Assembly (NCBI GenBank): GCA_002293375.1 | Contig: DBDA01000021.1 | Coordinates: forward strand, 26,305-90,304 | Source: Odoribacter sp. UBA944 | GTDB lineage: Bacteria; Bacteroidota; Bacteroidia; Bacteroidales; Marinifilaceae | DNA length: 64,000 nucleotides | Reading direction: 5' to 3' | Shown: positions 1-64,000 of the stretch, in pieces | Numbering within the stretch: position 1 is the first letter of the stretch | Layout of the letters: every line of letters begins with the position of its first letter | Notes under the pieces: generated by a model | Databases searched by the model: none | What the model was told of the DNA's origin: nothing | The model's input: only the letters and a program-made list of their open reading frames with translations | Program-made: the position numbers and the translations under genes

Positions 1-832
1 TCCCCTTCTCCCGGTACGCCTCGTCGTTAAACCACAAGTGGTGTACGACCGCCTCCCCCGTGATCCTTTTCTCCGGCCGGAAGGAGCCGTCCAACAACCC
101 GGTCTCTTCTGCCGTACTTAGGTGTAACAGGTGCAGCCGGCTTCCGAATTTTCGCGCTAAGGAGACGGCTAAGGAAGAACTTTTCAAACACGCTTCGCGG
201 CTCCGGATCTCCGGATGGCAGGTGGGAGGGATATCTTCACCGTAGCGCTCCTTGAAACGGGCCAGGTTGGCTTCAATGGTCGGATTGTCTTCGGAATGAG
301 TGGCAATCAGCAACGGTGACTCCGCAAAGATCCGTTCCAGGACGGGGAGTTGGTCCACCAGCATGTTCCCGGTGGAGGAACCCATAAACACCTTGATCCC
401 GCAAACCGTAGCAGCGTCGGCTCGTTTTATTTCGTCTAAGTTTTCGGAGGTTGCCCCTAAGTAAAACGAGTAGTTGACCAGCGAATTCCGGGCTGCAATC
501 TCCTGCTTCTCCTCCAACAGCCGGCGGGTAGTAGTCGGTGGATTGACGTTCGGCATATCCATAAACGACGTGACCCCGCCGGCTGCCGCCGCCCGGCTCC
601 CTTCCGCCATATCTCCCTTGTGGGTAAGCCCGGGTTCCCGAAAATGCACTTGGTCGTCAATCACCCCCGGAAGCACGTAACGCCCGGCAGCGGAAACCAC
701 CTGGCACCCGGCTGTCTCTTCTGGGGAGAACCGCTCTTTGATCGCTTCGATCCGGTCGTTTTCAATCAATACATCCGCTTGGAATACCCTCCCTTCATTG
801 ATCAGCGTTCCCCCTTTAATCCATGTCCTCAT
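1..832 (-). CDS. pyrC: dihydroorotase, N-terminal ~277 codons (the 3' end lies beyond the window start)
   Basis: Absent from the ORF track because there is no stop inside the window. Manual reverse-strand translation from the ATG at 832-830 gives MRTWIKGGTLINEGRVFQADVLIENDRIEAIKERFSPEETAGCQVVSAAGRYVLPGVIDDQVHFREPGLTHKGD... I checked the frame codon by codon over nt 2-661 and found no stop; the remainder up to the ATG was read by direct translation. 'VIDDQVHFREPG' is the metal-binding start typical of class I dihydroorotase and other cyclic amidohydrolases. Confidence 0.85.
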   Translation of the reverse strand, partial: MRTWIKGGTLINEGRVFQADVLIENDRIEAIKERFSPEETAGCQVVSAAGRYVLPGVIDDQVHFREPGLTHKGDMAEGSRAAAAGGVTSFMDMPNVNPPTTTRRLLEEKQEIAARNSLVNYSFYLGATSENLDEIKRADAATVCGIKVFMGSSTGNMLVDQLPVLERIFAESPLLIATHSEDNPTIEANLARFKERYGEDIPPTCHPEIRSREACLKSSSLAVSLARKFGSRLHLLHLSTAEETGLLDGSFRPEKRITGEAVVHHLWFNDEAYREKG

Positions 833-866
833 AACATCCCAACAACTAAACGTTACTAACTACACG

Positions 867-1595
867 CTACTGTTTGTATTTCCGGGTAAAGATACTCCCC
901 AGTTTCATGGCGATGACCCCGAAGATCGCCTCCGTAAAGATCCCTCCGCTCATTTTGGAGGTGCCCCGGGTGCGGTCTGTAAAGATGATCGGCACCTCCT
1001 CAATGCGGAAACCGCGCTGCCGGGCCGAGAATTTCATTTCGATCTGAAAAGCGTACCCCTTGAAGCGGATCCGGTCCAGGTCGATGGTTTCCAATACCTC
1101 TCTCCGGTAACAGACAAACCCGGCCGTTGTATCGTGCACCTTCATACCCGTGATCATCCGAACGTATTTGGAGGCGAAATAGGACATCAACACCCGGCCC
1201 ATCGGCCAATTTACCACATTCACCCCCGTCACGTACCGGGAACCGATCACCACATCGGCGCCCTCCCGGCACCTTTCAAAAAGCCGCACCAGGTCGTCGG
1301 GGTTGTGGGAGAAGTCGGCGTCCATTTCAAAAATGTATTGGTACCCCTTTTCCAGCGCCCAGCGGAAACCGGCAATGTAAGCCGTTCCAAGCCCCTGTTT
1401 CCCGGGCCGTTCCAGCATGTGCAATTGGGAAAATTCCGCCTGGAGCCCTCGGACGATCTCTCCCGTACCGTCGGGTGAATTGTCTTCGACGATCAACAGG
1501 TCAAATCCGGGCTTCAGGCCGGCGACGTAGCGGATCATCTGTTCGATATTCTCCTTTTCGTTATAAGTGGGGATGATAACAACTCTTTCGTTCAC
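867..1595 (-). CDS. GT2 glycosyltransferase, polyprenol/dolichol-phosphate mannosyltransferase-like
   Basis: 242 aa. 'VVIIPTYNEKENI', 'IVEDNSPDGT' and 'FEMDADFSH' are classic GT-A/GT2 motifs. The size and the C-terminal 'TDRTRGTSKMS' match Dpm1/Ppm1-like enzymes. Confidence 0.85.
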   Translation of the reverse strand: MNERVVIIPTYNEKENIEQMIRYVAGLKPGFDLLIVEDNSPDGTGEIVRGLQAEFSQLHMLERPGKQGLGTAYIAGFRWALEKGYQYIFEMDADFSHNPDDLVRLFERCREGADVVIGSRYVTGVNVVNWPMGRVLMSYFASKYVRMITGMKVHDTTAGFVCYRREVLETIDLDRIRFKGYAFQIEMKFSARQRGFRIEEVPIIFTDRTRGTSKMSGGIFTEAIFGVIAMKLGSIFTRKYKQ

Positions 1596-1604
1596 AATTT
1601 CCGG

Positions 1605-2894
1605 TTATAAGTAGTTCATAATTTGTTCCAGACGGTTCCCCCGGGATCCTTTCACCAAAATGCAGGCGTTCTCCGGCGTGTGTGCGCTGAGATACTCCGT
1701 CAGGGCCTCCGTATGCTCAAAATAACGTATAAAGGTACAGGTATTGCGGCAATGTTCAAAAGGATGCCCGACCAAGAGCGCCTCGTCGAACTTTTTTTGG
1801 GATAGCAGTGCAACGATCTCAGAATGAGCGATTTCACTTTCAGCACCCAACTCCTTCATCTCCCCCAGAATGACCATTTTGTGCGGAGCATTCAGTTCCG
1901 CAAAACTCTCCAATGCCGCCCGCATGCTGGCGGGGTTGGCGTTATAGGCGTCCAGGATCACCGTATTCCGTTCGGTTCGGACCAATTGGGAACGCATGTT
2001 GGAGGGTTGGTACGCCTCAATAGCGTCGCGGATCTCCAACGGGTCCATCCCGAAAAAAAGCCCCACAGCCGCCGCTCCCAGGACATTGGCGAAATTGTAA
2101 CCGCCTGTCAGCCTGGTTTTGATATAGAGATCTCCCTTTCCTGTTTTCAGGGAACATACGAAATACGGAACACTTTGTTTGATCTCTCCTTTGACATCCC
2201 CCTCCTTTTGTCCGTAGAGCGTCCGTTCAATCCCTTCGGACAGCTCCGTCAACAGCGGATCATCGGCAAAAACAAACAGCCGTCCCTTCCGGGCTGCCAC
2301 ATGATCGTACAACTCTTTTTTGGTGCGGACGATCTGTTCGTAACTCCCGAACCCTTCCAAGTGAGCCCGGCCGATGTTGGTGATCAGTCCGTAGTTGGGA
2401 TCGGCTATGCGGCAGAGAAACCGGATCTCTTCCGGGTGATTGGCCCCCATCTCCACGATGCCGAACTCTGTCCCTTCATCCATATTGAGCAACGTCAGGG
2501 GCACCCCGATGTGGTTGTTGAAATTTCCGGCCGTTGCCACAGTGCGGAAACGGCGGGAGAGCACAGCATGACACAACTCTTTGGTAGTTGTTTTTCCGTT
2601 GGTTCCCGTAATGCCGAGGATGGGGATGCCCAACCGTTGGCGGTGCAGTCTCGCTGTCTCCTGCAAACAACCCAGGACATCCTCCACCAAGATCATCCGG
2701 TTGTCCGTACGGTAAGCAGCTTCGTCGATCACCGCACAGGAGGCGCCATCCTTCAACGCCTGTTCTGCAAAGCGGTTGCCATTAAAGTTTTCCCCTTTTA
2801 ACGCGAAAAACACATCTCCGGGCGCAACACTGCGGGAATCCGTCGTTACCCGCTGGCCCTTGACATACCGCTCATACAAATTGATCACATCCAT
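1605..2894 (-). CDS. murF: UDP-N-acetylmuramoyl-tripeptide--D-alanyl-D-alanine ligase
   Basis: 429 aa. N-terminal 'VTTDSRSVAPGDVFFALKGENFNGNRFAEQA', Mur ligase P-loop 'GITGTNGKTTTKE' and 'DAYNANPASM'. Confidence 0.9.
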   Translation of the reverse strand: MDVINLYERYVKGQRVTTDSRSVAPGDVFFALKGENFNGNRFAEQALKDGASCAVIDEAAYRTDNRMILVEDVLGCLQETARLHRQRLGIPILGITGTNGKTTTKELCHAVLSRRFRTVATAGNFNNHIGVPLTLLNMDEGTEFGIVEMGANHPEEIRFLCRIADPNYGLITNIGRAHLEGFGSYEQIVRTKKELYDHVAARKGRLFVFADDPLLTELSEGIERTLYGQKEGDVKGEIKQSVPYFVCSLKTGKGDLYIKTRLTGGYNFANVLGAAAVGLFFGMDPLEIRDAIEAYQPSNMRSQLVRTERNTVILDAYNANPASMRAALESFAELNAPHKMVILGEMKELGAESEIAHSEIVALLSQKKFDEALLVGHPFEHCRNTCTFIRYFEHTEALTEYLSAHTPENACILVKGSRGNRLEQIMNYL

Positions 2895-2916
2895 CCGATC
2901 TTACTATCTTACGCTC

Positions 2917-2956
2917 TCAAAAACAAATAGAGGCACCCGGCAGGTAACCTCTATTT
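2917..2956 (-). terminator. putative rho-independent terminator downstream of gldJ
   Basis: 9-bp stem aaatagagg (2925-2933) / cctctattt (2948-2956) with a 14-nt loop. On the minus strand it is followed by a T-run (A-run 2919-2923 on plus). It lies 24 nt after the gldJ stop. Confidence 0.5.
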
Positions 2957-2979
2957 ACACGATTCCAACATTATCTTTT

Positions 2980-4491
2980 TTATTTTCTGCCCGGATCCGG
3001 CCCGATGTGGCTCATGGCGCACCGGAACCCAATATCATTGGTGGATTTTTTCTGGTTCAGATACCTTCTGGCGCTCGGAGTGAGCCAGTAAGCCCGGTCT
3101 CTGAACGAACCGCCCTTGTACACCCGGGACTCGTCATCGATCAGCGTCGTGGTCTCCTCTTTGGTCTGGTAGTACATATCCGATGTCCCGGCATCCCCCT
3201 CTGTAGACTGCCAATTGATATCATTGGAGATACGGGATTGCAGGTCACCGTCGTTGAAGTTCCGGTTGTCTGCTGTCCGGTAGTTTTCGCGGGTGGCCAA
3301 TTCCGCATCGGTTTGCAGCCGGTTCCGCATACGTCCCAGGCTGTCTTTCTGGGCTAAATTTCCCTCTTCGTCCAGCAGCGGAGTGGTAAACATGTTTCCG
3401 CGAAACGGATTGTACGCCGCTATGTCCTGAAACGACAGCGGACGGTATACATCGGCCACCCATTCGTTGACATTCCCAGCCATATCATACAGCCCGTAAT
3501 CGTTGGGATAGAAAGACATGACCGGGGCGGTAAAGATATAGCCGTCGTTCGGATCTCCGGCCACACCGCTGAAATCCCCTTCGCCTCTGGCAAAGTTGGC
3601 CATCATGCGTCCCCGATTCTTCTTTTCCGCGTACCGCACCCAAGAACCGTCCCAAGGATAGATGCGGGAGTTTCCGATCCGTTCGTCCTCGGTATTCCCG
3701 ACCAGTGCGAAGGCTGCGTATTCCCACTCTGCTTCCGTAGGCAGGCGGTAGGCCGGCAGGAGGATCCCATCCTCTGCTCTTACAGGCCGCCTGTCTCCAC
3801 CCATTCCCTTGTAATTATTTTTAACACTTCCGGCATATTGCCCGGCCAAATATGCCTCCGTATTGAAGTTGTTTTCGTCGGCCTGATTCGTCGGATCGTG
3901 GGCCAACACATTTTTGTCGATCAGGATCTGTTCGTTCACCCGGTCCGTCCGCCAGATGCAATATTCGGTTGCCTGTTCCCAACTGACCCCGACAACGGGG
4001 TATTCGGCAAAATTCGGGTCGCGGAGGTAGTTGGTAACATACGGTTCGTTGTAAGCCATCTGGTTACGCCAAACCAAGGTATCCGGTAACGCCTTCTCGT
4101 AAACCTCCGGGAAACTGACAAAAACCCGTTTCAGGTAACCGAGGTATTCCAACCAGTCAATATTGCATACCTCGTGTTCGTCAATATAGAAAGAAGAGAG
4201 GCTAACCCTGCGGGGAATGTTGTTCCAATCCTTCATGACATCTTCCTGGGTCTGTCCTAAAATAAACGTTCCTCCCGGAATAAAAACAAGTCCCGGCCCT
4301 GCTTTCTGCCCCTTCACCTTTTTGTACTCAATCCCGCCGTTCTTCTTGTCGTTGTAAGCCCAGCCCGTAGTGGAAGATTTTTTGCCTCCTCCAAACACAC
4401 CTCCGAACAGGCTCTTCACTTTCTGGCACGACGTGGCTGAAAAAAGCAACATGCAACACAATCCCCAAGCAATGATCTGATGTTTTCTCAT
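2980..4491 (-). CDS. gldJ: gliding-motility/T9SS-associated lipoprotein GldJ (FGE-sulfatase fold)
   Basis: 503 aa. Lipoprotein signal 'LLFSATSC'. Uninterrupted FGE-sulfatase/SUMF1 motifs: 'GLVFIPGGTFILG', 'YRLPTEAEWEYAA', 'YGLYDMAGNVNEWV', 'KGGSFRD' and 'IGFRCA'. It is a stand-alone gene, not in a gldKLMN-like operon. The N-terminus 'TGWAYNDKKNGGIEY' is as in GldJ. Confidence 0.8.
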   Translation of the reverse strand: MRKHQIIAWGLCCMLLFSATSCQKVKSLFGGVFGGGKKSSTTGWAYNDKKNGGIEYKKVKGQKAGPGLVFIPGGTFILGQTQEDVMKDWNNIPRRVSLSSFYIDEHEVCNIDWLEYLGYLKRVFVSFPEVYEKALPDTLVWRNQMAYNEPYVTNYLRDPNFAEYPVVGVSWEQATEYCIWRTDRVNEQILIDKNVLAHDPTNQADENNFNTEAYLAGQYAGSVKNNYKGMGGDRRPVRAEDGILLPAYRLPTEAEWEYAAFALVGNTEDERIGNSRIYPWDGSWVRYAEKKNRGRMMANFARGEGDFSGVAGDPNDGYIFTAPVMSFYPNDYGLYDMAGNVNEWVADVYRPLSFQDIAAYNPFRGNMFTTPLLDEEGNLAQKDSLGRMRNRLQTDAELATRENYRTADNRNFNDGDLQSRISNDINWQSTEGDAGTSDMYYQTKEETTTLIDDESRVYKGGSFRDRAYWLTPSARRYLNQKKSTNDIGFRCAMSHIGPDPGRK

Positions 4492-4679
4492 GAGTATAGT
4501 TTTGTCATTTTATGATAACCGACCGATTTAAACGAACATAAATCTAATCCACAAATATACGCACTTTAATAGATTTCTGAAAAAAACTGCCACATTTTTT
4601 CAGAAAACCACCCGACAACCTTGATATTGACACTTTTGTTTTCTATTTTGTAACCCATAAAAAAACGCACACAGTTGAT

Positions 4680-5159
4680 ATGAAAATCAGAACAGGGATC
4701 GGATTTGATGTACACCGGCTGGCAGAAGGGCTGGAACTATGGATCGGAGGGATCCGGATCGAACACGAAAAAGGGAGTGTGGCGCACTCCGACGGGGACG
4801 TACTCATCCACGCCATTTGCGATGCATTGCTTGGTGCGGCCGGTCTCCGGGACATCGGCTACCACTTCCCGGACACTTCCGGGGAGTACAAGGGGATCGA
4901 CAGCAAGATTCTGCTCCGGAAGACAGCCGACCTGCTGCAGGCAGAAGGGTATGCGATCGGAAATGTGGACAGCGTGATCTCTATGGAGCGCCCCAAACTG
5001 AAAGCATACATTCCGGAGATACGACAATGCCTGTCGGCAATACTGGGCTTGGAACCCGGAGACCTATCCGTCAAAGCCACCACCACCGAAACCTTGGGAT
5101 TCGAAGGCCGGGAAGAAGGCGTGTCGGCCTATGCCACTGTTTTGATATACAAAGAATAG
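4680..5159 (+). CDS. ispF: 2-C-methyl-D-erythritol 2,4-cyclodiphosphate synthase
   Basis: 159 aa. 'IGFDVHRL', 'GHSDGDVLIHAICDALLGA' and 'DSVISMERPKL' are the IspF zinc and substrate motifs. Confidence 0.95.
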   Translation: MKIRTGIGFDVHRLAEGLELWIGGIRIEHEKGSVAHSDGDVLIHAICDALLGAAGLRDIGYHFPDTSGEYKGIDSKILLRKTADLLQAEGYAIGNVDSVISMERPKLKAYIPEIRQCLSAILGLEPGDLSVKATTTETLGFEGREEGVSAYATVLIYKE

Positions 5160-5160
5160 A

Positions 5161-5192
5161 GAGAGCCGGGAGTTGCATTGCTCCCGGCTCTC
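5161..5192. terminator. bidirectional hairpin terminator between convergent ispF and lpd
   Basis: Perfect 12-bp GC-rich stem gagagccgggag / ctcccggctctc with an 8-nt loop. It is followed by 'ggtttta' and sits between the two stop codons (5157-5159 and 5197-5199). Confidence 0.7.
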
Positions 5193-5196
5193 GGTT

Positions 5197-6588
5197 TTAT
5201 AAGTGTACTGCCTCCCCGTACGCTGCTGCCGCCGCTTCCACAACAGCTTCGTTCATGGTGGGGTGCGGGTGTATGGTTTTGATCAAGGCATGACCAGTTA
5301 CGCCTGCTTTCCGGGCCAACACCAACTCGGCGATCATCTCCGTCACATTAGCCCCGACCAAATGGGCGCCCAACAGCGTACCGGCTTTGGCATCAAAGAT
5401 CAGTTTAACAAACCCGTCCGTAGCGCCGGCAGCACTGGCTTTTCCGGAGGCAGTGAAAGGAAATTTGCCGACCTTCAACTCAAATCCTGCTTCTAGGGCT
5501 TTCTCTTCGGTCAGACCAACGGAGGCCACTTCCGGGGTCGTATAAGTACAGCCTGGAATATTGCCGTAATCGATCGGTTCCGGCTCCAGGCCCGCCATCT
5601 TCTCCACGCAGCAGAGAGCCTCCGCCGAAGCAACGTGCGCCAGCGCCTGTCCGTGTACAATGTCGCCGATGGCGTATACCCCGGCCACATTCGTGCGGTA
5701 AAAAGCATCCACTTTGATCCGGCCGTTCTCCACGGCGATCCCGGCCTCCTCCAGACCAATGTTTTCGATGTTGGGCATAATCCCTGCCGCGGAGAGGACG
5801 ATTTCCGCCTCCCGTGTCTCGATCTCCCCCTTTTTGTTGCGGATGTTGACCTTCAACAGATCGTCCGCTTCTTCTACGCTCTCTACGGAAGATTTGACCA
5901 ACACCTCGATCCCCGCCTTTTTAAAAGAGCGCCCCATCTGTTTGGAAACCTCCTCGTCCTCCACCGGCAATACATTGGGCATAAACTCCACCAGCGTCAC
6001 CTGCGTACCCACAGCATTATAGAACCAGGCCAATTCCGACCCGATAGCCCCGGAGCCCACCACCAGCATAGAGGCCGGTTTCCGCTCCAGCGTCAGCGCC
6101 TGCCGGTAGCCGATGATCCGCTTGCCGTCCTGCGGAATAGCGGGCAACTGCCGGGAACGGGCGCCGGTGGCCAAAATAATATGCGTCGCTTCGTATTGCG
6201 TCTTCGTTCCATCACCGGCAGTCACCTCCACCTGTTTGCCGGCAGTTACTTTGCCGTGCCCTTCGATGAGGGAGATGTTGTTCTTTTTGAAGAGGTATCG
6301 AATCCCTTTGCTCATCTTGTCGGCAACTCCCCGGCTCCGGGCGATGATCGCGCTGAAATCGGCTTCCGCGCCGGCAAGTTTGACGCCGTACTCCTCTGCG
6401 TGACGGGCGTATTCCAATACCTGTGCGGATTTCAGGAGGGATTTGGTGGGAATACAACCCCAATTCAGGCAGATCCCCCCCAGTTCTGCTTTTTCCACAA
6501 CGGCAACGTTCATGCCGAGTTGCGAAGCGCGAATGGCGGCTACATATCCGCCGGGCCCGCTTCCGATAACAATCAGGTCGTACTTCAT
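5197..6588 (-). CDS. lpdA: dihydrolipoyl dehydrogenase
   Basis: The ORF track gives 5197..6657. I place the start at 'MKYDLIVIGSGPGGY' (FAD GxGxxG). Redox-active 'GGICLNWGCIPTK' and C-terminal 'HPHPTMNE' interface motif. Confidence 0.9.
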   Translation of the reverse strand: MKYDLIVIGSGPGGYVAAIRASQLGMNVAVVEKAELGGICLNWGCIPTKSLLKSAQVLEYARHAEEYGVKLAGAEADFSAIIARSRGVADKMSKGIRYLFKKNNISLIEGHGKVTAGKQVEVTAGDGTKTQYEATHIILATGARSRQLPAIPQDGKRIIGYRQALTLERKPASMLVVGSGAIGSELAWFYNAVGTQVTLVEFMPNVLPVEDEEVSKQMGRSFKKAGIEVLVKSSVESVEEADDLLKVNIRNKKGEIETREAEIVLSAAGIMPNIENIGLEEAGIAVENGRIKVDAFYRTNVAGVYAIGDIVHGQALAHVASAEALCCVEKMAGLEPEPIDYGNIPGCTYTTPEVASVGLTEEKALEAGFELKVGKFPFTASGKASAAGATDGFVKLIFDAKAGTLLGAHLVGANVTEMIAELVLARKAGVTGHALIKTIHPHPTMNEAVVEAAAAAYGEAVHL

Positions 6589-6775
6589 AATCTTTTCTGT
6601 TTTTAATAGGTGCTCCGATGCGGAGACAAAACTAACAAAACAAAAAAGATAATCCAATCGAAGCGTCTGTTTAAAATATCCTGTTGCTGAAAAAGAAAAA
6701 AAAAGATACCTTTACGAACCTTGAGAAAGGTTAACAGACTCGGAATACATGACGTAATTTAAACCTGAATAAACG

Positions 6776-9700
6776 ATGAATCTATTGAAAATTTTAGGAA
6801 TGGTTGCAGTAGCGGCGGCGACGCTGTGCGCCACGGCACAGGAACATGCCTTGTGGATGCGGGATCCGGTCATCTCCCCGGACGGTAAAACCATCGCTTT
6901 TTCCTACAAAGGGGACATTTACACCGTTGGTCGCGAAGGAGGCCGGGCGGTCCAACTGACAACACACGCCGCATACGACGCCTACCCGGTCTGGGCGCCG
7001 GACGGTAAAACCCTCGCGTTCGCTTCCGACCGGGAGGGGAGTTTGGATGTGTACACCCTGCCCGTACAGGGCGGAGCGCCGTTCCGCTTGACAAACAACT
7101 CTGCGGGAGAGGTCCCGGAAACCTTTACGCCGGACGGTAAAACAGTACTGTTCCGGGCCGGATATATGCCGGACGTCAACTACTCCCGTTTCCCTTCGGG
7201 CGCACAAATATACAGCGTAGGCGTACAAGGCGGCCGGCCGGAACTCTTCCTGACCGTTTCGGCATTTGACATCCAATTCGACAAATCCGGAAACCGCATC
7301 ATATACCACGACAGGAAAGGGTACGAAGACAACTGGCGGAAACACCACACCTCTTCCGTCACCCGCGACATCTGGCTGTACGACCTGAAAACAAAAAACT
7401 TTACCAACCTGACGGCCAAAGAGGTAGAAGACCGGAACCCGGTATTCTCCGGCGACGAAAAGAGCCTCTATTTCCTGAGCGAACGTTTCGGAGATTTCAA
7501 CATCTGCAAATTGGAGTTGAGCAACCCCACAGCGGTGACGCAGATTACCAAACACACCAAACACCCGGTTCGTTTCCTGACCATCGCAACCGACGGCACA
7601 CTCTGTTACTCCTTTAACGGGGAGATCTACACCGTACAGGAGGGGCAGCAGCCCCGAAAAGTCGAAGTAACCGTTGTTTCCGACCGGATCGAGCAGCAGG
7701 TGCAGCAATTGACCACCAACGGAGGGGCCCGGGAAATGGCGCTCTCGCCCAACAACAAGGAGATTGCGTTTATCTACCGCGGGGACGTTTTCGTGACCTC
7801 CGTCGAATACGAAACCACCCGGCGCATCACCAATACGCCGGAACAGGAGCGTTCCGTGGAATTTTCTCCGGACGGGAAAACATTGGCCTATGCGTCCGAA
7901 CGCAACGGCGGTTGGAACATCTACACCACCAAACTGACAGACAGCACTGATAAACTGTTCGTATACGCTAAAGAGTTGAAAGAAGAGCAGATCACCGCGG
8001 AAAAAAGCGCTTGCTTTCAACCCGCCTTCTCTCCGGACGGCAAAGAGATTGCCTTCCTGCAAAACAGAACAGAATTGAAAGTAATCGAGCTGAAAAGCAA
8101 AAAGATCCGGACGGTTTTAGAAGGAAAATACAACTACTCCTACTCCGACGGCGACCAATGGTACGAGTGGTCGCCGGACGGTAAATGGTTTCTGGTCAGC
8201 TATTTTGAAAAAGGCGGTTGGCAGAACGAAGATGTCGGTTTGGTGAAAGCCGACGGAAGCGGGGAGATTCACAACCTGACCAACAGCGGCTATGTCGAAC
8301 GGACTCCCCGGTGGATGATGGACGGCAAAGCGATCATCTGGACGTCCGACCGGGCCGGATTCCGCAGCCACGGCAGTTGGGGATCCTACTACGATGTCTA
8401 CGCATTCTTCCTCGATCCGGAAGCGTGGGACGAATTCCGACTGAACAAAGAGGAGGCGGCCCTGGCCAAGGAGCAGAAAGAGTTGGAAAAAAAACAGGGT
8501 TCCTCCGGGAAAGCGGACAAAAAAGACGACAAGAAAAAAGAGGCGAGCAAATTGCCGGAGTTGAAAATGGACCTGGTCAATATAGAGGACCGTACCACCC
8601 GACTCACCATTAACTCCTCTAATCTGGGGGCCGCAGTCCTGACAAAAGATGCCTCCAAACTCTATTATCTGGCCCGCTTTGAAAGCGGTTTCGACCTGTG
8701 GGTACGTGACTTCAAAGAAGGTTCCACCAAAATACTCGCCAAGTTGAACAAGGGGGGAGGGGCGTTGGAGATGGACAAAGAGGGAAAAAACCTCTACTTG
8801 TTGTCCGGCGGCCAGATCTCCAAGATCGACGTCGGCAGTGGAAAAACCACCTCTGTTTCATACAGAGCCGAAATGGAACTAAAAAAACCGCAGGAGCGGG
8901 AGTATATTTTCAATCATACTTGGCAACAGGTGGCGGATAAATTTTATGATCCGACCTTGCACAGCGTAGACTGGGATTTCTACAAAAAAGAGTACGCACG
9001 TTTTTTACCCCACATCACCAACAACTACGATTTCGCCGATTTACTGGGTGAGTTATTGGGAGAGTTGAACGCTTCCCACACCGGGGCCCGGTACGGTGCG
9101 CCGAATTCGGCCCGACAGACGGCGGTATTGGGCGCTTTTTACGACGACACCCACAAAGAGGATGGATTGTTGATCAAGGAGGTGTTGGAAAAGGGGCCGC
9201 TGACAGCTTCCAAAACCAGGATCAAGGCCGGGGTCATCATCGAAAAGATCAACAACGAACCGATCCGGGCCGGTGAGAATTATTTTCCCTTGCTGGCCGG
9301 GCAGGCCGGAAAACGGGTCTATCTGTCGTTGTACGATCCGCAGACCAAAGAGCGCTGGAGTGAATACGTAAAACCAATTGCTTTGGGCGTGCAGAACAGC
9401 TTGCTGTACGAGAGATGGGTAAAAGAGAAGCGGGAGTTGACAGATCGCCTGTCCGGCGGGAAAATCGGCTACGTACACATCAGGGGCATGGACAGCGAAA
9501 GCTTCCGGAAAATCTACTCTGATATTTTCGGGCGGTTCCGGAACAAAGAAGCGATCATCCTGGATACCCGTTCCAACGGGGGAGGCTGGTTGCATGAAGA
9601 CCTGGCCATCCTGCTGAGCGGGAAAAAATTTGCCGAATTTGTCCCCCGTGGGCAGTACATCGGGCAGGATCCGTTCAATCAGTGGACCAAACCCTCCGCC

Positions 9701-10012
9701 GTGATCATGGGAGAGGACAATTACAGCAATGCGCACGGCTTCCCGTGGGTATACAAAGAGTTGGGGATCGGAAAATTAGTCGGCATGCCGGTTCCGGGCA
9801 CCATGACGGCTGTCTGGTGGGAAAGCCAGCAGGATCCCTCGTTGGTGTTTGGGATTCCCGAAGTGGGCATGAAGGACAACCAAGGGCGTTATCTGGAAAA
9901 TCTCCAACTGGAACCGGACGTGCGGGTAGAGAACGACCCGGCTTCCGAAATCCGCGGAGAGGACAAACAGATTGAGGAGACCGTGAAACTTTTATTGAAA
10001 GAGATCGAATAA
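6776..10012 (+). CDS. tricorn-like S41 family peptidase with TolB-like beta-propellers
   Basis: 1078 aa with a signal peptide. Repeated 'SPDGKTIAF...GDIY' TolB/WD40-like blades. The C-terminal 'LDTRSNGGGW' S41 catalytic region follows a PDZ-like segment. Confidence 0.85.
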   Translation: MNLLKILGMVAVAAATLCATAQEHALWMRDPVISPDGKTIAFSYKGDIYTVGREGGRAVQLTTHAAYDAYPVWAPDGKTLAFASDREGSLDVYTLPVQGGAPFRLTNNSAGEVPETFTPDGKTVLFRAGYMPDVNYSRFPSGAQIYSVGVQGGRPELFLTVSAFDIQFDKSGNRIIYHDRKGYEDNWRKHHTSSVTRDIWLYDLKTKNFTNLTAKEVEDRNPVFSGDEKSLYFLSERFGDFNICKLELSNPTAVTQITKHTKHPVRFLTIATDGTLCYSFNGEIYTVQEGQQPRKVEVTVVSDRIEQQVQQLTTNGGAREMALSPNNKEIAFIYRGDVFVTSVEYETTRRITNTPEQERSVEFSPDGKTLAYASERNGGWNIYTTKLTDSTDKLFVYAKELKEEQITAEKSACFQPAFSPDGKEIAFLQNRTELKVIELKSKKIRTVLEGKYNYSYSDGDQWYEWSPDGKWFLVSYFEKGGWQNEDVGLVKADGSGEIHNLTNSGYVERTPRWMMDGKAIIWTSDRAGFRSHGSWGSYYDVYAFFLDPEAWDEFRLNKEEAALAKEQKELEKKQGSSGKADKKDDKKKEASKLPELKMDLVNIEDRTTRLTINSSNLGAAVLTKDASKLYYLARFESGFDLWVRDFKEGSTKILAKLNKGGGALEMDKEGKNLYLLSGGQISKIDVGSGKTTSVSYRAEMELKKPQEREYIFNHTWQQVADKFYDPTLHSVDWDFYKKEYARFLPHITNNYDFADLLGELLGELNASHTGARYGAPNSARQTAVLGAFYDDTHKEDGLLIKEVLEKGPLTASKTRIKAGVIIEKINNEPIRAGENYFPLLAGQAGKRVYLSLYDPQTKERWSEYVKPIALGVQNSLLYERWVKEKRELTDRLSGGKIGYVHIRGMDSESFRKIYSDIFGRFRNKEAIILDTRSNGGGWLHEDLAILLSGKKFAEFVPRGQYIGQDPFNQWTKPSAVIMGEDNYSNAHGFPWVYKELGIGKLVGMPVPGTMTAVWWESQQDPSLVFGIPEVGMKDNQGRYLENLQLEPDVRVENDPASEIRGEDKQIEETVKLLLKEIE

Positions 10013-10038
10013 TCCGGAAGACAGATGATTTTAAATAG

Positions 10039-10878
10039 ATGAGGTATAGCAGATTTTCTATTCTCTTACTGCTCTTTTTTCTGCACGCTGGTTGTCGCCG
10101 GGGTATGGAAAAAGAGACGGTTTCCGTGACCATTCTGCCGCAGAAATACTTGGTGGAGCGTTTGGCCGGGGAGCTGTTGGAGGTCAATGTATTGGTGCCG
10201 CCGGGAATGAATCCGGCTACGTGCGATTTAACAACCGGCGTATTGAAGAAACTGCACGACAGCCGGATCTGTTTTACCATTGGAAACCTCCCTTTTGAAA
10301 CAGCACAACTCTATCCGGTATTGCAGGGGAAAGAGATCGAAACGGTCCGACAGGCGGACGGATTGAAGTTGCTGCCCGGCAGTTGCGGGCACGTTGCCGA
10401 CCCGCACGTCTGGTTTTCCCCCCGGAATGCCGCACTGATGGCCGAGGAGATTTGCCGGGTGTTGGGAAAAAACTATCCCGTACACCGGGAGCGTTTCGCT
10501 GCCAATTTGGAACAACTGCGCCGGGAGTTTGCCGAGGTGGATTCTTTAGCGTTGGCGGCGCTGGATGGTAAAATGCAGCGTATGTTCCTCATTTACCATC
10601 CGGCGTTGACCTATTTTGCCGGAGCTTACGGTCTGGAGCAACTCTCCATCGAGGAAGAGGGAAAGGAGCCCTCTCCTGTTCACCTGAAAAAGGTTGTGGA
10701 CCGGGTACGGGAAAGAGAGATACCCCTGGTTTTTGTACAGAGCCAGTTCGATACGCAGAACGCGGAGGCGATTGCTCGGGAGACCGGCATCCGGGTCGTA
10801 TCGATCGATCCCCTTTCCCCGGATTTGAAAGCGGAGTTGCTTCACGTCGTTCGAATACTCTCCGAAAATCTTCGTTGA
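10039..10878 (+). CDS. metal (Zn/Mn-type) ABC transporter substrate-binding protein, ZnuA/TroA family
   Basis: 279 aa with a signal peptide. 'DPHVWFSP' and 'YHPALTYFA' are cluster A-I SBP motifs. It is followed by the cognate ATPase and permease. Confidence 0.8.
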   Translation: MRYSRFSILLLLFFLHAGCRRGMEKETVSVTILPQKYLVERLAGELLEVNVLVPPGMNPATCDLTTGVLKKLHDSRICFTIGNLPFETAQLYPVLQGKEIETVRQADGLKLLPGSCGHVADPHVWFSPRNAALMAEEICRVLGKNYPVHRERFAANLEQLRREFAEVDSLALAALDGKMQRMFLIYHPALTYFAGAYGLEQLSIEEEGKEPSPVHLKKVVDRVREREIPLVFVQSQFDTQNAEAIARETGIRVVSIDPLSPDLKAELLHVVRILSENLR

Positions 10879-10881
10879 GCC

Positions 10882-11526
10882 GTGGGGACCCTCTTTGAAT
10901 TGAAACAAGTCACAGCCGGCTACGACGGAAACCCGGTATTGGAAAACGTAGATTTCCGCGTGGAGGAGTTCGATTTTATTGGGATTACCGGCCCGAACGG
11001 GGGAGGAAAAACCACCTTGCTGAAAGTGATACTGGGCTTGTTGAAACCGTCGGGCGGTACGGTTGCTTTTTCGGTCCCGCTCCGCAACCTGTTCGGTTAC
11101 CTGCCGCAACAAAACGTTTTCGATAAACAGTTTCCGCTGACGGTGGAAGATGTAGCACTCTCCGGGTTGTTGTCGGAGAAAGGGATTTGGAAAAGATACA
11201 CACGCGACGACCGGGAGCGGGCCGCCGCCTTGTTGGAACAATACGGATTGGAAAGTTACCGCCGCGCGCCGGTGGGCGAACTCTCCGGCGGGCAGGCGCA
11301 ACGAGCTTTTCTTTGCCGGGCGCTGATCGCTTCCCCCCGCGTGTTGGTATTGGACGAACCGACCACCTATGTGGATGCCGGTTTTGAGCAGGAGTTTTAC
11401 GATCTTTTGAAAGAGTTGAACCGGCGACACACCATTCTGTTGGTTTCCCACGACAGGGATGCCGTCCGTTCGTATTGTAAAACTGCTCTCCGGATAGATC
11501 GGAGTGTACAGACGGTACATACCTAA
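10882..11526 (+). CDS. metal ABC transporter ATP-binding protein
   Basis: 214 aa with a GTG start 4 nt after the SBP stop. Walker A 'GPNGGGKTT', signature 'LSGGQAQR' and Walker B 'LVLDEP'. Confidence 0.85.
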   Translation: MGTLFELKQVTAGYDGNPVLENVDFRVEEFDFIGITGPNGGGKTTLLKVILGLLKPSGGTVAFSVPLRNLFGYLPQQNVFDKQFPLTVEDVALSGLLSEKGIWKRYTRDDRERAAALLEQYGLESYRRAPVGELSGGQAQRAFLCRALIASPRVLVLDEPTTYVDAGFEQEFYDLLKELNRRHTILLVSHDRDAVRSYCKTALRIDRSVQTVHT

Positions 11527-11536
11527 GGAACTGCTT

Positions 11537-12346
11537 ATGGCGGAACTGTTGCACTATACCTTTTTTCAGCATGCCTTGATTGCTACCATTCTGGTAGGGA
11601 TTGTATGCGGGGTGGTCGGTACTTACATCGTCGCCCGGCGGATGGTCTTTATCAGCGGAGGGATTACCCACGCCTCTTTTGGGGGATTGGGAATTGCCTG
11701 GTACCTGGGTTTTCCGCCCCTCGCCGGCGCGGCGCTCTTTTCGGTGGCATCGGCTTTGGGGATCCATTGGCTCTCCCGCCGGCAACGCATCCGGGAGGAC
11801 TCTCTCATCGGTATTTTCTGGTCGGCGGGGATGGCTATCGGCATCCTGTTTATTTACCTCACGCCGGGCTATGCGCCGGATCTCATCACCTACCTGTTTG
11901 GCAATGTATTGACGGTAACCCGCCCGCAGATTTGGGTGATACTCGGTTTTGCGGGCGTGACGCTGCTCTTCTTCGCCCTCTTCTCCCGTCCGCTGTTCTA
12001 CATGGCTTTTGACCGGGAGTACGCCCGCACCCACACCTTTCCGGCTTCTGTTCCGGAGATCGGGGTGACATTGCTGATCGCCCTGACCATTGTTCTCAGC
12101 ATGAAACTGGCCGGCATCATCCTGATCATCTCGTACCTAACTATTCCCCAGGCTATCGCCTCTCTCTTCAGCAAGGATTTCAAACGGCAGCTCCGGATCG
12201 CCCCGTTGGTCTGTGTACTCGTTTCCGTAGCCGGCCTTTTCCTCTCCGCCCTTCTGAACATCCCCTCCGGCGCCGTCATCGTCGCCTGCCTGCTGTTCGT
12301 ATACATATTCTTATGGCTCCTTCGTCGCCTGGGCTTTTTCGTGTGA
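11537..12346 (+). CDS. metal ABC transporter permease (ZnuB/TroC-like)
   Basis: The track ORF is 11504..12346. The likely start is 'MAELLHYTFFQHALIA' at 11537. Polytopic and hydrophobic, with the ABC-3 family pattern. Confidence 0.85.
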   Translation: MAELLHYTFFQHALIATILVGIVCGVVGTYIVARRMVFISGGITHASFGGLGIAWYLGFPPLAGAALFSVASALGIHWLSRRQRIREDSLIGIFWSAGMAIGILFIYLTPGYAPDLITYLFGNVLTVTRPQIWVILGFAGVTLLFFALFSRPLFYMAFDREYARTHTFPASVPEIGVTLLIALTIVLSMKLAGIILIISYLTIPQAIASLFSKDFKRQLRIAPLVCVLVSVAGLFLSALLNIPSGAVIVACLLFVYIFLWLLRRLGFFV

Positions 12347-12410
12347 TATCCCCCTTCTGTTTCTCGTTCGGTTTCCATGATTGGCCAATAGAACATAACT
12401 ACCCAATACG

Positions 12411-12533
12411 ATGGAAACAGTGAAATTCAGTGATGTGGAAGATAAGATCCTCCTCATCCGCAACGAAAAAGTGATCCTTGACAGCGACGTTGCCGTACTC
12501 AAATTCAAGCACACTATCAAACGGAAGGAATAA
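12411..12533 (+). pseudogene. 40-codon remnant resembling the N-terminus of an ORF6N/KilA-N-like DNA-binding protein
   Basis: Manual translation gives METVKFSDVEDKILLIRNEKVILDSDVAVLKFKHTIKRKE*. 'IRNEKVILDSDVAVL' matches the ORF6N core 'IRGxKVMLDxDLAxLY', but the ORF stops where the domain should continue. Confidence 0.35.
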
Positions 12534-12551
12534 TCCATCCAAAGCCCTTAC

Positions 12552-12584
12552 AAAAAAAAGCTGCGGGAAACCGCAGCTTTTTTT
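12552..12584. terminator. bidirectional rho-independent terminator
   Basis: A7-agctgcgg-gaaa-ccgcagct-T7: an 8-bp stem and GNRA-like loop flanked by an A-run and a T-run. It lies 17 nt from the acyl-CoA dehydrogenase stop and after the plus-strand ABC operon. Confidence 0.75.
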
Positions 12585-12600
12585 ACAGATATGTTCGCTT

Positions 12601-14307
12601 CTATTTTTGGAAGAACCCCAATTGATCGGGATTGAAGTTCCGGATGTAAGCGGCATAAGAGGCGACTTTCGCCTGTCCGTACTGGATAAAGATCCCGGCG
12701 GATTTGGCAAAGCGGGCTTCCCGTTGCGCATCCGCCAACAGCAGGTAACCGATGATGGTGTACCCGGCGATCTCCACCAACCGGCGGGCGTGGAAATCCA
12801 CGTATTCGGGACACTCGGCTTCCGCCACCAACTGCGTACAGGCCTCCAACTCACCGGTCATCTCCTTCAACGTGTAACGCAACGGCTCGTACTCCGGAGC
12901 GATGTGTGCCTGTTCGTACACTTCGCGGATGTACTTGGCGTACTGCCCCGTGGTTACCCCGCGGATGGCGGCTACCACCTGCAACTGCGACGTCCCCTCG
13001 TAAATGTTGGTGATCCGGGCATCCCGCACATAGCGCTGAATGGGATAATCCTTCATGTAGCCGGAACCGCCGTGGATTTGCAGCGAATCGTAGGCAATCT
13101 CGTTCGCATACTCGCTGGCAAACAACTTCTGCAACGGCGTAAAAATATCGGCCAACCGCTGGTACTCCTTCATCTCGTTGCGCTCCTCTTTTTCCAGCGC
13201 CCGCTCGTGCGAGAGGTGGTAATAGGTCTTGTAAATATCCACAAACCGGGCTGTTTCGTACAGCACGGAACGCATCCCGTGCAGTTTCGCCTCCATGTTG
13301 GACAACATCTCGTACACCGCCGGGAACTCGATGATCGGCTTGCCGAACTGCTTCCGTTCCTGTGCATACTTCAACCCTTCCCGGTAAGCCGCTTCGGCGA
13401 TACCGGTGGACTGGGCGCCAATCCCCAACCGGGCGGCGTTCATCAGGGACATCACATACTTGATCAACCCCATTTTGCGTTCGCCCACCAATTCGGCCGG
13501 TGCGTTCTTAAACACCAACTCGCATGTCGGCGAGCCTTTGATCCCCAACTTGTTCTCAATACGGCGCACTGTGACGGCGTTGCTGTTCCGGTCGTAAATA
13601 AACATGGAGAGGCCGCGGGCGTCTTGTGTGCCTTCTTCGGAGCGGGCCAACACGAGGGAGATGTGCCCGTCGCCATTGGTGATGAACCGCTTCACCCCGT
13701 TCAGGTACCATTGGTTCTCTTTTTCGTTAAAGGTTGCCTTCAACTGTACGGCTTGCAGGTCGGAACCGGCGTCCGGTTCGGTCAGGTCCATGGCGCAGGT
13801 CTCCCCGGCTGATACGCGGGGCAGGTATTTCGCCTTCTGCTCCTCGTTGGCAAATTCGTTGATGGTTTCGGCGCAATCCTGCAATCCCCAGATGTTCTGC
13901 AATCCGGCGTCTGCCCGAGCCACAATCTCGGCTGCCATGATAAAGGGAGTGATCGGGAAGTTCAGCCCGTTGTACTCCCTCGGCAGGGAGATGCCGTTCA
14001 GGCCGGCCTGGTTGATAACGTCCAGGTTTTGTTGGGTGCCCCGGGCATATTCTACGTGCCCGTCCACCACTTTCGGCCCCTCCTCGTCCACCGATTCGGC
14101 GTTTTCAGCCACTACGTCGCCGCAAATCTCCCCGACGATTTCCAACACCTTGTCATAATTGTCAAAAGCGTCCTCGTAATCCTTCGGGGCCTCTTCGAAC
14201 TGTTCCTTTTGGGTGTAGTTGCGCTCTTTCAGCTCCACGATCTTTTTCATCAGCGGGTGCGCCAGATGAAATTTTATATCTTCGTTGTCTGTGTAAAAAT
14301 TAGCCAT
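12601..14307 (-). CDS. acyl-CoA dehydrogenase (long form)
   Basis: 568 aa. 'CAMDLTEPDAGSDL', 'GVKRFITNG' and 'IHGGSGYMKDYPIQRYVRDARITNIYEGTSQLQ' are ACAD middle and C-terminal motifs. It is directly followed by etfA and etfB. Confidence 0.9.
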   Translation of the reverse strand: MANFYTDNEDIKFHLAHPLMKKIVELKERNYTQKEQFEEAPKDYEDAFDNYDKVLEIVGEICGDVVAENAESVDEEGPKVVDGHVEYARGTQQNLDVINQAGLNGISLPREYNGLNFPITPFIMAAEIVARADAGLQNIWGLQDCAETINEFANEEQKAKYLPRVSAGETCAMDLTEPDAGSDLQAVQLKATFNEKENQWYLNGVKRFITNGDGHISLVLARSEEGTQDARGLSMFIYDRNSNAVTVRRIENKLGIKGSPTCELVFKNAPAELVGERKMGLIKYVMSLMNAARLGIGAQSTGIAEAAYREGLKYAQERKQFGKPIIEFPAVYEMLSNMEAKLHGMRSVLYETARFVDIYKTYYHLSHERALEKEERNEMKEYQRLADIFTPLQKLFASEYANEIAYDSLQIHGGSGYMKDYPIQRYVRDARITNIYEGTSQLQVVAAIRGVTTGQYAKYIREVYEQAHIAPEYEPLRYTLKEMTGELEACTQLVAEAECPEYVDFHARRLVEIAGYTIIGYLLLADAQREARFAKSAGIFIQYGQAKVASYAAYIRNFNPDQLGFFQK

Positions 14308-14315
14308 ATCTCTCC

Positions 14316-15335
14316 TTATTTACTGTTCTTTTTGTAATACTGGATCATTTTCGGGATCACCACATTCAGGTCGCCGGTAATCACGTAGTCGGCAAACTTG
14401 TTGATGGGGGCATTGGCGTCGTTGTTGATGGCGATGACTAAGGAGGACTCCTCCATGCCGGCCGTGTGCTGGATTTGTCCGGAGATACCGCAGGCGATGT
14501 ACAGCTTCGGCCGCACCGTTGTGCCGGTCTGGCCGATCTGGCGCTCGTGTTCCGTAAAACCGGCGTCTACGGCCGCCCGGGAGGCGCCGACCTCTCCGCC
14601 CAACACCTCCGCCAACTCAAACAGCAGTTTGAAGTTCTCTTTGGAGCCTACGCCGTACCCGCCGGATACAATGATAGGGGCCGCTTTGAGGTTCACTTTC
14701 GATTTTTCAATGTGGCGTTCAATTACCCGGATGACAAAATCGGCCTCGTTGAGGTATTTTGCCACGTTGATCTTCTTTACCTCCCCTTTGTGGTTCGGGT
14801 TGAACACCTCTTTCTTCATCACCCCTTCCCGCACGGTAGCCATTTGCGGACGGCACACCGGATTGACGATCGTAGCCACAATGTTCCCTCCGAAAGCAGG
14901 GCGGATCTGGTAGAGCAGGTTGTCGTACACCTGTTTCGTCTTCGGGTCTTCAAACGAACCGATCTCCAAACTGGTGCAGTCGGCGGTCAAACCGCTGTGC
15001 AGCGCCGAAGAGACCCGCGGGCCGAGGTCGCGGCCGATGCTAGTGGCGCCCATAAAGGCAATCTGGGGCTGCTCCTCCTTGAAAAGGCCGGTCAGGATGG
15101 CGGTGTGCGGCAGGGTGGTGTAGGGATACAACCGCTTGTCGTCGCCCGTCCACAACACGTCCACACCGAACGGAAAGATCTGTTCGCCGATCTTCTCCAA
15201 CCCGGAACCCAGTACGACGGCTTCCAGTTTTACGCCCAATTTATCGGCCAGTGTGCGCCCTTTGGTCAGCAACTCCAGGCTGACGTCGGCCACCACACCC
15301 TCTTCTATTTCGCAATATACAAATACACTGTTCAT
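14316..15335 (-). CDS. etfA: electron transfer flavoprotein subunit alpha
   Basis: 339 aa. 'PKLYIACGISGQIQHTAGM' is the FAD-binding signature of EtfA/FixB. Confidence 0.9.
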   Translation of the reverse strand: MNSVFVYCEIEEGVVADVSLELLTKGRTLADKLGVKLEAVVLGSGLEKIGEQIFPFGVDVLWTGDDKRLYPYTTLPHTAILTGLFKEEQPQIAFMGATSIGRDLGPRVSSALHSGLTADCTSLEIGSFEDPKTKQVYDNLLYQIRPAFGGNIVATIVNPVCRPQMATVREGVMKKEVFNPNHKGEVKKINVAKYLNEADFVIRVIERHIEKSKVNLKAAPIIVSGGYGVGSKENFKLLFELAEVLGGEVGASRAAVDAGFTEHERQIGQTGTTVRPKLYIACGISGQIQHTAGMEESSLVIAINNDANAPINKFADYVITGDLNVVIPKMIQYYKKNSK

Positions 15336-15357
15336 ACGAATCTGTTTTTATGTGTTA

Positions 15358-16230
15358 TCAACCAATGGTGTGGTTGGCAATCAATTCTTTCATCATCTCC
15401 TCGATCCCGGCGTCGGAAGTGTCCAGTACTTTGGCTTCCTTGGCTTGGAATACCACGCTTTCGATGTGTTTCACTTTGGTGGGCGAACCGCTCAACCCGA
15501 GGTCTTCCGGATTGCTTTGGATGTCGTTCACGCTCCACTCCGTGATCTTCAGGTAGGGGCGTTGGGAGGCCATGGTCACATAGTCTTCGTCTGCCTCCTG
15601 CATTTCGGAGGTTGCTTTGGCGTGTTTGTACTTCATCACCAACCGGGCGTTGCGGGGGCGGCAGGGGGCGGCAGAGCCGTTCACCGTTACCACGCAGGGG
15701 ATCGGCCCTTCCACCACTTCGCTTCCCCGCTCCAAACGGCGCCGGATCTTCAGTCCTTTTTCGTTGCACGCCAGGATCTCTTCAGCATAGGTGATCTGGG
15801 GCAGGCCGGACTTTTCGGCCACCTGTGGGCCCACCTGTGCGGTATCTCCGTCAATCGCCTGACGGCCGCAGATGATCAGGTCGGGCGAGAGGTTTTTCAG
15901 GGCGCAGGTCAGCGCGTAGGAGGTCGCCAGCGTATCCGAGCCGGCAAATGCCCGGTCGCTCAGCAGGTAACCGCCGTCCGCTCCCCGGAACATCGCTTCG
16001 CGGATGATCTCCGCCGCCCGTCCCGGGCCCATGGTGAGGATGTGCACGGTGGTGCCTGCTATCGTATCTTTTAGTCGCAATGCCTGTTCCAGGGCATTCA
16101 GATCTTCCGGGTTAAAAATAGCGGGCAGAGCCGCCCTGTTTACGGTTCCGTCGGCTTTCATCGCATCTTTCCCGACATTTCTGGTATCGGGCACTTGCTT
16201 GGCCAGAACAACGATTTTTAGTCCTTTCAT
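15358..16230 (-). CDS. etfB: electron transfer flavoprotein subunit beta
   Basis: The track ORF is 15358..16260. I place the start at 'MKGLKIVVLAKQVPD'. 'DLIICGRQAIDGDTAQVGP' is the EtfB signature. Confidence 0.9.
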   Translation of the reverse strand: MKGLKIVVLAKQVPDTRNVGKDAMKADGTVNRAALPAIFNPEDLNALEQALRLKDTIAGTTVHILTMGPGRAAEIIREAMFRGADGGYLLSDRAFAGSDTLATSYALTCALKNLSPDLIICGRQAIDGDTAQVGPQVAEKSGLPQITYAEEILACNEKGLKIRRRLERGSEVVEGPIPCVVTVNGSAAPCRPRNARLVMKYKHAKATSEMQEADEDYVTMASQRPYLKITEWSVNDIQSNPEDLGLSGSPTKVKHIESVVFQAKEAKVLDTSDAGIEEMMKELIANHTIG

Positions 16231-16300
16231 ACGTTTATATTGTTTTTCATTAAAAATCACGCAAAGATAATACTTTCATCGAATTAATTCTAAATTGCCT

Positions 16301-16885
16301 TTACTTCCGGGCGAGGGCAAATGCCCGGCCGGCGTGGAGGGCTTTCAGGTTCATCTCAATGACTGCCTCTCCCTTGCGGGCGAAAATGTCCCGTACGCCC
16401 GCTTCCAGATAATCGAAAGGGATCTCGATGAACGGGGAGGCGGCGCCCAGCATCACAAAGTTGCCGGCCCGGATGTTGCCCGCTGCCTCTTTGGCAACGG
16501 AGTCGGCGTCGATGACGATGCGGTGGGGCAGGTCCTCTAATGTCTGCATCAGCGTTTCTGTTTCGGGGTAGTCCGGGATGTTCACGAATGGGGTGGAGCT
16601 GGTTACCACATAGCCGCCTTTTTTGAGGTAGGGTAGGTAGCGCAACGCCTCCATCGGTTCTACGGAGAGAATGATGTCTGCTTTTCCTTTGGCGATCAAA
16701 TCCGAAAAGATGGGTTGGTCGGATATCCGCATAAACGACTGTACGTCGCCTCCGCGCTGGCTCATGCCGTGCGTTTCGGCCTGTTTCATGTAAAGGTCGT
16801 TGGTCAGGGCGGCGGAGCCTAAGGCGGCGGCGATGGAGAGGATCCCCTGTCCTCCTACGCCGGCTATAATCATATTGGTGTTCAT
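16301..16885 (-). CDS. iorB: indolepyruvate:ferredoxin oxidoreductase subunit beta
   Basis: 194 aa. 'IAGVGGQGILS' and 'ETHGMSQRGG' are pyruvate/ketoisovalerate oxidoreductase gamma-type motifs. It lies immediately downstream of iorA. Confidence 0.85.
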   Translation of the reverse strand: MNTNMIIAGVGGQGILSIAAALGSAALTNDLYMKQAETHGMSQRGGDVQSFMRISDQPIFSDLIAKGKADIILSVEPMEALRYLPYLKKGGYVVTSSTPFVNIPDYPETETLMQTLEDLPHRIVIDADSVAKEAAGNIRAGNFVMLGAASPFIEIPFDYLEAGVRDIFARKGEAVIEMNLKALHAGRAFALARK

Positions 16886-16912
16886 GGCATGTTGCTTTTA
16901 AAATGGTACGGT

Positions 16913-18496
16913 TTAGGCTTTTTTGTCCCGGCGTGCTTTTTGGATGCAGACCCGGCGTGGGATGATCACGGATACTCCCCGGTATTCGATCTCTTCGCGG
17001 AGGATCCGGCACAGTTCTTCGTGGTTTTTGGGTACGGGGTTCAGCACCCGGATGTGTGCGGGGTCAACGCCGATGCCTGCGCAAATGTTCTCTATCCGCC
17101 CGAACGCTGCAGAGTCTTGCCCGCCGGTCATGGAGGTGGATTCGTTGTCTGAGATGATGATGGTGAGGGGTGTTTTTTCGTTCACGGCGTCCAACAGGCC
17201 TGTCATGCCGGAGTGGGTGAATGTAGAGTCTCCGATCACGGCGACGGCCGGGAAGAGCCCGGCGTCCGAAGCGCCTTTCGCCATGGTGATGGAGGCGCCC
17301 ATGTCTACACAGGTGTGGATGGCCCGGAAGGGGGGCAGGGCCCCGAGGGTGTAGCAACCGATGTCGGAAAAGACCCGTCCTGTGTTGTACAGGCGGATGA
17401 CTTCGTTCAGGGCGTTGTAAACATCCCGGTGGCTGCACCCTGTGCAGAGGGCTGGTGGGCGGGGCGCTACAATGTCGGGTACCGGGGCGCCTTCTTCTAC
17501 CGGTAAACCGAATGCTTTTGCCAGCAGATCGGGGTTTAGTTCTCCGTCGCGGGGCAGTGTGCCGTCTAACCGGCCGGTGATGCGTTTGTCGCCGGGGTAG
17601 CCTTTCAGTAACTCTTCTATGATGGGGTATCCTTCTTCTACCACGAGAATGCGTTCACACTCGCCCAGGATCTGTTTCATTTGTTTGCGGGGCAGGGGGT
17701 ATTGGCTGATCTTTAATACGGGGTAGGGGGGATGGCCGCCGAAGCATTCCATGACGTAGTTGTACCCGATGCCGCAGGCGATTATGCCGAGTGATTTGTC
17801 GTTTCCTTCTTTGTACCCGTTGTACGGGGAGTTTGCGGAGGCTTCTTTGAAGTCGGCTTGTTTGGCTAACAGCAGTTTGTATAGTTTGCGGGCGATGCCG
17901 GGTAATAGGATGAATTGTTGCGGGTTTTCCGGCAGTTTTAGTTTGTTTTCCGGCAGCACATCGCCGGTTTTTACCCCTGAGCGGGAGTGCGCCAGGCGGG
18001 TGGTGATCCGCAGGATGACGGGGCTGCCGACTGTTTCCGACAGGGCGAATCCGTAGCGTGTCATGTCGTATGCTTCTTGTTGGCTGGAGGGTTCTAATAC
18101 CGGGATTTGCGCGAATTTGCCGTACATGCGGGAGTCCTGTTCGTTTTGGGAGGAGTGCATGGAGGGGTCGTCGGCCGCTACGATTACCAATCCTCCGTTG
18201 GCGCCTGTTACTGCGGCGTTCATGAAGCAGTCGGCCGCTACGTTCATGCCTACATGTTTCATGCAGACTAATGCCCGTTTTCCGGCGTACGACATGCCTA
18301 ATGCCGTTTCCATGGCGGTTTTTTCGTTGGATGACCACTCCCGGTGGATGTTCCGGTCGATCGCTTGTTTTGACAGTTGGATATACTCGGTGATTTCTGT
18401 GGAGGGGGTGCCGGGGTAGGCGTATACACCGGATAATCCGCTGTCAATGGCTCCCTGGGCGATTGCTTCCACGCCTAATAATAATCTTTTTTCCAT
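16913..18496 (-). CDS. iorA: indolepyruvate:ferredoxin oxidoreductase subunit alpha
   Basis: The track ORF is 16913..18550. The likely start is 'MEKRLLLGVEAIAQGA'. TPP-binding 'GDSTFTHSGMTGL' and 4Fe-4S-type Cys 'CTGCSHRD'. Confidence 0.9.
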   Translation of the reverse strand: MEKRLLLGVEAIAQGAIDSGLSGVYAYPGTPSTEITEYIQLSKQAIDRNIHREWSSNEKTAMETALGMSYAGKRALVCMKHVGMNVAADCFMNAAVTGANGGLVIVAADDPSMHSSQNEQDSRMYGKFAQIPVLEPSSQQEAYDMTRYGFALSETVGSPVILRITTRLAHSRSGVKTGDVLPENKLKLPENPQQFILLPGIARKLYKLLLAKQADFKEASANSPYNGYKEGNDKSLGIIACGIGYNYVMECFGGHPPYPVLKISQYPLPRKQMKQILGECERILVVEEGYPIIEELLKGYPGDKRITGRLDGTLPRDGELNPDLLAKAFGLPVEEGAPVPDIVAPRPPALCTGCSHRDVYNALNEVIRLYNTGRVFSDIGCYTLGALPPFRAIHTCVDMGASITMAKGASDAGLFPAVAVIGDSTFTHSGMTGLLDAVNEKTPLTIIISDNESTSMTGGQDSAAFGRIENICAGIGVDPAHIRVLNPVPKNHEELCRILREEIEYRGVSVIIPRRVCIQKARRDKKA

Positions 18497-18668
18497 AGTT
18501 CGGACACTGATTACATACACAATTTGGCTAACGTTTGCGAAGGTAATCAAATTTTCCGGAACCTCTTTTCCTTCCGGAGAAATTCATCGGGTTTTGTGGG
18601 GAGAGGATGAAGAGTCCGGCTAAATTTGTTGATGCTTTAAATGTTAAATTTTGTGTGTTTGCTCGAAC

Positions 18669-18701
18669 ATGGTACGACTATGGTACGACTATGGTACGAC
18701 T
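18669..18701. repeat. perfect 3 x 11-bp tandem repeat (atggtacgact) spanning the aroE stop codon
   Basis: Read directly: copies at 18669-18679, 18680-18690 and 18691-18701. The last 7 aroE codons (SRTIVVP) and the TAG stop (18678-18680) are built from it. Confidence 0.9.
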
Positions 18702-19454
18702 AAAACAGGATGTCCAGATGGTCCAGGCGGCTTCGGCTTGGTTGTGGAGCATTTCCAGGCCATTTTGGGTGTGGGCGCCTTGTTTTTTGCCCGATGCCAG
18801 GAAGCGGGTTTTTTCCGGGTTGTATGCCAGGTCGAAGAGGTAGTGGTTGGCGGTAAGTTGTTCGTAGGGGAGGTCCGGGCATGTGTTGATATCGGGCCAG
18901 GTTCCCAAGGGGGTGGTGTTGATGATCAGAGGGGTGTCGGGAAGCAGGGCGCCGGCCTGGAGGTAACTGATGCATTTGGTTCCGGAAGGAGTGCGGGAAA
19001 CGGTTGTCCATTCGATGCCGAGGGTGTCTAATATGTAGCAGACGGCTTTGGCGGCCCCGCCGTTTCCGAGTACCAGCGCTTTTTTTACCTGTTTCGGCAC
19101 GAAGTTTTCCAATGACTGCCGGAATCCGGTTGCATCTGTGTTGTACCCGCATAGTTTTGTGCGGTTGCCCTGCCGCTCTATTTTGACGCAGTTGACGGCG
19201 CCGATGGTTTCGGCTTCCGGGCTGAGGTGGTGGAGGAGCGGGAGGATGGCCTGTTTGTGGGGGATCGTTACGTTGAAGCCTTGCAGGTCCGGGTGTTGCC
19301 GGATCAGTTCCGGCAAGAGGGTGATCTCCGGCAGTTCGAAGTTGCGGTATTCCGCTGCGATCCCTTCCCGTTCGAACTTTTCGGTGAAGTATTTCCGGGA
19401 GAAGGAGTGGCCCAGCGGGCAACCGATCAATCCGTATAGCGGGCGAACGGGCAC
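18678..19454 (-). CDS. aroE: shikimate dehydrogenase
   Basis: 258 aa. 'YGLIGCPLGHSFS', 'GFNVTIPHK' and 'VLGNGGAAKAV' (NADP Rossmann) are AroE motifs. Confidence 0.85.
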   Translation of the reverse strand: MPVRPLYGLIGCPLGHSFSRKYFTEKFEREGIAAEYRNFELPEITLLPELIRQHPDLQGFNVTIPHKQAILPLLHHLSPEAETIGAVNCVKIERQGNRTKLCGYNTDATGFRQSLENFVPKQVKKALVLGNGGAAKAVCYILDTLGIEWTTVSRTPSGTKCISYLQAGALLPDTPLIINTTPLGTWPDINTCPDLPYEQLTANHYLFDLAYNPEKTRFLASGKKQGAHTQNGLEMLHNQAEAAWTIWTSCFSRTIVVP

Positions 19455-19457
19455 GGC

Positions 19458-20375
19458 TCAGGCGTTTTTTTTGATCCGTCCGGCGGCGTATTCGATGCCC
19501 CAGATCAGGAGGAATCCGCACAGGCACATGAGCAGGGCGGTCCAGACGCCGGTGTCGAATGTGTCCGGCAGGATGTTCCTTTCGGTAATCGCTTTTTCTA
19601 CGCCGTGCCGGTCGATGTAGGTTTCTAACGGCTCTTTCCACGGCCACACTTTGTTGAGCGACCCGATCATAAAGCCGGTCAGGGTGGCGACTGTTACGGC
19701 GTGGAAATTTTTCAACAACCAGGAGAGCAGGTGTGAGAAAGAGATGATCCCGGCGATGGCGCCGACCGCAAATAGGCCGATGACCGGAATGTTTAGTTCT
19801 CCGACTGCTCTCATGAGGTATTCATACTGTCCCAGCAGCAGCAGGATGAAGGCGCCGGAGATGCCCGGCAGGATCATGGCGCAGATGGCGATGGCGCCGG
19901 AAAGCAACACGAACCATCCTGTTTGCGGGGTGTTTGCGGGGCTTAATATGGTGATCAGAAAGGCGGCGGCGGCCCCGGCTGCCAAGGCGATGATTGTTGC
20001 GGTGTTCCAGCGGGCCACTTCTTTGGATACCAGTAGGGAGGAGGCGATGATCAGCCCGAAAAAGAGTGACCAGATCTCGGTGGGGTGGTGGGCCAGCAGG
20101 TAGGTCATTAACCGGGCCAGGGAGAAGATGGAGAGGCCGATGCCGCAGACGACGGCGAACAGGAAGTTGCCGTTCACCTTTTTCCAGAAAGCGCCGAATT
20201 TGCCGGTGAAGAGTAATTTAACCGCTTGCAGGTTGATGCTTTTGATGGAGTCCAGCAATTCTCCGTAGATGCCGGTAATGAAAGCGATGGTGCCGCCGGA
20301 GACGCCCGGCACTACATCGGCTGCTCCCATGGCGACTCCTTTTAGCACTACGAGCAGGTAGTTCTTTTTTTGCAT
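19458..20375 (-). CDS. DUF368-family polytopic membrane protein (candidate polyprenyl-phosphate translocase family)
   Basis: 305 aa, about 8 hydrophobic helices. 'GAADVVPGVSGGTIAFITGIY' and the duplicated 'ILPGISGAFILLLLG' are the DUF368 repeat motifs. Confidence 0.8.
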   Translation of the reverse strand: MQKKNYLLVVLKGVAMGAADVVPGVSGGTIAFITGIYGELLDSIKSINLQAVKLLFTGKFGAFWKKVNGNFLFAVVCGIGLSIFSLARLMTYLLAHHPTEIWSLFFGLIIASSLLVSKEVARWNTATIIALAAGAAAAFLITILSPANTPQTGWFVLLSGAIAICAMILPGISGAFILLLLGQYEYLMRAVGELNIPVIGLFAVGAIAGIISFSHLLSWLLKNFHAVTVATLTGFMIGSLNKVWPWKEPLETYIDRHGVEKAITERNILPDTFDTGVWTALLMCLCGFLLIWGIEYAAGRIKKNA

Positions 20376-20386
20376 CTGGTTATATG

Positions 20387-21946
20387 CTATTTAAAGAAGA
20401 CATTCCGGTGTTCTGTCCTGCGCAGGTCGAATACTGTTTTTACCGGGGAGAAGGTGCTTAACGGGACCTCTACGAAGAGGGTGATCCAGTTGGCCATCGC
20501 CCCGTTCCAGAGACCGGGCAGTTCTTGTACCCGGATCTCTTTCCCGTGGTAGGATTTTTCGGTAATGAACCCTTGAGAGTGGTCGATAAAGTCCAGCAGG
20601 TCGAACCGTTTTCCCCGGTAATTTTTTGTTCCGCATACTAAATCTACCGGGTTGAAGTGGGTGGAGCGGTCGAAGATCTTTTTTTGTTCTTTGTCTTTGG
20701 GGTCGATCTGGGCCGATTCGATGATCATGAGGCGCCGGCTTCCGTCGGCCGCTTTTACCCAGAACGGTCCGCCTCCCGGTTCTCCTTCGTTGCGTACCAT
20801 GCCGCATACCCGCACGGGCCGGTTGAGCAGGTCGAACAGGAAGCGGATGTGTTTCCGCCGGTCGGTAAATGTCAGGCCTTCGGGCTTTTTGTAGCCGAGT
20901 TGTGATTCGAGGAAGTGTTCGATTTCGTCTACCTGTTCGTCGGTGATGTTCCGTTTTATCAGCAGGTCTAATCGTTCGAATATTTTGCTTTGCATCTCCA
21001 GCAGGGTGCCGGCCAGCAGTTTTTTGTATTTGACGGTGTCTCCTTTGCTGCGGTCGGGCAGGACGTTGTCGATGTTTTTGATGAAGATGATGTCGGCTTT
21101 GATGTCGTTGAGGTTGTGGATGAGGGCTCCGTGGCCGCCCGGGCGGAACAGGATGTGCCCTTTTTCGTCCCGTACGGGTGCTCCTTTTTCGTCGATGCTG
21201 ACGGTGTCGGTGGCCGGTTTTTGTATGGAGAATGATACGTCGTATTTTACGTCGTATTTTTTCTCAAATACTTTGCATATTTTTTTCAGGCGCGCTTTGA
21301 AATGGGGCAGGTGTTCTTCGGATACGGTGAAGTGGAGGCGGGCTTCTTTTTCTACTTTGCCGTACAGGGCGCCTTCTACCAGGTGTTCGTCCAGGGGCGT
21401 CCGCACGAAGTCCCGGTATATGTGGAAGTCTATGAGTCCTTTGGGGGTGTTTCCGTAGTTCAGGCCTTTTTCGGTTAAGAGGAATTCCAGTATTTCCCGG
21501 TATTCTCTTTTTTCGAGCATTTTATCTATTTTTTTGCCGGTTTTCCACAGTTCGTTTTTGAGGTGTTCGTAGAAGGGGTATTCGTTGAGGCTGAGGAAGA
21601 AGTCCCGCATTCCGTCCCACTGTTTGTTTTGTATGAGGGTGAGGAAGCTTTCGTTGTCGTCCCGGTAGGTTTCTATGAAGTGGAAGAGGGCTTTGAACAT
21701 GCGGGTGGCGGAGCCGGAGGCGGGTACCATTTTGATTACGTCGGCGTTGCGGCTGCCGTTTTCGTAGAGGTCGATCAGGTATTCTTCTTCTTCGGCCGGT
21801 ATGGTTTTGATGCCGTTTTCCGGGGTGGCGGGCTCGCAGAGCTGTACGAAGCCGAATCCTTTTTGAAAGTTTTCCAACTGGTTGTCGATCGCCTCTTTTT
21901 TTATCCCGCGTTTTTTGAAATCCGCGATGTCCGCTTTTGTGTACAT
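20387..21946 (-). CDS. DUF4301-family protein (nucleotidyltransferase-like)
   Basis: The track ORF is 20387..22006. The likely start is 'MYTKADIADFKKRGI'. The layout 'VPASGSATRMFK ... RPGGHGAL ... NIDN' recalls UDP-sugar pyrophosphorylase-like folds and is typical of DUF4301. Confidence 0.7.
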   Translation of the reverse strand: MYTKADIADFKKRGIKKEAIDNQLENFQKGFGFVQLCEPATPENGIKTIPAEEEEYLIDLYENGSRNADVIKMVPASGSATRMFKALFHFIETYRDDNESFLTLIQNKQWDGMRDFFLSLNEYPFYEHLKNELWKTGKKIDKMLEKREYREILEFLLTEKGLNYGNTPKGLIDFHIYRDFVRTPLDEHLVEGALYGKVEKEARLHFTVSEEHLPHFKARLKKICKVFEKKYDVKYDVSFSIQKPATDTVSIDEKGAPVRDEKGHILFRPGGHGALIHNLNDIKADIIFIKNIDNVLPDRSKGDTVKYKKLLAGTLLEMQSKIFERLDLLIKRNITDEQVDEIEHFLESQLGYKKPEGLTFTDRRKHIRFLFDLLNRPVRVCGMVRNEGEPGGGPFWVKAADGSRRLMIIESAQIDPKDKEQKKIFDRSTHFNPVDLVCGTKNYRGKRFDLLDFIDHSQGFITEKSYHGKEIRVQELPGLWNGAMANWITLFVEVPLSTFSPVKTVFDLRRTEHRNVFFK

Positions 21947-22063
21947 GGTCCGAAGTTTAGGTAAACAATTCTTCTGCAAAGTAGGGTAATTATTCCCATT
22001 TTTCAAACAGATGGGCTCTTTATTCCAGGGTAACGGCCTGAAAAAATTCTTTTTCCACTGTCG

Positions 22064-22249
22064 CTTCGGTCTGTTGTTTCCGAAAGCGGGGCTCCGCTGC
22101 GGTTTACTATGCTCCGGCTTTTGCTGGAATCCGCAACCTCCTCAGTCGCGTTGCTCCTTCGTTGAGCAGGGCGGATTCCGGACGCTCAGCCGGAGCGAGT
22201 AAACCATTCGCAGCTCTCGCCCATGCTTTCGGAAATCAACAGGCCGAAG
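22064..22249. repeat. 186-nt near-perfect nested inverted repeat (long hairpin element: MITE/REP-like or structured RNA)
   Basis: Paired by hand. The outer arms are cttcggTctgttg-tttccgaaagc (22064-) and gctttcggaaaTcaacagGccgaag (-22249). Then come gctgcg..gtttact..gctccggct / agccggagc..agtaaac..cgcagc, then ggaatccgc / gcggattcc, then the apical cctCctca / tgagCagg. Confidence 0.8.
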
Positions 22250-22454
22250 CTTGGCGCGTTTCGGAAAATGATGTTGTTCCGGGAAATGTTTGGTGGATGT
22301 AAGTTTAAAGAACAGTAAATGAAATAAGCATTTTTGTGTTATTTTTAACGGGAAAGTGGACGGATGTAAGGAAATTTGGGTTACCTTAGCGCAGTGTAAA
22401 TCTGTATACTGGCAAAATAATGGAAAGAGATGCGTTTTTACGGATTTTTTTTCA

Positions 22455-22462
22455 TAATTTTG
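22455..22462 (+). promoter_or_regulatory. candidate Bacteroidota -7 promoter box (TAATTTTG) for the porP/sprF-like gene
   Basis: Exact TAnnTTTG match 55 nt upstream of the ATG at 22517, in an AT-rich stretch. I found no clean -33 TTTG at the expected spacing. Confidence 0.3.
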
Positions 22463-22516
22463 TATGTGGACGTTTTTTGAATAGCAGAGGTGGGACGTTT
22501 TAACTTGGTGGGGTGT

Positions 22517-23497
22517 ATGATGAAAAAGATTTTAACCATTGGCTTGTTGTTGTTGGGGGGTATCTGCACAGCGCAAAATGAGTTGTTTTCCCGGCAATAT
22601 TTTTTGAATAATTATTTGATGAACCCGGCTGTGGGGGGGATCAATGATTATATGGATCTGCGGGCGTCGTATAGCCGGCAATGGACGGCGATTGAGCACT
22701 CTCCTACATCCATGTTGTTGACTTTTAATGCGAACCTGGCCAAGGAGAAGGACCAGGTGTTGCGCTATTCGCCTTTTGAGAAACGGTATGCGGTGAGCAA
22801 GGGCGGCCTGGACCATTATGACCGCCGGATTAAGCACGGTGTCGGGGCGAAAGTTGTTTACGATAAGATCAACGGGTTTACGTATACGGATGCAACGGTG
22901 AGTTATGCCGCTCATATTCCGTTGACCGGGGCGTGGACGTTTTCCGCGGGGGTAGGGGGTGGTTTGTCGCTGTCGGCGATGGATCTTACCGGCCGGTATT
23001 TGGGGGAGGACTTGTCCGATCCGTTGCTGAACAACGGGAAGCGGAATGAGATGGTGCCGCTGGTGGAGGCGGGGGTTTGGCTTTACTCTACCGGGCCGTA
23101 TGTTGGCGCTTCTTTGACCCGTTATATGGAGGATCCGTACGATGAGGACCAGAAGGCGCGGTACATGAATATTTATGCGACGGCCGGTTGGCAGTTGCAG
23201 GCTTCCGAGCAGTTTGTGATCGTTCCTTCCGTGATGTACAAGCATGACGGTTATTCCGGGCACAATATCAATGTGAATGCGATGCTTTGGTTTACGGATA
23301 TTGCCTGGGCGGGTGTTTCGCTGCGCAATTTGGAGCATCCTTCGGTGCATGTCGGGGTGCTTTGGCGGAATACGCTGGAGTTGAATTATACGTATGACAT
23401 TAATAAGAGCGAATGGGGCGGCTCGCACGAGATCGGTATTGCTTACCGCATCTGGAACAAGGCCGATGATTGTAAGAATAAATGGTATTTTAAATAA
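22517..23497 (+). CDS. PorP/SprF-family type IX secretion system outer-membrane protein
   Basis: The track ORF is 22490..23497. The likely start is 'MMKKILTIGLLLLGG'. Signal peptide, then 'FSRQYFLNNYLMNPAVGG' (the PorP/SprF N-terminal signature). Beta-barrel-like alternating pattern and C-terminal 'GGSHEIGIAYRIW'. Confidence 0.85.
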   Translation: MMKKILTIGLLLLGGICTAQNELFSRQYFLNNYLMNPAVGGINDYMDLRASYSRQWTAIEHSPTSMLLTFNANLAKEKDQVLRYSPFEKRYAVSKGGLDHYDRRIKHGVGAKVVYDKINGFTYTDATVSYAAHIPLTGAWTFSAGVGGGLSLSAMDLTGRYLGEDLSDPLLNNGKRNEMVPLVEAGVWLYSTGPYVGASLTRYMEDPYDEDQKARYMNIYATAGWQLQASEQFVIVPSVMYKHDGYSGHNINVNAMLWFTDIAWAGVSLRNLEHPSVHVGVLWRNTLELNYTYDINKSEWGGSHEIGIAYRIWNKADDCKNKWYFK

Positions 23498-23505
23498 GCA
23501 GGGGG

Positions 23506-24726
23506 ATGGTACGAGCAGGTTTTCGGATCGGGTTGCCGGGCCTTTTGTTGGCTGTGTGGCTGGGGTTTTGTTTTCCGGCTTTTTCACAGGTGTATTATGT
23601 ATCCGTGAATGGCAATGATGGTAATAACGGCCAGAGTAAGGAGATGCCTTTTAAGACCATTTACAAAGCGCTGGCACAGCCCGGAGTGACGGAGGTGCTG
23701 GTTGCCGTAGGGGTTTATCCTGTTTCGGGGAAGATGGGGCAGCCGGGGGAGTTGGTGGTGCCTACGGGCGTCACGGTAAGGGGCGGTTACCTGGTTGTTG
23801 ACGGGACGATGACAGATACCCAGACGGACCATCCGGAAAGTATTGAAAACCAGACTATTTTACAAGGGGACTCCTCCTGCCGGATCGCGGTAGTGGGGGG
23901 TATTTTGGAGAACGTAACGGTTGCGGGGGGGCGCACCAAGGGGCAGAACGGAGGCGGCGTCTATGTGGAGCCCGACGGGGTTGTGCGGAATTGCATTGTT
24001 CGCAACAATTCGGCGACCGGTGGGAAGGTGAAGGTGGGTGATCTGTTTATGGAAAATTCGGCGGGTTTTTACTTTTTAAGCATGCAAAATTTCCAGATAG
24101 AGTTAAAGGAGCAGTTGGTGGGGGTTGTATTTTGGGTGAATCCGAACGACAATGTTCCGGACGAGGAGAAGGGAAAAGTGATTGCCTTTGCAACACAGAG
24201 TGCTAAATTTGCGGACAAGAACCCGGAAGAATACCCATTTTCAACCCCTTCTCCGCTGTATTATCCGACTTCCCGACTCGCTATGAGGGATCTGGATGGT
24301 GAACGAAATACGATTGATCTGCTTACTTACGATCCGACTATATTCCCGTTGACGAAGTCGTGTCGTGACTACAGAAGCGGTGAGGCGGACGCTGGCCGGT
24401 GGTATATGCCTGCTTGTGGAGAAGTTATGCAAATGTACGCAGAGTGGCTTGCGGTCAACAACACGTTTAAAATGGTGTGGGACAAAATGACACCGGAGGA
24501 GAGGATGCCCTGTTTTAATTTTCCGACGCGTGCTCTTGCTAATCGACCTTGGGAGGTCGCCGCCTATTGGTACGGCACATCCTTGTACACTTCCACGTTA
24601 TTTAGTGACCAAGGTATTTGGGTATATCAGAGTCCCCGTACAGTGGGTGTTCTGTTTAAAGAACAGACCGGAAGAAGTTTGTGGAATAGTGCCGGAGTAA
24701 TGACATATCCGATCCGAAAATTTTAA
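23506..24726 (+). CDS. secreted protein, small paralogue 1 of 4 (long form): beta-helix start fragment plus DUF1566/Lcl-C-like module
   Basis: 406 aa with a signal peptide '...CFPAFSQ'. 'YYVSVNGNDGNNGQSKEMPFKTIYKAL...VGVYPV' is a pectate-lyase-type beta-helix opening. 'GGGVYVEPDGVVRNCIVRNN' is a helix rung. 'VGVVFWVNPND' and 'GRWYMPACGEVMQMY' resemble the DUF1566 'WYLPSxxEL' core. Confidence 0.7.
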   Translation: MVRAGFRIGLPGLLLAVWLGFCFPAFSQVYYVSVNGNDGNNGQSKEMPFKTIYKALAQPGVTEVLVAVGVYPVSGKMGQPGELVVPTGVTVRGGYLVVDGTMTDTQTDHPESIENQTILQGDSSCRIAVVGGILENVTVAGGRTKGQNGGGVYVEPDGVVRNCIVRNNSATGGKVKVGDLFMENSAGFYFLSMQNFQIELKEQLVGVVFWVNPNDNVPDEEKGKVIAFATQSAKFADKNPEEYPFSTPSPLYYPTSRLAMRDLDGERNTIDLLTYDPTIFPLTKSCRDYRSGEADAGRWYMPACGEVMQMYAEWLAVNNTFKMVWDKMTPEERMPCFNFPTRALANRPWEVAAYWYGTSLYTSTLFSDQGIWVYQSPRTVGVLFKEQTGRSLWNSAGVMTYPIRKF

Positions 24727-24730
24727 TACG

Positions 24731-25654
24731 ATGAGAGCGGTAGTGATCAGTATATTGTTGTTTGCTTGTCTGACGGAATCTCGGGGACAGGGGATCGGAG
24801 GAGGGGTTTATTTGGAGGATAACGCCCTCTGTATCGGCTCTGTGGTCCGGAACAATCAGGCCCTGGATGGATTCGGGGTTGCGGGAGCTGCCGGGCACCT
24901 GATCAATTCGACGGTTGTGCAGAACGAGGTGCTCCCTGTGGACACGGTTGATTTCCAACCGGGCGATATCTATTGCGGAGACGGAAAGATACGGGATACG
25001 GCGGCGTACAGAAAACGGGACACCATGGATGCCATTGGCATTGTTTACTGGTGCCGCTTTGATTCGGATGTTCCTTACCCCCGGGGGGCTGTTGTGTCGT
25101 TGGAGGAGTTTCAGGGCCAGTGGGGGGCAGATATATATGTAGGGCAAGATCCGGAGATAGGTTATTCGACAAGAGGGTTAGATTATTCAATGGTGATGGT
25201 TATGGATACGGCCTGTTATACCATTACCCGGCATATTTACGAAGCGGCCAAAGCGTGGGGTGGAGGGGCAGAGTCGTACGCCGCTTACACCTGTTACCGG
25301 TATCATCATCCGGCCGAACAATCGACTCTGGAGCATCCGGATAGCAGGGAGGTGCAGTGGTGTTTGCCGACCTTCCTGTATTTTGTACGCATTTGGGCCG
25401 CCCTTCCGGAGGTGGAAGCGACCCTCTCTTTTTTGCAGGGGATGCGGGAATACGGGGGAGCGCAGTTGTTTTTGGCGGGAAAGGATTCCAGTAAGCCGTG
25501 TTGGTATTGGACTGCAAATGATGGAATGGGGCCACAAGGAAGGAATAGCGTGTTTCTCTTTGGTATATTTGGCGGCGTGCAGGCGGATTTTACACAGACT
25601 CTTGAATCCGATAAAAATCAACTTAATTACTACCGTCCGATTTTTATTTTTTGA
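24731..25654 (+). CDS. secreted or lipoprotein, small paralogue 2 of 4 (short form)
   Basis: 307 aa. Possible lipobox 'LLFAC'. 'GGGVYLEDNALCIGSVVRNN', 'IGIVYWCRFDSD' and 'VQWCLPTFLYFVRIW' align by eye with paralogues 1, 3 and 4. Confidence 0.65.
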   Translation: MRAVVISILLFACLTESRGQGIGGGVYLEDNALCIGSVVRNNQALDGFGVAGAAGHLINSTVVQNEVLPVDTVDFQPGDIYCGDGKIRDTAAYRKRDTMDAIGIVYWCRFDSDVPYPRGAVVSLEEFQGQWGADIYVGQDPEIGYSTRGLDYSMVMVMDTACYTITRHIYEAAKAWGGGAESYAAYTCYRYHHPAEQSTLEHPDSREVQWCLPTFLYFVRIWAALPEVEATLSFLQGMREYGGAQLFLAGKDSSKPCWYWTANDGMGPQGRNSVFLFGIFGGVQADFTQTLESDKNQLNYYRPIFIF

Positions 25655-25672
25655 CGGAGACGGGTACGTTTT

Positions 25673-26785
25673 ATGACGAGAAAAGTGAACATAGTGCTTC
25701 TGCTGCTGTTTGCAGGTTGTTTCCTCCCTCTTTCGGGGGGGGCGCAGGTCCGGTATGTCTCCTCTCCTTCTCGGGGAAACGGGAACGGAGAGAGTTGGGA
25801 AAATGCCTCAAGCAACATTGGAGAGATGCTTGCCCAGGGGAGTGAGGTGCGGGTGGCTTTGGGAACCTATGTGCTAAATGAAGAGTTGTTTGTTCCGGCG
25901 GGGAAACGGTTGACAGGGGGGTGGTTTGACGGCGAGCGGGTGGAGAGTGGAACAGAGAACACGGTCCTGGAAGCCCGGGGCGAACACCGGGTGGCAACAG
26001 TGGCCGGCTTGCTGGAAGGGGTGACGGTCACGAAGGGGTTGGCTGTGCGGGAGGATGGAGGCGGGTTGTTGGTCGAATCTACCGGGGAGGTGCGCAATTG
26101 CATTGTCCGGAACAACCGTTCGGCCCGTTATTATCCGCAGGTGGGGGATTATTTGGACAAAGACGGCAACCTGATACCGCAGGCGGGGTTAACCCCGTCC
26201 AATATGCCCGATGTGCGGGCCGTTGTTTTTTGGGTCAATCCGGATACGCTGGCGTCTAAAGGGAATAGAGGCTGGGCTGTAGCGGTGCCGGACGGGCCAG
26301 ACGGGGAGTTGTACAGTGGTCCGATGGATTTTGTTACCACTTGGGCTGAGACGGACGGTATATTGACCGATCATGCGTGTGCCACCCTGCGCGAAGCGTT
26401 GGCGGATACGGCCGGATGGGCGAATACGCAACGTATTGTGGCGAATTCCGACCCGGAAACGACGAGTGTGGCGCAAGCCTGTTTGGATTACGGGCGGGCA
26501 GGCGAAGAGATCCGGTGGTATTTGCCGGCGTTGGGACAGTTGCGTCATTTGGTCAGTGAGCTGTTGCCTGTGTATGCGTCTTATGCGCGCCTGATCCAGA
26601 ATGATGCGTATCAGAGTTTAATCATGTATAAGCCTTCTTACAGTTCAACCGAAGTAGGAGACAATGCTGTATGGAGTATACAATTTGATAGTGACTATTA
26701 CAATGAGAGTGGATACAACGGAGTAAATAAAACACGTAGAACTATCCCTAGTAATTTTCAATTAATACCGATAACCTCTTTTTGA
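25673..26785 (+). CDS. secreted or lipoprotein, small paralogue 3 of 4 (long form)
   Basis: 370 aa. Possible lipobox 'LFAGC'. 'VRYVSSPSRGNGNGESWENASSNIGEML...ALGTYVL', 'GGGLLVESTGEVRNCIVRNN', 'RAVVFWVNPDT', 'DTAGWANTQRIV' and 'IRWYLPALGQLRHLV'. Confidence 0.7.
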   Translation: MTRKVNIVLLLLFAGCFLPLSGGAQVRYVSSPSRGNGNGESWENASSNIGEMLAQGSEVRVALGTYVLNEELFVPAGKRLTGGWFDGERVESGTENTVLEARGEHRVATVAGLLEGVTVTKGLAVREDGGGLLVESTGEVRNCIVRNNRSARYYPQVGDYLDKDGNLIPQAGLTPSNMPDVRAVVFWVNPDTLASKGNRGWAVAVPDGPDGELYSGPMDFVTTWAETDGILTDHACATLREALADTAGWANTQRIVANSDPETTSVAQACLDYGRAGEEIRWYLPALGQLRHLVSELLPVYASYARLIQNDAYQSLIMYKPSYSSTEVGDNAVWSIQFDSDYYNESGYNGVNKTRRTIPSNFQLIPITSF

Positions 26786-26788
26786 GAG

Positions 26789-27610
26789 ATGAAGGGTGTG
26801 ATCTATACATGCATGGTGCTGTTTGCCGCCGTAAACGGGTGGGCTCAAACCGGGGGGGGGATCTATGTAAGGTCCGGCGGGAAGGTTGTCGGTACGGTTG
26901 TGCACGGGAATCTGGCGGAAGACGGGTACGGGCTTGCCGGAGGGGATGCGGAGGTGATCAATTCGACCGTTTGCACGAACGGGCCGATGGGCAACATCAT
27001 GGACGGCATACAACCCGGAGACATTTATTGCGCGGACGACACCATCCGTTCCCGGGCCGATTACGAGAAGAGAGCGGAAAAAGATGCCATCGGGGTGGTG
27101 TTTTGGGTAAACAGCAACTATTATGCCGCCTACCCGCGCGGGTATGTGGTGGCGTTGGAACAGTCCCTGCAACAGTGGACGGCAGGTATCCCCCGGTATG
27201 CAAACGCCCCCCTGAGCGATACGGCCTGTTACCAAAAGACACAGGAGCTGGCGGCGGCCGGCAATGAAGCGGCGATGTATTGCGCCGGATATGCCGCAGG
27301 CGGAGAGGTTGCAGGGAGATGGTGTATGCCGGCCGGGAGGCAGTTGTCGTTGCTGTATACGAATCAGGCGATTGTCAGCGAAACGTTGGATTTTCTCTCT
27401 AAGCCTGAGGAAGGGGCTGTTACAGGAAGTATAGCGGGCCTGGAGGAGACGTTGTATTGGAGTGTGAGCATTCGGGATGCGATGTATGTCTGGATGCAGG
27501 AGTTTCGGGCGCCGGAGGATATGGAGACGATATATTCAGGATCTTTTATCCGCCTTGATCCGAGTGCGGACCCTGCAGCTTATGCCGTACGTCCGATTTT
27601 TGTTTATTGA
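26789..27610 (+). CDS. secreted protein, small paralogue 4 of 4 (short form)
   Basis: 273 aa with a signal peptide '...VNGWAQ'. 'TGGGIYVRSGGKVVGTVVHGN', 'IGVVFWVNSNY' and 'GRWCMPAGRQLSLLY'. Confidence 0.7.
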   Translation: MKGVIYTCMVLFAAVNGWAQTGGGIYVRSGGKVVGTVVHGNLAEDGYGLAGGDAEVINSTVCTNGPMGNIMDGIQPGDIYCADDTIRSRADYEKRAEKDAIGVVFWVNSNYYAAYPRGYVVALEQSLQQWTAGIPRYANAPLSDTACYQKTQELAAAGNEAAMYCAGYAAGGEVAGRWCMPAGRQLSLLYTNQAIVSETLDFLSKPEEGAVTGSIAGLEETLYWSVSIRDAMYVWMQEFRAPEDMETIYSGSFIRLDPSADPAAYAVRPIFVY

Positions 27611-27625
27611 TTAAGCGTTTTGGCC

Positions 27626-30600
27626 ATGATAAAAAGAGTACATTGGGTGATGTTGTTGCTGTTGCTGGCGTGGGGAGCGCAAGCGCAGGAGGAAGGAGCT
27701 GCCGTTAAGCTGGGAACCGGAGCGAAGGTGAAAAATACGATTATCTGGGGAAACAAAGGCATTCAGTTGAATCCGGAAGTTACTCCGGAAACTTCTCATA
27801 TTTTTGCACCGGGGGTGGCATCTCCCCTTTTCCTGGATTCGCTGAACGGAGATTTCCGTTTGAGAAAGGGGTCGCCCCTGATCGATTCTGCCGATGTGGA
27901 TACCGATGCCGGGATGGGCCTTTATTTTGATGAAAACGCCCTTGATTTATGGGGAAATCCCCGCCTGAGCGGTACGAAATTCGATATCGGGGCGCACGAA
28001 TACCGGCTTTATAAGATTAGGTTCATCAAGGCACCCGAGGTCGTTATTGAGCAGGTGGCGGTGGATGGGCATGCCAGTGACTCCAATGGAGTGCATCTGG
28101 GGGAGACCTATAAATTCAGGCCCGTGTACGACGGTATAACGGGAATAGAGACGGACCTGGTTATTGTGCGGGACCTTACTTCGAATGAACTGATACCGGA
28201 TGAGGACGGGTATTATTATATCAGGGACGTTCAAACAGATAAAGAGGTCGAGATCATTGTGACGCCTCCTATTTTTGTCCGGGCCATGAAGAGTGCGAAC
28301 GGAATAATAGCGGTGACCAGAGAGGATAACACTACTGTCTCGACGCTTGTTAAGGATACGGTTATGGTGGTGGAGGAGAACGAGGAGGTGCGTTTGGATA
28401 CGACGGCGGACGAGGGGTACTACTGTTACGATGTGTATGTGGCAGCAGATGCAACCGGGCCTTGGTCATCCATTAAAAGCAAGGTCGGTGCAGGAAAATC
28501 TTATGCCGTTACGGGGGATGTTTGGTTTAGAGCGGAGTTCCGGCCCCGGTCCATCTCTATTGAATTGGAGGTAAACGACAGAAGTCGCGGAACGATCACT
28601 GTGACCGACAATGATTCTCCTCCCAATACTTACACGTTGGATGCCGGGAATACCGGATCGGGGAGTTTTACCTATGCGCCCGACAGGAGTTTTTCCGTAA
28701 CAGTCGCCCCGGAAACCGGCTATGAGTTGTCCTCGTTGACGGTATACGACGCGGACGGGAGTTCAAATGCCGAAGTCATCACCGCCGCCAAAACAACGAA
28801 TATGAGGTTGAACGGGTTGGTGATCAAAGCCGTTTTTGTACCGCTTACATATACGGTAACCTGGGATCCGCTCTATGCGACGCTTGTTGTTACACCGGGA
28901 ACAATGGAAGTGAACCCGTCCGGCGGGTTTATGATCGAAGAGGTAGAATACAATACCACCCTAACCGTTACTGCAACACCAGAGGAGGGGTATAACGTTA
29001 CCGGACTGACGGCGAACGGATTGACTACGGGTGTCTCTGCGACCGGAACTCCTTATCAGTGGAGCTATGTTGTGAAGGGCAATACCGAATTGGATGTGAC
29101 AACCGACTTGCAAAAGCAGACGGTAACCATTACTTCCAATACGCCTTTGGTCTTAGCGAATACGTGGTCGACGGCCCCTGTTTTGACGGGCGCCGGGGGC
29201 GATGAAATAGCGTATGGGAGTACGTTGGAGATCACGGTGTCTCCGGCAACCGGCTATGAGTGCATCCGTGCGGTGGTGAACGGGGCGGCGCCTCAGGCGG
29301 TGACCGGAAATAAACTCACGCTGCCGGCAATTACTTCGGCCCAGACGGTGGAATTGCAGTTTACCCGCATCCCATACGAAGTAACCTATATCAATGCGAC
29401 CCCCACCATGGGGAGCCTGACGGTGAGTAAACAGGAGCCTGACGCCAGCGCCTGGACGGCTTTTGTGAGCAGTCCGGGCAGTGCGGCGTACGGGGATAAG
29501 ATCAAGGCGGAAGTTTCTCCGAATACCGGTTATAAGCTTAAATCCCTGACGCTGACCCCTGACGGGGAGGGCCCTGTGGATTATACGTCGGCAGGAACCT
29601 TTGCAGTGGACCTGGAGAAGGACCTCGCTATTGCGGCGGAGTTTGAGCCGATCCTGTATACTGTTACGTTGAGGAAGGTATATGATCCTGCGTATGCAGG
29701 GCCGGAAGTGACAGGTACGGCCCCGACTGAGGGGAAGGTGGAGCTGAAGGTGGGGGGAACTACCCGGTTGACGGTGGATTATTCGGATGCGGACCATACC
29801 GGGACGGTCCAGTTGCCTTACGGAACGGTGGTGCAGGTGGTCCCGACGACTAATGTGGACTATGTTACCGACAAAATAGAGGCGGACGGGACAGACATTA
29901 CAACTCTCCGGCAATTTACGGTGACGGGGGATGCGGAGGCCGATGTATGGATTGTATACCACAAGACCGATTTTGCGGTAACCTGGGAGACGGTTTACAC
30001 CGGTTTTACCAGTACGATCGATGTACAAAAATCAGGTGGGGGCACTGTTCTTAACGGCAGCAGTTATCCGACCGGTACTGCTTTGGAGGTGATTGTGGAC
30101 CAGCAGGCGGGGGAATTTTGTACGGGGGTTTTTGCCAACGGGGTCGATATTACCGGAACAGATCCAGTGGCGAATCCTCCCACGGCAAGTATTAGCGGGG
30201 AGGCGATCCACTTTACCGCCGAGTTTGTTAAAATGTGTCGTGTTAAAATTACACCTCCGACGGGGGGCACCATTACTGTGAAGGACGATAAGGGTACCGT
30301 TTATAACGACGGTGACCCGGTTCCGGCCGGTACGACGCTTAAGGCGACCCTGGTGACTACGCTTCCCGGTTATTATTGCACCGGGTTGACCGCCGAGGGA
30401 AATTCGTTGTATGCGTGGAGCGGAACCTCCACGACCTCTCCGCCCACGACCACCGGGGAGCAAACGTATACGATCCCTGTGAACCATGCAGGCGGTGATA
30501 TTTTGTTTACAGGGACCGCGGCAGAATACTACTGTGTCAGGTTTACCACACCGATTAACGGAACGCTGGCGGTTGAAGCCGACGGGACTGCCTTGTCTGC

Positions 30601-33600
30601 CGGAACGCAGTATTGGTATCCGAAGAATGCAGCGATCGGCATTACGGCGGAGAATACGACTACAGGGTATACATTGAATGCATCCCGTGTTGTAAACAAC
30701 GCGGCCGATGCTTCGACGATAGTGTTGGACGAGATCAGCGCCGACCACTACGGGTTGGCAGCTCCTTTGGGGTTGGTGAAAGAGTTGGACCTCTCTGCCA
30801 CGTTTGTAAAGAAGGAGTACGCTGTTACGTTGAATTTGACAGGCCTTGGAGCAGCAAGCCGGACTGATGCCCTGGCGGCTATCGGGTTTACGGGGACCGG
30901 AGCGCCCGATTTAGATGTATTGTGGGAAGATGCAACTGATATAAGTGTCACTGTGCAGGTGGCCCACGGGGATAAATTGACCTTGCGTGCGGAACCTAAG
31001 CCCGGTTTTGCTGCCAAGCTGCAATTCAACTCTGTGGACGAACTGTCTCTTACCATGAATGTGATCAATCGGACAACGCCTGCCATTACGGGGCCGATGG
31101 TGATAGATCTAATCTTTGAACAGACTTATCAGGTTGATTACGATCCGACAGATATTTTGAAAGTGACCAAGGGGGGGAATGCAGTAGTCCGAAATGCGTA
31201 TGTGTTTGCCGGCGATGTGTTGCGGGGCTATACGGTGACCCCGGCCGTTTCTGACAAGTACAACAAGCTGGTCGTTTACAACAGTAGCGGCATGTCGGAG
31301 TATGTCAGCGGTATGGCTACGCAAAGCGACGGCACCATTGAATTGGACTTTACGATGCCGGCTTATAACGTGTATCTGGATGCGGAAAAAGGGTTGAAAA
31401 CTTTTGATCTGTCCACTGACCTCACAGATCCTTCCCTTGCAGCTACCCTGACGGTAAATAACCTGAAGGGCGGCCCTCCGGTGGAAGTTGTGGCGGGCAG
31501 TGATGTCTTGGCGTACGGGGATGAATTGCGGGTGGATATTACTTTACCTGCCAATGACGACCCGGCGCTGGGCGCTTTGACGGAGTCGTTGTATGAGGTA
31601 AAAGCCGTTCGGGTAACGATGGGTGGAACCAATCTCTCCGGTTCTTTGTCCGGTTCCGGTCTGGCATATAGTTATGCGGTTCCGCTACCGGTTTCGGGAG
31701 ATGTGGCCGTTACCGTTACCCTTGCGCGTAAAAGGCAGCATCTTATTTTACGGGTTGTCCCGTCCGGCAGGGATTTTGGGATTGAATGGAGTTGCGATAC
31801 CCTTCCCGGAGGCGCGTGGACGACTCCGGTTGTCTACAAAGGTCCTGCAGCCCAAACAAGTATTTCGTTGCCGGTGGGCACGAAGGTCAAAGCACGGGCT
31901 GTCGGAAGCGAGGAGGGGTATGAGTTGGAGTTTTTCCCGACCAGCGGTCAACAAATAACGACAGAGATTGACCGACAGTTGCAACTTGGTGGGAGCCTGA
32001 ATTTGTCGGTTCGCTTCAGACAACAAACATTCCCGTTACAGGTTACGGTAAAACCGGCAGGAGGCGGAGTGTTGAAATGGAGTGGCAGCGAATTGGTCAC
32101 GCAACGGGTTGTGTACGGCACATCGCTTTCTTCCATTGTTCCCGAACCGCTGAATACCTATTTCCGGTTGGATTCGGTAACGGCCTATATGGGTGGGGTC
32201 AATTTGTTCAAGAATCAGGTGTCTCCTTATGAAATAAGCAAGGTAACCGATTCGGTGGGTATTGAGATGCGTATGACCCGCCTGTATAAGATCCAGAAGG
32301 ATGTAGTGGGTGCCGGAGATATCGAGATACGCGAATTTGGGCAATCGGTTTCTGCCGTAGACGGTTTGTTTCCGGCGAATACCATTTTTCAGATAACGGT
32401 TTCCCCTCAGGACGACAGTTATGAATGTGTTTCCTTGCAGGCAATGCACTCGATGGGGGGTAATGCATTTATTCCGTCCGCCGGGGGATTGTATAGTATT
32501 AACCCGAGTTTAACTCAATACGATATTGTTATCCGGGCGGAATTTGCTTTAAAGACGCACGAAGTTTTCGTTCAGCGCGAACCTGTCGGAGGAGGGAATG
32601 CCGTTTTGTACCAAGGGGATAAAAGTAGCGGGGGAATTTTGTTGCTGGAGTTGGCGAACGATGATCCGCAGACGGCGACCATGCCGGTGTTGGTGGAGCA
32701 CGGGACTACTCTGCATTTTTATGCGGAACCTAATGGAGCGGATTATGAGGTTGCTTCCCTTGTGACAGGCGCAAACACGCTTTATACCCAGGGACAGCTG
32801 GTGGTGGTTACTTCGGATACCGTTTTCTCTGTGTCGTTCGGACGATTGTACCGGTTGCAAATTTTAGATGATAGCGTACAGGTGTATACATCCGGCGGGA
32901 TTAAACTTCCTGCGGACACGATGCTTGCGGAGGGTACGCCGTTGTATTTTGCAGCCAGCCGGTTTGGGAAGGCGTATACGGAGGTGACCCTCCGGGAGAC
33001 GGGAGCGGACCCGGCGGATCCAGCCCTGGAAGCGTGGACGACGGCGACCGACGGGGTGATCGAAGACCATTTTGAGATGCCGGGAGTCGATGCCGAAGTG
33101 AACGGCGCCAGCGATTGGAAGCGGTATACTGTACGGTATTCCGTTGCTCCCGATCCCCACGATGTACCGTCCGGAGATGGACAGTCTGCTATTACTGTAC
33201 GCTCCTTTACCGGTGTGTCGCCGGGAGTGCCTGTCGCCAATGGCGGTTCGGTGCAGCACGGAGATTCTTTGGAGGTGGTGCTGACCCCCCATGCCTGGTA
33301 CGATGTTGTGTCTATGACGGCGACTGTGGACCGTGTGCCGGCCGGTGTAAAATCGGGGGCGGATACGTTGCGGATCGCGGAGGCGCTGGGCGATGTGGAG
33401 ATAGCGGGTGTGGTGCTACGGAAGCAGCAAAAACTTTACATTTACCTGGAGGAGGAGGCGCTGGCTGATGGAGATACTGTCCGGGTGATCACGGAAGATG
33501 GAATACGGCATGACTATTTGGTATCAGACAGTTTGCCGGTAGATGTTGGTTCGAAAGTGGTTGTACAGGCTTTGTCCGGCTCCGCTTGTGTTATGGATTC

Positions 33601-35824
33601 GTTGATCACCGATCTGGGTGGGCGAGTCGTTGCTAAACCTTTTGAAACGACATTTGATATGCCGGTTGACAAAACGGCTTCGGTGACTGCTTATTTTTCT
33701 CTAAAAGAGTATCCGGTGCTGTTTGCGACTACTGAGGGAGGTACGATCATGGTTACGCCGACCTTTGACGGGGCGGTCGGTTCCCCGATAGACTCCGGAG
33801 ATTTGGTCAAACATTATACCGAATTGGCGATTTCCCTGACTGCGACGAGTGCTTCGTATATTTACCGGCCAGGCAATTTTATTACCCGGGTGGGAGCGAA
33901 TGTGGCTGCAAATCCCGCTGTGGTGCCTTCCGTGACGGATACGGTGCGGATTGAGGCGACGTTTGAACGGGTGTACGAGGTACGGGTGGTTCAACCGGAT
34001 GTGAAGCAGGGAACGCTGACTATTGCTTATGCGGGTAACAGTGCGGTGGGGAAACGGTATCTGGCCGGTACGGAGTTGGATGTAGCGCTTGTTCCACAGA
34101 CGGGGTATGAAGTAACCGGGCTTTTCATGAACGGGGTTTCGCAGGCGATCCTCCCGGCAGGCGGTGTTATTGTGTGTGAAGTTCCGGACAATCCGGCGGT
34201 GGATAGCGTAGAGTTTACGGTTACGTTGGCGGTGAAGCAGTATGATATTAAATATTTTGTATCCGGGAACGGTTCTTTGGCGGTGGAAGGGATGGCCGGC
34301 GGCCGGGTACTTTATAGCGATGTGAGCGGGGTGAGTCGCGCTGTTTCTCATTTCGATACGCTCTACCTGGAGGTGTCTCCGGGCTCTCCGGCTTACCGGG
34401 CGGTGAGGTATATTGTGAACCTGCCCGACGGAACTCCCCTTCCGGTGACGGCGACGGATACTGCGATCGTGGTGACGGGAAACCTGACTGTGGAGGTGGA
34501 ATTCGAGAAACAGTACGTAGTCATGTTTGAACAACCGCAGCAATTGCCGCGCCCGGAGGGCACTCTTACTGTTACACAGGACGGGCGGAACATCACTTCC
34601 GGGGAGTATGTGTGGGTGCCGCAACTTCAGAGTACCGGTTCGTTGTCTATAGACCTGGTTGAAGGGGAGGGGTATGATGTGGAGTTCCTGACGGTAAACG
34701 GTGTGGCGGTCAGCCAGCCTTTCGGGTTTGGATTTGCGAAAGAGGAGTTGTTCGATACCATTGTGATCGATGCGCAGTTGAAAGTCCGGGAACTTACCGT
34801 GGCGGTTGTTCAGCCCGCTTATGGAAAGATTGATTTGGTGGAACGGTCCGTTGATGATGGGGCGACCTGGCAGCCTTTGCCGGTGTTGACGCCTGTTACG
34901 GTGGATTATTGGGATCAGATCCGCGCTTTTGTTACTGTGGATGATCCCGCCCAGTTCCGGACGGATCACCTGTCGGTTGTGTCGGCGAGCGGTACGGGTT
35001 CGTTGCAGGAAGGGGTGGCGTGGACGATGAAGGAGGATGTGGTGTTGGAGGCGGTGATCATTCCCAACACGTATACTGTTTATTACGAGCAGCCGGACAA
35101 CGGGGCGTTGTGGGTGGAAACGTTGAACGGGGATACGGTTCGGGATGGCGAAGCGGTTTATTACCTGACGAAATTGATCGTCCGGGTGCAATTGGACGAC
35201 GAGGTCGGGTATGAATTGGCGGAGTTGACTGTTGATAATGTGGGGGTGGATGACCAGGATACCGTTACGGTGGAAGCAGATATGTATGTGTTTGCCCGGA
35301 TCGCCCTGCGTACCTGGGAGGTAACGACTTCGGCTACAGGACAGGGAGTTATACATGTTTACGATGAGCATGGATATGAGATATCTTCCCGGGCCGATCC
35401 CGGGTTGGTGAACCATTATGAGCGATTGCAGATCTCGTTCCGGCCGGCTGCGGGTTGGATGCTTTATGCACACGATTTGACCGGAACAGCTATGCAGCTC
35501 GACTCTACTTTTGTGGTGGAGGGGCATGTGGCGATCTTTGCGGATTTCCGGCAGATGGAGGAGTATCAGTTCCCGGCTGTTTTTACGCCGAACGGAGATG
35601 GTCAAAACGATACCTGGCAGGTGAAAGGTCTGTGGCAGGATCCGGAGAATACGTTGGAGATCTACAACCGGATGCAGCAACGGGTGTATAAGGTTTCGCC
35701 TTACCTGAATGAGTGGAACGGAACGACGGATGACGGAACGATCCTTCCGGCCGGGCATTACATCTATAAGTTGACGACCGGGAAAAAGGTGCATACGGGG
35801 ATCGTCTCTATTGTGAGAAATTGA
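27626..35824 (+). CDS. giant T9SS type B CTD surface repeat protein (SprB-like cargo)
   Basis: The track ORF is 27620..35824 (2734 aa, TTG). An ATG at 27626 gives 'MIKRVHWVMLLLLLAWGAQAQ'. After the signal peptide there is a beta-helix closing cap ('GDFRLRKGSPLIDSAD...DLWGNPR...FDIGAHEY'). About 25 divergent ~90-100-aa beta-sandwich repeats follow, each with a 'P..GY.(V/L)..L..NG'-type signature that resembles divergent InlB B-repeats. The C-terminus is a T9SS type B sorting domain. Confidence 0.85.
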   Translation: MIKRVHWVMLLLLLAWGAQAQEEGAAVKLGTGAKVKNTIIWGNKGIQLNPEVTPETSHIFAPGVASPLFLDSLNGDFRLRKGSPLIDSADVDTDAGMGLYFDENALDLWGNPRLSGTKFDIGAHEYRLYKIRFIKAPEVVIEQVAVDGHASDSNGVHLGETYKFRPVYDGITGIETDLVIVRDLTSNELIPDEDGYYYIRDVQTDKEVEIIVTPPIFVRAMKSANGIIAVTREDNTTVSTLVKDTVMVVEENEEVRLDTTADEGYYCYDVYVAADATGPWSSIKSKVGAGKSYAVTGDVWFRAEFRPRSISIELEVNDRSRGTITVTDNDSPPNTYTLDAGNTGSGSFTYAPDRSFSVTVAPETGYELSSLTVYDADGSSNAEVITAAKTTNMRLNGLVIKAVFVPLTYTVTWDPLYATLVVTPGTMEVNPSGGFMIEEVEYNTTLTVTATPEEGYNVTGLTANGLTTGVSATGTPYQWSYVVKGNTELDVTTDLQKQTVTITSNTPLVLANTWSTAPVLTGAGGDEIAYGSTLEITVSPATGYECIRAVVNGAAPQAVTGNKLTLPAITSAQTVELQFTRIPYEVTYINATPTMGSLTVSKQEPDASAWTAFVSSPGSAAYGDKIKAEVSPNTGYKLKSLTLTPDGEGPVDYTSAGTFAVDLEKDLAIAAEFEPILYTVTLRKVYDPAYAGPEVTGTAPTEGKVELKVGGTTRLTVDYSDADHTGTVQLPYGTVVQVVPTTNVDYVTDKIEADGTDITTLRQFTVTGDAEADVWIVYHKTDFAVTWETVYTGFTSTIDVQKSGGGTVLNGSSYPTGTALEVIVDQQAGEFCTGVFANGVDITGTDPVANPPTASISGEAIHFTAEFVKMCRVKITPPTGGTITVKDDKGTVYNDGDPVPAGTTLKATLVTTLPGYYCTGLTAEGNSLYAWSGTSTTSPPTTTGEQTYTIPVNHAGGDILFTGTAAEYYCVRFTTPINGTLAVEADGTALSAGTQYWYPKNAAIGITAENTTTGYTLNASRVVNNAADASTIVLDEISADHYGLAAPLGLVKELDLSATFVKKEYAVTLNLTGLGAASRTDALAAIGFTGTGAPDLDVLWEDATDISVTVQVAHGDKLTLRAEPKPGFAAKLQFNSVDELSLTMNVINRTTPAITGPMVIDLIFEQTYQVDYDPTDILKVTKGGNAVVRNAYVFAGDVLRGYTVTPAVSDKYNKLVVYNSSGMSEYVSGMATQSDGTIELDFTMPAYNVYLDAEKGLKTFDLSTDLTDPSLAATLTVNNLKGGPPVEVVAGSDVLAYGDELRVDITLPANDDPALGALTESLYEVKAVRVTMGGTNLSGSLSGSGLAYSYAVPLPVSGDVAVTVTLARKRQHLILRVVPSGRDFGIEWSCDTLPGGAWTTPVVYKGPAAQTSISLPVGTKVKARAVGSEEGYELEFFPTSGQQITTEIDRQLQLGGSLNLSVRFRQQTFPLQVTVKPAGGGVLKWSGSELVTQRVVYGTSLSSIVPEPLNTYFRLDSVTAYMGGVNLFKNQVSPYEISKVTDSVGIEMRMTRLYKIQKDVVGAGDIEIREFGQSVSAVDGLFPANTIFQITVSPQDDSYECVSLQAMHSMGGNAFIPSAGGLYSINPSLTQYDIVIRAEFALKTHEVFVQREPVGGGNAVLYQGDKSSGGILLLELANDDPQTATMPVLVEHGTTLHFYAEPNGADYEVASLVTGANTLYTQGQLVVVTSDTVFSVSFGRLYRLQILDDSVQVYTSGGIKLPADTMLAEGTPLYFAASRFGKAYTEVTLRETGADPADPALEAWTTATDGVIEDHFEMPGVDAEVNGASDWKRYTVRYSVAPDPHDVPSGDGQSAITVRSFTGVSPGVPVANGGSVQHGDSLEVVLTPHAWYDVVSMTATVDRVPAGVKSGADTLRIAEALGDVEIAGVVLRKQQKLYIYLEEEALADGDTVRVITEDGIRHDYLVSDSLPVDVGSKVVVQALSGSACVMDSLITDLGGRVVAKPFETTFDMPVDKTASVTAYFSLKEYPVLFATTEGGTIMVTPTFDGAVGSPIDSGDLVKHYTELAISLTATSASYIYRPGNFITRVGANVAANPAVVPSVTDTVRIEATFERVYEVRVVQPDVKQGTLTIAYAGNSAVGKRYLAGTELDVALVPQTGYEVTGLFMNGVSQAILPAGGVIVCEVPDNPAVDSVEFTVTLAVKQYDIKYFVSGNGSLAVEGMAGGRVLYSDVSGVSRAVSHFDTLYLEVSPGSPAYRAVRYIVNLPDGTPLPVTATDTAIVVTGNLTVEVEFEKQYVVMFEQPQQLPRPEGTLTVTQDGRNITSGEYVWVPQLQSTGSLSIDLVEGEGYDVEFLTVNGVAVSQPFGFGFAKEELFDTIVIDAQLKVRELTVAVVQPAYGKIDLVERSVDDGATWQPLPVLTPVTVDYWDQIRAFVTVDDPAQFRTDHLSVVSASGTGSLQEGVAWTMKEDVVLEAVIIPNTYTVYYEQPDNGALWVETLNGDTVRDGEAVYYLTKLIVRVQLDDEVGYELAELTVDNVGVDDQDTVTVEADMYVFARIALRTWEVTTSATGQGVIHVYDEHGYEISSRADPGLVNHYERLQISFRPAAGWMLYAHDLTGTAMQLDSTFVVEGHVAIFADFRQMEEYQFPAVFTPNGDGQNDTWQVKGLWQDPENTLEIYNRMQQRVYKVSPYLNEWNGTTDDGTILPAGHYIYKLTTGKKVHTGIVSIVRN
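35564..35821 (+). other. T9SS type B C-terminal sorting domain (gliding-motility-associated CTD / CHU_C type) of the giant protein
   Basis: 'YQFPAVFTPNGDGQNDTWQVKGLWQDPENTLEIYNRMQQRVYKVSPYLNEWNGTTDDGTILPAGHYIYKL' matches the hallmark 'F(T/S)PNGDGxND.W.I.G......(I/V).NRWG..V......W(D/N)G......(L/V)P.G.Y.Y'. Confidence 0.9.
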
Positions 35825-35868
35825 CGGGAGGCATGAGTCAGTGAGTTATAATTTAAAATCAGCATGTG

Positions 35869-38800
35869 ATGGGAACCATTCGACAGTATTTGTTGTTTTT
35901 GTTGCTTTTTGTTCCTTTTTGGGCAGATGGCAATAATGTTCGTGTGGTGGGTGTTGTTCGAGCCCCTGCGGATTTGCTTTCCGGCGGTGTAGCGACGATC
36001 CAGCTTACTTTGGAATGGGAGAATTCGTGGCGCGATGATTATAATCACGATGCGATCTATCTTTCTCTTCGCTACAAGGTATTGAGTGAATCGACGGTAG
36101 AGTGGCGTCCTGTTTATTTGCAGGACGGCGGTCACAGTGCTACGAACGGTTATGTCTATACGCTTTCTCCGGGCAGTGTATCCGGGCGTAACGCGGGTAT
36201 TTTCATTTATGCGGGGAGCGCCCGAACGGGAACCGCCCGAACCGCCGTTTCTTTGAAGTGGGATTATGGTACGACGACCGATCTGGAGGCGTTTCAGTTC
36301 GCTTCCTCCGATGTCGTGATCGCCTGTACGGGGATCGAGATGGTCTATATTCCCCGTGGCGCCTATTCTTTGGGCGATTATGCGAATACGCAGGACTCTT
36401 CTCAGTGGAATTTCCGCCAACGTGATTTTTACATTCCGGATTCTCTGAATTTGGTCAGTACGCAGTATGTGATCATGTCTCCGGAGTCTGTGGCGAGCAA
36501 TCCTCCCCATCTTGCGGCCAACCGTATCAACGATATCTCCGGTGTCGGCAGTGACGGGAGTATTACGAATGCCTGGATCGCCAACTCTACGGAGGCGACC
36601 CTTTTGTGGACGATCGATTTTGGCCGGCTGATCGGTCCCTCCGGCGACACGACAGAACTTCCTCCCGCCTCCTCTATTCGTCGGGTGGAGTACATCTCTT
36701 TGGAATCCCTTCCCGGTTACGCTCCTGCTGAATGGAGCTTTTGGGGTAATCGGGACAATCCCCTCACGGGCAGTTCCCCCTGGGAGGAGCTTTATCGCGG
36801 AACTTCTTCGGATTGGAATACGAGCCTTGAGCGTGTCTATCCCGGTCAGAAGCTGGTCCGTCTTCCGGCTCCCCGTAACTTTCGGGCGTACCGTATCATC
36901 GTCAATCGGGATCAAATGCCTGCGGGGCGCTCTCCTGTCCTGAAGACGGTCGCGATGGCTGACACTGCGCTCAGCCGGATTTTTGACCATACTTTTGTTG
37001 TAGATACAGTGGTTACCCGCATCGGTGGCGTTTACGGCCTTTTTTCCAATGACGGCGAGGTTAGCTGGAATACTTCCAGCACCCTTCCTTCGACCTATCC
37101 GAACGGTTACAACGCTTTCTATGTTATGAAGTACGAAATGTCCCAGGATCAGTATCGTGGTTTTTTGGGTATGCTTACCCCTTCGCAACAGCAACAGCGT
37201 ACTCTTGGCGCCTCTCTCGACGCCCTGGATCCTTTGGATAACCGGTATGTTTTCGGCAGCGACCCTACGCAGCCCAATTTCCGCAACGGTATCGTTGTGT
37301 CTTCCCGCAGTGATCAGGGCGATACCGTGGCTTTTGCCTGTGATCTTAATCGTGAGAACGGTGTTGCCGCGGATGGTGACGGCCAGGCTCTCGCTTGCAA
37401 TTACCTCACCCCGTTAGACATGCTTTCTTACGCAGCTTGGGTGGGTCTTCGTCCTTTGAGCGAATTGGAATACGAACGGATCTCCCGTGCGCCTTATCCT
37501 TACGTTCCTTCTGTGCGCGAGTGCGCCTGGGGAGGTGTTGACGCCATTCCTCCTTCGGGGTTGATGGACGGCGGTAAGATCAACGAACGCTTTTCGACGG
37601 GTAACATCAATTTTAACAAACGTCTTCCGGGCCCTTCCCGGGTGGGGATCTTTGCTTTGGAGGGTAATAGCCAATCGGCTTCCGGATCAAGTTTCTGGGG
37701 TGTGCATGATCTCAGCGGTAACCTGAGTGAACTGTATTACAACGTTAGTTCCACAGGGCGTACCTTCAATGCCACACGTCATGGCAACAGCGTTCACGAG
37801 TCCCTCAGTACGCTTGATGTTTGGGGGTGGGACACAACCTCCTCCTCTTTCGGTCTTCGGGGAGGTAACTTCCTGAGTACGATGGATATTGAGTTGGCAG
37901 TATCCGACCGCCGGAATGCTGTTCGGCACATCCGCAAGAACGACTTCCGGGATTCTACGGTGAGTTTCCGTCTTGGACGCAGTGTTCCGGAAGGCCCCAA
38001 ACTTTCGAGTATTCTTACGCTTGAGAATGGTCGTACAACCTCTTCCGGCAGCGTATCCGACACGGTATGTGACGGTTCCGATTACCACATCGTCGGTAAC
38101 AGCCCTCCCGGCACTTATGCGCTTTATTTCCTTTGGTACCGCAGCGAGAATTTGGGTAAGACCTGGGATTTGGTACGGGGTGAAAACGGCAGCGACCTTT
38201 TCTTGGAGGGGTTGACGAACCGCGGTATGCGGGCAGGTGTTTTGCATGAATACTGGTTTAAGCGTAAGGCTATTCGCGACAACAGCGATGGGGTGAGTTC
38301 TGTCGTAAAGATCGTTGTCGCAAATCCGTCTTATACCGTGAGCCGTCTTCGGGATACGATCGACGGTTACGGGAAGGGTGCGGGTATAACGGTAATAACG
38401 CGTTACCCGACTCAGTTTGAGTGGCGTTATTTGGCTACCGGGGCTGTTCTTCCGTCGACGAACAGCAGCACGCAGAGTTATTACCTTCCGGATCGGGCTC
38501 ACCTTTCCGATGGAACGGGTAAGCCCATGCACGGGAAGCGTACGGTGATGGTTACGATGCGGATCGCAGATGCTTGTGAGCGCAGTGAGATTATCGAGGT
38601 GGATGTGATCAATACGATGGACAAGGATATCATGAAGGTGAAGGATTATGGCGGTTACCGCGGTTGGGGCGAGGGTACGTATGCCCCGAGTTGTGAGGGT
38701 TACCGGCGGCCAACGGGTGGTTATGAGTACCGGGGGGATATCGGCAGCGGGATCTACCGGATCGATCCGGACGGAAGGCACGGTCCTTTACGACCGTTCG

Positions 38801-39246
38801 ACATTGAGTGTGACATGACTACAGACGGCGGAGGATGGTCGATTCTTCGTACGAATACGCCGAGAACACGACGTAGGGGATATGAAGGAGGCGGTCATGT
38901 GATTTTCTCGCATCTGCCTTACTCTGCAGTCGGGGTTGTCACAACGGAAGCACAGATTGTCGGTTTACGAGCGGTTTCGACATCTGGTTACCAATATGTA
39001 AAAAAAGAGTGTTTACACTGTGCAATGAGTTCCAGTTTGTGGTATACATACGGTTCTGGAGGTAGTATCTCTTATACGAATTGGCCGAATTATGCGAATT
39101 GCAGTCCCAATGACCAAGTTTGGCGGGAAGCATCCGGGAATATAACGAATGTAAACTATATCCCGGTCAGACAATTTACAGGGGATGATACGGGTGACAG
39201 TGTCGAAGATGCATATTATACTTTTGGAGACGTGTATTTCCGGTGA
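35869..39246 (+). CDS. GldJ-fold scaffold paralogue A, fibrinogen-like C-terminal head
   Basis: 1125-1126 aa (GTG at 35866 or ATG at 35869) with an SPI-type signal peptide. N-module 'NNVRVVGVVRA...LEWENSWRDDYNHDAIYLSLRYKV'. The FGE-sulfatase fold opens with 'GIEMVYIPRGAYSLGD' and resumes at 'FYVMKYEMSQDQY' ... 'LRPLSELEYERISR' ... 'FWGVHDLSGNLSELY' ... 'VSFRLGR'. The nested insert is 'NAWIAN...LWTIDFG...VEYISLES...EWSFWGN...FRAYRIIV'. The head carries 'SGIYRIDPDG...PFDIECDMTTDGGGWSILR'. Confidence 0.8.
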   Translation: MGTIRQYLLFLLLFVPFWADGNNVRVVGVVRAPADLLSGGVATIQLTLEWENSWRDDYNHDAIYLSLRYKVLSESTVEWRPVYLQDGGHSATNGYVYTLSPGSVSGRNAGIFIYAGSARTGTARTAVSLKWDYGTTTDLEAFQFASSDVVIACTGIEMVYIPRGAYSLGDYANTQDSSQWNFRQRDFYIPDSLNLVSTQYVIMSPESVASNPPHLAANRINDISGVGSDGSITNAWIANSTEATLLWTIDFGRLIGPSGDTTELPPASSIRRVEYISLESLPGYAPAEWSFWGNRDNPLTGSSPWEELYRGTSSDWNTSLERVYPGQKLVRLPAPRNFRAYRIIVNRDQMPAGRSPVLKTVAMADTALSRIFDHTFVVDTVVTRIGGVYGLFSNDGEVSWNTSSTLPSTYPNGYNAFYVMKYEMSQDQYRGFLGMLTPSQQQQRTLGASLDALDPLDNRYVFGSDPTQPNFRNGIVVSSRSDQGDTVAFACDLNRENGVAADGDGQALACNYLTPLDMLSYAAWVGLRPLSELEYERISRAPYPYVPSVRECAWGGVDAIPPSGLMDGGKINERFSTGNINFNKRLPGPSRVGIFALEGNSQSASGSSFWGVHDLSGNLSELYYNVSSTGRTFNATRHGNSVHESLSTLDVWGWDTTSSSFGLRGGNFLSTMDIELAVSDRRNAVRHIRKNDFRDSTVSFRLGRSVPEGPKLSSILTLENGRTTSSGSVSDTVCDGSDYHIVGNSPPGTYALYFLWYRSENLGKTWDLVRGENGSDLFLEGLTNRGMRAGVLHEYWFKRKAIRDNSDGVSSVVKIVVANPSYTVSRLRDTIDGYGKGAGITVITRYPTQFEWRYLATGAVLPSTNSSTQSYYLPDRAHLSDGTGKPMHGKRTVMVTMRIADACERSEIIEVDVINTMDKDIMKVKDYGGYRGWGEGTYAPSCEGYRRPTGGYEYRGDIGSGIYRIDPDGRHGPLRPFDIECDMTTDGGGWSILRTNTPRTRRRGYEGGGHVIFSHLPYSAVGVVTTEAQIVGLRAVSTSGYQYVKKECLHCAMSSSLWYTYGSGGSISYTNWPNYANCSPNDQVWREASGNITNVNYIPVRQFTGDDTGDSVEDAYYTFGDVYFR

Positions 39247-39310
39247 TCGTACCTGTACGGATGATTTGGTCGCCGTGATATAAAGGAATGTTGGACAGTC
39301 CCGTAAAGAT

Positions 39311-42300
39311 ATGAACCGTTTTTTATTAGTTGTTTTGTTATCTGTTTCGGGAAAGGTACTTTTTGGCGACAATTTGCATTTCTCGGAGGTCCGTGTAGTT
39401 TCCGCGTCGGATACGGAGGCTGCGTTGGAGTTTGTTGTTTCCTGGAACAACTCCTGGCGAACGGCTTCCAATTTGGATGCGGTTTATCTGTTCGGGAAGT
39501 ACAAGTTCTCCGACTCTTCGGATTGGCACCATCTTTATTTTACAACAATTGCTGCCGACCACACTTCGGATGCCGCTACGGAACAGCTTCCTGTTAACGG
39601 TGGTCGTGGTCTTTTTGTTCGCCGTTCTGCCAGTGGCCGCGGTTCTGTACAGGCAACTCTTCAATTGAAGGTGAACCTGCTGGGGAATGTTTTGCTTCCG
39701 CTTACGGCCTCTGCCATCACTTCCGGCGATCTCCTTTTTTCGATTCAGGGGATTGAAATGGTGCTGATCCCTGCGGCTTCTTTTTACGCGGGCGATCAAG
39801 AGGCCTCCGGCGCTTTTTCCAATGCTGCCTTTGGAACGATCCTGCCGGAATATGATCTGATCCGTATAGATTCGGGTTATGTTTACTCTTCCAACGGCTC
39901 TGAGAGTATGAATGCTTCTCGTGTTGCCAACCGCCACAAACAGGGAGTCTACGACGCCTCCGCCCGTTTAGATTGGTGTGGGACGGCCATTCCGGCTATG
40001 TGGCAGGTGGATTTTAAGACGGCTAAAAAGATCCTTTATTTTGGTGTTTCCGGTGTTTCGGGTTTGAGTTGGGGCGGTTTTCCTCCGGCACCTGCGGGGG
40101 ATTGGTTTCTGGAGGGTTCCAATGATAACTCCGTTTGGATGGAGTTGTGGCGAGGTGATCCAACGTATTGGGGGCAGTCGGCGGTATCTTATCCGGTTCA
40201 GGCGATTCGAGTGAGTACCCCGGGCAGTTACCGGTATTACCGGATCCGCGTTACAGACAACCAGTGTTCTGCTTTGTGGAATAACATCCGCATCAATAAT
40301 GTGGGGATGACGGAGAACGATCTTTCGAAAATCTCCGGCGATGCTTTCCCTGTCCGGATCGCGAATGAAAATACCATTCTTCCCACATACTACCCGTCCG
40401 GTTTTCACGGTTTTTATGCGATGAAATACGAGTTGAGCCAAGAACAGTATGTCAATTTTCTGAATATGCTTCCGCGTTCGGCACAATACGAGCGTACGAT
40501 GGGCGGTTTGCTGGACGGTTTGGAAGAAGGAGAGTATATTTTCGGCGACCGGCGGGATGCACCCTCTTTCCGCAACGGGATCATTTTGAAACAGAAATAT
40601 CCGAATACCGGATTGCCGTATGTTTTTGCCCATGACCTTACCGGGACGGATTTAGATAATTCCGGGACGGACGGTCAGACGGTGGCCTGCAATTACCTTT
40701 CTCCGTCCGATATGTTGGCTTATGCGGAGTGGAGCGGGCTGCGGCCTTTGAGTGAATTGGAGTACGAAAAGATGTGCCGGGGAGCTTTTCCGGAGGTGCC
40801 GAAGGGCGGATCCTTTGCTTGGGAGTGGAGTGAAGTAGAACCGTTAACGGATGTGGTCCGTTTGGGTGAACCGGAAGAGGCGCTTTTACCCGGTAGCACG
40901 GCAAATGCTAATCTTGACGGCGGATCCAACACCGTCGGCGCTCCTGTTCGTGTGGGGCTTTTTACCCGTCCGGGGGAGCGAAAACAGGCGGGGCTTTCTT
41001 ATTGGGGCGTTTCTGACCTGACGGGCAATTTGAGCGAGATATACTGCAATACCGGCGTGTATGGACGGCAGCAGAATCGTGCGGTACACGGCGGCGGGCG
41101 ATTGGATGCAGACGGCAGACACGTTGTTCCCGGTACCGATTGGCCCCGTGAAAAAGATGCATACGGTGTTCGCGGAAGCGACTATGCGACTCCGGTAAGC
41201 GAGGCCTCTGCTTTTGAGCGCCGCCGTGCCGAAGGTTATTTTACAGGTATGGCCGAACGCTTGCCCATAACCGGTGTCCGTTTGGGTTTTTCGACAGAAC
41301 CGGTTCGTATGGTTGCGCACTTAACGTTGGAGAATGGTTTGCGTTCTTCTTCCGCTTTGGTATACGATACGGTTTGCGCTTCGCTTGCCTACTGCATAAA
41401 GGGAGAGAGGATCGGTGCTCCGGAGGCTTCTGTCAAGTACCTTTGGTATGAGAGCACGGACGACGGCGTTTCCTGGCAATTATTGACGGAAGCAGGGTGT
41501 GATCTCATCCTCCGGAACCTGACGGATCGTGTTCCGGAGAATACAGTTCGCTGTTTCCGGTACAAACGGATCGGTGTGGCGTTTGAAGAGATGTCTGAAA
41601 CGGGAACGGTTTGTTTGGTTGTGGCGCATGGTTATACTGTTAATCGTTTTTCCGACACCATTCGCCCTTGCATGCTTTCTAACGAATTTCAAATTACGAC
41701 GCCCCTGCTCTCTACATTTGAATGGCGGTGCGTGGAGAGTGGAAAACGATTGGCTTCTTCTACGTCCCTTGTTTCTTCGTACGCGATTCAGATGGACGAT
41801 TTGAAAACCGATCCGACGGAATTTCCCAGCGGTAATTATAGTGTTCATGTTAACATCCTCATGGCCGATAAGTGTGTCAGCGACCTTTCTTTGCGGATTG
41901 ATGTTATTCCTGAGACTGTTTCTCCTTTTAAAAGTTCGGCTGATGTATCCTATGTGTATGGAACCAATACATTGGAACTGAATGATAATTGGGGTGGTCC
42001 GGATCGGCAGCAATGGAGTATTGTGGGCGGGAATTATGGAGATCTGTCTGTGAGTGCAGTTGGTGTTTTAAGCGGGATTGCTACTACTTTTCTGCGGGTG
42101 GAAGTAGAAGCTGTTTGCCGGGATTTTCCGGATCGGGTATACCGGAAAAGATGGTTAGAGACGCTCCGAAGCCTTTCTTATACGGGAGGTGTACAGCAGA
42201 TGGCGCTTCCCGGCGGCACTTTCCAACTGGAGTGTTGGGGGGCGCAAGGAGGAACTATGGAATCCGGCTGGACCGGCATAGGCGGATACGGGGGATATAC

Positions 42301-42931
42301 TAAGGGAAAATTGACGTTGGAAGCATGGCGGATGTTTTATGTGTATGTAGGCGGATCGGGACAGGGCTACAATTCAGGGCGCTCCACGCATGCGGGTGGT
42401 TGGAACGGTGGAGCTGCCTGTTATGGCGGCGCTTCCGGCGGGGGTGGCGCTACGGATATTCGAGTGACGGGCGGGGCGTGGAATGATGTTGCCTCGCTTC
42501 GCAGCCGGATCATGGTGGCTGGTGGCGGGGGCGGTTCCAATGACAATCAAAACGGTGGAGCGGGTGGTGGTTTAACCGGCGGTATCGGCGCCTGTTCCAG
42601 CGGATCCGCTGCTTCCGGTGGCACTCAGACCAGCGGTGGAACCGGGTGGGTAAACGGATCGTTTGGAACCGGCGGTGGTTCTCCCAACAATTACAGCGAT
42701 GGCGGGGCTGGCGGCGGTGGGTATTACGGCGGCGGAAAATCCAGCGGGAGCTCTTGTGCAGGAGCAGGCGGTTCCTCTTTTGTCAGCAATTATGCAGGGT
42801 GTAATGCGGTAAATGCTTCCGGAGTACACACCGGACAATCCGGGCATTTCAGCGGGTTGCTCTTTTCCGAAACGGGTATAACGGCCGGGCAGCGAACCGG
42901 CAACGGAATGATGAGAATAACATATCAGTAA
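39311..42931 (+). CDS. GldJ-fold scaffold paralogue B, glycine-rich C-terminal head
   Basis: 1206 aa with a signal peptide. N-module 'DNLHFSEVRVVSASD...VSWNNSWRTASNLDAVYLFGKYKF'. Split FGE fold ('GIEMVLIPAASFYAGD' ... 'FYAMKYELSQEQY' ... 'GLRPLSELEYEKM' ... 'YWGVSDLTGNLSEIY' ... 'GVRLGFS') with the insert 'WQVDFKTAKKILYFGVSGV...WFLEGSNDNSVW...YRYYRIRV'. The C-terminus is 'CWGAQGG...GGYGGYTKG...VYVGGSGQGY...GGGGATDIRV...RIMVAGGGGGS...'. Confidence 0.8.
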   Translation: MNRFLLVVLLSVSGKVLFGDNLHFSEVRVVSASDTEAALEFVVSWNNSWRTASNLDAVYLFGKYKFSDSSDWHHLYFTTIAADHTSDAATEQLPVNGGRGLFVRRSASGRGSVQATLQLKVNLLGNVLLPLTASAITSGDLLFSIQGIEMVLIPAASFYAGDQEASGAFSNAAFGTILPEYDLIRIDSGYVYSSNGSESMNASRVANRHKQGVYDASARLDWCGTAIPAMWQVDFKTAKKILYFGVSGVSGLSWGGFPPAPAGDWFLEGSNDNSVWMELWRGDPTYWGQSAVSYPVQAIRVSTPGSYRYYRIRVTDNQCSALWNNIRINNVGMTENDLSKISGDAFPVRIANENTILPTYYPSGFHGFYAMKYELSQEQYVNFLNMLPRSAQYERTMGGLLDGLEEGEYIFGDRRDAPSFRNGIILKQKYPNTGLPYVFAHDLTGTDLDNSGTDGQTVACNYLSPSDMLAYAEWSGLRPLSELEYEKMCRGAFPEVPKGGSFAWEWSEVEPLTDVVRLGEPEEALLPGSTANANLDGGSNTVGAPVRVGLFTRPGERKQAGLSYWGVSDLTGNLSEIYCNTGVYGRQQNRAVHGGGRLDADGRHVVPGTDWPREKDAYGVRGSDYATPVSEASAFERRRAEGYFTGMAERLPITGVRLGFSTEPVRMVAHLTLENGLRSSSALVYDTVCASLAYCIKGERIGAPEASVKYLWYESTDDGVSWQLLTEAGCDLILRNLTDRVPENTVRCFRYKRIGVAFEEMSETGTVCLVVAHGYTVNRFSDTIRPCMLSNEFQITTPLLSTFEWRCVESGKRLASSTSLVSSYAIQMDDLKTDPTEFPSGNYSVHVNILMADKCVSDLSLRIDVIPETVSPFKSSADVSYVYGTNTLELNDNWGGPDRQQWSIVGGNYGDLSVSAVGVLSGIATTFLRVEVEAVCRDFPDRVYRKRWLETLRSLSYTGGVQQMALPGGTFQLECWGAQGGTMESGWTGIGGYGGYTKGKLTLEAWRMFYVYVGGSGQGYNSGRSTHAGGWNGGAACYGGASGGGGATDIRVTGGAWNDVASLRSRIMVAGGGGGSNDNQNGGAGGGLTGGIGACSSGSAASGGTQTSGGTGWVNGSFGTGGGSPNNYSDGGAGGGGYYGGGKSSGSSCAGAGGSSFVSNYAGCNAVNASGVHTGQSGHFSGLLFSETGITAGQRTGNGMMRITYQ

Positions 42932-42937
42932 TGTGTA

Positions 42938-45900
42938 ATGAGTTGGATTAAACGTTTGTTTGTTTGGGGTGTCAGTCTCTGTGTATTTCCATTATATGGC
43001 GACAATTTGCATTTCTCGGAGGTCCGTGTAGTTTCCGTATCGGATACGGGAGCTGCTTTGGAGGTTACTGTTTTCTGGAGCAATTCCTGGTGCCACTCTT
43101 ACAATCACGATGCGGTATATCTGTTTGGCAAGTACAGCGAGGATGAGATTTCGGGTTGGCGTCATGCTTTCTTTTCTTCGGATGTTTCCTCTTATAGTGT
43201 TTCTGAAGGTTATAGTGTAACGCCGACCTCTGATGGTCGTGGTTTGTTGCTTCGTCGTACCTCTTTTGGGAGCGGAACTTCTGAGGCGACGCTCCGTTTG
43301 ACCTGGTCTCTTTCGGGCAATGAGCTTTCTGTGGTGTCTGCCTCTTCCGTTCTTTCGGGTGCTGTCCGTTTTTCTCTTCAGGGCCTTGAAGTGGTTTATC
43401 TTCCTCCCGGCCCCTTTTATGCGGGCGACGGGGTTTCGGAATCCTCCTTTTCGACCTCTTTTTTCGGCGGTATACCTTCGGAGAGCGATCTTATCGGCAC
43501 GGATGCGAGCTATGTTTACAGCGCGAACGGTAGCGAATCTTCGGGCGTGCATGCCGGCCGTGCTGCGGACCGGTACAACCAGGGAGTTTACGATGCCTCT
43601 TCCCGTCACGACTGGTGCGGTACGGTTCTTCCGGCAACCTGGCAGGTAGATTTCGGCCGCGCGAAGAAGATCCTGTATTTTGGTGTTTCGGGGGTCTATC
43701 CCGACAACATCCCTCCGGCTCCTTCGGGTACGTGGTACTTCGAGGGTTCTACGGATGGTTCTTCCTGGTCCCCTCTTTGGAGCGGCGGTCCTGAGTATTG
43801 GGGTCAGTCCCGCATCTCTTATCCTGTTCAGCAGGCGCTCCGTGTTGTTTCCCCGGGTTTGTACCGTTATTACCGTATCCGTGTGGATGGGAGCCAGCAG
43901 GCCGGTTACTGGAACACGATCCGGATCTCCAATGTGGCGATGACGGAGGATGATCTGTCTCTTCGTCCGACGGACCAAGCTGTTTTGATGGACGGTTTCC
44001 ACCCGGAACTTCCCTCTTCTTATCCATTGGGTACGGAAGGCTTCTATGCGATGAAATATGAGTTGACCCAGGAGCAGTATGTGACCTTTTTGAACCAGCT
44101 TCCCCGTTCAGCTCAATATGCGCGCACTATCGGCGGTGTGTTGGACCGTTTGGAAGAGGGTGATTATGTTTTCGGTGGCCTTCCGGGTTCTTCTTCCCAC
44201 CGCAACGGTATCGTTGTTCACGATCGGCGTTTGAACAGCGGTCTTCCGATTGTTTTTGCGTGTGACCTGGATCGTTCCAATCCCGCTAACGGTTCCTCCG
44301 ACGGTCAGTCGGTTGCCTGCAACTACCTGAGCCCCGCGGATCTGCTTTCCTATGCAGAGTGGACCGGTTTGCGCCCTATGAGCGAATTGGAATACGAGAA
44401 GATGGGCCGCTCCTTTTCCCCTGTTTCCGAGATTGGTGCTTTCCCTGCCTGGGGGAGCGCGCTTTACGTTCCGGGTACGGATCTCTCCTCTGCGGGAACT
44501 TCGCTTGAAACGGCTGTTCCTTCCGATGCCAATGTGAATGCGGAGGGTCATCTTCCCGGCCCTCTTCGTTCTGGTTCTTTTACTCGGGGTGGCAGTCGTT
44601 TTGAGTCCGGTATCTCTTTTTGGGGTTTGTCGGATCTGAGCGGTAACCTGAGTGAGATTTACTGCAATACGAACTCCTGGGGCATTCAGTTGTCGCGTTT
44701 TGAGCATGGCGGGGGTGAGGTTACTTCAGATGGGAAGCATCAGATTTCCGGCCTGTATTGGCCTTCCCATCCTCTTGCTTACGGCTGGCGTGGCGGGGAT
44801 TACGGTTCCGATCCTGTCGCTCTTTCTCTTTCCTATCGGGGTCGGTCTTCCTCCGGTGTTTATGACGATCTGTCGCTTCGTTTTCCTGTGGCGGGTATTC
44901 GTTTGGGTCTTTCATGGTCTGATCCTGTTGGTCGTTCGGAGTTGTTGCTTGGTAACGGTCTTTTGACGGGTGTTTCAGAGGTATGTGATACGGTTTGCGA
45001 CGGTACGGCGTATGAACTTCGGGGTGTTGATGTTCCGGGTTCCGATCCTGCCGTTTACATTTGGTACGGCAGTGACGATGGGGGTATTAGTTGGCAGAAC
45101 CTGCATGTGAACAGTGCTGTTTTGCGTCTTCCGGATCTTGTTTCCCGTGTATCTCCGGGTAGAGTGGTTTCTTTCCGGTACCGGCGTGTTGTTTATACGT
45201 CTTCGGGTCTTTTGGAGAGTGGGGTTGCTGTTTTGGTTGTCGGCCGGGGGTATACGACGGATCGTTTGTCGGATACGATTCGTCCCTGTATGGTTTCGGA
45301 GGGTTTTCATATTACGACGCCGCTGCCGGCAACGTTTGAGTGGAGATATATAGAGAGCGGCAAACAGGCAGCAGCAGTTTCTACCCCTTTTACGTCTGCC
45401 TGTTTTGTTCAGGTGGCGGATTTAAAGGAACGGCCTGAGGAGTTTCCGAGTGGCAACTACAGACTTGATTTGAAAATAAACACAGCGGGAAGATGTATTG
45501 ATAACCTTTCTTTGCAAGTGCATGTTACGTCGAATACGGTTTCTCCGTTTACGAAATCGGAAGAGCCGTATGTTTATGAATCCAATACGTGTATCCTGAA
45601 TGAAAAATGGGGTGGGCCGGACCGGCAACATTGGAGTATTGTCGGCGGCGGATATGGAAATCTGTCTATTGATGAAGCTACGGGAGTGTTAAGCGGTATC
45701 ACCACTACTTTTCTGCACGATGTTGTGGTAGAGGCTGTTTGCCGGGATTATCCGGACAGGACCTATCGGAAAACAGTAACAGAAACGGCCCGGATCATCT
45801 CTTATGTGGCGGCGGCGCAGCCCCTCGTTCTTCCTGCAGGAACATACAATATAGCGTGTTGGGGAGCGGATGGGGGGATGGGTAACGGAGGTTCGAATCC

Positions 45901-46618
45901 GGCCGGTTATGGAGGATATACGGAAGGAGAGATCTTTTTCCCGTCTGTGCAAACCTGTTATGTGTATACGGGAGAGTACGGTAATGGGGTGAATACTGTC
46001 CGGGGGTTCAACGGCGGTGGCCAGGCTCCTGCTGCCGGCGGGCATAATGGGGGCCGTGGAGGTGGGGCTACCGATATCCGGCTCACGGGAGGTGCCTGGG
46101 ACAATGTCACCTCGCTTCGCAGCCGGATCATGGTGGCCGGAGGAGGAGGGGGCGCCCAACCCAATTGCGGGGGAACTCAGACTTCGGCCGGCCATGCGGG
46201 GGGATTGGTGGGAGCCACTTCTCTGAATCAGGGTGGTTCTTATGTTAATAACCGCTCGTTCGGAGGATCGCAGACGAGCGGCGGGGCTTTCCAGTTGGGG
46301 AGTAATGCCACCAACAATGGGGTTGTAGGAGGTTTCGGTATGGGCGCTTATGCGAATACCTGTGCTGCGGGTGGCGGGAGCGGTTATTATGGCGGCGGTT
46401 CCCAGTATACTTCCGGCGGCGGGGGTGGCTCTTCGTTTATCAGCGGGTATGCTGGGTGTAATGCTGTAAACAATGCCGGTACCCATACGGGACAACCGGT
46501 GCATTTCAGCGGAATGACATTTACGAAAACCGTTATGCAGGGGGGGAGTGAAAATACCCACGGGCGGGCGCCGGGGGGGTATGGGAAGGCACTTATAACA
46601 TTTGTAACCGGTTTGTAG
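42938..46618 (+). CDS. GldJ-fold scaffold paralogue C, glycine-rich C-terminal head
   Basis: 1226 aa with the same architecture as B: 'DNLHFSEVRVVSVSD...VFWSNSWCHSYNHDAVYLFGKY', 'GLEVVYLPPGPFYAGD', 'WQVDFGRAKKILYFGVSGV', 'FYAMKYELTQEQY', 'GLRPMSELEYEKM', 'GIRLGLS', 'CWGADGG...GGYGGYTEG...GGGATDIRL...RIMVAGGGGGA'. Confidence 0.8.
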   Translation: MSWIKRLFVWGVSLCVFPLYGDNLHFSEVRVVSVSDTGAALEVTVFWSNSWCHSYNHDAVYLFGKYSEDEISGWRHAFFSSDVSSYSVSEGYSVTPTSDGRGLLLRRTSFGSGTSEATLRLTWSLSGNELSVVSASSVLSGAVRFSLQGLEVVYLPPGPFYAGDGVSESSFSTSFFGGIPSESDLIGTDASYVYSANGSESSGVHAGRAADRYNQGVYDASSRHDWCGTVLPATWQVDFGRAKKILYFGVSGVYPDNIPPAPSGTWYFEGSTDGSSWSPLWSGGPEYWGQSRISYPVQQALRVVSPGLYRYYRIRVDGSQQAGYWNTIRISNVAMTEDDLSLRPTDQAVLMDGFHPELPSSYPLGTEGFYAMKYELTQEQYVTFLNQLPRSAQYARTIGGVLDRLEEGDYVFGGLPGSSSHRNGIVVHDRRLNSGLPIVFACDLDRSNPANGSSDGQSVACNYLSPADLLSYAEWTGLRPMSELEYEKMGRSFSPVSEIGAFPAWGSALYVPGTDLSSAGTSLETAVPSDANVNAEGHLPGPLRSGSFTRGGSRFESGISFWGLSDLSGNLSEIYCNTNSWGIQLSRFEHGGGEVTSDGKHQISGLYWPSHPLAYGWRGGDYGSDPVALSLSYRGRSSSGVYDDLSLRFPVAGIRLGLSWSDPVGRSELLLGNGLLTGVSEVCDTVCDGTAYELRGVDVPGSDPAVYIWYGSDDGGISWQNLHVNSAVLRLPDLVSRVSPGRVVSFRYRRVVYTSSGLLESGVAVLVVGRGYTTDRLSDTIRPCMVSEGFHITTPLPATFEWRYIESGKQAAAVSTPFTSACFVQVADLKERPEEFPSGNYRLDLKINTAGRCIDNLSLQVHVTSNTVSPFTKSEEPYVYESNTCILNEKWGGPDRQHWSIVGGGYGNLSIDEATGVLSGITTTFLHDVVVEAVCRDYPDRTYRKTVTETARIISYVAAAQPLVLPAGTYNIACWGADGGMGNGGSNPAGYGGYTEGEIFFPSVQTCYVYTGEYGNGVNTVRGFNGGGQAPAAGGHNGGRGGGATDIRLTGGAWDNVTSLRSRIMVAGGGGGAQPNCGGTQTSAGHAGGLVGATSLNQGGSYVNNRSFGGSQTSGGAFQLGSNATNNGVVGGFGMGAYANTCAAGGGSGYYGGGSQYTSGGGGGSSFISGYAGCNAVNNAGTHTGQPVHFSGMTFTKTVMQGGSENTHGRAPGGYGKALITFVTGL

Positions 46619-47013
46619 CATGTAATGGCCTTTTTTTGAAACACCGGACTGATCGATCATCTCCGTGCAGTATGGATTTATATAACTATAAAATAGAATA
46701 GATGCTTTGTGAATAACAATATGTTTTATTATTATTTGAACGTATGTAATCATAAGATGGGATGATAAGTCGGATTTTTATAGAAAAATACGCAAAAATA
46801 AGGTGCGAATCGTTAAATAAATCCACCAAACAACAGTCCATTCGCATAACAATTCAAAAAACCAACCACCATTCGCCCCCAAATAACTAAGAAACAATTA
46901 TTTAGGCAGCGTAAAAATGTAGTTTTTTCAAAAATATACATACCTGACATTCAGCTTGTTGCAATTTTTTTAGAAAAATATATTCGGTGATTCTTGAAAT
47001 TCAATATTTTTTT

Positions 47014-47045
47014 TTTGGGATTGCGATTAATTCTATTTAATTTTG
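47014..47045 (+). promoter_or_regulatory. candidate Bacteroidota sigma-A promoter (-33 TTTG / -7 TAATTTTG) for the D-E-F-giant unit
   Basis: TTTG at 47014-47017 and TAATTTTG (TAnnTTTG) at 47038-47045 are separated by 20 bp. They sit at the 3' end of a 472-nt strongly AT-rich gap, about 46 nt upstream of the ATG at 47091. Confidence 0.45.
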
Positions 47046-47090
47046 GTGGTAAGATTGAGGAGTATGTGTATCGATAGTGGAAAGAGACAA

Positions 47091-50000
47091 ATGGGAAGGA
47101 AGTTACCATTGTTGCTATTGCTGTTTTTTACAGTGACCGGGTGGGCGAATAATGTTCGCATTGTCGGTGATGTACGGGTGGCAGTGGAGAACATTGTCCG
47201 TGAGCAGGGGCAACCAATGGTGGCGACGTTCTCTTTTACCGTTGAGTGGGACAACTCCTGGCGAGATGAGTTCAATTACGATGCTGTGTATGTTTTCCTG
47301 AAGCACAAAGTGCGGGGATCTGGAGAGAAATGGTACAATGTTTATCTTCAGGATGCCGGTAATACTGCTTCTTCGTCGGGAGATGAATATGTTCTGGAAT
47401 TGAAAAACACGACCGGGACGGCCAACCGTAACGAAGGATTTTTTCTTTATCGGAAAGAGAACGGTTGTTGCATTTCGTCCGTGGAGGTTACGCTCAAGTG
47501 GGACATTGAATCCACCGACCGGCCCGACGGTTTGACTCTTGCTCATTTTGACCAAAGGCAAGTGTTGATGTCGGCGATGGCGATTGAAATGGTTTACGTT
47601 CCCCGAGGGGCTTTCCGAATGGGCGATACCTATTCGGCGAACCATTTCCGGAAAAGATACCTTTCCCTGCCGGAAAAATACGATATTGTACCTCACGCTG
47701 TCCGCTACGGTACGACTTCTACCCTGGGGAGTGTGCTCTATTGTGATCCTCAGATAGCTGCCAACCAGATGAATGATCTCTCTGCTGATCCGGATCCGGT
47801 TACCGGTTTTCCGAATAACAGTTGGTATGGGGACGGATACGGTTACGGAGGCTACCAAGGGTGGTCCTGTGTGTTTGCAGAGCCCCGTGCAGTCCGCTAT
47901 GTGGCTATAGAGAGCGTGCCGGGATATGTGCCGTCCAGGTGGACGTTGGAGGGGCAATCCGAGGGGATTGAGTGGAAGACTATTTATACCGGTACGGGTG
48001 CGGATTGGGAAACTTCCCTGATACGGACCTATCCGCCCACCCGGGCGATACGGGTGGCGGATCTGCCTGAATTGTTTACCACTTACCGGATCCGGGTGGA
48101 GAATAGTGATATGGCCGGAAGCAATCCGCCGCTGATAAAAAATGTCGCCATGTCGGAGGTGGACCTGCGGGCAGAGGTGGACAACAGTGTGCTGATCAAC
48201 GAACCGGTCACGACCCTTGGCACCTGGATGGGACTGGAAGCCGGGGACGGGGACGAATGGATGGGAAAAACCGATGAGAATTACCCCAACGGTTATCCTG
48301 CTTTTTACGCCATGAAGTACGAGATCAGCCAGGAACAATATGTTGCTTTCCTGAATAAACTGACCATTGGACAGCAACGGACACGGACTATCGGAGGGGA
48401 GTTGGAGCACCTGGAGGAGGGAGAGTATGTTTTCGGAAGCGACCGGAAAAATCCTTCGAACAGAAACGGGATTATTCTGTTGCAGCAAACCGCAGGCGGT
48501 GAGCCGGCAGTGTTTGAAGCAAAGATAGAACCGGGAAGGAGCGACGGGACGTTGGCCTGTAATTATCTGAGCCCCGAAGATATGTTGGCTTATGCGGATT
48601 GGAGCGGTCTGCGTCCCATGACTGAAATGGAGTACGAAAAGATGAACCGCCCCTTCTTCCCGACCGAAAGTGTTCGGGGCGGATATCCGTGGGGCGGATA
48701 TCCGGGAGGCCCTCCGGCTTTGGATATCAGAGAGGTCACTGTTTTGTATGATCCGGCCACGCGCCGGGAACGTCCGTCTAATCCGAGCGCTAATGTGAAT
48801 TTCAACCAAACAGTGACAGGTCCTGTCCGTAGCGGCGCTTTCCTGACCGGAACAAGCAGACGGGAACAGACGGGCGCCGGTTTTTGGGGAGCGATGGAAG
48901 GCGCCGGTAATTTACAGGAGATATGTTACAATGTAAACAGTGAGGGACGTCTGTACAGAGGGTTGGCGACAACTCTGCACGGGAACGGCTATTTAGATGC
49001 CAATGGAAATACCGATATAACCATCCGCAACTGGCCCCTGCACCACAACGCTTTTATTTTGAAAGGCGGCCATTGGGCCGATACGGAGGAGAAATATTTG
49101 GCGGTTTCCGATCGTTCCCGGCATCAGAATTACTACACCTCTATGAAGACCGCCCGCCGGGACAGCACGGTGTCGTTCCGCCTGGCTCACACGGCTCCGA
49201 AGAGGAGTCTGGTTACCCACATCTCTTTGGAAAACGGATTGTCTACGGCCAATACGGGCGGCGTAAGTACGGCGGCAGATACGGTTTGCCACCGGGATAT
49301 TTATACTATTCGGGGAACGTTGCCGCCGGAAATGGCCGATAAGCTTTATACGGTTGTCTGGTATAAAAGCGAGAACGGCGGGGTCAGTTGGGAATCGGTC
49401 GAAGGCGCCGGCGATCAGAATCTGACTGTGCGGAAACTCTGGAACATGCATACTGGGGAAGACCGGGTGATAGAATATTGGTTCCGCAAAGAGATTTACG
49501 GAGAAACCACCGATGCCAAATCGGATGTTGTTGTATTGAGGATCCTGAATACCCATACCTCTTTGAGCAGGAAAACAGATACGTTGGATGTGTACGATCG
49601 TTCATTGGGCGTAAAAGTGAACGTAGAGATGAAAGCCTCTTTTGCCTGGCTTTTTGACGGGAAAGCTGTTGATGTGGCTTACGACGTTTTGCCGGGAAAG
49701 CCGGGCAAGGCTGTAGTGGGCGCTCCTCTTTACAGTTCTTTGAGCGGGGCGGATACGGAGTATGTTATTCGTTCCCGTTTTATGAATCACTGTACGGTTT
49801 ACGATACGGTTTCCGTATATCGCAGGCCCACTCCCCCGATCTTACTGTCTGATGCAGCGAATTGGAATGAGGGGTGCGGAAGTTTTATGCAGGATGCCAG
49901 GGACAATAAAATCTATCGGACGGTGAAGATAGGCATGCAGTGTTGGATGGCCGATAACCTGAATTATGTGGAGATCGGCAGCCGGTGTTATGAAAATAAG

Positions 50001-50630
50001 GCTGAAAATTGTGAGAAATACGGAAGGTTGTACAATTGGAAGCAGGCGATTGGAGAGTGGTATGATGTGATGTGGGTGCGCGGCGTTTGTCCGGCCGGTT
50101 GGCACGTCCCGAACCACAACGAATGGTTGTTGCTGGGCCAGGACGTACCCTCCGGGAGAGCCTGGAGAAGTCAGTTGAATCTGTGGAACGCGCCGACACA
50201 ATTGGTGAACGGCTCGTTTGAACCCAATCTGGCTACCAACAGCAGCGGCTTTTCGGCTTTGCCGGGGGGAGGATACTTTTTTTCTTACAGTACGTCCACT
50301 GCGACCAGCAGTGATCAATTGAAGCGGTTGACCGGCTTCTATGATCTTCGCGACAGGGCTTGGTGGTGGAGTTCAACCGGAACCTCCTCTTCGTTCGTAA
50401 CCGGTAATTCTACAGCCAATGCCATAACGACCATACCGATGCTTGCTACGGTGAATTCCGAGAACACGATCACGCTCCAAAATCCGGCTTCTTCTGCCAT
50501 ATCGACTCCGTTTTACGGACCGGTGGACTATTTGGGAAATGCAACTTCCCTGAATGAAGATGCCCGCTACCATGCTTCTGTGGCCATACAGAACAATTTT
50601 TATTTCAGTGTGCGTTGTTTAAAGGATTGA
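47091..50630 (+). CDS. GldJ-fold scaffold paralogue D, FISUMP (Fibrobacter succinogenes major paralogous domain) C-terminal head
   Basis: The track ORF is 47043..50630. The likely start is 'MGRKLPLLLLLFFTVTGWA'. 'NNVRIVGDVRV...VEWDNSWRDEFNYDAVYVFLKHKV', 'AIEMVYVPRGAFRMGD', 'FYAMKYEISQEQY', 'GLRPMTEMEYEKM' and 'VSFRLAH'. Head: 'DARDNKIYRTVKIGMQCWMADNLNY...CEKYGRLYNW...CPAGWHVPNHNEWLLL...FYFSVRCLKD'. Confidence 0.8.
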   Translation: MGRKLPLLLLLFFTVTGWANNVRIVGDVRVAVENIVREQGQPMVATFSFTVEWDNSWRDEFNYDAVYVFLKHKVRGSGEKWYNVYLQDAGNTASSSGDEYVLELKNTTGTANRNEGFFLYRKENGCCISSVEVTLKWDIESTDRPDGLTLAHFDQRQVLMSAMAIEMVYVPRGAFRMGDTYSANHFRKRYLSLPEKYDIVPHAVRYGTTSTLGSVLYCDPQIAANQMNDLSADPDPVTGFPNNSWYGDGYGYGGYQGWSCVFAEPRAVRYVAIESVPGYVPSRWTLEGQSEGIEWKTIYTGTGADWETSLIRTYPPTRAIRVADLPELFTTYRIRVENSDMAGSNPPLIKNVAMSEVDLRAEVDNSVLINEPVTTLGTWMGLEAGDGDEWMGKTDENYPNGYPAFYAMKYEISQEQYVAFLNKLTIGQQRTRTIGGELEHLEEGEYVFGSDRKNPSNRNGIILLQQTAGGEPAVFEAKIEPGRSDGTLACNYLSPEDMLAYADWSGLRPMTEMEYEKMNRPFFPTESVRGGYPWGGYPGGPPALDIREVTVLYDPATRRERPSNPSANVNFNQTVTGPVRSGAFLTGTSRREQTGAGFWGAMEGAGNLQEICYNVNSEGRLYRGLATTLHGNGYLDANGNTDITIRNWPLHHNAFILKGGHWADTEEKYLAVSDRSRHQNYYTSMKTARRDSTVSFRLAHTAPKRSLVTHISLENGLSTANTGGVSTAADTVCHRDIYTIRGTLPPEMADKLYTVVWYKSENGGVSWESVEGAGDQNLTVRKLWNMHTGEDRVIEYWFRKEIYGETTDAKSDVVVLRILNTHTSLSRKTDTLDVYDRSLGVKVNVEMKASFAWLFDGKAVDVAYDVLPGKPGKAVVGAPLYSSLSGADTEYVIRSRFMNHCTVYDTVSVYRRPTPPILLSDAANWNEGCGSFMQDARDNKIYRTVKIGMQCWMADNLNYVEIGSRCYENKAENCEKYGRLYNWKQAIGEWYDVMWVRGVCPAGWHVPNHNEWLLLGQDVPSGRAWRSQLNLWNAPTQLVNGSFEPNLATNSSGFSALPGGGYFFSYSTSTATSSDQLKRLTGFYDLRDRAWWWSSTGTSSSFVTGNSTANAITTIPMLATVNSENTITLQNPASSAISTPFYGPVDYLGNATSLNEDARYHASVAIQNNFYFSVRCLKD

Positions 50631-50665
50631 TAAAATAGGAATTAGTGAAAAAATAGATAGATAGT

Positions 50666-53600
50666 ATGAAGAGGTTTGCGATACTGTGCCTGTTTGCGGC
50701 GTTTGCGGGGAATATCTGTCGGGCAAACAACATCCGGGTAGACGGAGATGTCCGGGTGACGGGCAATGATGTCAGCGGAAACATAGCCACGGTCAACATT
50801 AAATTGCAGTGGGACAATTCGTGGAGGGATGCTTTTAATTATGATGCTGCGTATGTTTTTGTGAAATACAAAGTGGACGGAGAGGGGGAACTTTGGCATC
50901 ATGCCACGCTGATGAGCGACGGACATACGGTAACCCCCGGATATGAAACTCTGCTTTCCAACACGACCGGAGAGACAGATAAAAACCAGGGAATTTTTGT
51001 GTACCGCTCCGGAAAAGGGGTCGGTTCTTCCGTGGTGGAATTGAAATTGAGGTGGAATATCACGGGAAATCCGAACAAGGTATTGAATACCGACCTGTTT
51101 ATTTCCAACCGGGTGTTTATCACGGCTATGGGTATAGAGATGGTCTATATTCCGCGGGGAGGATTCCGGGCCGGCGATACCAGGTCTGTGAAAAAATTTG
51201 AGTACAAAGATGTAACCTTTCCGGCTAAATACGATCTGTTGACAACGGATCTTGTCAGGGAGTATTACTCTTCCAAATCCAGAGAATTGGTATCCGATCC
51301 CAATCCGCCCGCTTTTGCCATCAATGGCATCAACGATGTTAATCCGGAAAAGAGCAATGCCTGGGTAGGGCGTACGGATACTCCCGAAGGTGTAGACTAT
51401 GATGATTTCTGGCAGGTGTCTTTTACCCAGCCGGTGGTGTTGAGGAGTATTGCGATCGAGAGTATTGCGGGCGGTGTGCCGGCCGAGTGGAAACTGGAGG
51501 CCTCAACGACGAGTGGGTGGAGGGCTATCTATCCGGTCAATTATCAGGATGACATTTACGCTCTCGGGAGTGAGTGGGCGACAGGATCGCACCGGACCTA
51601 TCCCTGTACGCGAACCCTGCGTATACCGGACGATCCGGAAAATGAACAGGGATACTCTACTTACCGTATTACTATTAAGGGGATTCCTGCCGGGGGAACT
51701 GTCATTAAAAATGTTTCCATGGGGGTTGCCAATGTATTGGATTCTGTGGATAACTCTGTTGTGATAGACGGCCCGCAGAGCCGGATGCACAACCGGTACG
51801 GCCTGTATGCCGAAGACGGCGATACGTGGTCGGGTTTGACGGATGTGAATTATCCGAACGGATACGGGGCCTTCTTTGCCATGAAATACGAGATCACTCA
51901 GGAACAGTATGTTACTTTTCTGAATAAACTGACTGCGGCTCAACAGCGGAACCGTACCATCGGAGCGGTAAAATTGGAATCGTTGCTGGAGGGACAATAC
52001 GTGTTTGGGGACGATAAGAATAACCCGACTGCCCGTAACGGCATCAAATTAGCCTCCATTGGTGTGAACGACGCACCTTATGTATTTGCCAATGATTTAA
52101 ATCCCCTGAACGAATATGCGCAGGACGGCGACGGACAAACCATTGCCTGTAATTTCCTGAACGGAGGGGATATGCTGGCTTATGCCGACTGGGTGGGTCT
52201 GCGTCCGCTGACGGAGCTGGAATATGAAAAAATGGCCCGCCGCCCCTTCCCCGAACACGCTATCCGGGGAGAGTATGCCTGGAACCAGGCTGTCGATGCA
52301 ACAAAGGCTACCGGCTTTTTCGGGACAACAGTCGGTAAGAAGACCGAGCGTCCGGCATCCGGGAACGTAAACATGGAGAACGGCCAGGAGGGACCGTTGC
52401 GGGTAGGCTCTTTTGCTGCCTCTTCCGGCGGTCAGGTTGCTGCGGGCGCCAGTTTCTGGGGATTGATGGAGTTGAGCGGAAACCTGGGTGAACTGTACTA
52501 CAACGCCAACACGGTGGGCCGGGGATTTCGCGGTATGCAGAATATTCACCACGGAAACGGCCAGTTGGCTGCGGACGGGAATACGGATGTATTGACGGAT
52601 TACTGGCCCTGGGCGGAACAGGCATTTTCCCTGCGGGGCGGCAGTTATCAGGATGTGAAGGAACGGGTGCGGATTTCCGACCGGGAACGGAACCTGAATG
52701 TGTTCGGCAGCATCAGCGAAGTGACTGGGATGAAGAGCCCCACCATGACTTTTCGCTTGGGGCGGACAGCTCCGGTGCTTACACTAATATCCGAGTTGGT
52801 GTTGGAAAACGGGCAGAGTACGGCCATGAATGCGATCGACTCCGTCTGTTCGGGTGTGGATTACATTATCAAGGGAACGATACCCAAGGAGATCACCGGT
52901 TCGTTCCGGATCGCCTGGTTTATGAGCAGTGATAAGGGAACAACTTGGGATTTGATGGAGGGAGAAGAGCAACCCTCCCTGAATATCAAGAATTTGCGTA
53001 ACATCAACCTGACGCAGGATCTCTTTATGAATTTCCGCTTCCGGAGACGCATTTTCAGCGATCGGTACGATGTGGTTACCACGAACGATGTGGAGATCAA
53101 TGTGATCAACAACTCTTTGATCGTAAGCAACAACCGGGATACCTTGGATGTGTACGACCGCTCTAAAGGGTTCCGGGTGGAGACCCCGCAGGCGGCTACA
53201 TTTGCCTGGACCTGGTTGCGGTCAGGCGTAAATAATAACCGGCCGATCACTCCGGAGTACCCTGCGATCGTTGCGGGCAAAGTGCAACGCCATTTCTTTG
53301 CCTATACGGACTTTGAGGACGGGGCTATGTTTCTGGGAACAAATAAGATCCTGTTGGAGGTAACTGTTATGAAAAAGTGTCCGTTGCAGGATACACTCTA
53401 TGTTTTTGTGGAAGAGTCTCCCTCGCCGCAGGATAACGGAGAGACTTTTGTCTGCGGGAATATATTACAGTTCGAAGAGGAAAGGTACCGCACCATTGAG
53501 ATCGGCGGCCGTTGTTGGTTTGCAGACAACCTGAGGCGCACACCGTCTACCGGCAGTTACAAGTGTTATGACGAATCGTTGGAAAACTGCAAGAAATACG

Positions 53601-54331
53601 GGTATCTGTATAACTATCAAGCTGTGGCCGGGCAGGTTTACTCGGATTTAACGGGGAGTGCAAAATTTCAGGGAATTTGCCCGCCGGGGTGGCATGTACC
53701 CAGTAATCCGGAGTGGTTAGACCTTCTGACAGCTATTGGTCAGAACCCCAATACGCGAAACAATGCATTGAAATTGCAAAGCCCGTTAAATGACTGGGGG
53801 TGGAACAGTTCTACTGCTGCTGCCATGACCGACGAAGCCAAGATCGGAACCAACGAAAGCGGTTTTAGCGCTTTGCCGGCCGGAGGCCGTTTTTTTGCAA
53901 GCAACACCGGTTATAATCCGAGGATGTGGACAGCTCGCAACGGTTTTGGTGATTTGCATTCGAGGGGGTGGTGGTGGACCTCTTCCGTAGCACTTTCCAC
54001 TTGGGGTGGAAATAGAACCAATGACAGGAATGTTGCGATGATACCCTATCATGTTACATTAAATTTTCATGAAGAGACAAAGCTGGGTGGGGGAGCGATA
54101 AGCACCGCGCCTTCGAATATGACTTATTTGGGCAACACATTGTACACGAATACCCTGGCAGGGGGGAGCACTTACGGATATTTGACCAATAGTGTATTGA
54201 ATGCATACTCCTATGCCTATTTGTATACCGGTGAAAACCAAGCAGGTTGGAATTCGCTGTATAATACGGCTGCGGGAAATAACATTTGGCAACAGTTTTA
54301 TTTTTCGGTTCGTTGCATTAGAAATTATTGA
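50666..54331 (+). CDS. GldJ-fold scaffold paralogue E, FISUMP C-terminal head
   Basis: 1221 aa. 'NNIRVDGDVRV...LQWDNSWRDAFNYDAAYVFVKYKV', 'GIEMVYIPRGGFRAGD', 'WQVSFTQPVVLRSIAIES...EWKLEAS', 'FFAMKYEITQEQY', 'GLRPLTELEYEKM' and 'MTFRLGR'. Head: 'YRTIEIGGRCWFADNL...CKKYGYLYNY...CPPGWHVPSNPEWLDL...FYFSVRCIRNY'. Confidence 0.8.
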   Translation: MKRFAILCLFAAFAGNICRANNIRVDGDVRVTGNDVSGNIATVNIKLQWDNSWRDAFNYDAAYVFVKYKVDGEGELWHHATLMSDGHTVTPGYETLLSNTTGETDKNQGIFVYRSGKGVGSSVVELKLRWNITGNPNKVLNTDLFISNRVFITAMGIEMVYIPRGGFRAGDTRSVKKFEYKDVTFPAKYDLLTTDLVREYYSSKSRELVSDPNPPAFAINGINDVNPEKSNAWVGRTDTPEGVDYDDFWQVSFTQPVVLRSIAIESIAGGVPAEWKLEASTTSGWRAIYPVNYQDDIYALGSEWATGSHRTYPCTRTLRIPDDPENEQGYSTYRITIKGIPAGGTVIKNVSMGVANVLDSVDNSVVIDGPQSRMHNRYGLYAEDGDTWSGLTDVNYPNGYGAFFAMKYEITQEQYVTFLNKLTAAQQRNRTIGAVKLESLLEGQYVFGDDKNNPTARNGIKLASIGVNDAPYVFANDLNPLNEYAQDGDGQTIACNFLNGGDMLAYADWVGLRPLTELEYEKMARRPFPEHAIRGEYAWNQAVDATKATGFFGTTVGKKTERPASGNVNMENGQEGPLRVGSFAASSGGQVAAGASFWGLMELSGNLGELYYNANTVGRGFRGMQNIHHGNGQLAADGNTDVLTDYWPWAEQAFSLRGGSYQDVKERVRISDRERNLNVFGSISEVTGMKSPTMTFRLGRTAPVLTLISELVLENGQSTAMNAIDSVCSGVDYIIKGTIPKEITGSFRIAWFMSSDKGTTWDLMEGEEQPSLNIKNLRNINLTQDLFMNFRFRRRIFSDRYDVVTTNDVEINVINNSLIVSNNRDTLDVYDRSKGFRVETPQAATFAWTWLRSGVNNNRPITPEYPAIVAGKVQRHFFAYTDFEDGAMFLGTNKILLEVTVMKKCPLQDTLYVFVEESPSPQDNGETFVCGNILQFEEERYRTIEIGGRCWFADNLRRTPSTGSYKCYDESLENCKKYGYLYNYQAVAGQVYSDLTGSAKFQGICPPGWHVPSNPEWLDLLTAIGQNPNTRNNALKLQSPLNDWGWNSSTAAAMTDEAKIGTNESGFSALPAGGRFFASNTGYNPRMWTARNGFGDLHSRGWWWTSSVALSTWGGNRTNDRNVAMIPYHVTLNFHEETKLGGGAISTAPSNMTYLGNTLYTNTLAGGSTYGYLTNSVLNAYSYAYLYTGENQAGWNSLYNTAAGNNIWQQFYFSVRCIRNY

Positions 54332-54361
54332 TGTAAAATAACAAGAGAAGATATCACAGAG

Positions 54362-57300
54362 ATGGCTGTAATAAGATATTTGGTGACGGTAATCGCGGCG
54401 GTGTTGTTGACGGCGCCGGGGGTTTGGGGAAACAACATCCGCATCGAAGGGGATGTGCGTGTGGCGCGGGAGGATGTGGTCGAAAACATTGCCACGGTAC
54501 GAATTACCGTGAAGTGGGAGAACTCTTGGCGGGACGCATTTAATTACGATGCGGCCTACATTTTTCTGAAATACAAGGTGGACGGAACCGGCGAGGTGTG
54601 GCACCACCTGCCCCTGATGAATTCGGGACACTCCGTCAAACCTGCCGGTGATTTCGGGTATGTCCTTGCCAATTCCAACGGCAGTGGCGGGACGCAGCAT
54701 CGAAATGAGGGGATCTTTATATACCGTTCCGGAATAGGACGGGGGGATGCGACTGCCCAGTTGGAGTTGAAGTGGAACATTACCGTCAATCCGGACAGGG
54801 TGTTGAACGAAGACCTGTTTACCAACAACTCGGTGTTTGTGTCTGCGATGGCCATTGAAATGGTCTACATTCCCCGCGGAGGTTTCCGGGCGGGCGATAC
54901 GCAGTCGGACAAGAAGTTTGAATATGGGGACGTAACGTTGCCGGCATCCTACGATATTTTGGGCACTTCTGCTGTAAAAAGGTGTTTTTCTTCCCGGGAA
55001 ACGGCGACGAATCCCCCCTCTTTTGCCATAAACCGGATGAATGATGTGACCGAAGATGAGACCAATGCCTGGGTGGGCCGCGTGGATGCACCCGTTGAAG
55101 AGGTAGATTATTTCGATTATTGGCAGGTGGAGTTTAACAATCCGGTGCGGATCCGTAATTTTGCCATTGAGAGTATTGCGGGCAGGGTTCCGGATGAGTG
55201 GCAATTGCAAGGATTGTCCAGTGGCGGAACGTGGCAGACCCTCTATCCCGGCAGCAATGAAAATGTTTACGCTCCCGGGACGGATTGGGCTGTAGGTTCC
55301 CACCAGACCTATCCTTGTACCCGCACATTGGCGATACCGAACTACGAAAGCAACTACAGTACATACCGCATCCGGATCAAGTCGATGCCGGCCGGTGTCT
55401 CTCCGGTGATTAAGAACATCGCCATGACGACAGAGAACTATTTGTCCTTTGTGGACAACTCTGTGGTTATTTCGGAGCCGACGACCAAGCTGGATGCCCG
55501 GAACGGTCTCTTTGCCCGTGACGAGGATACCTGGTCGGGTGTGACGGACGCCAATTATCCCAACGGATATGCAGCTTTTTTTACCATGAAGTACGAGGTG
55601 AGCCAGGAACAGTACGTGGCATTTCTGAACAAGTTGACAGCGGCCCAGCAACGCAGCCGTACCATTGGCGGTGATTTGGAACATTTAGCGGAAGGAGACT
55701 ATGTTTTCGGCAGCAGCCGGACAGAACCCAATTACCGCAACGGGATCAAAATATCCCGGGTGGGGGCGAGCGGCGCTCCGTACGTTTTTGCCAACGACCT
55801 GAACAGTGCAGACGGGGCCTATTCTCAGGAGAGCGATGGGCAGACCATTGCCTGTAACTTCCTGAATGCCGGTGATATGTTGGCGTATGCCGACTGGGCC
55901 GGATTGCGTCCCCTGACGGAATTGGAGTACGAAAAGATGGCTCGTCGCCCCTTCCTGGATACGGTGGTGCGGGGCGAGTATCCCTGGAACCGGAATACGG
56001 ATTATCTCTCTGCTCCGGCCATAGTGTCCGACGGGACTGTCGGGACAAAAGACGAAAGCGTGACGGCCGGTAACATCAATGCCGCCAGATTGGAAAACGG
56101 GCAGGCTCAACTGCCGGGACCGGTCCGGGTAGGCGCTTTTGCCAAGTCGGCGGAACAGAGTTCTCAGACGGCTGCCGGCGCCGGCTTTTGGGGTGTGATG
56201 GAGTTGGGGGGAAATCTGAGTGAGATTTACTACAATGCCAATACGGAGGGGCGTGCCTTCCGGGGAATTCGGGACATCTACCACGGAAACGGGAAATTGG
56301 CCTCTAATGGACAGGCCGATGTCTCTTCCGCACTTTGGGTTTTGTCGGAGAACGCCTTTGCTGTCCGGGGTGGGAACTTTGGGGATTTGGCCGCCAGAAC
56401 CCGTACGTCCGACCGCTTTTGGAACAAGGGGGTGTTTGCCAACATGAACCAGGTAAACGGCTTGCGCGACAGTACGCTTACTTTCCGGTTGGGGTACACG
56501 GCGCCCGTACAGACCCTTGCCTCTCCGTTGCAGTTGGAAAACGGGCAGACAACGGATCTGGCCCTTGCTGTCGATTCGATCTGTTCCGGTTCCGATTACC
56601 TGATCCGGGGGACCCTCCCGTCGGCCATCACCGGTATTTACCGCATAGCCTGGTTTATGAGCAGCGATAAGGGGGCAACCTGGGTACTGATGAAGAACGA
56701 GGAGTCGCCCTCCCTGCATTTGGAAAATCTGCGGAACATCAACTCCAAAGAGGACAGTTTTATCGAATACCGCTACCGCAGGCGGATATATAGCAACGGA
56801 CCTGATGATACCACAAACGATGTGCGGTTGTTGGTTATCAATACGTCGCTGAATATTGACCGGTTGGTGGATACGGTGGATGTGTATGACTATTCGCAGG
56901 GGATCCGGGTGCAAGCTCCACAGGCGGCCACCTTCTCCTGGACATGGATCCGTGAAAGCAGCGGCAACAAGGCCATCACTCCGCAGTATCCTGCCATCAA
57001 AGCGAACAAAATACAGCGCCATTATTTTAAGTATGCCGATTTTTTTGACGGTTCTCAGTATACGGGCGATCAGAAAATACTTCTCAAAGTGACTGTTTTG
57101 GGCCAGTGTTCCAGTTATGATACGGTTCGGCTCTATGTCCGCGAGCGGCCGGTGGAGACCAATGCGGTCAACAACGATGCGGCTAAGACAGCCAATGCCG
57201 ATTTCCGGTGCGGAGATATTTTGGTGGACAACGAAGAGAACGTTACCGTGTTCAAGAAGTACCGGACGGTTGACATCGGTGGGATGTGCTGGTTTGCAGA

Positions 57301-58054
57301 CAACCTGAACCGTACTGCTACAAACGATATCGGTGCTTCGTACTGCTACGGCGGGGACACAGGCGATTGCAACGCGTTGTACGGCCGGCTCTACAACTAC
57401 AGAGCTGCTACTCAAAATGCTGCTGCAGCCCTGTTAACAGGAACCATTAAAGGCATCTGCCCTACGGGGTGGCACCTGCCTTCCAATGCGGAGTGGTTGG
57501 ATTTGCTGCGTGCGATCGGGGTAAATCAAAATGCGGCCGGAAATGCGGTAGCCCTCCAAAGCCCGCTGAATTCCTGGACAAACACCACCGATGAGAACCG
57601 GATCGGTACCAACAGTTCCCGTTTCAGTGCGCAGCCCTCCGGAGGACAATTTTGGTACTATACGGGTAGTGTCTCTGCGAGCTACGGACCATACGAATGG
57701 GAATACCGCACCGGTTATGCCGATCAGGGAAATCGAGCATGGTGGTGGACCTCGACAGTCGGATCACTTAATTGGCATCCCCATGATACAAGAAGTTATG
57801 CCGCGATGCCTTACCACGTTGTATTGAATAATCAGAGCGGAACACCGGTGGCGACAGAACTCTATGCCCGAACGATTTATACAAGTACTTCAGCGACCGC
57901 AGCAGCAGGGAGTTATTCGGTATTGACGGGACGGCATCATTATTATCTTGCCAGGAATTATACTAATGGAGCTTGGAATTTAACTTATAATATGGAGGCT
58001 ACGGATGCTATGTGGAGCAACTTTTATTTTGCAGTCCGTTGCGTTAAAAATTAA
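54362..58054 (+). CDS. GldJ-fold scaffold paralogue F, FISUMP C-terminal head
   Basis: 1230 aa and, by eye, the closest relative of E. 'NNIRIEGDVRV...VKWENSWRDAFNYDAAYIFLKYKV', 'AIEMVYIPRGGFRAGD', 'WQVEFNNPVRIRNFAIES', 'FFTMKYEVSQEQY', 'GLRPLTELEYEKM' and 'LTFRLGY'. Head: 'YRTVDIGGMCWFADNL...YGRLYNY...CPTGWHLPSNAEWLDL...FYFAVRCVKN'. Confidence 0.8.
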   Translation: MAVIRYLVTVIAAVLLTAPGVWGNNIRIEGDVRVAREDVVENIATVRITVKWENSWRDAFNYDAAYIFLKYKVDGTGEVWHHLPLMNSGHSVKPAGDFGYVLANSNGSGGTQHRNEGIFIYRSGIGRGDATAQLELKWNITVNPDRVLNEDLFTNNSVFVSAMAIEMVYIPRGGFRAGDTQSDKKFEYGDVTLPASYDILGTSAVKRCFSSRETATNPPSFAINRMNDVTEDETNAWVGRVDAPVEEVDYFDYWQVEFNNPVRIRNFAIESIAGRVPDEWQLQGLSSGGTWQTLYPGSNENVYAPGTDWAVGSHQTYPCTRTLAIPNYESNYSTYRIRIKSMPAGVSPVIKNIAMTTENYLSFVDNSVVISEPTTKLDARNGLFARDEDTWSGVTDANYPNGYAAFFTMKYEVSQEQYVAFLNKLTAAQQRSRTIGGDLEHLAEGDYVFGSSRTEPNYRNGIKISRVGASGAPYVFANDLNSADGAYSQESDGQTIACNFLNAGDMLAYADWAGLRPLTELEYEKMARRPFLDTVVRGEYPWNRNTDYLSAPAIVSDGTVGTKDESVTAGNINAARLENGQAQLPGPVRVGAFAKSAEQSSQTAAGAGFWGVMELGGNLSEIYYNANTEGRAFRGIRDIYHGNGKLASNGQADVSSALWVLSENAFAVRGGNFGDLAARTRTSDRFWNKGVFANMNQVNGLRDSTLTFRLGYTAPVQTLASPLQLENGQTTDLALAVDSICSGSDYLIRGTLPSAITGIYRIAWFMSSDKGATWVLMKNEESPSLHLENLRNINSKEDSFIEYRYRRRIYSNGPDDTTNDVRLLVINTSLNIDRLVDTVDVYDYSQGIRVQAPQAATFSWTWIRESSGNKAITPQYPAIKANKIQRHYFKYADFFDGSQYTGDQKILLKVTVLGQCSSYDTVRLYVRERPVETNAVNNDAAKTANADFRCGDILVDNEENVTVFKKYRTVDIGGMCWFADNLNRTATNDIGASYCYGGDTGDCNALYGRLYNYRAATQNAAAALLTGTIKGICPTGWHLPSNAEWLDLLRAIGVNQNAAGNAVALQSPLNSWTNTTDENRIGTNSSRFSAQPSGGQFWYYTGSVSASYGPYEWEYRTGYADQGNRAWWWTSTVGSLNWHPHDTRSYAAMPYHVVLNNQSGTPVATELYARTIYTSTSATAAAGSYSVLTGRHHYYLARNYTNGAWNLTYNMEATDAMWSNFYFAVRCVKN

Positions 58055-58091
58055 AGAGTACAAAAACATTGGTTAGACCAAATGCTTTAAC

Positions 58092-61000
58092 ATGAAGGCG
58101 TTTCTATATAGCATACTTTGTTTACTGTTCTGCTTGCAGACCGGCATGCTCCGGGCGCAGGAGGAGGGCGATCCGACGCCTGAACCGGGCATCTCCAAGG
58201 TTCAGTTGGTACAATCTCCTGCCGAACGGTCGGTTTTTGCTTTGGGAGAAACGCTCATTTTTACATTGGCGATCACGGAGGAGGGAGATAATACCAAAAC
58301 GTATTCGTGGAGGAAGGTCAAGGCAGACGGCAATGACGAAGAGATCAGTAATGAGCGGGAGTTGGAGATGATCCTCGGTTCACTGGCTGACTCCGGCCGG
58401 TATTACTGTATAGTGACGGATGTAACCAACTCTTCGGCGGAGCACTATTCGGATACCGCGGCGATTTTTGTGGAGGGCATTGTTTCGGTGCGTTTGAAAA
58501 ATCCTCCGGCCGGCGCTTTGGCCATCGGAGGGGCGTTTACACTTGAATTAGATATTGAAGAGGGAGGGGATCATACAAAATCGTATTCGTGGAGAAGAGT
58601 AAACGATGAAGGGGAAGATGAGTTTTTGGAAACTGATGGGGAGCGTTTGATTTTCCCGACACTGTCGCTTGCCGATACGGGACGTTACTATTGTGTTGTA
58701 ACCGACCGGACAGATTCGTATAAAACGTACCGTTCGGATACGGCGACGATCCGGGTGACGGGGATCGCTTCTATTCAGGTACAGTGTGATCCGGACCGGT
58801 CGGATTTTGTGGTGGGGGAATCGGTGACTTTTACCTTGGGGATTACCGAAGGAGGGAATAATGCCAAGACCTATTCCTGGAAGAAGGTGGGAGATGACAC
58901 CCCCATCGGAAACGAAGCGACTCTAACACTCTCTAATCTGTCGTTGAGCCATACGGGCAGCTACTATTGTATTGTAACCGACCAAACCAATCCGGAGAAT
59001 CCTTACCATTCCGATCAGCGAGCGATCCTTGTGGAAGGGATCGGGTCCGTACAGGTGGAACAGCTTGCCGGACGAACCACTTTTGTGTTGGGAGAATCGA
59101 TCGCTTTTACGGTGAAGGTCACGCAGGTGGGGGTAGCAGATCTTAGCTATGCGTGGAAAAAAGCGGGCGATGAAGGATCGGTGTTAAGTACGGAGGCGAA
59201 TTTGGTGTTGAATGACGTCTCGCTTGCCGATGCGGGGCGCTACTATTGTGAAGTTACGGATGATACCCATCCGTCGGCTTCCGGAAATCCCTATAAATCG
59301 AATGAGTATACCATAAATGTGCTGACTACTTCCGCGAGGGTATTTGGTGTTAGCCGGTTGTGCGTGGGAGATTCGGTCCGTTTGGCCCTTGCATTGAGCA
59401 ACGAAGGAGAGTACTCTTACCGGTGGTTTAAAGTGGGAGGCTCCTCAACGCCGCTGACAACAGCTACCTGGTTAATTGAAGACCTGACCCCGGCCCACTC
59501 CGGAAAATATTATTGTTTGGTGCAGGATGTGGCCAACGGTTTTGAAATAACCTCCGATACGTTGGATGTATTGGTATCGGAATATCCGGTTGTCGGTTTG
59601 ACTGTGAACGGGCTCGCTCCGGAAGATCACACTGCGACGTTTTGTTACGATTCGGAAATTACCTTGACTGTTTTCAATCAGGCTTCGGGACAGCCGGAGG
59701 CCATTGCTTTCTGGACAGGTAACTCCCTGCAAGGCGATCTGGAAGATACGGAGGTTAACTTTCGGCTGAAATATACATCGCTTTACCGGGCGGTGATCAC
59801 CAACAACGGGTGCGTGCGGGAAGATTCCGTACGGATCGTGATGAAACAGCCGCAGGTGTTGTTACCGGAAAACCGTTACGCAATTGCCGGGGAGACCGTG
59901 ACGTTGGCTTCGTTGGCGCCGGAAAATTCGGATTACCGTTTTTATTGGAACAACGGAGATCAATTGAATGTATTTTCCGGCGATGCCTATACCTTTCCGG
60001 TCGAAGAGGGAACGACACCTGTTTCTGTGCGGGTGCAGACCGCTTCCCTGCCGGTGTGTACAAATTACGATACCTGTTATGTGACCGGTTTGCCGGCGAT
60101 GAATTACACGACTTCTGTCAATGACGGGTATGTGGTGAGCCGCAGCCCGCTCCGGATCATTCAGAACGATACGACACTTTGCGCCCGTATGGACCTGCAA
60201 TTGGAGGTCGCTTATACCGGATACGACGGATATACCTACGAGTGGCTGAAAGCGGGGGCGGAAGAGGTGCTTGCCACGGGCAGGATACTGACCTTGAAAT
60301 CTTTGGAGGAGACCGTTCGGACAGACTATTTCTGCCGGGCGTACGACCTGGAAAAGGGAGCGTATGTTTATTCGGATACGGTGACGGTAGTAGTGAAGTA
60401 CCGTCCGGTAGCCAGTATTACGGGGGCTGATGATGTGACACCGCTGTGCGGCGGTTATCCGTTGACTTTGACCGGGGGAAGCGGATTGGCAAGTGATCCT
60501 CCGGCAATAACGTATCATTGGCAGGGGTCGGGCATGATGAGTGGTACGAACAGTAAAGTGCTGAATGTAAAGGTAAGCACCAACGGGACCTACTCTTTGA
60601 TCGTGAGTGCAAATGGCTGTGCCGATACGGCAGAATTGCACATTCCGACCGTTGTGCATTACGTGGATATTCCTGCACAGTTGATCTTGCCGTTGCCCAC
60701 CGATGGAGTTCATTTTACGGCGGAAAAACCCGAAGACGGTTATTTGACCTGGTTTATACAGGGAGTAGGCGGAGAGCGAAAGGTGCTGGAAACGGGAATG
60801 ACGGCTGGGGCGAGTTTAGATATTCGTGGGGGTGATAAATTGGTGATCGCCCAGATGCGCAAAGATGGTTGTGATTTCAGGGATACTTGCCGCGTGCTGA
60901 TCCGGGAGTTTGCAGAACCGGTAGGCAATGAGAATGATTATGACGACGGTTTTGCCATTTCCTATCCGGATTTGCGGGTGACCAACCCGACTCCCAGAGT

Positions 61001-64000
61001 GTGTCGCGGGCAGGATGTGACCCTCTCTGTGTACAATGAGGGGTACGACAACTACAAATACAAGTGGTACAAAGAGGGAATAGCGGAAGCATTACCCGGC
61101 AGCGAAGGGAGTTCTTATACCATTTACAGGGCAGAAGCGGGAGCCGGAGGAGATGGCGGAAGGTATTATTGCGTTGCAACGGACCCGGCCGGCCGGGAGT
61201 TGGTTTCGAATATGGCAACCCTGACGGTGCAAGACGGGCCATTGGCGGAGATCACCTTCCTGAATGACGAAACAATAAACCGGTTGGAAAGCCCGATACC
61301 GGTGTGTTACGGTTCAACGATCACCATCGGTACGGGATTGAGTTATGTTACGTCCGGAGGAGGCAGCCATTCAAATCCCGAAGTAGCGGACAGGTTGCTG
61401 TGGACGGGCGAAGGGATCGTTTCCGGACAGGGTACCGACAAAATTGTGGTAAGGGTGGGGAATACCGCCCGCTTTACGTTGACGGCTTCGAAAAATGCCG
61501 GGTGTTCGTCGCAGGATACCATTACGTTCCGGGTGGTTAAGCCGGAGGTATCACTTGATTCCAAAGTGTTGGTACGGGAAGAGGACGCTGAAATTACTTT
61601 CAAAGCTTCCAGCCTCCAGTCTGTTTTTGCCTGGTCTAAGAACGATGAGCCGACACCGGACGAAAGCGCTACTGCCACCATGTTGTTTGATGCGGATGGG
61701 TATGTTGTGGTAACGGTGAGTGAAGAGGGTTGTTTGGCCAGCGATACGGCTAAGGTATTTATCCGGAAGAGAGCTTCTTTTGCGGGGGGAACGAACGATG
61801 GTTTCTCACTATCCCGCCCGGCGCTGGTGATCCCGGGTACGCTGAAGCAGATCATTGCCTGCCCGGATGAGCAGATAACTCTCCGTACACAGCATGCGGA
61901 GTATGCCAATTATAAGTACGAGTGGTGGAGGGAAGCGAACGGCTACGATCCGGAACTTGTCCATGCGGGAGCCGTGTATACCTTTACAATGGATCAGAAT
62001 GGCTTTCTGGCGGGCAGGTATTACTGTACGGTGATCGATCCTGATTTCGGGGAAGACGATCCGCGCCATTACCTTTATTCCGATACGTTGGAGATTATAC
62101 ACAGGGTCGGTCCTTTGGCACAGATCGCCTCGAACAAAACGGAGTTGTGTGCCGGAGAGTTGTTGGAATTGAATGCTACGGCTTCCGCCAGTGGAGTCGG
62201 GCAGGTCTCTTATACGTGGAGTGGAGAAGGGGTGACGGAGGAGAACCAGTCTTTGGGTATTTTGTCGATTTACCCGCAACAGAGTGGAGTTTATACGGTG
62301 GAGGTTCGTAATCAGAACTGTTCCGATACGGTCAGTGTGGCGATTACGGTGTCTCGTCCGCAGATAACGTTGCCCGCCCTGATCAAATTGCCGGCTCCGG
62401 TGTTCAATTACAATATGTCTGCTTTTCAACCGGAGGGTGCGGCGACTGTTACCTGGAGTTTTCGGAACGATGCAGGCCATACAAACCCCGGAAGTGTGAA
62501 CCTGTTGAATATAGATGGTGACGGTTGGATCATTGCAAGTTTACAGGATACCGAAAGCGGTTGTGCGGCATTAGATTCCTGCCGGGTATTTGTGAAAGAT
62601 ATTTACTCCTTCGGAGGCGGGGCGGATGATGGTTTCAGTGTGTTGGAGGTCAATACGCGTGTATGGATGGAACCCCGCCAGGAGGAGATAACGTTGTGTT
62701 TAGATCAGGAACTTGTGTTGAGGGCGGCGGTAAGCGGTGTGGGACGCTATACGTATAGTTGGCATCGCGTGGAGGATGATGTGGAAGGAAAGCCCGGAAA
62801 AGTACTGGGGACGGGGGAGCAATGGGTGATTGACTATGTTACAACTGCAGATGAAGGGAGTTATTATTGTGTTGTTACGGACCAGGAAGAGAATGATCCG
62901 GAAGGGGGAGGCAAAAAGCAATACAGGACAGAAAATATACGGTTGATCGTAACAGCCGGGCCGATCGCTCAGATTGCGCAGCGGCTGGGAGGTACCAACT
63001 GGAGCGCCTGTGTGGGAGAAACAATAGATTTGCTGGGAAGCCTGGCCCCGGAATCTCCTGTCCAGGGGGGGATTGGTGTGGTACAGTACACTTGGAGCGG
63101 AGATTATTTTGAAGAGTCCGAAACGCCGGAGATCATTTACGCCAGGCCTCAGAGGGACGGATTGTACATATTGACAATCAGCCACAGCGAAACAGGGTGT
63201 GCTGATACGGTACACGCGCGTTTTGTGATGCGTTCTCCCCAGGTGTCTTTGCCCAGCACCATCACCATGCTGAAGCCGGGGATGCTTCAATTGGAGGCGG
63301 AAGCGGACGAAGAGGGACGTTTCCAATGGTACAGGGATGTTTATCCGTCCAATATATTGAGTTATGTAAATCCGGCAAATCTGGATATAAAACAGGATGC
63401 AGCGGTGATCGTACGTTTTGACCAGGAAGGGTGTTATGGCTTTGATACCACACAGGTATTTGTCAGAATGGATGCCGCTTTCAGGGGGGGGGACGACGAT
63501 GGTTTCATGGCATCGGATATTCATCTGGTCGCCCAGGTAGGCAGAAAACGGCAAGAGGTGTGCCGGGGTGCCTTGATTGAAATACCGCTCCGGGTGGCGG
63601 AAGTTGGCAGGGTATTGCGTTACAATTGGTTTAAAGTCGGTGATTATACGGTGCTTGGCCGGGAGAAGAATTTGGTGTTGTCGGCCAATGAGGTTAGCGA
63701 TGGCGGGCAGTATTATTGTGTGGTGAGTGATCCTTCCATAGAGAATCTGGCAAAGGGGTCGGTGTGGTCGGATACCGCAACGGTTGTGGTTCTGAACGGG
63801 CCGCAGGCCAAAATTTCCGAACCGAACGAGATAAGATTGGCCAATATTTTCTGTAAGGGAGCCGAAGTGCTGATCAGCGCTCAGGCGACGGAGAGTCGCA
63901 AGACCAACAACACGGATGTCTATACATACGAGTGGTTTGGGGAAAACATCTCTTACGTTGCCCGTGATTATGAGATCAACGCCAAAATGGGGAACAGCGG
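58092..64000 (+). CDS. giant Ig-like repeat surface protein, N-terminal >=1969 codons (continues beyond the window end)
   Basis: Absent from the ORF track (no stop in the window). Manual translation from the ATG at 58092 gives 'MKAFLYSILCLLFCLQTGMLRAQEEG...' (signal peptide). The '(G)(R/S/K/Q)YYC.V.D' codons at 58405, 58685, 58960, 59240, 59508, 61160, 62015, 62865 and 63705 are all in this frame (start mod 3 = 0), and no competing frame-0 ORF is listed. Confidence 0.8.
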   Translation, partial: MKAFLYSILCLLFCLQTGMLRAQEEGDPTPEPGISKVQLVQSPAERSVFALGETLIFTLAITEEGDNTKTYSWRKVKADGNDEEISNERELEMILGSLADSGRYYCIVTDVTNSSAEHYSDTAAIFVEGIVSVRLKNPPAGALAIGGAFTLELDIEEGGDHTKSYSWRRVNDEGEDEFLETDGERLIFPTLSLADTGRYYCVVTDRTDSYKTYRSDTATIRVTGIASIQVQCDPDRSDFVVGESVTFTLGITEGGNNAKTYSWKKVGDDTPIGNEATLTLSNLSLSHTGSYYCIVTDQTNPENPYHSDQRAILVEGIGSVQVEQLAGRTTFVLGESIAFTVKVTQVGVADLSYAWKKAGDEGSVLSTEANLVLNDVSLADAGRYYCEVTDDTHPSASGNPYKSNEYTINVLTTSARVFGVSRLCVGDSVRLALALSNEGEYSYRWFKVGGSSTPLTTATWLIEDLTPAHSGKYYCLVQDVANGFEITSDTLDVLVSEYPVVGLTVNGLAPEDHTATFCYDSEITLTVFNQASGQPEAIAFWTGNSLQGDLEDTEVNFRLKYTSLYRAVITNNGCVREDSVRIVMKQPQVLLPENRYAIAGETVTLASLAPENSDYRFYWNNGDQLNVFSGDAYTFPVEEGTTPVSVRVQTASLPVCTNYDTCYVTGLPAMNYTTSVNDGYVVSRSPLRIIQNDTTLCARMDLQLEVAYTGYDGYTYEWLKAGAEEVLATGRILTLKSLEETVRTDYFCRAYDLEKGAYVYSDTVTVVVKYRPVASITGADDVTPLCGGYPLTLTGGSGLASDPPAITYHWQGSGMMSGTNSKVLNVKVSTNGTYSLIVSANGCADTAELHIPTVVHYVDIPAQLILPLPTDGVHFTAEKPEDGYLTWFIQGVGGERKVLETGMTAGASLDIRGGDKLVIAQMRKDGCDFRDTCRVLIREFAEPVGNENDYDDGFAISYPDLRVTNPTPRVCRGQDVTLSVYNEGYDNYKYKWYKEGIAEALPGSEGSSYTIYRAEAGAGGDGGRYYCVATDPAGRELVSNMATLTVQDGPLAEITFLNDETINRLESPIPVCYGSTITIGTGLSYVTSGGGSHSNPEVADRLLWTGEGIVSGQGTDKIVVRVGNTARFTLTASKNAGCSSQDTITFRVVKPEVSLDSKVLVREEDAEITFKASSLQSVFAWSKNDEPTPDESATATMLFDADGYVVVTVSEEGCLASDTAKVFIRKRASFAGGTNDGFSLSRPALVIPGTLKQIIACPDEQITLRTQHAEYANYKYEWWREANGYDPELVHAGAVYTFTMDQNGFLAGRYYCTVIDPDFGEDDPRHYLYSDTLEIIHRVGPLAQIASNKTELCAGELLELNATASASGVGQVSYTWSGEGVTEENQSLGILSIYPQQSGVYTVEVRNQNCSDTVSVAITVSRPQITLPALIKLPAPVFNYNMSAFQPEGAATVTWSFRNDAGHTNPGSVNLLNIDGDGWIIASLQDTESGCAALDSCRVFVKDIYSFGGGADDGFSVLEVNTRVWMEPRQEEITLCLDQELVLRAAVSGVGRYTYSWHRVEDDVEGKPGKVLGTGEQWVIDYVTTADEGSYYCVVTDQEENDPEGGGKKQYRTENIRLIVTAGPIAQIAQRLGGTNWSACVGETIDLLGSLAPESPVQGGIGVVQYTWSGDYFEESETPEIIYARPQRDGLYILTISHSETGCADTVHARFVMRSPQVSLPSTITMLKPGMLQLEAEADEEGRFQWYRDVYPSNILSYVNPANLDIKQDAAVIVRFDQEGCYGFDTTQVFVRMDAAFRGGDDDGFMASDIHLVAQVGRKRQEVCRGALIEIPLRVAEVGRVLRYNWFKVGDYTVLGREKNLVLSANEVSDGGQYYCVVSDPSIENLAKGSVWSDTATVVVLNGPQAKISEPNEIRLANIFCKGAEVLISAQATESRKTNNTDVYTYEWFGENISYVARDYEINAKMGNS

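Follow-up and report, generated by a model that had tools for sequence, protein, structure and literature searches.

A 41.5-kb string of 13 secreted-protein genes in a termite-gut relative of Culturomica and Odoribacter: a probable type IX secretion cargo cassette beside an array of paralogues with FGE-like domains

Gene content of the array

The DNA analysed here (the window, 64 kb in length) comes from a termite-gut relative of Culturomica/Odoribacter. Over 41.5 kb it carries 13 consecutive genes on the plus strand, g1–g13 (Table 1), separated, in order, by gaps of 8, 4, 18, 3, 9, 41, 64, 6, 472, 35, 30, and 37 nt. The 472-nt gap is AT-rich and separates g9 from g10. Inspection of the translations revealed a signal-peptide-like N-terminus at the start of all 13 proteins. 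None of them matches an enzyme, transporter, regulator or mobile-element family in Pfam or NCBIfam, and an Rfam scan of the whole window returned no match. Minus-strand ORFs within the array are shadow ORFs. The first-pass annotation had described an uninterrupted, dense block of 13 same-strand genes for secreted, binding-type proteins, with gaps of 3–64 nt and one of 472 nt, and this description is borne out by the ORF listing, the translations, and the profile searches. Most of its domain calls also hold, some of them at the superfamily level only.

Table 1. Genes of the array and candidate promoter motifs, in window coordinates.
Feature	Position (nt)	Strand	Description
Candidate Bacteroidota -7 promoter motif TAnnTTTG	22455..22462	+	About 55 nt upstream of the g1 ATG; motif match only
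g1	22517-23497	+	Outer-membrane protein of the PorP/SprF family; 326 aa when read from the ATG at 22517; longest ORF from 22490
g2	23506-24726	+	DUF1565-like beta-helix start (PF07602, 24.4 bits), Lcl_C/DUF1566-like C-terminal domain; paralogue alignments
g3	24731-25654	+	Small secreted paralogue, short form; paralogue alignments; no Pfam match
g4	25673-26785	+	Small secreted paralogue, long form like g2; paralogue alignments
g5	26789-27610	+	Short form of the small secreted paralogues; in the model its C-terminal domain is similar to that of Legionella Lcl
g6	27620-35824	+	Secreted protein of 2,734 aa; T9SS type B C-terminal sorting domain at nt 35567-35812
g7	35866-39246	+	Paralogue 1, 1,126 aa; body and fibrinogen-like YCDxxxxGGGW head (about nt 38674-39243)
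g8	39311-42931	+	Paralogue 2, 1,206 aa; body and ALK/LTK-type glycine-rich head (nt 42197-42925)
g9	42938-46618	+	Paralogue 3, 1,226 aa; body and glycine-rich head (nt 45827-46603)
Candidate internal Bacteroidota promoter TTTG-N20-TAATTTTG	47014..47045	+	In the 472-nt gap, 46 nt upstream of the g10 ATG
g10	47091-50630	+	Paralogue 4, 1,179 aa; body and FISUMP head (nt 49923-50624); modelled
g11	50666-54331	+	Paralogue 5, 1,221 aa; body and FISUMP head
g12	54362-58054	+	Paralogue 6, 1,230 aa; body and FISUMP head (nt 57269-58048)
g13	58092 to beyond 64000	+	Giant Ig-repeat protein, of which the first 1,969 aa lie in the window

The motif TAnnTTTG has just two matches in the seven intergenic gaps of the array, upstream of g1 and of g10, and no promoter motif lies between g6 and g9. 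The match upstream of g10 is the only one to the full consensus in the window; because 0.92 such matches are expected per window on both strands, its position is the suggestive feature. The pattern suggests two transcription units, starting at g1 and at g10. Scans for sigma-70 promoters and terminators did not exceed the shuffled expectation. An invertible promoter was rejected as a candidate, only short AT-rich pairs of inverted repeats being present in the 472-nt gap and in the region upstream of g1.

The identification of g1 as PorP/SprF-like is confirmed by full-length matches to PF11751 (144.2 bits, cut-off 22.3) and TIGR03519 (168.9 bits, cut-off 90.55). Its C-terminal tail reads ...NKADDCKNKWYFK and has one conserved cysteine (C319), which is kept in the orthologues of L087 (89% identity) and L088 (64% identity); the Cys-X-Cys motif of the SprF-type periplasmic C-tail is absent. 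One relative of g1, in Culturomica sp., is annotated as PorP/SprF. Downstream of g1 by 4.1 kb, in the same gene string, lies g6, an arrangement found again in L087 and L088. Residues 2650–2731 of g6 match CHU_C (69.7 bits, cut-off 27) and TIGR04131 (58.9 bits, cut-off 35), and by these profile matches g1 and g6 form the PorP/SprF and type B CTD pair that had been proposed. The label "repeat protein", also given to g6, is not established because no internal sequence repeats were detected; the protein has weak Flg_new_2 and choice-of-anchor-Q matches. SprB repeats (PF13573) are found neither in g6 nor in the 1,969 aa of g13, which speaks against the proposal that these two proteins are SprB-like filaments.

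The small proteins g2–g5 share the motif set W..PA..QL / YWSST / RPIF in their C-terminal halves. They had been called DUF1566-like. The Pfam model itself (PF07603) gives no match in them even at E<=10, and the likeness is suggested by two other routes: a profile from the g2–g5 alignment matches PDB 4eps_A (E=3.6e-8), and a model of g5 of moderate confidence (AF2, pLDDT 64, pTM 0.67) has as its best Foldseek match 8q4e_A, the Lcl C-terminal domain (E=3.5e-3, probability 0.99, TM(target) 0.55). Just 6 homologues of g5 were found in 5.8 billion proteins searched, and members of this narrow family always lie within the PorP cassette. No C-terminal sorting domain (PF18962, PF13585, TIGR04131, TIGR04183; Pfam/NCBIfam, E<=0.01) is present in g2–g5.

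The paralogues g7–g12 and the giant protein g13

A body of about 940 aa is common to the six paralogues; its identity is 30–37% across head types and 52–59% within a head type (52% between the bodies of g9 and g8). As the first-pass annotation had stated, and as alignment and profile searches agree, they bear three kinds of head, fibrinogen-like in g7, glycine-rich in g8–g9 and FISUMP in g10–g12. The g7 head matches NF040941, the model of the bacterial fibrinogen-like GGGWT domain (45.9 bits, cut-off 30), and PF00147 (22.0 bits, exactly at the cut-off, with about 40 residues matched). The glycine-rich heads match PF12810 (ALK_LTK_GRD) near full-length (140.1 bits in g8, 130.3 in g9), and the FISUMP heads of g10, g11, and g12 exceed the cut-offs of both Fib_succ_major (PF09603; 90.8, 75.5, and 63.8 bits) and TIGR02145 (127, 95, and 88 bits).

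In the common plan, a signal peptide and a beta-sandwich at the N-terminus precede an FGE/C-type-lectin-like domain, which is interrupted by a discoidin-like insert; two Ig domains and the head complete the protein. In g9 the insert has a weak discoidin match (F5_F8_type_C, 16.9 bits). The AF2 model of g10 (pLDDT 85.7, pTM 0.77) places a beta-sandwich at residues 23–138, the start of the FGE-like domain at 158–210, a beta-sandwich insert at 255–355, the FGE-like core at 405–700, two Ig-like domains at 728–920 and the head at 930–1179. A Foldseek search of the full model against PDB put generic tandem-Ig proteins on top and left the FGE-like and N-terminal domains unresolved. Single-sequence and paralogue-profile searches of g7–g12 against PDB sequences gave nothing significant.

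Direct matches of g7–g12 to FGE-sulfatase (PF03781) are borderline, at 20–24 bits vs a cut-off of 23.3 (22.7 in g7, 22.4 in g8, 22 in g11, and 24.3 in g12). The FGE-like domain of short-form relatives scores 34–53 bits in Pfam, and the profile of this short-form family matches the g7–g12 body by hhalign at E=2e-123, the human FGE structures 2afy/1y1e at E=2e-8, EgtB at 4e-5, and PorK at E=0.07. Transitive homology thus places g7–g12 in the FGE-sulfatase superfamily, with its C-type-lectin-like fold. In alignments of the paralogue family no Cys is conserved downstream of the RGGS(F/Y/W) motif, in a segment that we take to correspond to the FGE catalytic cysteine positions (RGGS...C..C), an equivalence assumed rather than superposed; the FGE-like domain is presumably a binding module and not an enzyme.

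The paralogues had been described as having the GldJ fold and as being GldJ-like. Their membership of the FGE superfamily stands; nothing beyond the superfold does. The GldJ of this genome, encoded at 2980–4491 (TIGR03524, 462 bits), 18 kb upstream of the array, is matched by the paralogue profile with 1.2% probability in hhalign. The GldJ/GldK models of NCBIfam (TIGR03524, TIGR03525, TIGR03530) have no match in g7–g12, and the signal peptides lack a lipobox. A GldJ-based gliding apparatus was rejected, because the likeness ends at the FGE superfamily and the true GldJ is encoded elsewhere in the window.

The C-termini of g7–g12 are lectin-like heads, with none of the sorting domains searched for in g2–g5 by the same models and threshold, and no other outer-membrane-crossing signal is recognisable. 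The visible part of g13 is rich in Ig domains (Ig_3, 192 bits; Ig_2, 148 bits; Ig_7, 64 bits), in line with the earlier description of an Ig-repeat protein of at least 1969 aa; a longer identical contig, L089, gives its full length as 6,611 aa, and its orthologues have 4,943–7,131 aa. The precomputed Pfam list of the full-length protein, which ends about 14 kb past the window, includes no CTD, nor is one present at the C-terminus of the giant protein of L070, the only such end visible in a relative. Because g7–g12 have neither CTD, lipobox, nor outer-membrane-crossing signal, and no CTD is recorded for g13, g7–g13 may be periplasmic, and their surface exposure is putative.

Conservation of the locus in relatives

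L087 (Culturomica sp.) and L088 both have the g1–g6 cassette intact and in the same position, behind DUF4301, and in L088 a g7-like gene again comes after it. The cassette is absent from every other related locus that was examined. In L009/L010, DUF4301 is likewise the neighbour, but the paralogue array begins right behind it, and within 10 kb of family members the cassette is absent in 76 of 76 species-representative loci.

The order of GRD paralogues, FISUMP paralogues, and giant Ig gene is kept in Culturomica massiliensis and other Odoribacteraceae; orthologous arrays are present in this species and in Odoribacter splanchnicus. Head-type order and giant gene are conserved across genera at 40–58% protein identity; g12 orthologues in Culturomica and Odoribacter are 54–58% identical. 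Genes like g13 come after the array in relatives: a giant ORF follows the tandem array in 10 of the 12 informative loci, plus L082 at 720 nt, vs one of 44 single-copy members (43/44 in Odoribacter genomes are without a giant neighbour). Array-then-giant loci include Chitinophaga, Sphingobacteriaceae, and Paludibacter, and the giant proteins differ in type (Ig, PATR/YDG, or unassigned).

The paralogue family comprises 2,414 clusters at 50% identity and reaches beyond Bacteroidota, into Omnitrophota, Chloroflexi, and Verrucomicrobiota MAGs. The extension into phyla without T9SS and the presence of targets of diversity-generating retroelements (DGR) among the family members both speak against a single T9SS-linked apparatus. 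Odoribacter genomes have 12–17 or more separate family loci each, mostly single genes among housekeeping neighbours. The recurrent neighbours of single-copy members (ABC transporter, EF-G, DNA polymerase III etc.) give no functional clue. Three independent assemblies (L001, L089, and L090) are 99.98–100% identical to the window over 13.6–19.6 kb, all heads included.

FGE-sulfatase and Fib_succ_major/DUF1566 are recognised C-type-lectin DGR target classes (PMC5758913). In an uncultured Odoribacter (L030/L031) a homologue has its FISUMP C-terminus beside bAvd, a MutS_I-like ORF, and RT. The L030 locus, with Avd and RT genes, has the FISUMP 3' end of the target gene repeated six more times just upstream of RT; the seven copies were rejected as a textbook TR/VR set, their differences being not adenine-specific. 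L072 and L085 have VR/TR-like repeat pairs where the FGE domain ends, close to a gene of the reverse-transcriptase family present in these loci. The 64-kb window has no RT, Avd, or TR-like repeat, and its direct repeats reflect paralogy at 60–83% identity. A DGR inside the window was rejected on these grounds and on the identity of the heads in three assemblies.

Interpretation and comparison with known systems

Gene content, paralogy, homology, and synteny are established by the analysis, and the 41.5 kb are probably best explained as two neighbouring modules of exported binding proteins, a conventional type IX secretion cargo cassette (module A, g1–g6) and a conserved, undescribed arrangement in which a tandem array of non-catalytic proteins of the FGE/C-type-lectin fold is followed by a giant repeat protein (module B, g7–g13). 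This probability applies to the explanation as a whole, including the role of module B as a ligand-binding repertoire. The literature search found no publication describing such a locus architecture, in agreement with the earlier statement that no described system of this composition was known.

PorP-like proteins bind and anchor adjoining type B cargo, as described for SprF-SprB and PorP-PG1035 (PMC9143113). By analogy, g6 would be exported via T9SS by its type B C-terminal domain, and the cognate PorP/SprF-like barrel, g1, would then retain it on the outside of the cell, with g2–g5 as putative accessory lectin-like partners. The C-tail cysteines of SprF form a bond to GldK, and the C-tail of P. 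gingivalis PorG has a single Cys (PMC12635249). Since PorG also has one Cys, g1 may be linked to the PorK/GldK ring through the conserved cysteine of its tail. For module B the best reading is a surface ligand-binding repertoire, with export and function as predictions. Its most likely role would be multi-specific ligand or glycan recognition and adhesion, in which the paralogues act with the 6,611-aa Ig fibril. DGR links in relatives point to the FISUMP head or the FGE domain as ligand-recognition surfaces. We infer a surface location for module B, a physical association of the paralogues with the giant protein, and a binding function.

The first-pass annotation had taken the 13 genes for one self-contained T9SS-linked apparatus, with g6 and g13 as SprB-like filaments and g7–g12 as GldJ-like scaffolds or track elements with interchangeable heads. 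Tight spacing on one strand, the PorP/type B CTD pair at the head of the locus, the g7-like gene after the cassette in L088, and the lack of a promoter motif between g6 and g9 favour such a unit, as does the repurposed FGE fold that GldJ and PorK are said to use in the title of a paper cited in PMC12635249 (its ref. 47). Some functional coupling of modules A and B is indeed conceivable, because the motif pattern joins g7–g9 to g1–g6 and L088 has its g7-like gene. A single apparatus is nevertheless improbable. The T9SS link is demonstrated for the pair g1 and g6 only, and the cassette is separable from the array, as L009/L010 (same flank, same array) and the 76 species-level loci illustrate; g7–g12 have neither CTD, lipoprotein signal, nor GldJ/GldK match; the family profile favours FGE over PorK, and the paralogue profile gives the genome's GldJ 1.2% probability; and SprB repeats and restriction of the family to Bacteroidota are both lacking. 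The opposite possibility, a chance pile-up of functionally independent secreted-protein genes by family expansion in a permissive region, fits the huge expansion of the family in Odoribacter, mostly as single genes, and the separability of the two modules. It is just as doubtful, given the six-gene cassette intact in L087 and L088, the head-type order and giant gene kept across genera, and a giant gene after 10–11 of 12 arrays vs 1 of 44 singles.

The paralogues might instead be periplasmic or outer-membrane-associated factors for assembly, export, or anchoring of the giant protein, by a logic like that of PorK/GldJ rings or tracks and not as adhesins. The array-then-giant synteny, strong across distant Bacteroidota despite differing giants, a Sec signal peptide as the only export signal, and the precedent of the FGE fold as a structural ring (PMC12635249) are consistent with this role, but discoidin-like, Ig, FISUMP, fibrinogen-like, and glycine-rich domains are typical of extracellular binding, the diversification by DGRs of FISUMP head or FGE domain among relatives suggests ligand recognition, and almost all single Odoribacter family genes do without a giant neighbour; it is unlikely. 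Very unlikely is a hypervariable receptor bank, in which the g10–g12 heads or the FGE C-terminal loops would be variable regions of a DGR encoded elsewhere. The Odoribacter homologue of L030/L031, the repeat pairs of L072 and L085, and the richness of the g10–g12 C-terminal segments in N, Y, S, and T agree with it; the lack of RT, Avd, and TR-like repeat in the window, the near-identity of L001, L089, and L090, and the substitution pattern in L030 do not. More speculatively, the array and giant gene of Odoribacteraceae, Chitinophaga, Sphingobacteriaceae, and Paludibacter could form an undescribed, widespread surface-fibril system, in which FGE-fold proteins dock on or cap the fibril through their body, carry exchangeable heads (DGR-diversified in some lineages) and are exported without known T9SS sorting domains; this extension is possible, if rather unlikely.

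Odoribacter and Culturomica are common commensals of the gut whose surface biology has, to our knowledge, hardly been studied. Should module B be a real unit, a large unnamed family (about 2,400 clusters at 50% identity, dozens of copies per Odoribacter genome) would gain a recurring partnership with giant surface proteins. Its FISUMP, fibrinogen-like, and ALK-type glycine-rich heads would become candidate determinants of host, particle, and partner-cell recognition, and the export of large Sec-dependent proteins without known T9SS signal in a T9SS organism would become a question of its own. Module A is another case of type B cargo paired with a PorP-like carrier, unusual for its four Lcl_C-like accessory genes.

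Among known systems, SprF-SprB (Flavobacterium johnsoniae sprCDBF) and PorP-PG1035 (Porphyromonas gingivalis) resemble module A in that g1 is clustered with a large type B CTD protein, and g1 shares with SprF and PorG a conserved cysteine in the periplasmic C-tail. In contrast to sprCDBF, four Lcl_C-like genes and not sprC/sprD lie between g1 and g6; g1 has one Cys where SprF has Cys-X-Cys, g6 has neither SprB repeats nor detectable internal ones, and motility is not in evidence. The fold match of the g5 model to 8q4e likens g2–g5 to the Legionella Lcl C-terminal domain/DUF1566, and their profile match likens them to 4eps_A, a 510-residue "hypothetical protein" with a C-terminal lectin-like domain; they differ in their N-terminal beta-helix-like caps (DUF1565 in g2) and in being missed by the Pfam DUF1566 model.

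The GldJ/GldK (PorK) lipoproteins share superfold and phylum with g7–g12, which are however 2–3 times larger, have extracellular-type modules, and lack the lipobox and any TIGR03524/TIGR03525 match. Among giant Ig-rich surface fibrils of Bacteroidota, SprB and the GhpA grappling hook of Aureispira (PDB 9fly) compare with g13, a giant Sec-dependent Ig-repeat protein of a T9SS-bearing organism; the Ig_7 domains of g13 belong to the "CHU_C-associated" type. The visible part differs from SprB in lacking SprB repeats, and no CTD is recorded. GhpA itself is among the fold matches to the paralogue Ig domains in the g10 model. TvpA-type DGR targets (FGE-sulfatase/C-type-lectin class "b"; Wu et al. 2017, PMC5758913) are akin to g7–g12 through the homology of the body to a short-form family with DGR-like members and through an FGE domain that is presumably a binding module. 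The window copies differ in having no DGR and an internal FGE-like domain, split by the discoidin-like insert, with an unnamed N-terminal beta-sandwich in front of it and Ig domains and a separate head behind. Module B, if a real unit, would thus be a non-DGR counterpart to TvpA-like variable proteins, with the same scaffold diversified by paralogy and head swapping and not by retrohoming.

Array layout and the PorP cassette

The array comprises 13 consecutive plus-strand genes (g1–g13) running from 22517 to the window end, the last of which, g13, starts at 58092. The ORF map, the translations and signal-peptide-like N-termini in all 13 products agree with the first-pass annotation of a same-strand array of secreted-protein genes, as do the gaps of 3–64 nt and the single 472-nt AT-rich gap (46619–47090). 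Inspection of the N-termini revealed no canonical lipobox in any of the 13 products, and minus-strand ORFs within the array are shadows of long plus-strand frames. Pfam and NCBIfam searches found no enzyme, transporter, regulator or mobile-element families in the 13 proteins, as had been stated, and an Rfam scan of the whole window gave no match. GC skew across the block is strongly positive. The tricorn-like protease and ZnuA-type genes (see table) are housekeeping context unrelated to the array, and together with ETF/acyl-CoA dehydrogenase and POR genes they locate it in the core chromosome.

The Bacteroidota -7 motif TAnnTTTG was found in two of the seven intergenic gaps examined, solely upstream of g1 and g10, which suggests two putative transcription units, g1–g9 and g10–g13. 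The g10 site is the sole full TTTG-N(17–21)-TAnnTTTG match within the 64-kb window.

Features of the window and domains of the g10 product (nucleotide coordinates unless marked aa)
Feature	Position	Strand	Evidence or remark
Mur ligase gene	1605–2894	minus	gldJ immediately upstream
gldJ (true)	2980–4491	minus	TIGR03524 462 bits; FGE-sulfatase 142 bits
Tricorn-like protease	6776–10012	plus	PD40 repeats, Tricorn_C1, Peptidase_S41
ZnuA-type zinc-uptake gene	10039–10878 (region 10039–12346)	plus	adjoins tricorn-like protease
DUF4301 gene	20387–22006	minus	718 bits; left flank kept in window, L087, L088, L009, L010
TAnnTTTG motif	22455–22462		~55 nt upstream of g1; motif match
Candidate promoter TTTG-N20-TAATTTTG	47014–47045		46 nt upstream of g10; full consensus
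g10 N-terminal beta-sandwich	aa 23–138		invariant W.NSWR...N.DA.Y motif; model
g10 first FGE-like strands			IEMVYIPRG.F..GD, between N-terminal beta-sandwich and insert; model
g10 inserted beta-sandwich	aa 255–355		weak discoidin/F5-F8-C signals; model
g10 FGE-like core	aa 405–700		model
g10 two Ig-like domains	aa 728–920		model
g10 head	aa 930–1179		model

The PorP/SprF-like call for g1 was borne out (PF11751 144 bits, TIGR03519 169 bits). The g6 product, earlier described as a 2733-aa type B CTD repeat protein, has 2,734 aa and does end in a type B sorting domain (CHU_C 69.7 bits, TIGR04131 58.9 bits), but no internal sequence repeats were detected in it, the remainder giving weak InlB-B-repeat and choice-of-anchor-Q matches only. 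Between them, g2–g5 encode four small proteins paralogous to each other. Pfam DUF1566 does not match them even at E<=10, but their profile matches the C-terminal region of PDB 4eps_A (E=3.6e-8), and the only meaningful structural match of the g5 AlphaFold model (pLDDT 64) is the Legionella Lcl C-terminal domain (8q4e), so that the label "DUF1566-like" is reasonable at fold level. The N-termini of g2 and g4 additionally resemble a DUF1565 beta-helix start.

FGE-fold paralogues and their heads

The six paralogues g7–g12 have a common body of ~940 aa and, as first proposed, three kinds of C-terminal head: fibrinogen-like in g7 (YCDxxxxGGGW motif, NF040941 45.9 bits), ALK/LTK-type glycine-rich in g8 and g9 (140 and 130 bits) and FISUMP in g10–g12 (64–127 bits). 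Body identity is 30–37% across head types, 52% for g8/g9 and 59% for g11/g12, so the kind of head follows long-standing subfamilies and does not reflect recent shuffling. The domain order was read from a high-confidence model of g10 (pLDDT 85.7, pTM 0.77).

Direct FGE-sulfatase scores of g7–g12 are borderline, just 20–24 bits against a cut-off of 23.3 bits. The superfamily assignment of the six modules is nevertheless solid via relatives: a short-form subfamily (~520 aa) aligns with the paralogue body (hhalign E=2e-123), scores 34–53 bits against PF03781, and matches human FGE (E=2e-8) and EgtB (4e-5), with PorK only at 0.07. A conserved Cys pair after the RGGS motif, the segment that we take to hold the FGE active-site cysteines, is absent from the family alignments, which argues for a putative non-catalytic binding domain like that of TvpA.

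The paralogues had also been described as GldJ-like scaffolds, and the true gldJ of this genome, which confirms a T9SS/gliding-type envelope in the source organism, served as an internal control. Alignment of the g7–g12 profile with this GldJ gave an hhalign probability of 1.2%, GldJ and GldK models had no match in the paralogues and a lipoprotein signal was likewise lacking; the description is not supported.

Two separable modules and the array-then-giant pattern

The window organism is a termite-gut bacterium, and identical contigs are present in ERZ922776 and SRR5322551. Among named taxa, Culturomica and Odoribacter are its nearest relatives; annotation there calls the paralogues simply "FISUMP domain-containing protein". 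The window's order of glycine-rich-head paralogues, FISUMP-head paralogues and giant Ig gene recurs in Culturomica massiliensis and in several contigs of Odoribacteraceae, where the Ig protein has 4,943–7,131 aa.

The conserved DUF4301 flank is a useful anchor for comparing presence and absence of g1–g6. In two loci (L009, L010) the array begins right after this gene, and genes for a PorP protein, the small proteins and a type B CTD protein are missing. In two others, L087 (Culturomica sp.) and L088, the g1–g6 cassette is intact at the same site, and in L088 a g7-like gene begins after it. Among 185,579 species-representative genomes scanned there were at least 556 stretches of the family (homologues of g7–g12 with N-terminal beta-sandwich and FGE fold); none of the 76 loci kept had a g1–g6 homologue, PorP-profile match or g6-like CTD within 10 kb. 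The locus is thus two separable modules, g1–g6 and g7–g13, adjacent in the window's lineage. The gene block of the supposed self-contained apparatus stands, but its reading as a single system is not supported.

An exhaustive HMMER search placed the family in 2,414 clusters at 50% identity, 1,050 with E<=1e-30. Odoribacter genomes carry at least 12 scattered copies, mostly single genes amid housekeeping neighbours, and short-form members occur in Chitinophagales, Sphingobacteriales, Paludibacter and Ignavibacteriae, as well as in MAGs labelled Omnitrophota, Verrucomicrobiota and Chloroflexi. A giant same-strand ORF follows tandem family arrays in 10 of 12 informative loci (L012–L086), and additionally in L082, 720 nt after the array; for single-copy family genes this was seen in 1 of 44. 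Different orders have giants of unrelated types, with Ig proteins in Odoribacter, PATR/YDG proteins in Chitinophaga and an unannotated one in Paludibacter.

The window's giant, g13, is made of Ig_3, Ig_2 and Ig_7 repeats and reaches 6,611 aa on a longer, identical contig; the recorded domains of the full-length protein include no CTD. Among relatives, the sole visible giant-protein C-terminus (L070, at least 3,317 aa; C-terminus ~9850–9987) has no known T9SS sorting domain at its end. Its last ~60 residues hold a dockerin/EF-hand-like loop, DLNFDGKIDG, and downstream of it lie two paralogues of the family and another giant gene. Known sorting domains are absent from g2–g5 and g7–g12; among the array proteins, the proposed T9SS link is demonstrable for g1 and g6 only. 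Two points most merit follow-up: the array-then-giant rule, which holds across Bacteroidota, and the lack of an export signal.

Predicted function and comparison with known systems

FGE-sulfatase and DUF1566/Fib_succ_major are classic C-type-lectin target classes of diversity-generating retroelements (DGRs; PMC5758913). Two uncultured Odoribacter MAGs (L030 7038–11694; L031 6894–11500) hold DGR-like loci. There, a FISUMP-head family member precedes a MutS_I-like ORF, bAvd, six additional in-frame repeats of that member's final ~65 codons (~196 nt, 71–86% identical), RT and a giant Ig gene. The seven copies differ in ways that are not adenine-specific, so the locus is not a classic TR/VR set and resembles a putative DGR combined with a cassette array. 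VR/TR-like pairs also lie at the FGE-domain end in L072 and L085. These loci and target classes would mark the FGE-type and FISUMP domains of the family as ligand-recognition surfaces. The window itself holds no RT, Avd or TR-like repeat, and the heads are 100% identical across three assemblies.

On balance we lean slightly towards a cargo cassette of the conventional PorP/type B CTD kind that also encodes four Lcl_C-like accessory proteins (g1–g6), lying beside a conserved module of FGE-fold lectin paralogues and a giant Ig protein (g7–g13) whose most likely predicted role is multi-specific ligand recognition or adhesion. Of the surface lectin/adhesin system first envisaged, the observation is confirmed and the reading partly supported, but the analogy with GldJ scaffolds and SprB filaments is not supported. 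In agreement with the first-pass annotation, no publication on this architecture was found in the literature searched; it is undescribed, but its components are of known kinds. PorP-like proteins bind and anchor adjacent type B cargo (PMC9143113). The periplasmic C-tail of g1 (23440–23497; ...NKADDCKNKWYFK) has a single Cys common to all three orthologues (window, L087, L088), reminiscent of the SprF and PorG tail cysteines that are disulfide-bonded to GldK/PorK.

Follow-up and report, generated by a model that had tools for sequence, protein, structure and literature searches.

What do four small tandem genes contribute when they stand between a PorP/SprF-family gene and the gene of a giant type B protein? 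We addressed this question in a window of 64,000 nucleotides from Odoribacter sp. UBA944, in which all the genes concerned lie on the forward strand. The first (22490..23497) encodes a PorP/SprF-family outer-membrane protein (Pfam PorP_SprF, 7.3e-42; TIGR03519, 1.6e-49) whose likely true start, read from the sequence, is the ATG at 22520, and a TAATTTTG box of the Bacteroidetes -7 type lies upstream at 22457. It is followed by long form 1 (O1, 406 aa, 23506..24726), short form 2 (O2, 307 aa, 24731..25654), long form 3 (O3, 370 aa, 25673..26785), short form 4 (O4, 273 aa, 26789..27610) and the gene of a 2734-aa giant surface protein (27620..35824; CHU_C 2.4e-19, TIGR04131 4e-16, Flg_new_2 7.8e-11). 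O1-O4 are co-directional with intergenic gaps of 4, 18 and 3 nt, confirming the four tightly spaced, back-to-back ORFs of these lengths described in an earlier, sequence-only reading of this DNA. The PorP/SprF protein is the cognate anchor or shuttle of the type B cargo, and pairing of type B cargo with a PorP partner has been reported (PMC9143113, PMC12618676).

All four small proteins begin with a Sec signal peptide, which is followed by a truncated right-handed beta-helix of the DUF1565 type and then by a divergent C-type-lectin-like domain of the Lcl_C (DUF1566) family. O1, delimited with Pfam DUF1565, AF2/Foldseek and local HMM boundaries, has a signal peptide at residues 1-27 (cut S27|Q28), a capped opening with about five DUF1565-type rungs at residues 28-176 (nt 23587-24033) and the Lcl_C/DUF1566-like domain at residues 177-406 (nt 24034-24723). 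The corresponding parts of O3, identified by BLASTP to O1, HMM matches and its position-3 clade, are the signal peptide (residues 1-24, cut A24|Q25), the opening with rungs (residues 25-154, nt 25745-26134) and the Lcl_C-like domain (residues 155-370, nt 26135-26782). While the long forms keep the helix opening and about five rungs, the short forms keep only two uncapped rungs. In O2 (BLASTP to O4, rung and C-module HMM matches, position-2 clade) a signal peptide (residues 1-19, cut G19|Q20) precedes these rungs (residues 20-74, nt 24788-24952) and the Lcl_C-like domain (residues 75-307, nt 24953-25651), and in O4 (BLASTP, tree and HMM) the signal peptide (residues 1-19, cut A19|Q20), rungs (residues 20-73, nt 26846-27007) and Lcl_C-like domain (residues 74-273, nt 27008-27607) were delimited likewise. 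The GGG rung of the short forms always begins 2-6 residues past the signal-peptide cut, whose A/G|Q pattern fits the Bacteroidetes Q-rule (PMC5837995).

The canonical beta-helix opening expected for the long forms was found as YYVSVNGNDGNNG and VRYVSSPSRGNGNG, and O1 matched Pfam DUF1565 with 24.4 bits (cut-off 20.3) over profile positions 1-62 of 257, that is, the non-catalytic opening only. DUF1565 was the sole Pfam or NCBIfam match of O1-O4; neither a T9SS CTD (Pfam, NCBIfam) nor a conserved lipobox was detected in them. Among the shared motifs proposed earlier, the rung motif (GGGVYVEPDGVVRNCIVRNN, GGGVYLEDNALCIGSVVRNN, GGGLLVESTGEVRNCIVRNN and GGGIYVRSGGKVVGTVVHGN in O1 to O4) and the W-x-x-P motif (RWYMP, QWCLP, RWYLP, RWCMP) are present throughout, and the strand motif (VGVVFWV, IGIVYWC, RAVVFWV, IGVVFWV) departs from its pattern in O3, which has A where the pattern demands G.

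The AF2 model of O1 (pLDDT 76) supports the proposed combination of a beta-helix fragment with a DUF1566-like module, since its Foldseek matches comprise 4eps (4.7e-7), the beta-helix lyase 5olr (3.5e-3) and 8q4e (prob 1.0, TMt 0.60). DUF1566 proteins and phage tail fibres also appear among the fold matches. Besides, the family profile matched proteins P0057, P0060 and P0156 (E 2.5e-62, 6.2e-60 and 2.4e-38), which score 73-114 bits against Pfam Lcl_C (cut-off 34.9), and the C-module HMM matched their tandem modules with iE values of 5e-11 to 2e-16 per module. Judged by these profiles, the C-terminal module of O1-O4 is a divergent Lcl_C domain. The model of O4 was poor (pLDDT 46), so its fold is deduced by way of its homologues, the long forms and a single-chain protein discussed below (L012:9662-12103). 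A relationship to FISUMP, also suggested earlier, found no support: Fib_succ_major gave no match, and hhalign against the three FISUMP domains of the window returned a probability of 0.5%.

The lectin-like fold anticipated for these proteins is shared with the C-terminal domain of the Legionella collagen-like adhesin Lcl (PF07603 Lcl_C, formerly DUF1566; 8q4e), which has the same C-type-lectin-like fold and is a head domain tied to a long stalk, as the module of O1-O4 would be. However, O1-O4 alone score below the Pfam Lcl_C cut-off, their module is longer (about 200-230 aa), beta-helix rungs precede it where Lcl has a collagen stalk, and the stalk belongs to a different polypeptide. The best solved-structure match by both fold (4.7e-7) and sequence profile (E 2.3e-6) is BACOVA_04982 (4eps), a fimbrial protein of Bacteroides ovatus, also one of the Bacteroidales, where the module is part of a surface appendage and shares the motifs VGDyy.aDGS, IGIVcWV, WYvPS.GEL and YWSST. 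In 4eps, by contrast, the module forms the C-terminal portion of one fimbrial subunit, which has neither beta-helix rungs nor a T9SS/PorP context.

Pairwise BLASTP showed that O1 is closest to O3 (1.8e-31, 31% identity over 325 aa) and O2 to O4 (2.7e-33, 32% identity over 263 aa), as the sequence-only reading had expected, while the cross pairs were weaker (O1-O4 1.2e-8, O3-O4 2.7e-6, O1-O2 6e-5, O2-O3 0.03), and common ancestry of all four is borne out by this paralogy. The tree resolved four position-specific orthologue clades with the deepest split between long and short forms, which agrees with the proposed duplication of a two-gene unit and indicates a single old duplication of a long-short pair, after which all four genes were retained. 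Within the four orthologue groups, the rungs are the best-conserved stretch, with a pairwise identity of 0.5-0.66; for the distal half, which is lectin-like, the value is 0.1-0.3.

The order PorP/SprF, long, short, long, short, giant type B protein was found in every locus recovered, from Culturomica and Odoribacter-like lineages with identity down to about 30%, with genes a few nucleotides apart or overlapping; the linkage to the porP-like gene and the type B cargo thus holds in other genomes, as had been predicted. This conservation bears on two other explanations. O1-O4 might be decaying, functionless fragments of a broken giant gene, as the pieces do resemble a stop-interrupted helix module, but each has its own start, signal peptide and conserved terminal aromatic residue, and the four clades are retained in at least eight loci, where identity is 30-68% and the cores are conserved; conservation has already largely refuted this highly implausible origin. 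It also appears improbable that they share the operon with the adhesin without binding it and work independently, as small polysaccharide-active enzymes or as glycan-binding proteins that are secreted or stay in the periplasm. Their helix resembles that of polysaccharide lyases (5olq/5olr, 1ru4) and the island is rich in other C-type-lectin-fold genes, namely six downstream paralogues that carry FGE-sulfatase-like and FISUMP domains. Yet about five rungs in the long forms and two in the short forms make too short a helix, the DUF1565 match is confined to the non-catalytic opening, the linkage to the giant gene is invariant, and Odoribacter sp. Z80 lacks the six paralogues directly downstream of that gene.

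The last rung and closing cap missing from O1-O4 correspond to the mature N-terminus of the giant protein (residues 23-136, 27686..28027), which carries one rung (EEGAAVKLGTGAKVKNTIIWGNKG) and a choice-of-anchor-Q-like closing cap, conserved in six lineages; residues 79-128 matched NF041518 choice_anch_Q at E 2.3e-4, with a score of 21.3 bits that falls short of the cut-off of 25. After this truncated helix end come a long stalk with Flg_new_2 (InlB B-repeat) domains and the type B T9SS CTD (residues 2651-2728, nt 35570-35803; CHU_C, TIGR04131). By HMM, within the locus, the giant protein alone carries the closing part and the long forms alone carry the opening, giving two openings against one closing piece. 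The closing piece on the cargo had been overlooked in the sequence-only reading. DUF1565/Pel9A-like modules, tandemly repeated in giant surface proteins, are built from the same kinds of opening, rung (GGG.Y....G.v.NC.i..N.A) and closing choice-of-anchor Q cap, but form a continuous single-chain stretch, whereas here the pieces are divided among different genes and interrupted by a lectin-like domain, a stop codon and another signal peptide. Among 250 complete modules of other proteins, a set biased by having been picked via the helix profile itself, the opening, extra rungs and closing part always followed in this order (opening-to-closing gap: median about 110 aa, 10th percentile 43 aa), and in none of the full-length proteins of the set did the closing part lie right behind a signal peptide.

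We tentatively read O1-O4, with somewhat less than an even chance of being right, as Sec-exported accessory lectin-like subunits, with no CTD or lipid anchor of their own, of a T9SS type B surface adhesin system. They would be co-transcribed with the PorP/SprF-like anchor and the Flg_new_2-stalk protein and would bind the latter non-covalently, supplying its ligand-binding heads; in Lcl, the DUF1566 fold is the binding head (PMC11162425). The beta-helix fragments are the likely docking surfaces: the long forms could provide the capped opening and rungs, the short forms two rungs with a free N-terminal edge and the giant protein the last rung and closing cap, so that together the pieces would make a canonical helix module. 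The type B CTD of the giant protein may then take the whole complex through the T9SS, and the PorP-like protein may retain it on the cell. The observations behind this reading are the domain composition, the paralogy, the operon conservation and the fusion of the same domain types elsewhere. Indeed, L012:9662-12103 combines a signal peptide, two Lcl_C-like modules, three Flg_new_2 repeats and a weak Por_Secre_tail match (E 0.0085, below cut-off), and P0156 is an S8 peptidase with ten Flg_new_2 and three Lcl_C stretches. These single chains contain the same lectin-like heads and InlB-B-repeat stalk and, at the sequence level, lend Rosetta-stone support to the subunit reading, even though their heads are covalently fused, they have no beta-helix pieces, and the CTD match of L012 is of type A.

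Several points argue against this reading. The short-form model is unreliable, so the two rungs could simply lie against the lectin-like domain of the same chain; in the long forms, where some 5 residues separate this domain from the last rung, it might itself close the helix there; the two openings do not match the single closing piece in number; and no precedent for T9SS export of CTD-less passengers was found in the literature. Moreover, canonical Ca2+/sugar motifs are absent from Lcl-CTD (PMC11162425), so a protein with this fold need not be active as a lectin. The same split-helix anatomy would also suit periplasmic holdases or chaperones whose uncapped rungs transiently shield the giant protein's open N-terminal helix edge until secretion and are then released. 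Beta-solenoid termini fray easily and need caps (PMC13288671), and O1-O4 lack an export signal (CTD) of their own. Nevertheless, we consider such a role decidedly doubtful, as four distinct, separately conserved proteins are excessive for one edge, their large lectin-like domain would have no role, and the fusions elsewhere fix the module permanently on a secreted protein.

In the sprCDBF operon of F. johnsoniae, the small helper genes SprC and SprD are transcribed together with the genes of a giant adhesin that has a type B CTD and of its PorP/SprF partner. The earlier analogy with sprC/sprD stands as far as position is concerned, since SprC/SprD and PorE-like genes are likewise small accessory genes beside a type B adhesin or PorP, but no sequence or domain resemblance was found (Pfam/NCBIfam: DUF1565 only), and the gene order differs, with O1-O4 placed between the porP-like and cargo genes. 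Six porP-like genes of F. johnsoniae adjoin porE-like (OmpA_C) genes, and PorP-PorE cell-wall anchoring has been proposed (PMC9143113). O1-O4 directly follow the porP-like gene, the locus contains no porE-like gene, and a Sec signal peptide with neither T9SS CTD nor conserved lipobox implies a periplasmic location by default; O1-O4 could accordingly fill the place of PorE as anchors or adaptors that link the complex of PorP-like protein and type B cargo to the cell wall or other envelope glycans. We regard this as unlikely, although less so than the other alternatives, because they have no known peptidoglycan-binding domain, all characterised or fused contexts found for the module are extracellular (Lcl adhesin, 4eps, phage tail fibres, L012), and the complementary helix end on the distal N-terminus of the cargo would be left unexplained.

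Overall, the domains of this locus are known, whereas their split and conserved four-gene layout, found in a few gut Bacteroidales, has not previously been described. In these bacteria, O1-O4 may act as binding subunits of the giant protein.

The four small ORFs, here O1 to O4, that had been described from the sequence as lying back to back are co-directional on the + strand, with the long forms O1 (23506-24726, 406 aa) and O3 (25673-26785, 370 aa) alternating with the short forms O2 (24731-25654, 307 aa) and O4 (26789-27610, 273 aa), and they are separated by gaps of only 4, 18 and 3 nt. Pairwise BLASTP comparisons gave E-values of 1.8e-31 for O1-O3 and 2.7e-33 for O2-O4, and of 1.2e-8, 2.7e-6, 6e-5 and 0.03 for the long-short cross pairs, demonstrating that the ORFs are real paralogues in which the first groups with the third and the second with the fourth, as the sequence-only reading anticipated. 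The motifs it listed as shared by all four were also present, except that O3 reads RAVVFWV, without the glycine at the second position of the pattern. Upstream of O1 lies a PorP/SprF-family gene (22490-23497; PF11751, 7e-42; TIGR03519, 1.6e-49), and downstream of O4 a giant gene (27620-35824, +) whose 2734-aa product contains Flg_new_2 (InlB B-repeat) domains in Pfam and NCBIfam scans and ends in a type B T9SS CTD (PF13585, 2.4e-19; TIGR04131, 4e-16). The presumed neighbourhood of anchor and cargo was therefore recovered, and the pair is also conserved in relatives. Type B CTD cargo needs a cognate PorP/SprF protein, usually encoded by an adjacent gene, for secretion and surface anchorage (PMC9143113, PMC12618676).

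A Bacteroidetes-type TAATTTTG box was found upstream of the porP-like gene. The terminator scan returned chance-level counts (19 found vs 15.0 expected), with no evidence for a terminator inside the four-gene block, and counts were also at chance level in the sigma-70 promoter scan, which does not model Bacteroidetes promoters. An unusually long non-coding stretch (22007-22489, ~480 nt), GC-rich and partly self-complementary, separates the divergent DUF4301 and porP-like genes, and an 83-aa ORF is called at the same interval in relatives. The public gene call for O1 (P0001, 360 aa, 100% identical) starts at MPFKTIYKAL and lacks the signal peptide and helix opening of O1; the longer start at 23506 is backed by orthologues. 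Members of the family are publicly named only as "DUF1565 domain-containing protein" or "hypothetical protein". Regarding a likeness to SprC/SprD, no family match beyond DUF1565 was found for O1-O4 in Pfam and NCBIfam, libraries that may hold no SprC/SprD models.

The C-terminal part of the four proteins (the C-module) can be related to the Lcl_C/DUF1566 family only indirectly. The Pfam model Lcl_C (PF07603, gathering score 34.9 bits) did not match O1-O4 at E<=1, and it matched only four of the 17 family members, with a best E-value of 0.003; Pfam and NCBIfam scans of O2-O4 found nothing. The family profile detected three large proteins from the homologue searches, P0057 (2.5e-62), P0060 (6.2e-60) and P0156 (2.4e-38), in matches that run through the C-module, and the C-module HMM recognized each of their tandem modules with iE values of 5e-11 to 2e-16. 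Because these same proteins score as Lcl_C in Pfam (84.6, 113.8 and 73.2 bits, respectively, vs the cut-off of 34.9), the link of the C-module to Lcl_C can be considered firm as a case of transitive profile homology. Moreover, a module in the goat-rumen Bacteroidales locus L012 bridges O4 (BLASTP, 5e-8) and Lcl_C (34.1 bits).

Structure prediction points in the same direction. The AF2 model of O1 (pLDDT 76) shows the short beta-strands typical of a right-handed parallel beta-helix at residues 28-171, followed by a hairpin (180-191) and a mixed alpha/beta domain that extends to the C-terminus. Its best PDB match in Foldseek was 4eps, a Bacteroides ovatus fimbrial protein (E 4.7e-7), which the 17-member family profile also finds by sequence (E 2.3e-6) and which has in common with the family the motifs VGDyy.aDGS, IGIVcWV, WYvPS.GEL and YWSST. 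The model also matched the C-terminal domain of Legionella Lcl (8q4e_A, probability 1.00, TMt 0.60), and in the prediction the O1 C-module has the C-type-lectin-like fold seen in 8q4e. The DUF1566-containing domain of Lcl forms a stalk-borne, C-type-lectin-like head and binds sulphated glycans without classical Ca2+ motifs; Lcl also shows trimer formation and a basic glycosaminoglycan-binding surface (PMC11162425). Additional Foldseek matches in the PDB included beta-helix rhamnogalacturonan lyases, while those in a viral structure library included tail fibres and phage DUF1566 proteins, among them proteins of the uncultured crAss-type phages cr10_1 and cr116_1. The short-form model (pLDDT 46, from a 7-sequence alignment) was too poor to judge the fold.

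The resemblance of the C-module to FISUMP (Fib_succ_major) domains suggested by the sequence-only reading was not supported, since no PF09603 or TIGR02145 match was obtained at E<=1 in Pfam and NCBIfam. A direct hhalign comparison with the three true FISUMP domains of the window gave a probability of 0.5%, in a test of low power owing to its 3-sequence target, and indicated no relation. DUF1566 and FGE-sulfatase C-type-lectin folds are common targets of diversity-generating retroelements, and the reading of the lectin fold as a hypervariable target was rejected, as neither a template/variable repeat pair nor a reverse transcriptase was found. The direct-repeat families listed at 22000-64000 (20 of 22) all map to paralogous coding regions and include no near-identical pair at the 3' end of the O1-O4 genes, and there was no reverse transcriptase among the window ORFs scanned.

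The N-terminal parts of the four proteins appear as fragments of a beta-helix. O1 matched DUF1565 (PF07602) with 24.4 bits at residues 34-97 (cut-off 20.3), covering only profile positions 1-62 of 257; matches to this family occur in 8 of the 17 relatives (best 2.7e-10), and relatives also match a Pel9A-like beta-helix family. O3 has no direct DUF1565 match and is homologous to O1 (1.8e-31). Local HMMs were built for three pieces (helix part of the long forms, rungs of the short forms and N-terminal part of the giant protein), and their distribution in the window placed the helix opening only in O1 and O3. Alignment of the short with the long forms starts at the last rung, the short forms having one extra rung, and in every orthologue the mature short form starts 2-6 residues before the first GGG rung, which therefore leaves an uncapped N-terminal helix edge. 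The giant protein carries one rung (EEGAAVKLGTGAKVKNTIIWGNKG) directly after its signal peptide, followed by a choice-of-anchor-Q-like cap (NF041518, E 2.3e-4, below cut-off), and this N-terminus was kept in all six lineages examined. Taken in gene order, the pieces are an opening in O1, two rungs in O2, another opening in O3, two further rungs in O4, and the closing rung with its cap in the giant protein; what separates one piece from the next is, in each case, a lectin-like domain, then a stop codon and then a new signal peptide. Within the window, the closing part occurs only in the giant protein and the lectin-like module only in O1-O4, none of which holds a complete one-chain module of opening, middle rungs and cap, the long forms being limited to the opening and rungs and the short forms to two rungs. 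Beta-solenoid ends fray unless capped (PMC13288671). O1-O4 might serve as transient holdases for the open helix edge, which we regard as quite improbable.

Unrelated giant proteins show how such pieces are arranged elsewhere. In 250 complete modules the order was always opening, extra rungs (median gap ~110 aa; 10th percentile, 43 aa) and closing part, contiguously, and a closing part directly after the protein start was seen in one truncated fragment only, in a local set that is biased. No single-chain protein in which helix pieces and Lcl_C modules alternate, the arrangement that would best have supported a helix assembled in trans, was present among the top 150 representatives, and the four large C-module proteins found there (P0057, P0060, P0109 and P0156) matched none of the three helix-piece HMMs.

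The long/short-form family is rare. A word-seeded search recovered 10 relatives of O1 and 6 of O4, and a pattern scan covering 185,579 species, each represented by one genome, identified five carriers, four of them Culturomica or Odoribacter and the fifth a goat-rumen Bacteroidales MAG with a different architecture. An exhaustive HMM search found the full two-domain layout in ~30 long-form and ~12 short-form clusters at 50% identity, the thousands of other matches stemming from the generic helix part. Wherever a locus included sufficient flanking sequence, the gene order was identical, running from DUF4301 (opposite strand) through PorP/SprF, long, short, long and short to the giant Flg_new_2/CHU_C gene, and this synteny holds even at ~30% identity among O1 orthologues. 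A neighbour-joining tree (215 shared columns) first split long from short forms and then resolved four clean clades corresponding to gene positions 1 to 4. These position-specific clades support the suspected duplication of a two-gene unit and indicate that the long-short pair was duplicated once, before the lineages diverged, with all four genes kept ever since, which argues for non-redundant roles. Gene debris is contradicted by this conservation and is hardly credible as an explanation of O1-O4, and that they are glycan-binding proteins or enzymes with no link to the giant protein also seems to us of low probability. Conservation within a given position was strongest in the rungs, GD hairpin and GVVFWVN strand (0.5-0.66 pairwise identity), and the distal half of the lectin-like domain varied most (0.1-0.3). 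One Odoribacter-like lineage has an extra ~2613-aa PKD-repeat protein between DUF4301 and the porP-like gene (loci L004, L013 and L014, 1088-8929; L010, 50-5650), without helix or Lcl_C pieces and with a C-terminal tail in which, on visual inspection, a type B CTD can be read, so in this lineage one PorP-like protein may serve two giant cargos.

All four proteins carry hydrophobic N-terminal leaders ending in a conserved A/G|Q site of the signal peptidase I type, a pattern typical of Bacteroidetes (PMC5837995). Lipobox-like strings occur in O2 (LFAC) and O3 (FAGC), and the lipoprotein hypothesis was rejected because the cysteine is absent from orthologues. No T9SS CTD was detected in O1-O4 (Por_Secre_tail, CHU_C, TIGR04131 and TIGR04183, E<=1, Pfam and NCBIfam), and the proteins end inside the lectin-like domain. 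They could in principle act as periplasmic adaptors that replace PorE-like anchors, a role we consider unlikely. An aromatic residue is the very last one in all 17 members of the alignment of O1-O4 and 13 relatives (...VRKF, ...ITSF, ...RPIFVY, ...RPIFIF); such conservation of a terminal F/Y is unusual for a soluble protein and recalls C-terminal recognition signals.

The current understanding treats a type B CTD adhesin and its PorP/SprF partner as a two-component pair. We tentatively favor, at somewhat less than even chances, the general reading that O1-O4 serve the giant adhesin as accessory binding subunits. Docking would most economically occur by the stacking of complementary helix fragments of O1-O4 and the giant protein, and the complex might then be exported via the CTD of the latter. 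A more specific version, which we find doubtful, is that the beta-helix is built in trans by rung complementation and that the CTD-less O1-O4 leave the cell as passengers on the type B cargo. A long form would supply the capped opening, one or two short forms the middle rungs, and the giant protein the last rung and cap, thereby mounting several lectin-like heads on the distal tip of the fibre. Weak points of the proposed mechanism as a whole are the unbalanced stoichiometry, with two openings for one closing piece, and the closeness of the lectin-like domain to the last rung; besides, a search of the literature for proteins that leave through the T9SS as passengers ("hitchhiking") turned up nothing relevant and no precedent. 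If true, the specific version would bring two novelties, the assembly of a solenoid between molecules and the export of passengers by the T9SS.

Fusions elsewhere bear on the general reading of O1-O4 as binding subunits. In the goat-rumen MAG, an 813-codon ORF (L012:9662-12103) combines a signal peptide, two Lcl_C-like modules and three Flg_new_2 repeats with a weak type A CTD match (Por_Secre_tail, E 0.0085, below cut-off), and has neither beta-helix pieces nor a PorP neighbour, while P0156 joins an S8 peptidase to Flg_new_2 (10 stretches) and Lcl_C (3 Pfam stretches). Since both proteins fuse Lcl_C with Flg_new_2, their domain composition argues that Lcl_C heads and Flg_new_2 stalks work together outside the cell.

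Directly downstream of the giant gene are six tandem paralogues of 1126-1230 aa (35866-58054, +), five with a weak mid-protein match to FGE-sulfatase (C-type-lectin fold) and the third (42938-46618) with only a weak F5_F8_type_C match in the middle. Their C-termini match ALK/LTK glycine-rich in two cases (130-140 bits), Fib_succ_major in three and, weakly, fibrinogen_C in one, and in Odoribacter sp. Z80 the array was not detected immediately downstream of the giant gene. A second giant ORF (58092-64000, +), of which >1960 aa fall inside the window, continues past its end and is built of Ig-like repeats with a recurring GRYYC.VTD motif, including an "Ig_7 CHU_C-associated" domain; this ORF probably encodes a further T9SS type B cargo, and the minus-strand ORFs called over the same interval are probably spurious. 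A further member of the C-type-lectin fold, a stand-alone 503-aa protein (2980-4491, -; FGE-sulfatase, 2.8e-41), lies ~20 kb upstream. Additionally, the + strand shows a strong and sustained positive GC skew at 16000-64000, which lies between +0.12 and +0.26 in the majority of 2-kb windows, peaks at 0.26 in those at 22-24, 34-36 and 62-64 kb and falls to 0.016 at 36-38 kb and 0.074 at 56-58 kb. Since the skew extends over the metabolic genes at 16-22 kb, which lie on the minus strand, an effect of the coding strand alone does not account for it.

Overall, the building blocks described here all belong to known families (DUF1565, choice-of-anchor Q, Lcl_C, Flg_new_2, PorP/SprF and type B CTD), and the conserved block of four CTD-less helix-fragment-plus-lectin genes that sits between the anchor and cargo genes, the cargo itself bearing the closing piece, is undescribed as far as the searched libraries and literature show. 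In gut Odoribacteraceae, a set of four dedicated lectin-like proteins that lack T9SS export signals, locked between anchor and cargo genes and carrying fold fragments that fit the truncated N-terminus of the cargo, provides a compact, conserved and testable case. Should O1-O4 stay periplasmic, they would be PorP-associated envelope factors of a new class. Attachment to the fibre would amount to a modular equipping of a T9SS adhesin with exchangeable heads, and could reveal a new use of uncapped beta-solenoid edges for assembly.

Follow-up and report, generated by a model that had tools for sequence, protein, structure and literature searches.

The locus described here raises the question of how a set of large proteins with binding-type heads is exported and anchored when the proteins carry no recognisable sorting signal of their own. 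The DNA analysed is a stretch of 64,000 nucleotides, hereafter the window, and its source is a termite-gut, Odoribacter-like bacterium. A check of the open reading frames (ORFs) confirmed six neighbouring genes on the + strand: A (35866..39246, 1126 aa), B (39311..42931, 1206 aa), C (42938..46618, 1226 aa), D (47043..50630), E (50666..54331, 1221 aa) and F (54362..58054, 1230 aa). Starting A at the ATG at 35869 gives a 1125-aa product identical to P0001. A gap of 424 nt separates C from D, and D likely starts at the ATG at 47064 or 47091; the gene caller in locus L001 placed its start at the equivalent of window position 47064. That these are six tandem paralogues on one scaffold, as proposed in an earlier sequence-only reading, is borne out by 30–54% identity across about 900 aa. 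By pairwise BLASTP, B and C are 50% identical, E and F 54%, and D is 37–38% identical to E or F over the full length, while between groups the identity is 30–38% over ~830–990 aligned residues, with E values of 1e-82 to 1e-154 that speak against mere low-complexity similarity. At the DNA level similarity is patchy and only 60–85%, which together with the protein identities marks A–F as old duplicates. An assembly artefact was considered as their origin and is ruled out by the low, patchy DNA similarity.

All of A–F are built in the same order: a signal peptide of SPI type comes first, then a beta-sandwich N-module, an FGE fold, two Ig-like domains and a head. In A, these are the signal peptide (aa 1–22), the N-module (~23–150), an FGE strand (~150–175), a discoidin-like insert (~175–395), the FGE body (~396–705), the two Ig-like domains (~706–915) and a fibrinogen-like head (~916–1126), and the AF2 model of the protein has a pLDDT of 86.2 and a pTM of 0.78. 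Both profile and structure place the fold in the FGE-sulfatase superfamily (PF03781; SUMF1/EgtB/PvdO). PF03781 itself scores 20–24 bits on A–F, straddling its cut-off of 23.3, and the family profile matches human FGE at 6.5e-11 and SUMF2 at 3.4e-7; a Foldseek search with the AF2 model of one of the short members found FGEs at 3e-9 and target-normalised TM-scores of 0.53–0.59. The ~220-aa insert is absent from the short homologues, and the FGE fold of A–F is therefore split by it, as the sequence-only reading had supposed. By sequence, the fold has lost the catalytic residues, both the Cu-binding Cys pair of FGE and the His triad of EgtB/OvoA: the equivalents of human FGE C336 and C341 are not Cys in the profile alignment, and the invariant columns of 54 members contain no His and no Cys pair. 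A 'GN..E' segment conserved in the family aligns with GNAWEW of FGE, which we take to be the Ca-site segment of that enzyme. Searched as a profile, the insert finds a C-terminal domain of GH92 (2.6e-8) and, weakly, the C domains of factor VIII (E 0.15–0.9), F5/8 type C Pfam scores on the insert are 17–24 bits, under the cut-off of 28.2, and C has a weak F5_F8_type_C match at aa 220–285. A structure search with the full-length model matched galactose oxidase at a low TM-score.

The heads are of three kinds. That of A matches GGGWT_bact (NF040941) at 4e-12 and 45.9 bits (cut-off 30), whereas Fibrinogen_C (PF00147) reaches 22.0 bits, equal to its cut-off of 22, over 40 aa only. Against FIBCD1, tenascin and ficolin only the ~40-aa YCDxxxxGGGW region can be aligned, a complete FReD being ~220 aa, and the AF2 model of this head is of low confidence, with pLDDT 37–73 beyond that segment. 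B and C carry ALK/LTK-type glycine-rich (GRD) heads (aa 963–1205 and 964–1222), matching PF12810 (ALK_LTK_GRD) at 1.6e-40 (140 bits) and 1.6e-37 (130 bits), where the gathering cut-off is 24.5 bits, and covering model positions 2–242 of 243. D (aa ~949–1194), E and F have FISUMP heads, with TIGR02145 scores of 127 bits (1.1e-36), 95 bits (6.9e-27) and 88 bits (1.4e-24), all above the curated cut-off of 41.65 bits; D also matches PF09603 at 1.7e-25. The heads had been read as mutually unrelated, and profile-profile comparison among the three types gave a probability of at most 0.2%, with 100% for a FISUMP/FISUMP control, so that the C-terminal regions are not homologous to one another. The same reading had proposed a modular family with interchangeable heads and at least one head exchange, and the bootstrapped scaffold tree goes further, showing repeated swaps among scaffold lineages: head types are polyphyletic (bootstrap support 200/200), fibrinogen-like heads falling into three clades apart from one another and GRD heads into three or more. 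By family, the heads of A–F are putative ligand-binding domains. The discoidin-like insert, the two Ig-like spacers and the swappable lectin-type head are Odoribacteraceae additions to the N-module and FGE core; beyond this family, the fusion partners of the core are FISUMP, Gly_rich_2, Lcl_C, DUF285, Laminin_G or PKD modules.

The absence of familiar export and anchoring signals, noted from the sequence at the outset, stands. No T9SS C-terminal domain (CTD), either type A (TIGR04183) or type B (TIGR04131), was found in A–F at E ≤ 0.01 with NCBIfam and Pfam models, for which the giant protein upstream (4e-16) and partner proteins (1e-7 to 1e-12) served as positive controls. Among 98 aligned N-termini of the family there is no conserved Cys that could form a lipobox; read from the alignment, the signal peptides end in (A/G), directly before an invariant NN. 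No cryptic sorting signal was found inside A–F either. The description of the scaffold as a "GldJ-like stalk" did not survive as worded. TIGR03524, TIGR03530 and TIGR03525 gave nothing on A–F at E ≤ 0.01, and the short relatives score at most 26.8 bits on the GldJ/GldK/PorK models, against a cut-off of 350. A bona fide gldJ lies elsewhere in the window, its product scoring 461 bits, and hhalign of A–F against it aligned the first beta-strand motif only, at 4.6% probability. The family profile is nearer to true FGEs than to PorK chains (E ~2e-3). With no specific model match, no lipobox and FGEs nearer, the likeness to GldJ goes no further than the fold of the FGE superfamily. The FGE domain has one invariant Cys, C511; in 14/35 short members this position is M, V, L, I or A, which suggests a buried residue rather than a linking thiol.

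The PorP-like gene, taken in the sequence-only reading to adjoin the six genes, is instead the first of the same-strand cluster, 12 kb upstream (22490..23497, +); it encodes a PorP/SprF-family T9SS outer-membrane carrier (TIGR03519 1.6e-49, PF11751 7e-42), the C-terminal tail of which has a single Cys (..ADDCKNKWYFK), whereas the F. johnsoniae SprF tail has a CxC motif. Four + strand ORFs for small secreted or lipoprotein-like proteins follow (23506-24726, 24731-25654, 25673-26785 and 26789-27610), the first with a weak DUF1565/LIC10774 match; homologues of the small proteins in loci L003 and L004 have a weak Lcl_C match and likewise lie upstream of a type-B giant. Directly before A, a 2734-aa repeat protein (27620..35824, +) ends in a T9SS type B sorting domain at residues 2650–2731 (TIGR04131 4e-16, CHU_C 2.4e-19). 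Downstream of F, an Ig-repeat giant (58092..64000, +; Ig_3 1.6e-57, also Ig_2 and Ig_7, 'CHU_C associated') runs off the window, which holds the N-terminal 1969 of its 6611 aa, the full length being taken from loci L001 and L086. The precomputed Pfam record of the full giant lists no CHU_C, and it is for this reason a candidate T9SS cargo only. The layout recurs in genomes of Odoribacter and Culturomica and in other gut metagenomes, with Odoribacteraceae arrays holding six to eight head-swapping paralogues; upstream of related arrays there are also giants in which no CTD could be recognised. In O. lunatus many copies stand singly and dispersed, and no motif partner of the kind described below was found for its single-copy GRD-headed genes.

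A candidate answer to the export of A–F comes from their relatives. A profile search (E ≤ 1e-30) returned 2,401 clusters at 50% identity for the N-module and FGE core, typically as proteins of 500–560 aa, and NCBI labels relatives 'SUMF1/EgtB/PvdO family nonheme iron enzyme'; on this profile evidence, the core is a large, widespread, unnamed family in its own right. Its genes typically lie directly upstream of a T9SS cargo gene. A CTD-bearing ORF is directly downstream in 17/41 non-Odoribacter loci and directly upstream in 2/38, all five downstream partners that were checked with TIGR04183 were verified, and the arrangement also occurs in an isolate genome (locus L085). In three of 426 core proteins, a T9SS type A CTD is part of the same chain. 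In about half of the core loci, neither a CTD nor a motif partner was detectable with the models used.

The partners share a motif, [FYW]xGGxxDG[FYWH], in a region over which no Pfam family was found. In its strict form it occurs in 12/68 ORFs directly downstream (33 occurrences over 38,034 aa), compared with 0/61 directly upstream and 2/2,575 others. When only the ORFs with a T9SS CTD in these loci are considered, 17/20 direct partners and 1/30 others have an N-terminal variant of it. When only the motif region was used in a reverse search, two further proteins were recovered, both with a core gene directly upstream (identified by hhalign at 100% and 99.9%). The association is seen in distant lineages and with cargo of type A as well as type B, and several small partners consist of a signal peptide, 5–11 motif repeats and a CTD, with nothing else. 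The giant downstream of F carries the strict motif five times over 3,321 aa, against a mean of 0.005 in 2,000 shuffles, the sites being spaced by ~280 aa and each preceded by the same '..GC..D(S/T)..VFV' strand. Three lie in the window on the + strand, FAGGTNDGF (61779..61805; giant aa 1230–1238), FGGGADDGF (62610..62636; aa 1507–1515) and FRGGDDDGF (63480..63506; aa 1797–1805), and two past its end, at aa 2078 and 2344 (from L086). Giants downstream of other arrays also carry the motif (L007, L009, L011 and L042; in L018 the giant is ~4.5 kb downstream), while none was found in A–F, PorP, the small proteins or the 2734-aa type-B giant.

These observations suggest that A–F may serve a giant, T9SS-dependent adhesin as accessory subunits. 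Each protein would first be exported through its Sec/SPI signal, and the FGE-like core, by analogy with PorK, would act as a peptide- or protein-docking module recognising [FYW]xGGxxDG[FYWH] on the T9SS cargo encoded directly downstream. The 6611-aa giant would then offer repeated docking sites, one per ~280 aa, and would lend the docked proteins, in trans, a signal for secretion and anchoring, A–F being either co-exported with it or assembled on it at the surface; at other loci, a small adaptor of motif repeats and a CTD may take the giant's role. The outcome would be a long fibre bearing several kinds of binding head. Docking of A–F on the motifs of the giant, with export or anchoring in trans, is the reading we prefer, tentatively and at a little under an even chance. 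We know of no precedent for a T9SS translocon that co-translocates a 130-kDa partner. A broader form, in which type IX secretion has a 'split cargo' mode where a CTD-less FGE-like receptor binds YxGGxxDGF on a CTD partner and is exported or anchored in trans, is possible but more doubtful. If true, split cargo would be a widespread two-component mode with either a minimal adaptor or a giant adhesin as the partner, and the Odoribacteraceae arrays would be an elaboration of it, with head-swapping paralogues decorating one fibre.

The motif could instead serve the partner itself, structurally or in Ca binding, and simply co-occur with the core gene, and other fates of the core have to be weighed. 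The one that survives best, although we consider it unlikely, is that the core stays in the periplasm as a chaperone or modifying enzyme of the YxGGxxDGF motif, keeping the cargo export-competent or modifying it chemically as FGE does CxPxR, while the heads attach to glycans of the periplasm or cell wall, or to other parts of the cargo. An SPI signal without a CTD or lipobox predicts a periplasmic location by default, the gene pairing and motif data serve this reading as well as they do docking, the FGE family comprises peptide-modifying enzymes, and NCBI names relatives as nonheme iron enzymes. However, the catalytic Cys pair is missing and the His triad is not conserved, and the three core–CTD fusions imply that at least some members are extracellular. 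Moreover, discoidin, Ig-like, fibrinogen-like, FISUMP and GRD domains are typical extracellular binding modules, and six copies with exchangeable heads would be superfluous for a chaperone.

It is quite improbable that A–F are independent lectin-like proteins, soluble in the periplasm or released, with the motif linked to them through operon co-inheritance and without contact. The heads do come from families with known or presumed ligand binding, and both the roughly half of core loci that lack a detectable partner and the dispersed copies in O. lunatus would fit such a life. Against this, the association is strongly directional and motif-specific across distant lineages and both cargo types, the reverse search returned a core gene in two of two cases, and core–CTD fusions occur. 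Very improbable is a role in which A–F, in the manner of GldJ/GldK and perhaps SprC, ride or build the periplasmic gliding track of FGE-fold proteins through the FGE-like domain and couple it to adhesin–PorP complexes. In its favour, the FGE fold is common to PorK, GldK and GldJ (PMC12421860), a genuine gldJ lies in the window, a PorP/SprF gene and type-B cargo belong to the cluster, and movement on the track is reported for SprC (PMC12635249), whose gene is upstream of sprD-sprB-sprF. Yet A–F have no specific GldJ/GldK similarity, are not lipoproteins and have a C511 that seems to be buried rather than a linking thiol, and no named Flavobacterium protein is among the top 120 core homologues.

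Returning to docking as the preferred reading, its precedent is PorK, in which the FGE substrate groove has been repurposed as a protein-docking hub and which carries an insertion domain (InsH, R81–P230; PMC12421860). PorK/GldK/GldJ and A–F alike have an FGE-superfamily fold without catalytic cysteines and a large inserted domain near the N-terminal FGE strands, and their genes are associated with T9SS genes. A–F differ in adding the N-module, Ig-like spacers and heads, in adjoining cargo genes rather than lying within gldKLMN-type operons, and in having no lipobox, whereas PorK, GldK and GldJ are lipoproteins. In GldK, an invariant Cys at the surface, C343, enters into disulfides with the tails of PorG or SprF. 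By sequence profile and structure, FGE and pFGE/SUMF2 are closest to the core, and pFGE/SUMF2 likewise lacks the catalytic cysteines. Compared with FGE, A–F have no Cu-binding Cys pair, are fused to an N-terminal beta-sandwich, are secretory bacterial proteins tied to T9SS cargo, and would have YxGGxxDGF rather than CxPxR as the ligand of their core. The heads exceed the curated cut-offs of models for the single-domain GGGWT, FISUMP (TIGR02145) and ALK/LTK (PF12810) proteins, but unlike these are terminal modules of a common ~900-aa scaffold, exchanged between lineages.

SprC, from the F. johnsoniae sprCDBF genes, can be likened to the core proteins in its setting: its gene precedes those of a giant adhesin and a PorP-like carrier, and the protein moves with the gliding machinery (PMC12635249). 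The sprC gene is under 2.1 kb (PMC9870892), a size compatible with a core protein of ~500–600 aa. A scan of genome contigs based on sprC primers gave no match, and kinship is a lead only. The SprB–SprF paradigm of a type B cargo with a dedicated PorP/SprF carrier is matched in the window by the PorP/SprF gene, the giant with a type-B CTD and a second, Ig-repeat giant after A–F, but A–F themselves carry no CTD, and the proposed model would add a third component, recruited through a peptide motif. Repurposing of the FGE fold in T9SS is already known, and what is new includes the core family, its pairing with downstream cargo, and the motif.

The six tandem plus-strand paralogues, A-F (35866-58054), encode proteins of 1126-1230 aa, with intergenic gaps of 64, 6, 424, 35 and 30 nt in order along the array. 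Pairwise BLASTP bore out the observation made in the sequence-only reading that they share one scaffold, of approximately 850-930 aa, with identities of 30-54%. B and C are 50% identical and E and F 54%, D matches E or F at 37-38% over the full length, and identity between groups is 30-38% (E 1e-82 to 1e-154). As DNA similarity is just 60-85%, in conserved patches, A-F are old paralogues and not an assembly artefact, and the absence of near-identical DNA stretches rules out recent gene conversion or assembly duplication. The sole long intergenic gap of the array (424 nt, 46619-47042) lies between the A-B-C group and the FISUMP-headed D-E-F group; a consensus scan of this gap found weak matches only, with no excess of promoters or terminators. 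The start of D is ambiguous, being TTG at 47043, or ATG at 47064 or 47091.

Curated models agree with the earlier claim of three unrelated C-terminal heads. A ends in a bacterial fibrinogen-like (FIB) YCDxxxxGGGW domain (NF040941, 4e-12; PF00147 exactly at the cut-off), B and C in an ALK/LTK glycine-rich domain (GRD; 1.6e-40 and 1.6e-37), and D-F in FISUMP (1e-36 to 1e-24). When the three head alignments were compared with each other profile to profile, the probability was ≤0.2%, against 100% for a split-FISUMP control, and at the level of sequence the three types are unrelated.

The 532-aa homologue P0080 aligns with residues 9-170 and 390-682 of A, without the ~220 residues between, so that the scaffold joins an N-module to an FGE fold split after the first strands, which upholds the split fold and nested insert proposed previously. 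The fold of the core (N-module and FGE-like fold) was assigned from the AF2 model of this insert-less homologue (pLDDT 90.3, pTM 0.90) rather than from that of full-length A (pLDDT 86.2, pTM 0.78, with the head region of low confidence), for which Foldseek returned mostly Ig-like and galactose-oxidase matches at low TM-scores, uninformative for the core. The P0080 model matched FGE structures at 3e-9, with TM-scores of 0.53-0.59 normalised to the target, and Foldseek found no convincing structural neighbour for its N-module. Family-profile hits include human FGE (6.5e-11), other FGEs, SUMF2, CalU17 and EgtB, with PorK reached weakly (2e-3). In the profile alignment the FGE catalytic Cys pair is replaced, and no His triad or Cys pair was found to be invariant in the family; with these catalytic residues lost, the FGE-like fold of the core family is predicted to be non-catalytic. 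The insert looks discoidin-like, its Pfam F5_F8_type_C matches being sub-threshold and its profile reaching a GH92 C-terminal domain (2.6e-8) and, weakly, factor VIII C domains. Two beta-rich domains at ~706-915 of A resemble Ig/FN3-type structures (AF2 model and Foldseek). Single-sequence PDB searches with the scaffold and with the FISUMP and GRD heads gave nothing useful. At the predicted mature N-terminus of the family, an invariant Asn-Asn opens the first beta strand (..A/G followed by NNVRV..), and the Trp-rich motif WENSWR..N.DA of the N-module is likewise invariant.

Querying with the scaffold of A recovered ~75 full-length relatives, each with one of the three heads and one also with Lcl_C, and then reached core-only proteins of ~500-560 aa. 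Among species-representative genomes, only those of Odoribacter and Culturomica have the long form, Odoribacter sp. Z80 and O. lunatus DSM 112344 among them, and the core is present across Bacteroidota, Ignavibacteria and Kapabacteria. The proteins encoded in the window also turn up in termite-gut metagenomes. In a profile search against 1.84 billion representatives, 2,401 clusters (50% identity) fell in the core family at E<=1e-30, and the sources name its proteins only generically (e.g. 'SUMF1/EgtB/PvdO family'). Core-family genes were also seen in MAGs labelled Chloroflexi, Verrucomicrobiota, Planctomycetia, Pseudomonadota, Bdellovibrionota and Omnitrophota (fetched loci L046, L047, L056, L061, L073, L078 and L081), which could be real spread or mis-binning.

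In a neighbour-joining tree of 832 scaffold columns (200 bootstraps), the FIB-headed homologue P0051 falls inside the FISUMP clade of D, E and F, P0062 and P0070, which are fibrinogen-like by Pfam, group with B and C, and one GRD clade groups with FISUMP proteins, each in 200/200 bootstraps. Monophyly of all GRD-headed or of all FIB-headed proteins was recovered in 0/200. The tree is thus incongruent with head type, and the head exchange on a conserved scaffold that had been suggested is borne out. Outside Odoribacteraceae, fusion partners of the core are FISUMP, Gly_rich_2, Lcl_C, DUF285, Laminin_G_3 or PKD_6, so modularity is a property of the whole family, and the modular reading, with a common scaffold and exchanged heads, was right.

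The locus layout is conserved, with small Lcl_C-like proteins followed by a CHU_C giant, an array with FIB, FIB, GRD and FISUMP heads, and giant ORFs; one array has at least eight copies. In the window, four mutually related small proteins (23506-27610, +; phmmer cross-hits in L003) lie upstream of a 2734-aa giant with a type-B T9SS sorting domain (CTD), and two of them have a lipobox-like Cys (..LLFAC and ..LFAGC). Their homologues, with a weak Lcl_C match, hold the same position in related loci. In L042, L026 and L011, CTD models gave no score at the C-terminus of the giant upstream of the array.

No T9SS sorting domain was found in A-F at E<=0.01. In an alignment of 98 family sequences, the invariant NN comes immediately after the signal peptide, and no conserved lipobox Cys was found at the N-termini. 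A common cryptic C-terminal signal in A-F was rejected, as their C-termini follow the three head types and have nothing in common.

Sorting domains in the fetched loci were mapped with HMMs built in this analysis, five of five checked being validated with TIGR04183. The ORF directly downstream of the core gene bears a CTD in 17 of 41 non-Odoribacter loci, against 2 of 38 for the directly upstream ORF; a core gene followed by a CTD-bearing ORF is also seen in the isolate Flavobacteriaceae bacterium MAR_2010_105. The partner is type B in two loci (L068 and L074, the latter with a PorP gene next), and a recognisable partner is absent in about half of core loci. Homology among the partners extends beyond the CTD, and right after the signal peptide they carry the motif [FYW]xGGxxDG[FYWH], or a GGxGxG variant, often repeated 5-11 times every 20-26 aa; in several there is nothing else between these repeats and the CTD, and no Pfam family covers the motif region. 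Across the fetched loci, the strict motif occurs in 12/68 direct-downstream ORFs, 0/61 direct-upstream ORFs and 2/2,575 other ORFs. The N-terminal motif variant is present in 17 of 20 direct partners and in only one of 30 other CTD-bearing ORFs in the same loci, which rejects the motif as a generic feature of T9SS cargo. A search with the motif region only found two more proteins, each encoded immediately after a core gene (hhalign 100% and 99.9%). Three of 426 core proteins have a T9SS type A CTD of their own. This pairing of an FGE-like core with motif-bearing T9SS cargo is conserved, and is the new element here; neither the core family nor its pairing with cargo was found described in the searchable literature on FGE-sulfatase with T9SS and on FISUMP.

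Some small partners are little more than 5-11 YSGGxGDGF repeats spaced 20-26 aa apart (L077 11621-12820, L085 11436-12068, L041 4735-5388, L079 11428-12516). The last three have a type A CTD; L077 has 11 repeats, and no CTD was recognised in it. In the fetched loci, larger partners seem to be preceded by more tandem core genes: one before partners of 160-770 aa, two or three before those of >=1,860-2,800 aa (L064, L056, L037, L052), and four to eight before giants (L011, L002 and the window). Cultured O. lunatus DSM 112344 carries at least eight dispersed insert-less copies (L025-L034; N-module-FGE-GRD, ~930-1040 aa), with no motif-bearing ORF directly downstream.

In the window, an ORF begins 37 nt downstream of F (58092-64000, +), the N-terminal part of an Ig-repeat giant of 6611 aa. 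Strict copies of the motif lie at aa 1230 (61779-61805, +), 1507 (62610-62636, +) and 1797 (63480-63506, +), with two more at aa 2078 and 2344, beyond the window, and degenerate copies near aa 678 and 952. Every site lies a few residues past the same '..GC..D(S/T)..VFV' strand, and chance expectation is a mean of 0.005 sites over 2,000 shuffles. The motif is also present in giants directly after arrays in L007, L009, L011 and L042, and in one ~4.5 kb downstream of the array in L018. The motif is absent from A-F, the upstream type-B giant, PorP and the four small proteins. The precomputed Pfam record for the full 6611-aa giant (also L086) lists Ig-type families only and no CHU_C, which is listed for the 2695-aa giant of L003.

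On the most economical reading, the non-catalytic FGE-like core would be a receptor for the [FYW]xGGxxDG[FYWH] motif and the partner would supply the T9SS signal and anchor in trans, so that A-F would furnish the fibre of the giant with binding heads of three types. Architecture, lost catalytic residues, head exchange, gene pairing and the motif's specificity and periodicity are established here; we infer that core binds motif, that the two are co-exported or assembled at the surface, and that the heads bind ligands. To our knowledge, there is no precedent for co-export of so large a passenger. The term 'display' went beyond the evidence, and the core-partner pairing gives a testable solution to how A-F are exported. 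That A-F instead act in the periplasm, as chaperones or modifiers of the motif, is unlikely; the core-motif pairing would be compatible with it, set beside exchanged heads and lost catalytic residues. Less probable again is that they are unrelated lectins in a shared operon, for which the head types might be cited, with the motif's specificity for ORFs directly downstream of core genes on the other side.

GldJ is typical of gliding Bacteroidota, and a genuine gldJ (2980-4491, -; TIGR03524, 461 bits, cut-off 458) adjoins murF (1605-2894), which hints at a gliding-type track in this Odoribacter-like gut bacterium. The description of the A-F stalk as 'GldJ-like' exceeds the evidence: neither A-F nor their short relatives reach the GldJ/GldK models, and hhalign of the family profile with the window GldJ aligned only the first strand motif, at 4.6% probability. 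A specific relationship to GldJ/GldK was thus rejected, and the resemblance, judged by these profiles, is at superfamily level only. The PorP/SprF-like protein (22490-23497, +) has a C-terminal tail with one Cys, ..NKADDCKNKWYFK, whereas F. johnsoniae SprF has a CxC pair that disulfide-bonds to GldK (PMC12635249). By that analogy, a tether between the tail Cys and the invariant C511 is unlikely, because this position, which aligns to a core strand of FGE, is hydrophobic in 14/35 short members. A published sprC-flanking primer had no match in the genome contigs, and no description of SprC domains was found in the searchable literature. That A-F are track-associated, like GldJ/K or SprC, is quite improbable.

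For the Odoribacteraceae of gut and termite gut, the locus may be seen as a modular adhesin that changes its binding specificity over evolution by exchanging heads, which bears on attachment to host or particles. T9SS cargo is currently defined by a CTD in cis; if the receptor-motif reading is true, recruitment of signal-less proteins would widen the known cargo range, and many unannotated 'SUMF1/EgtB/PvdO family' genes of Bacteroidota (~2,400 clusters at 50% identity) would be explained. The repurposed FGE fold would also gain a third role, after the PorK ring and the GldJ/K track. PorK is a precedent, its FGE substrate groove being now a protein-docking hub and its fold holding an inserted domain (PMC12421860), as the FGE-like core of A-F holds its insert.
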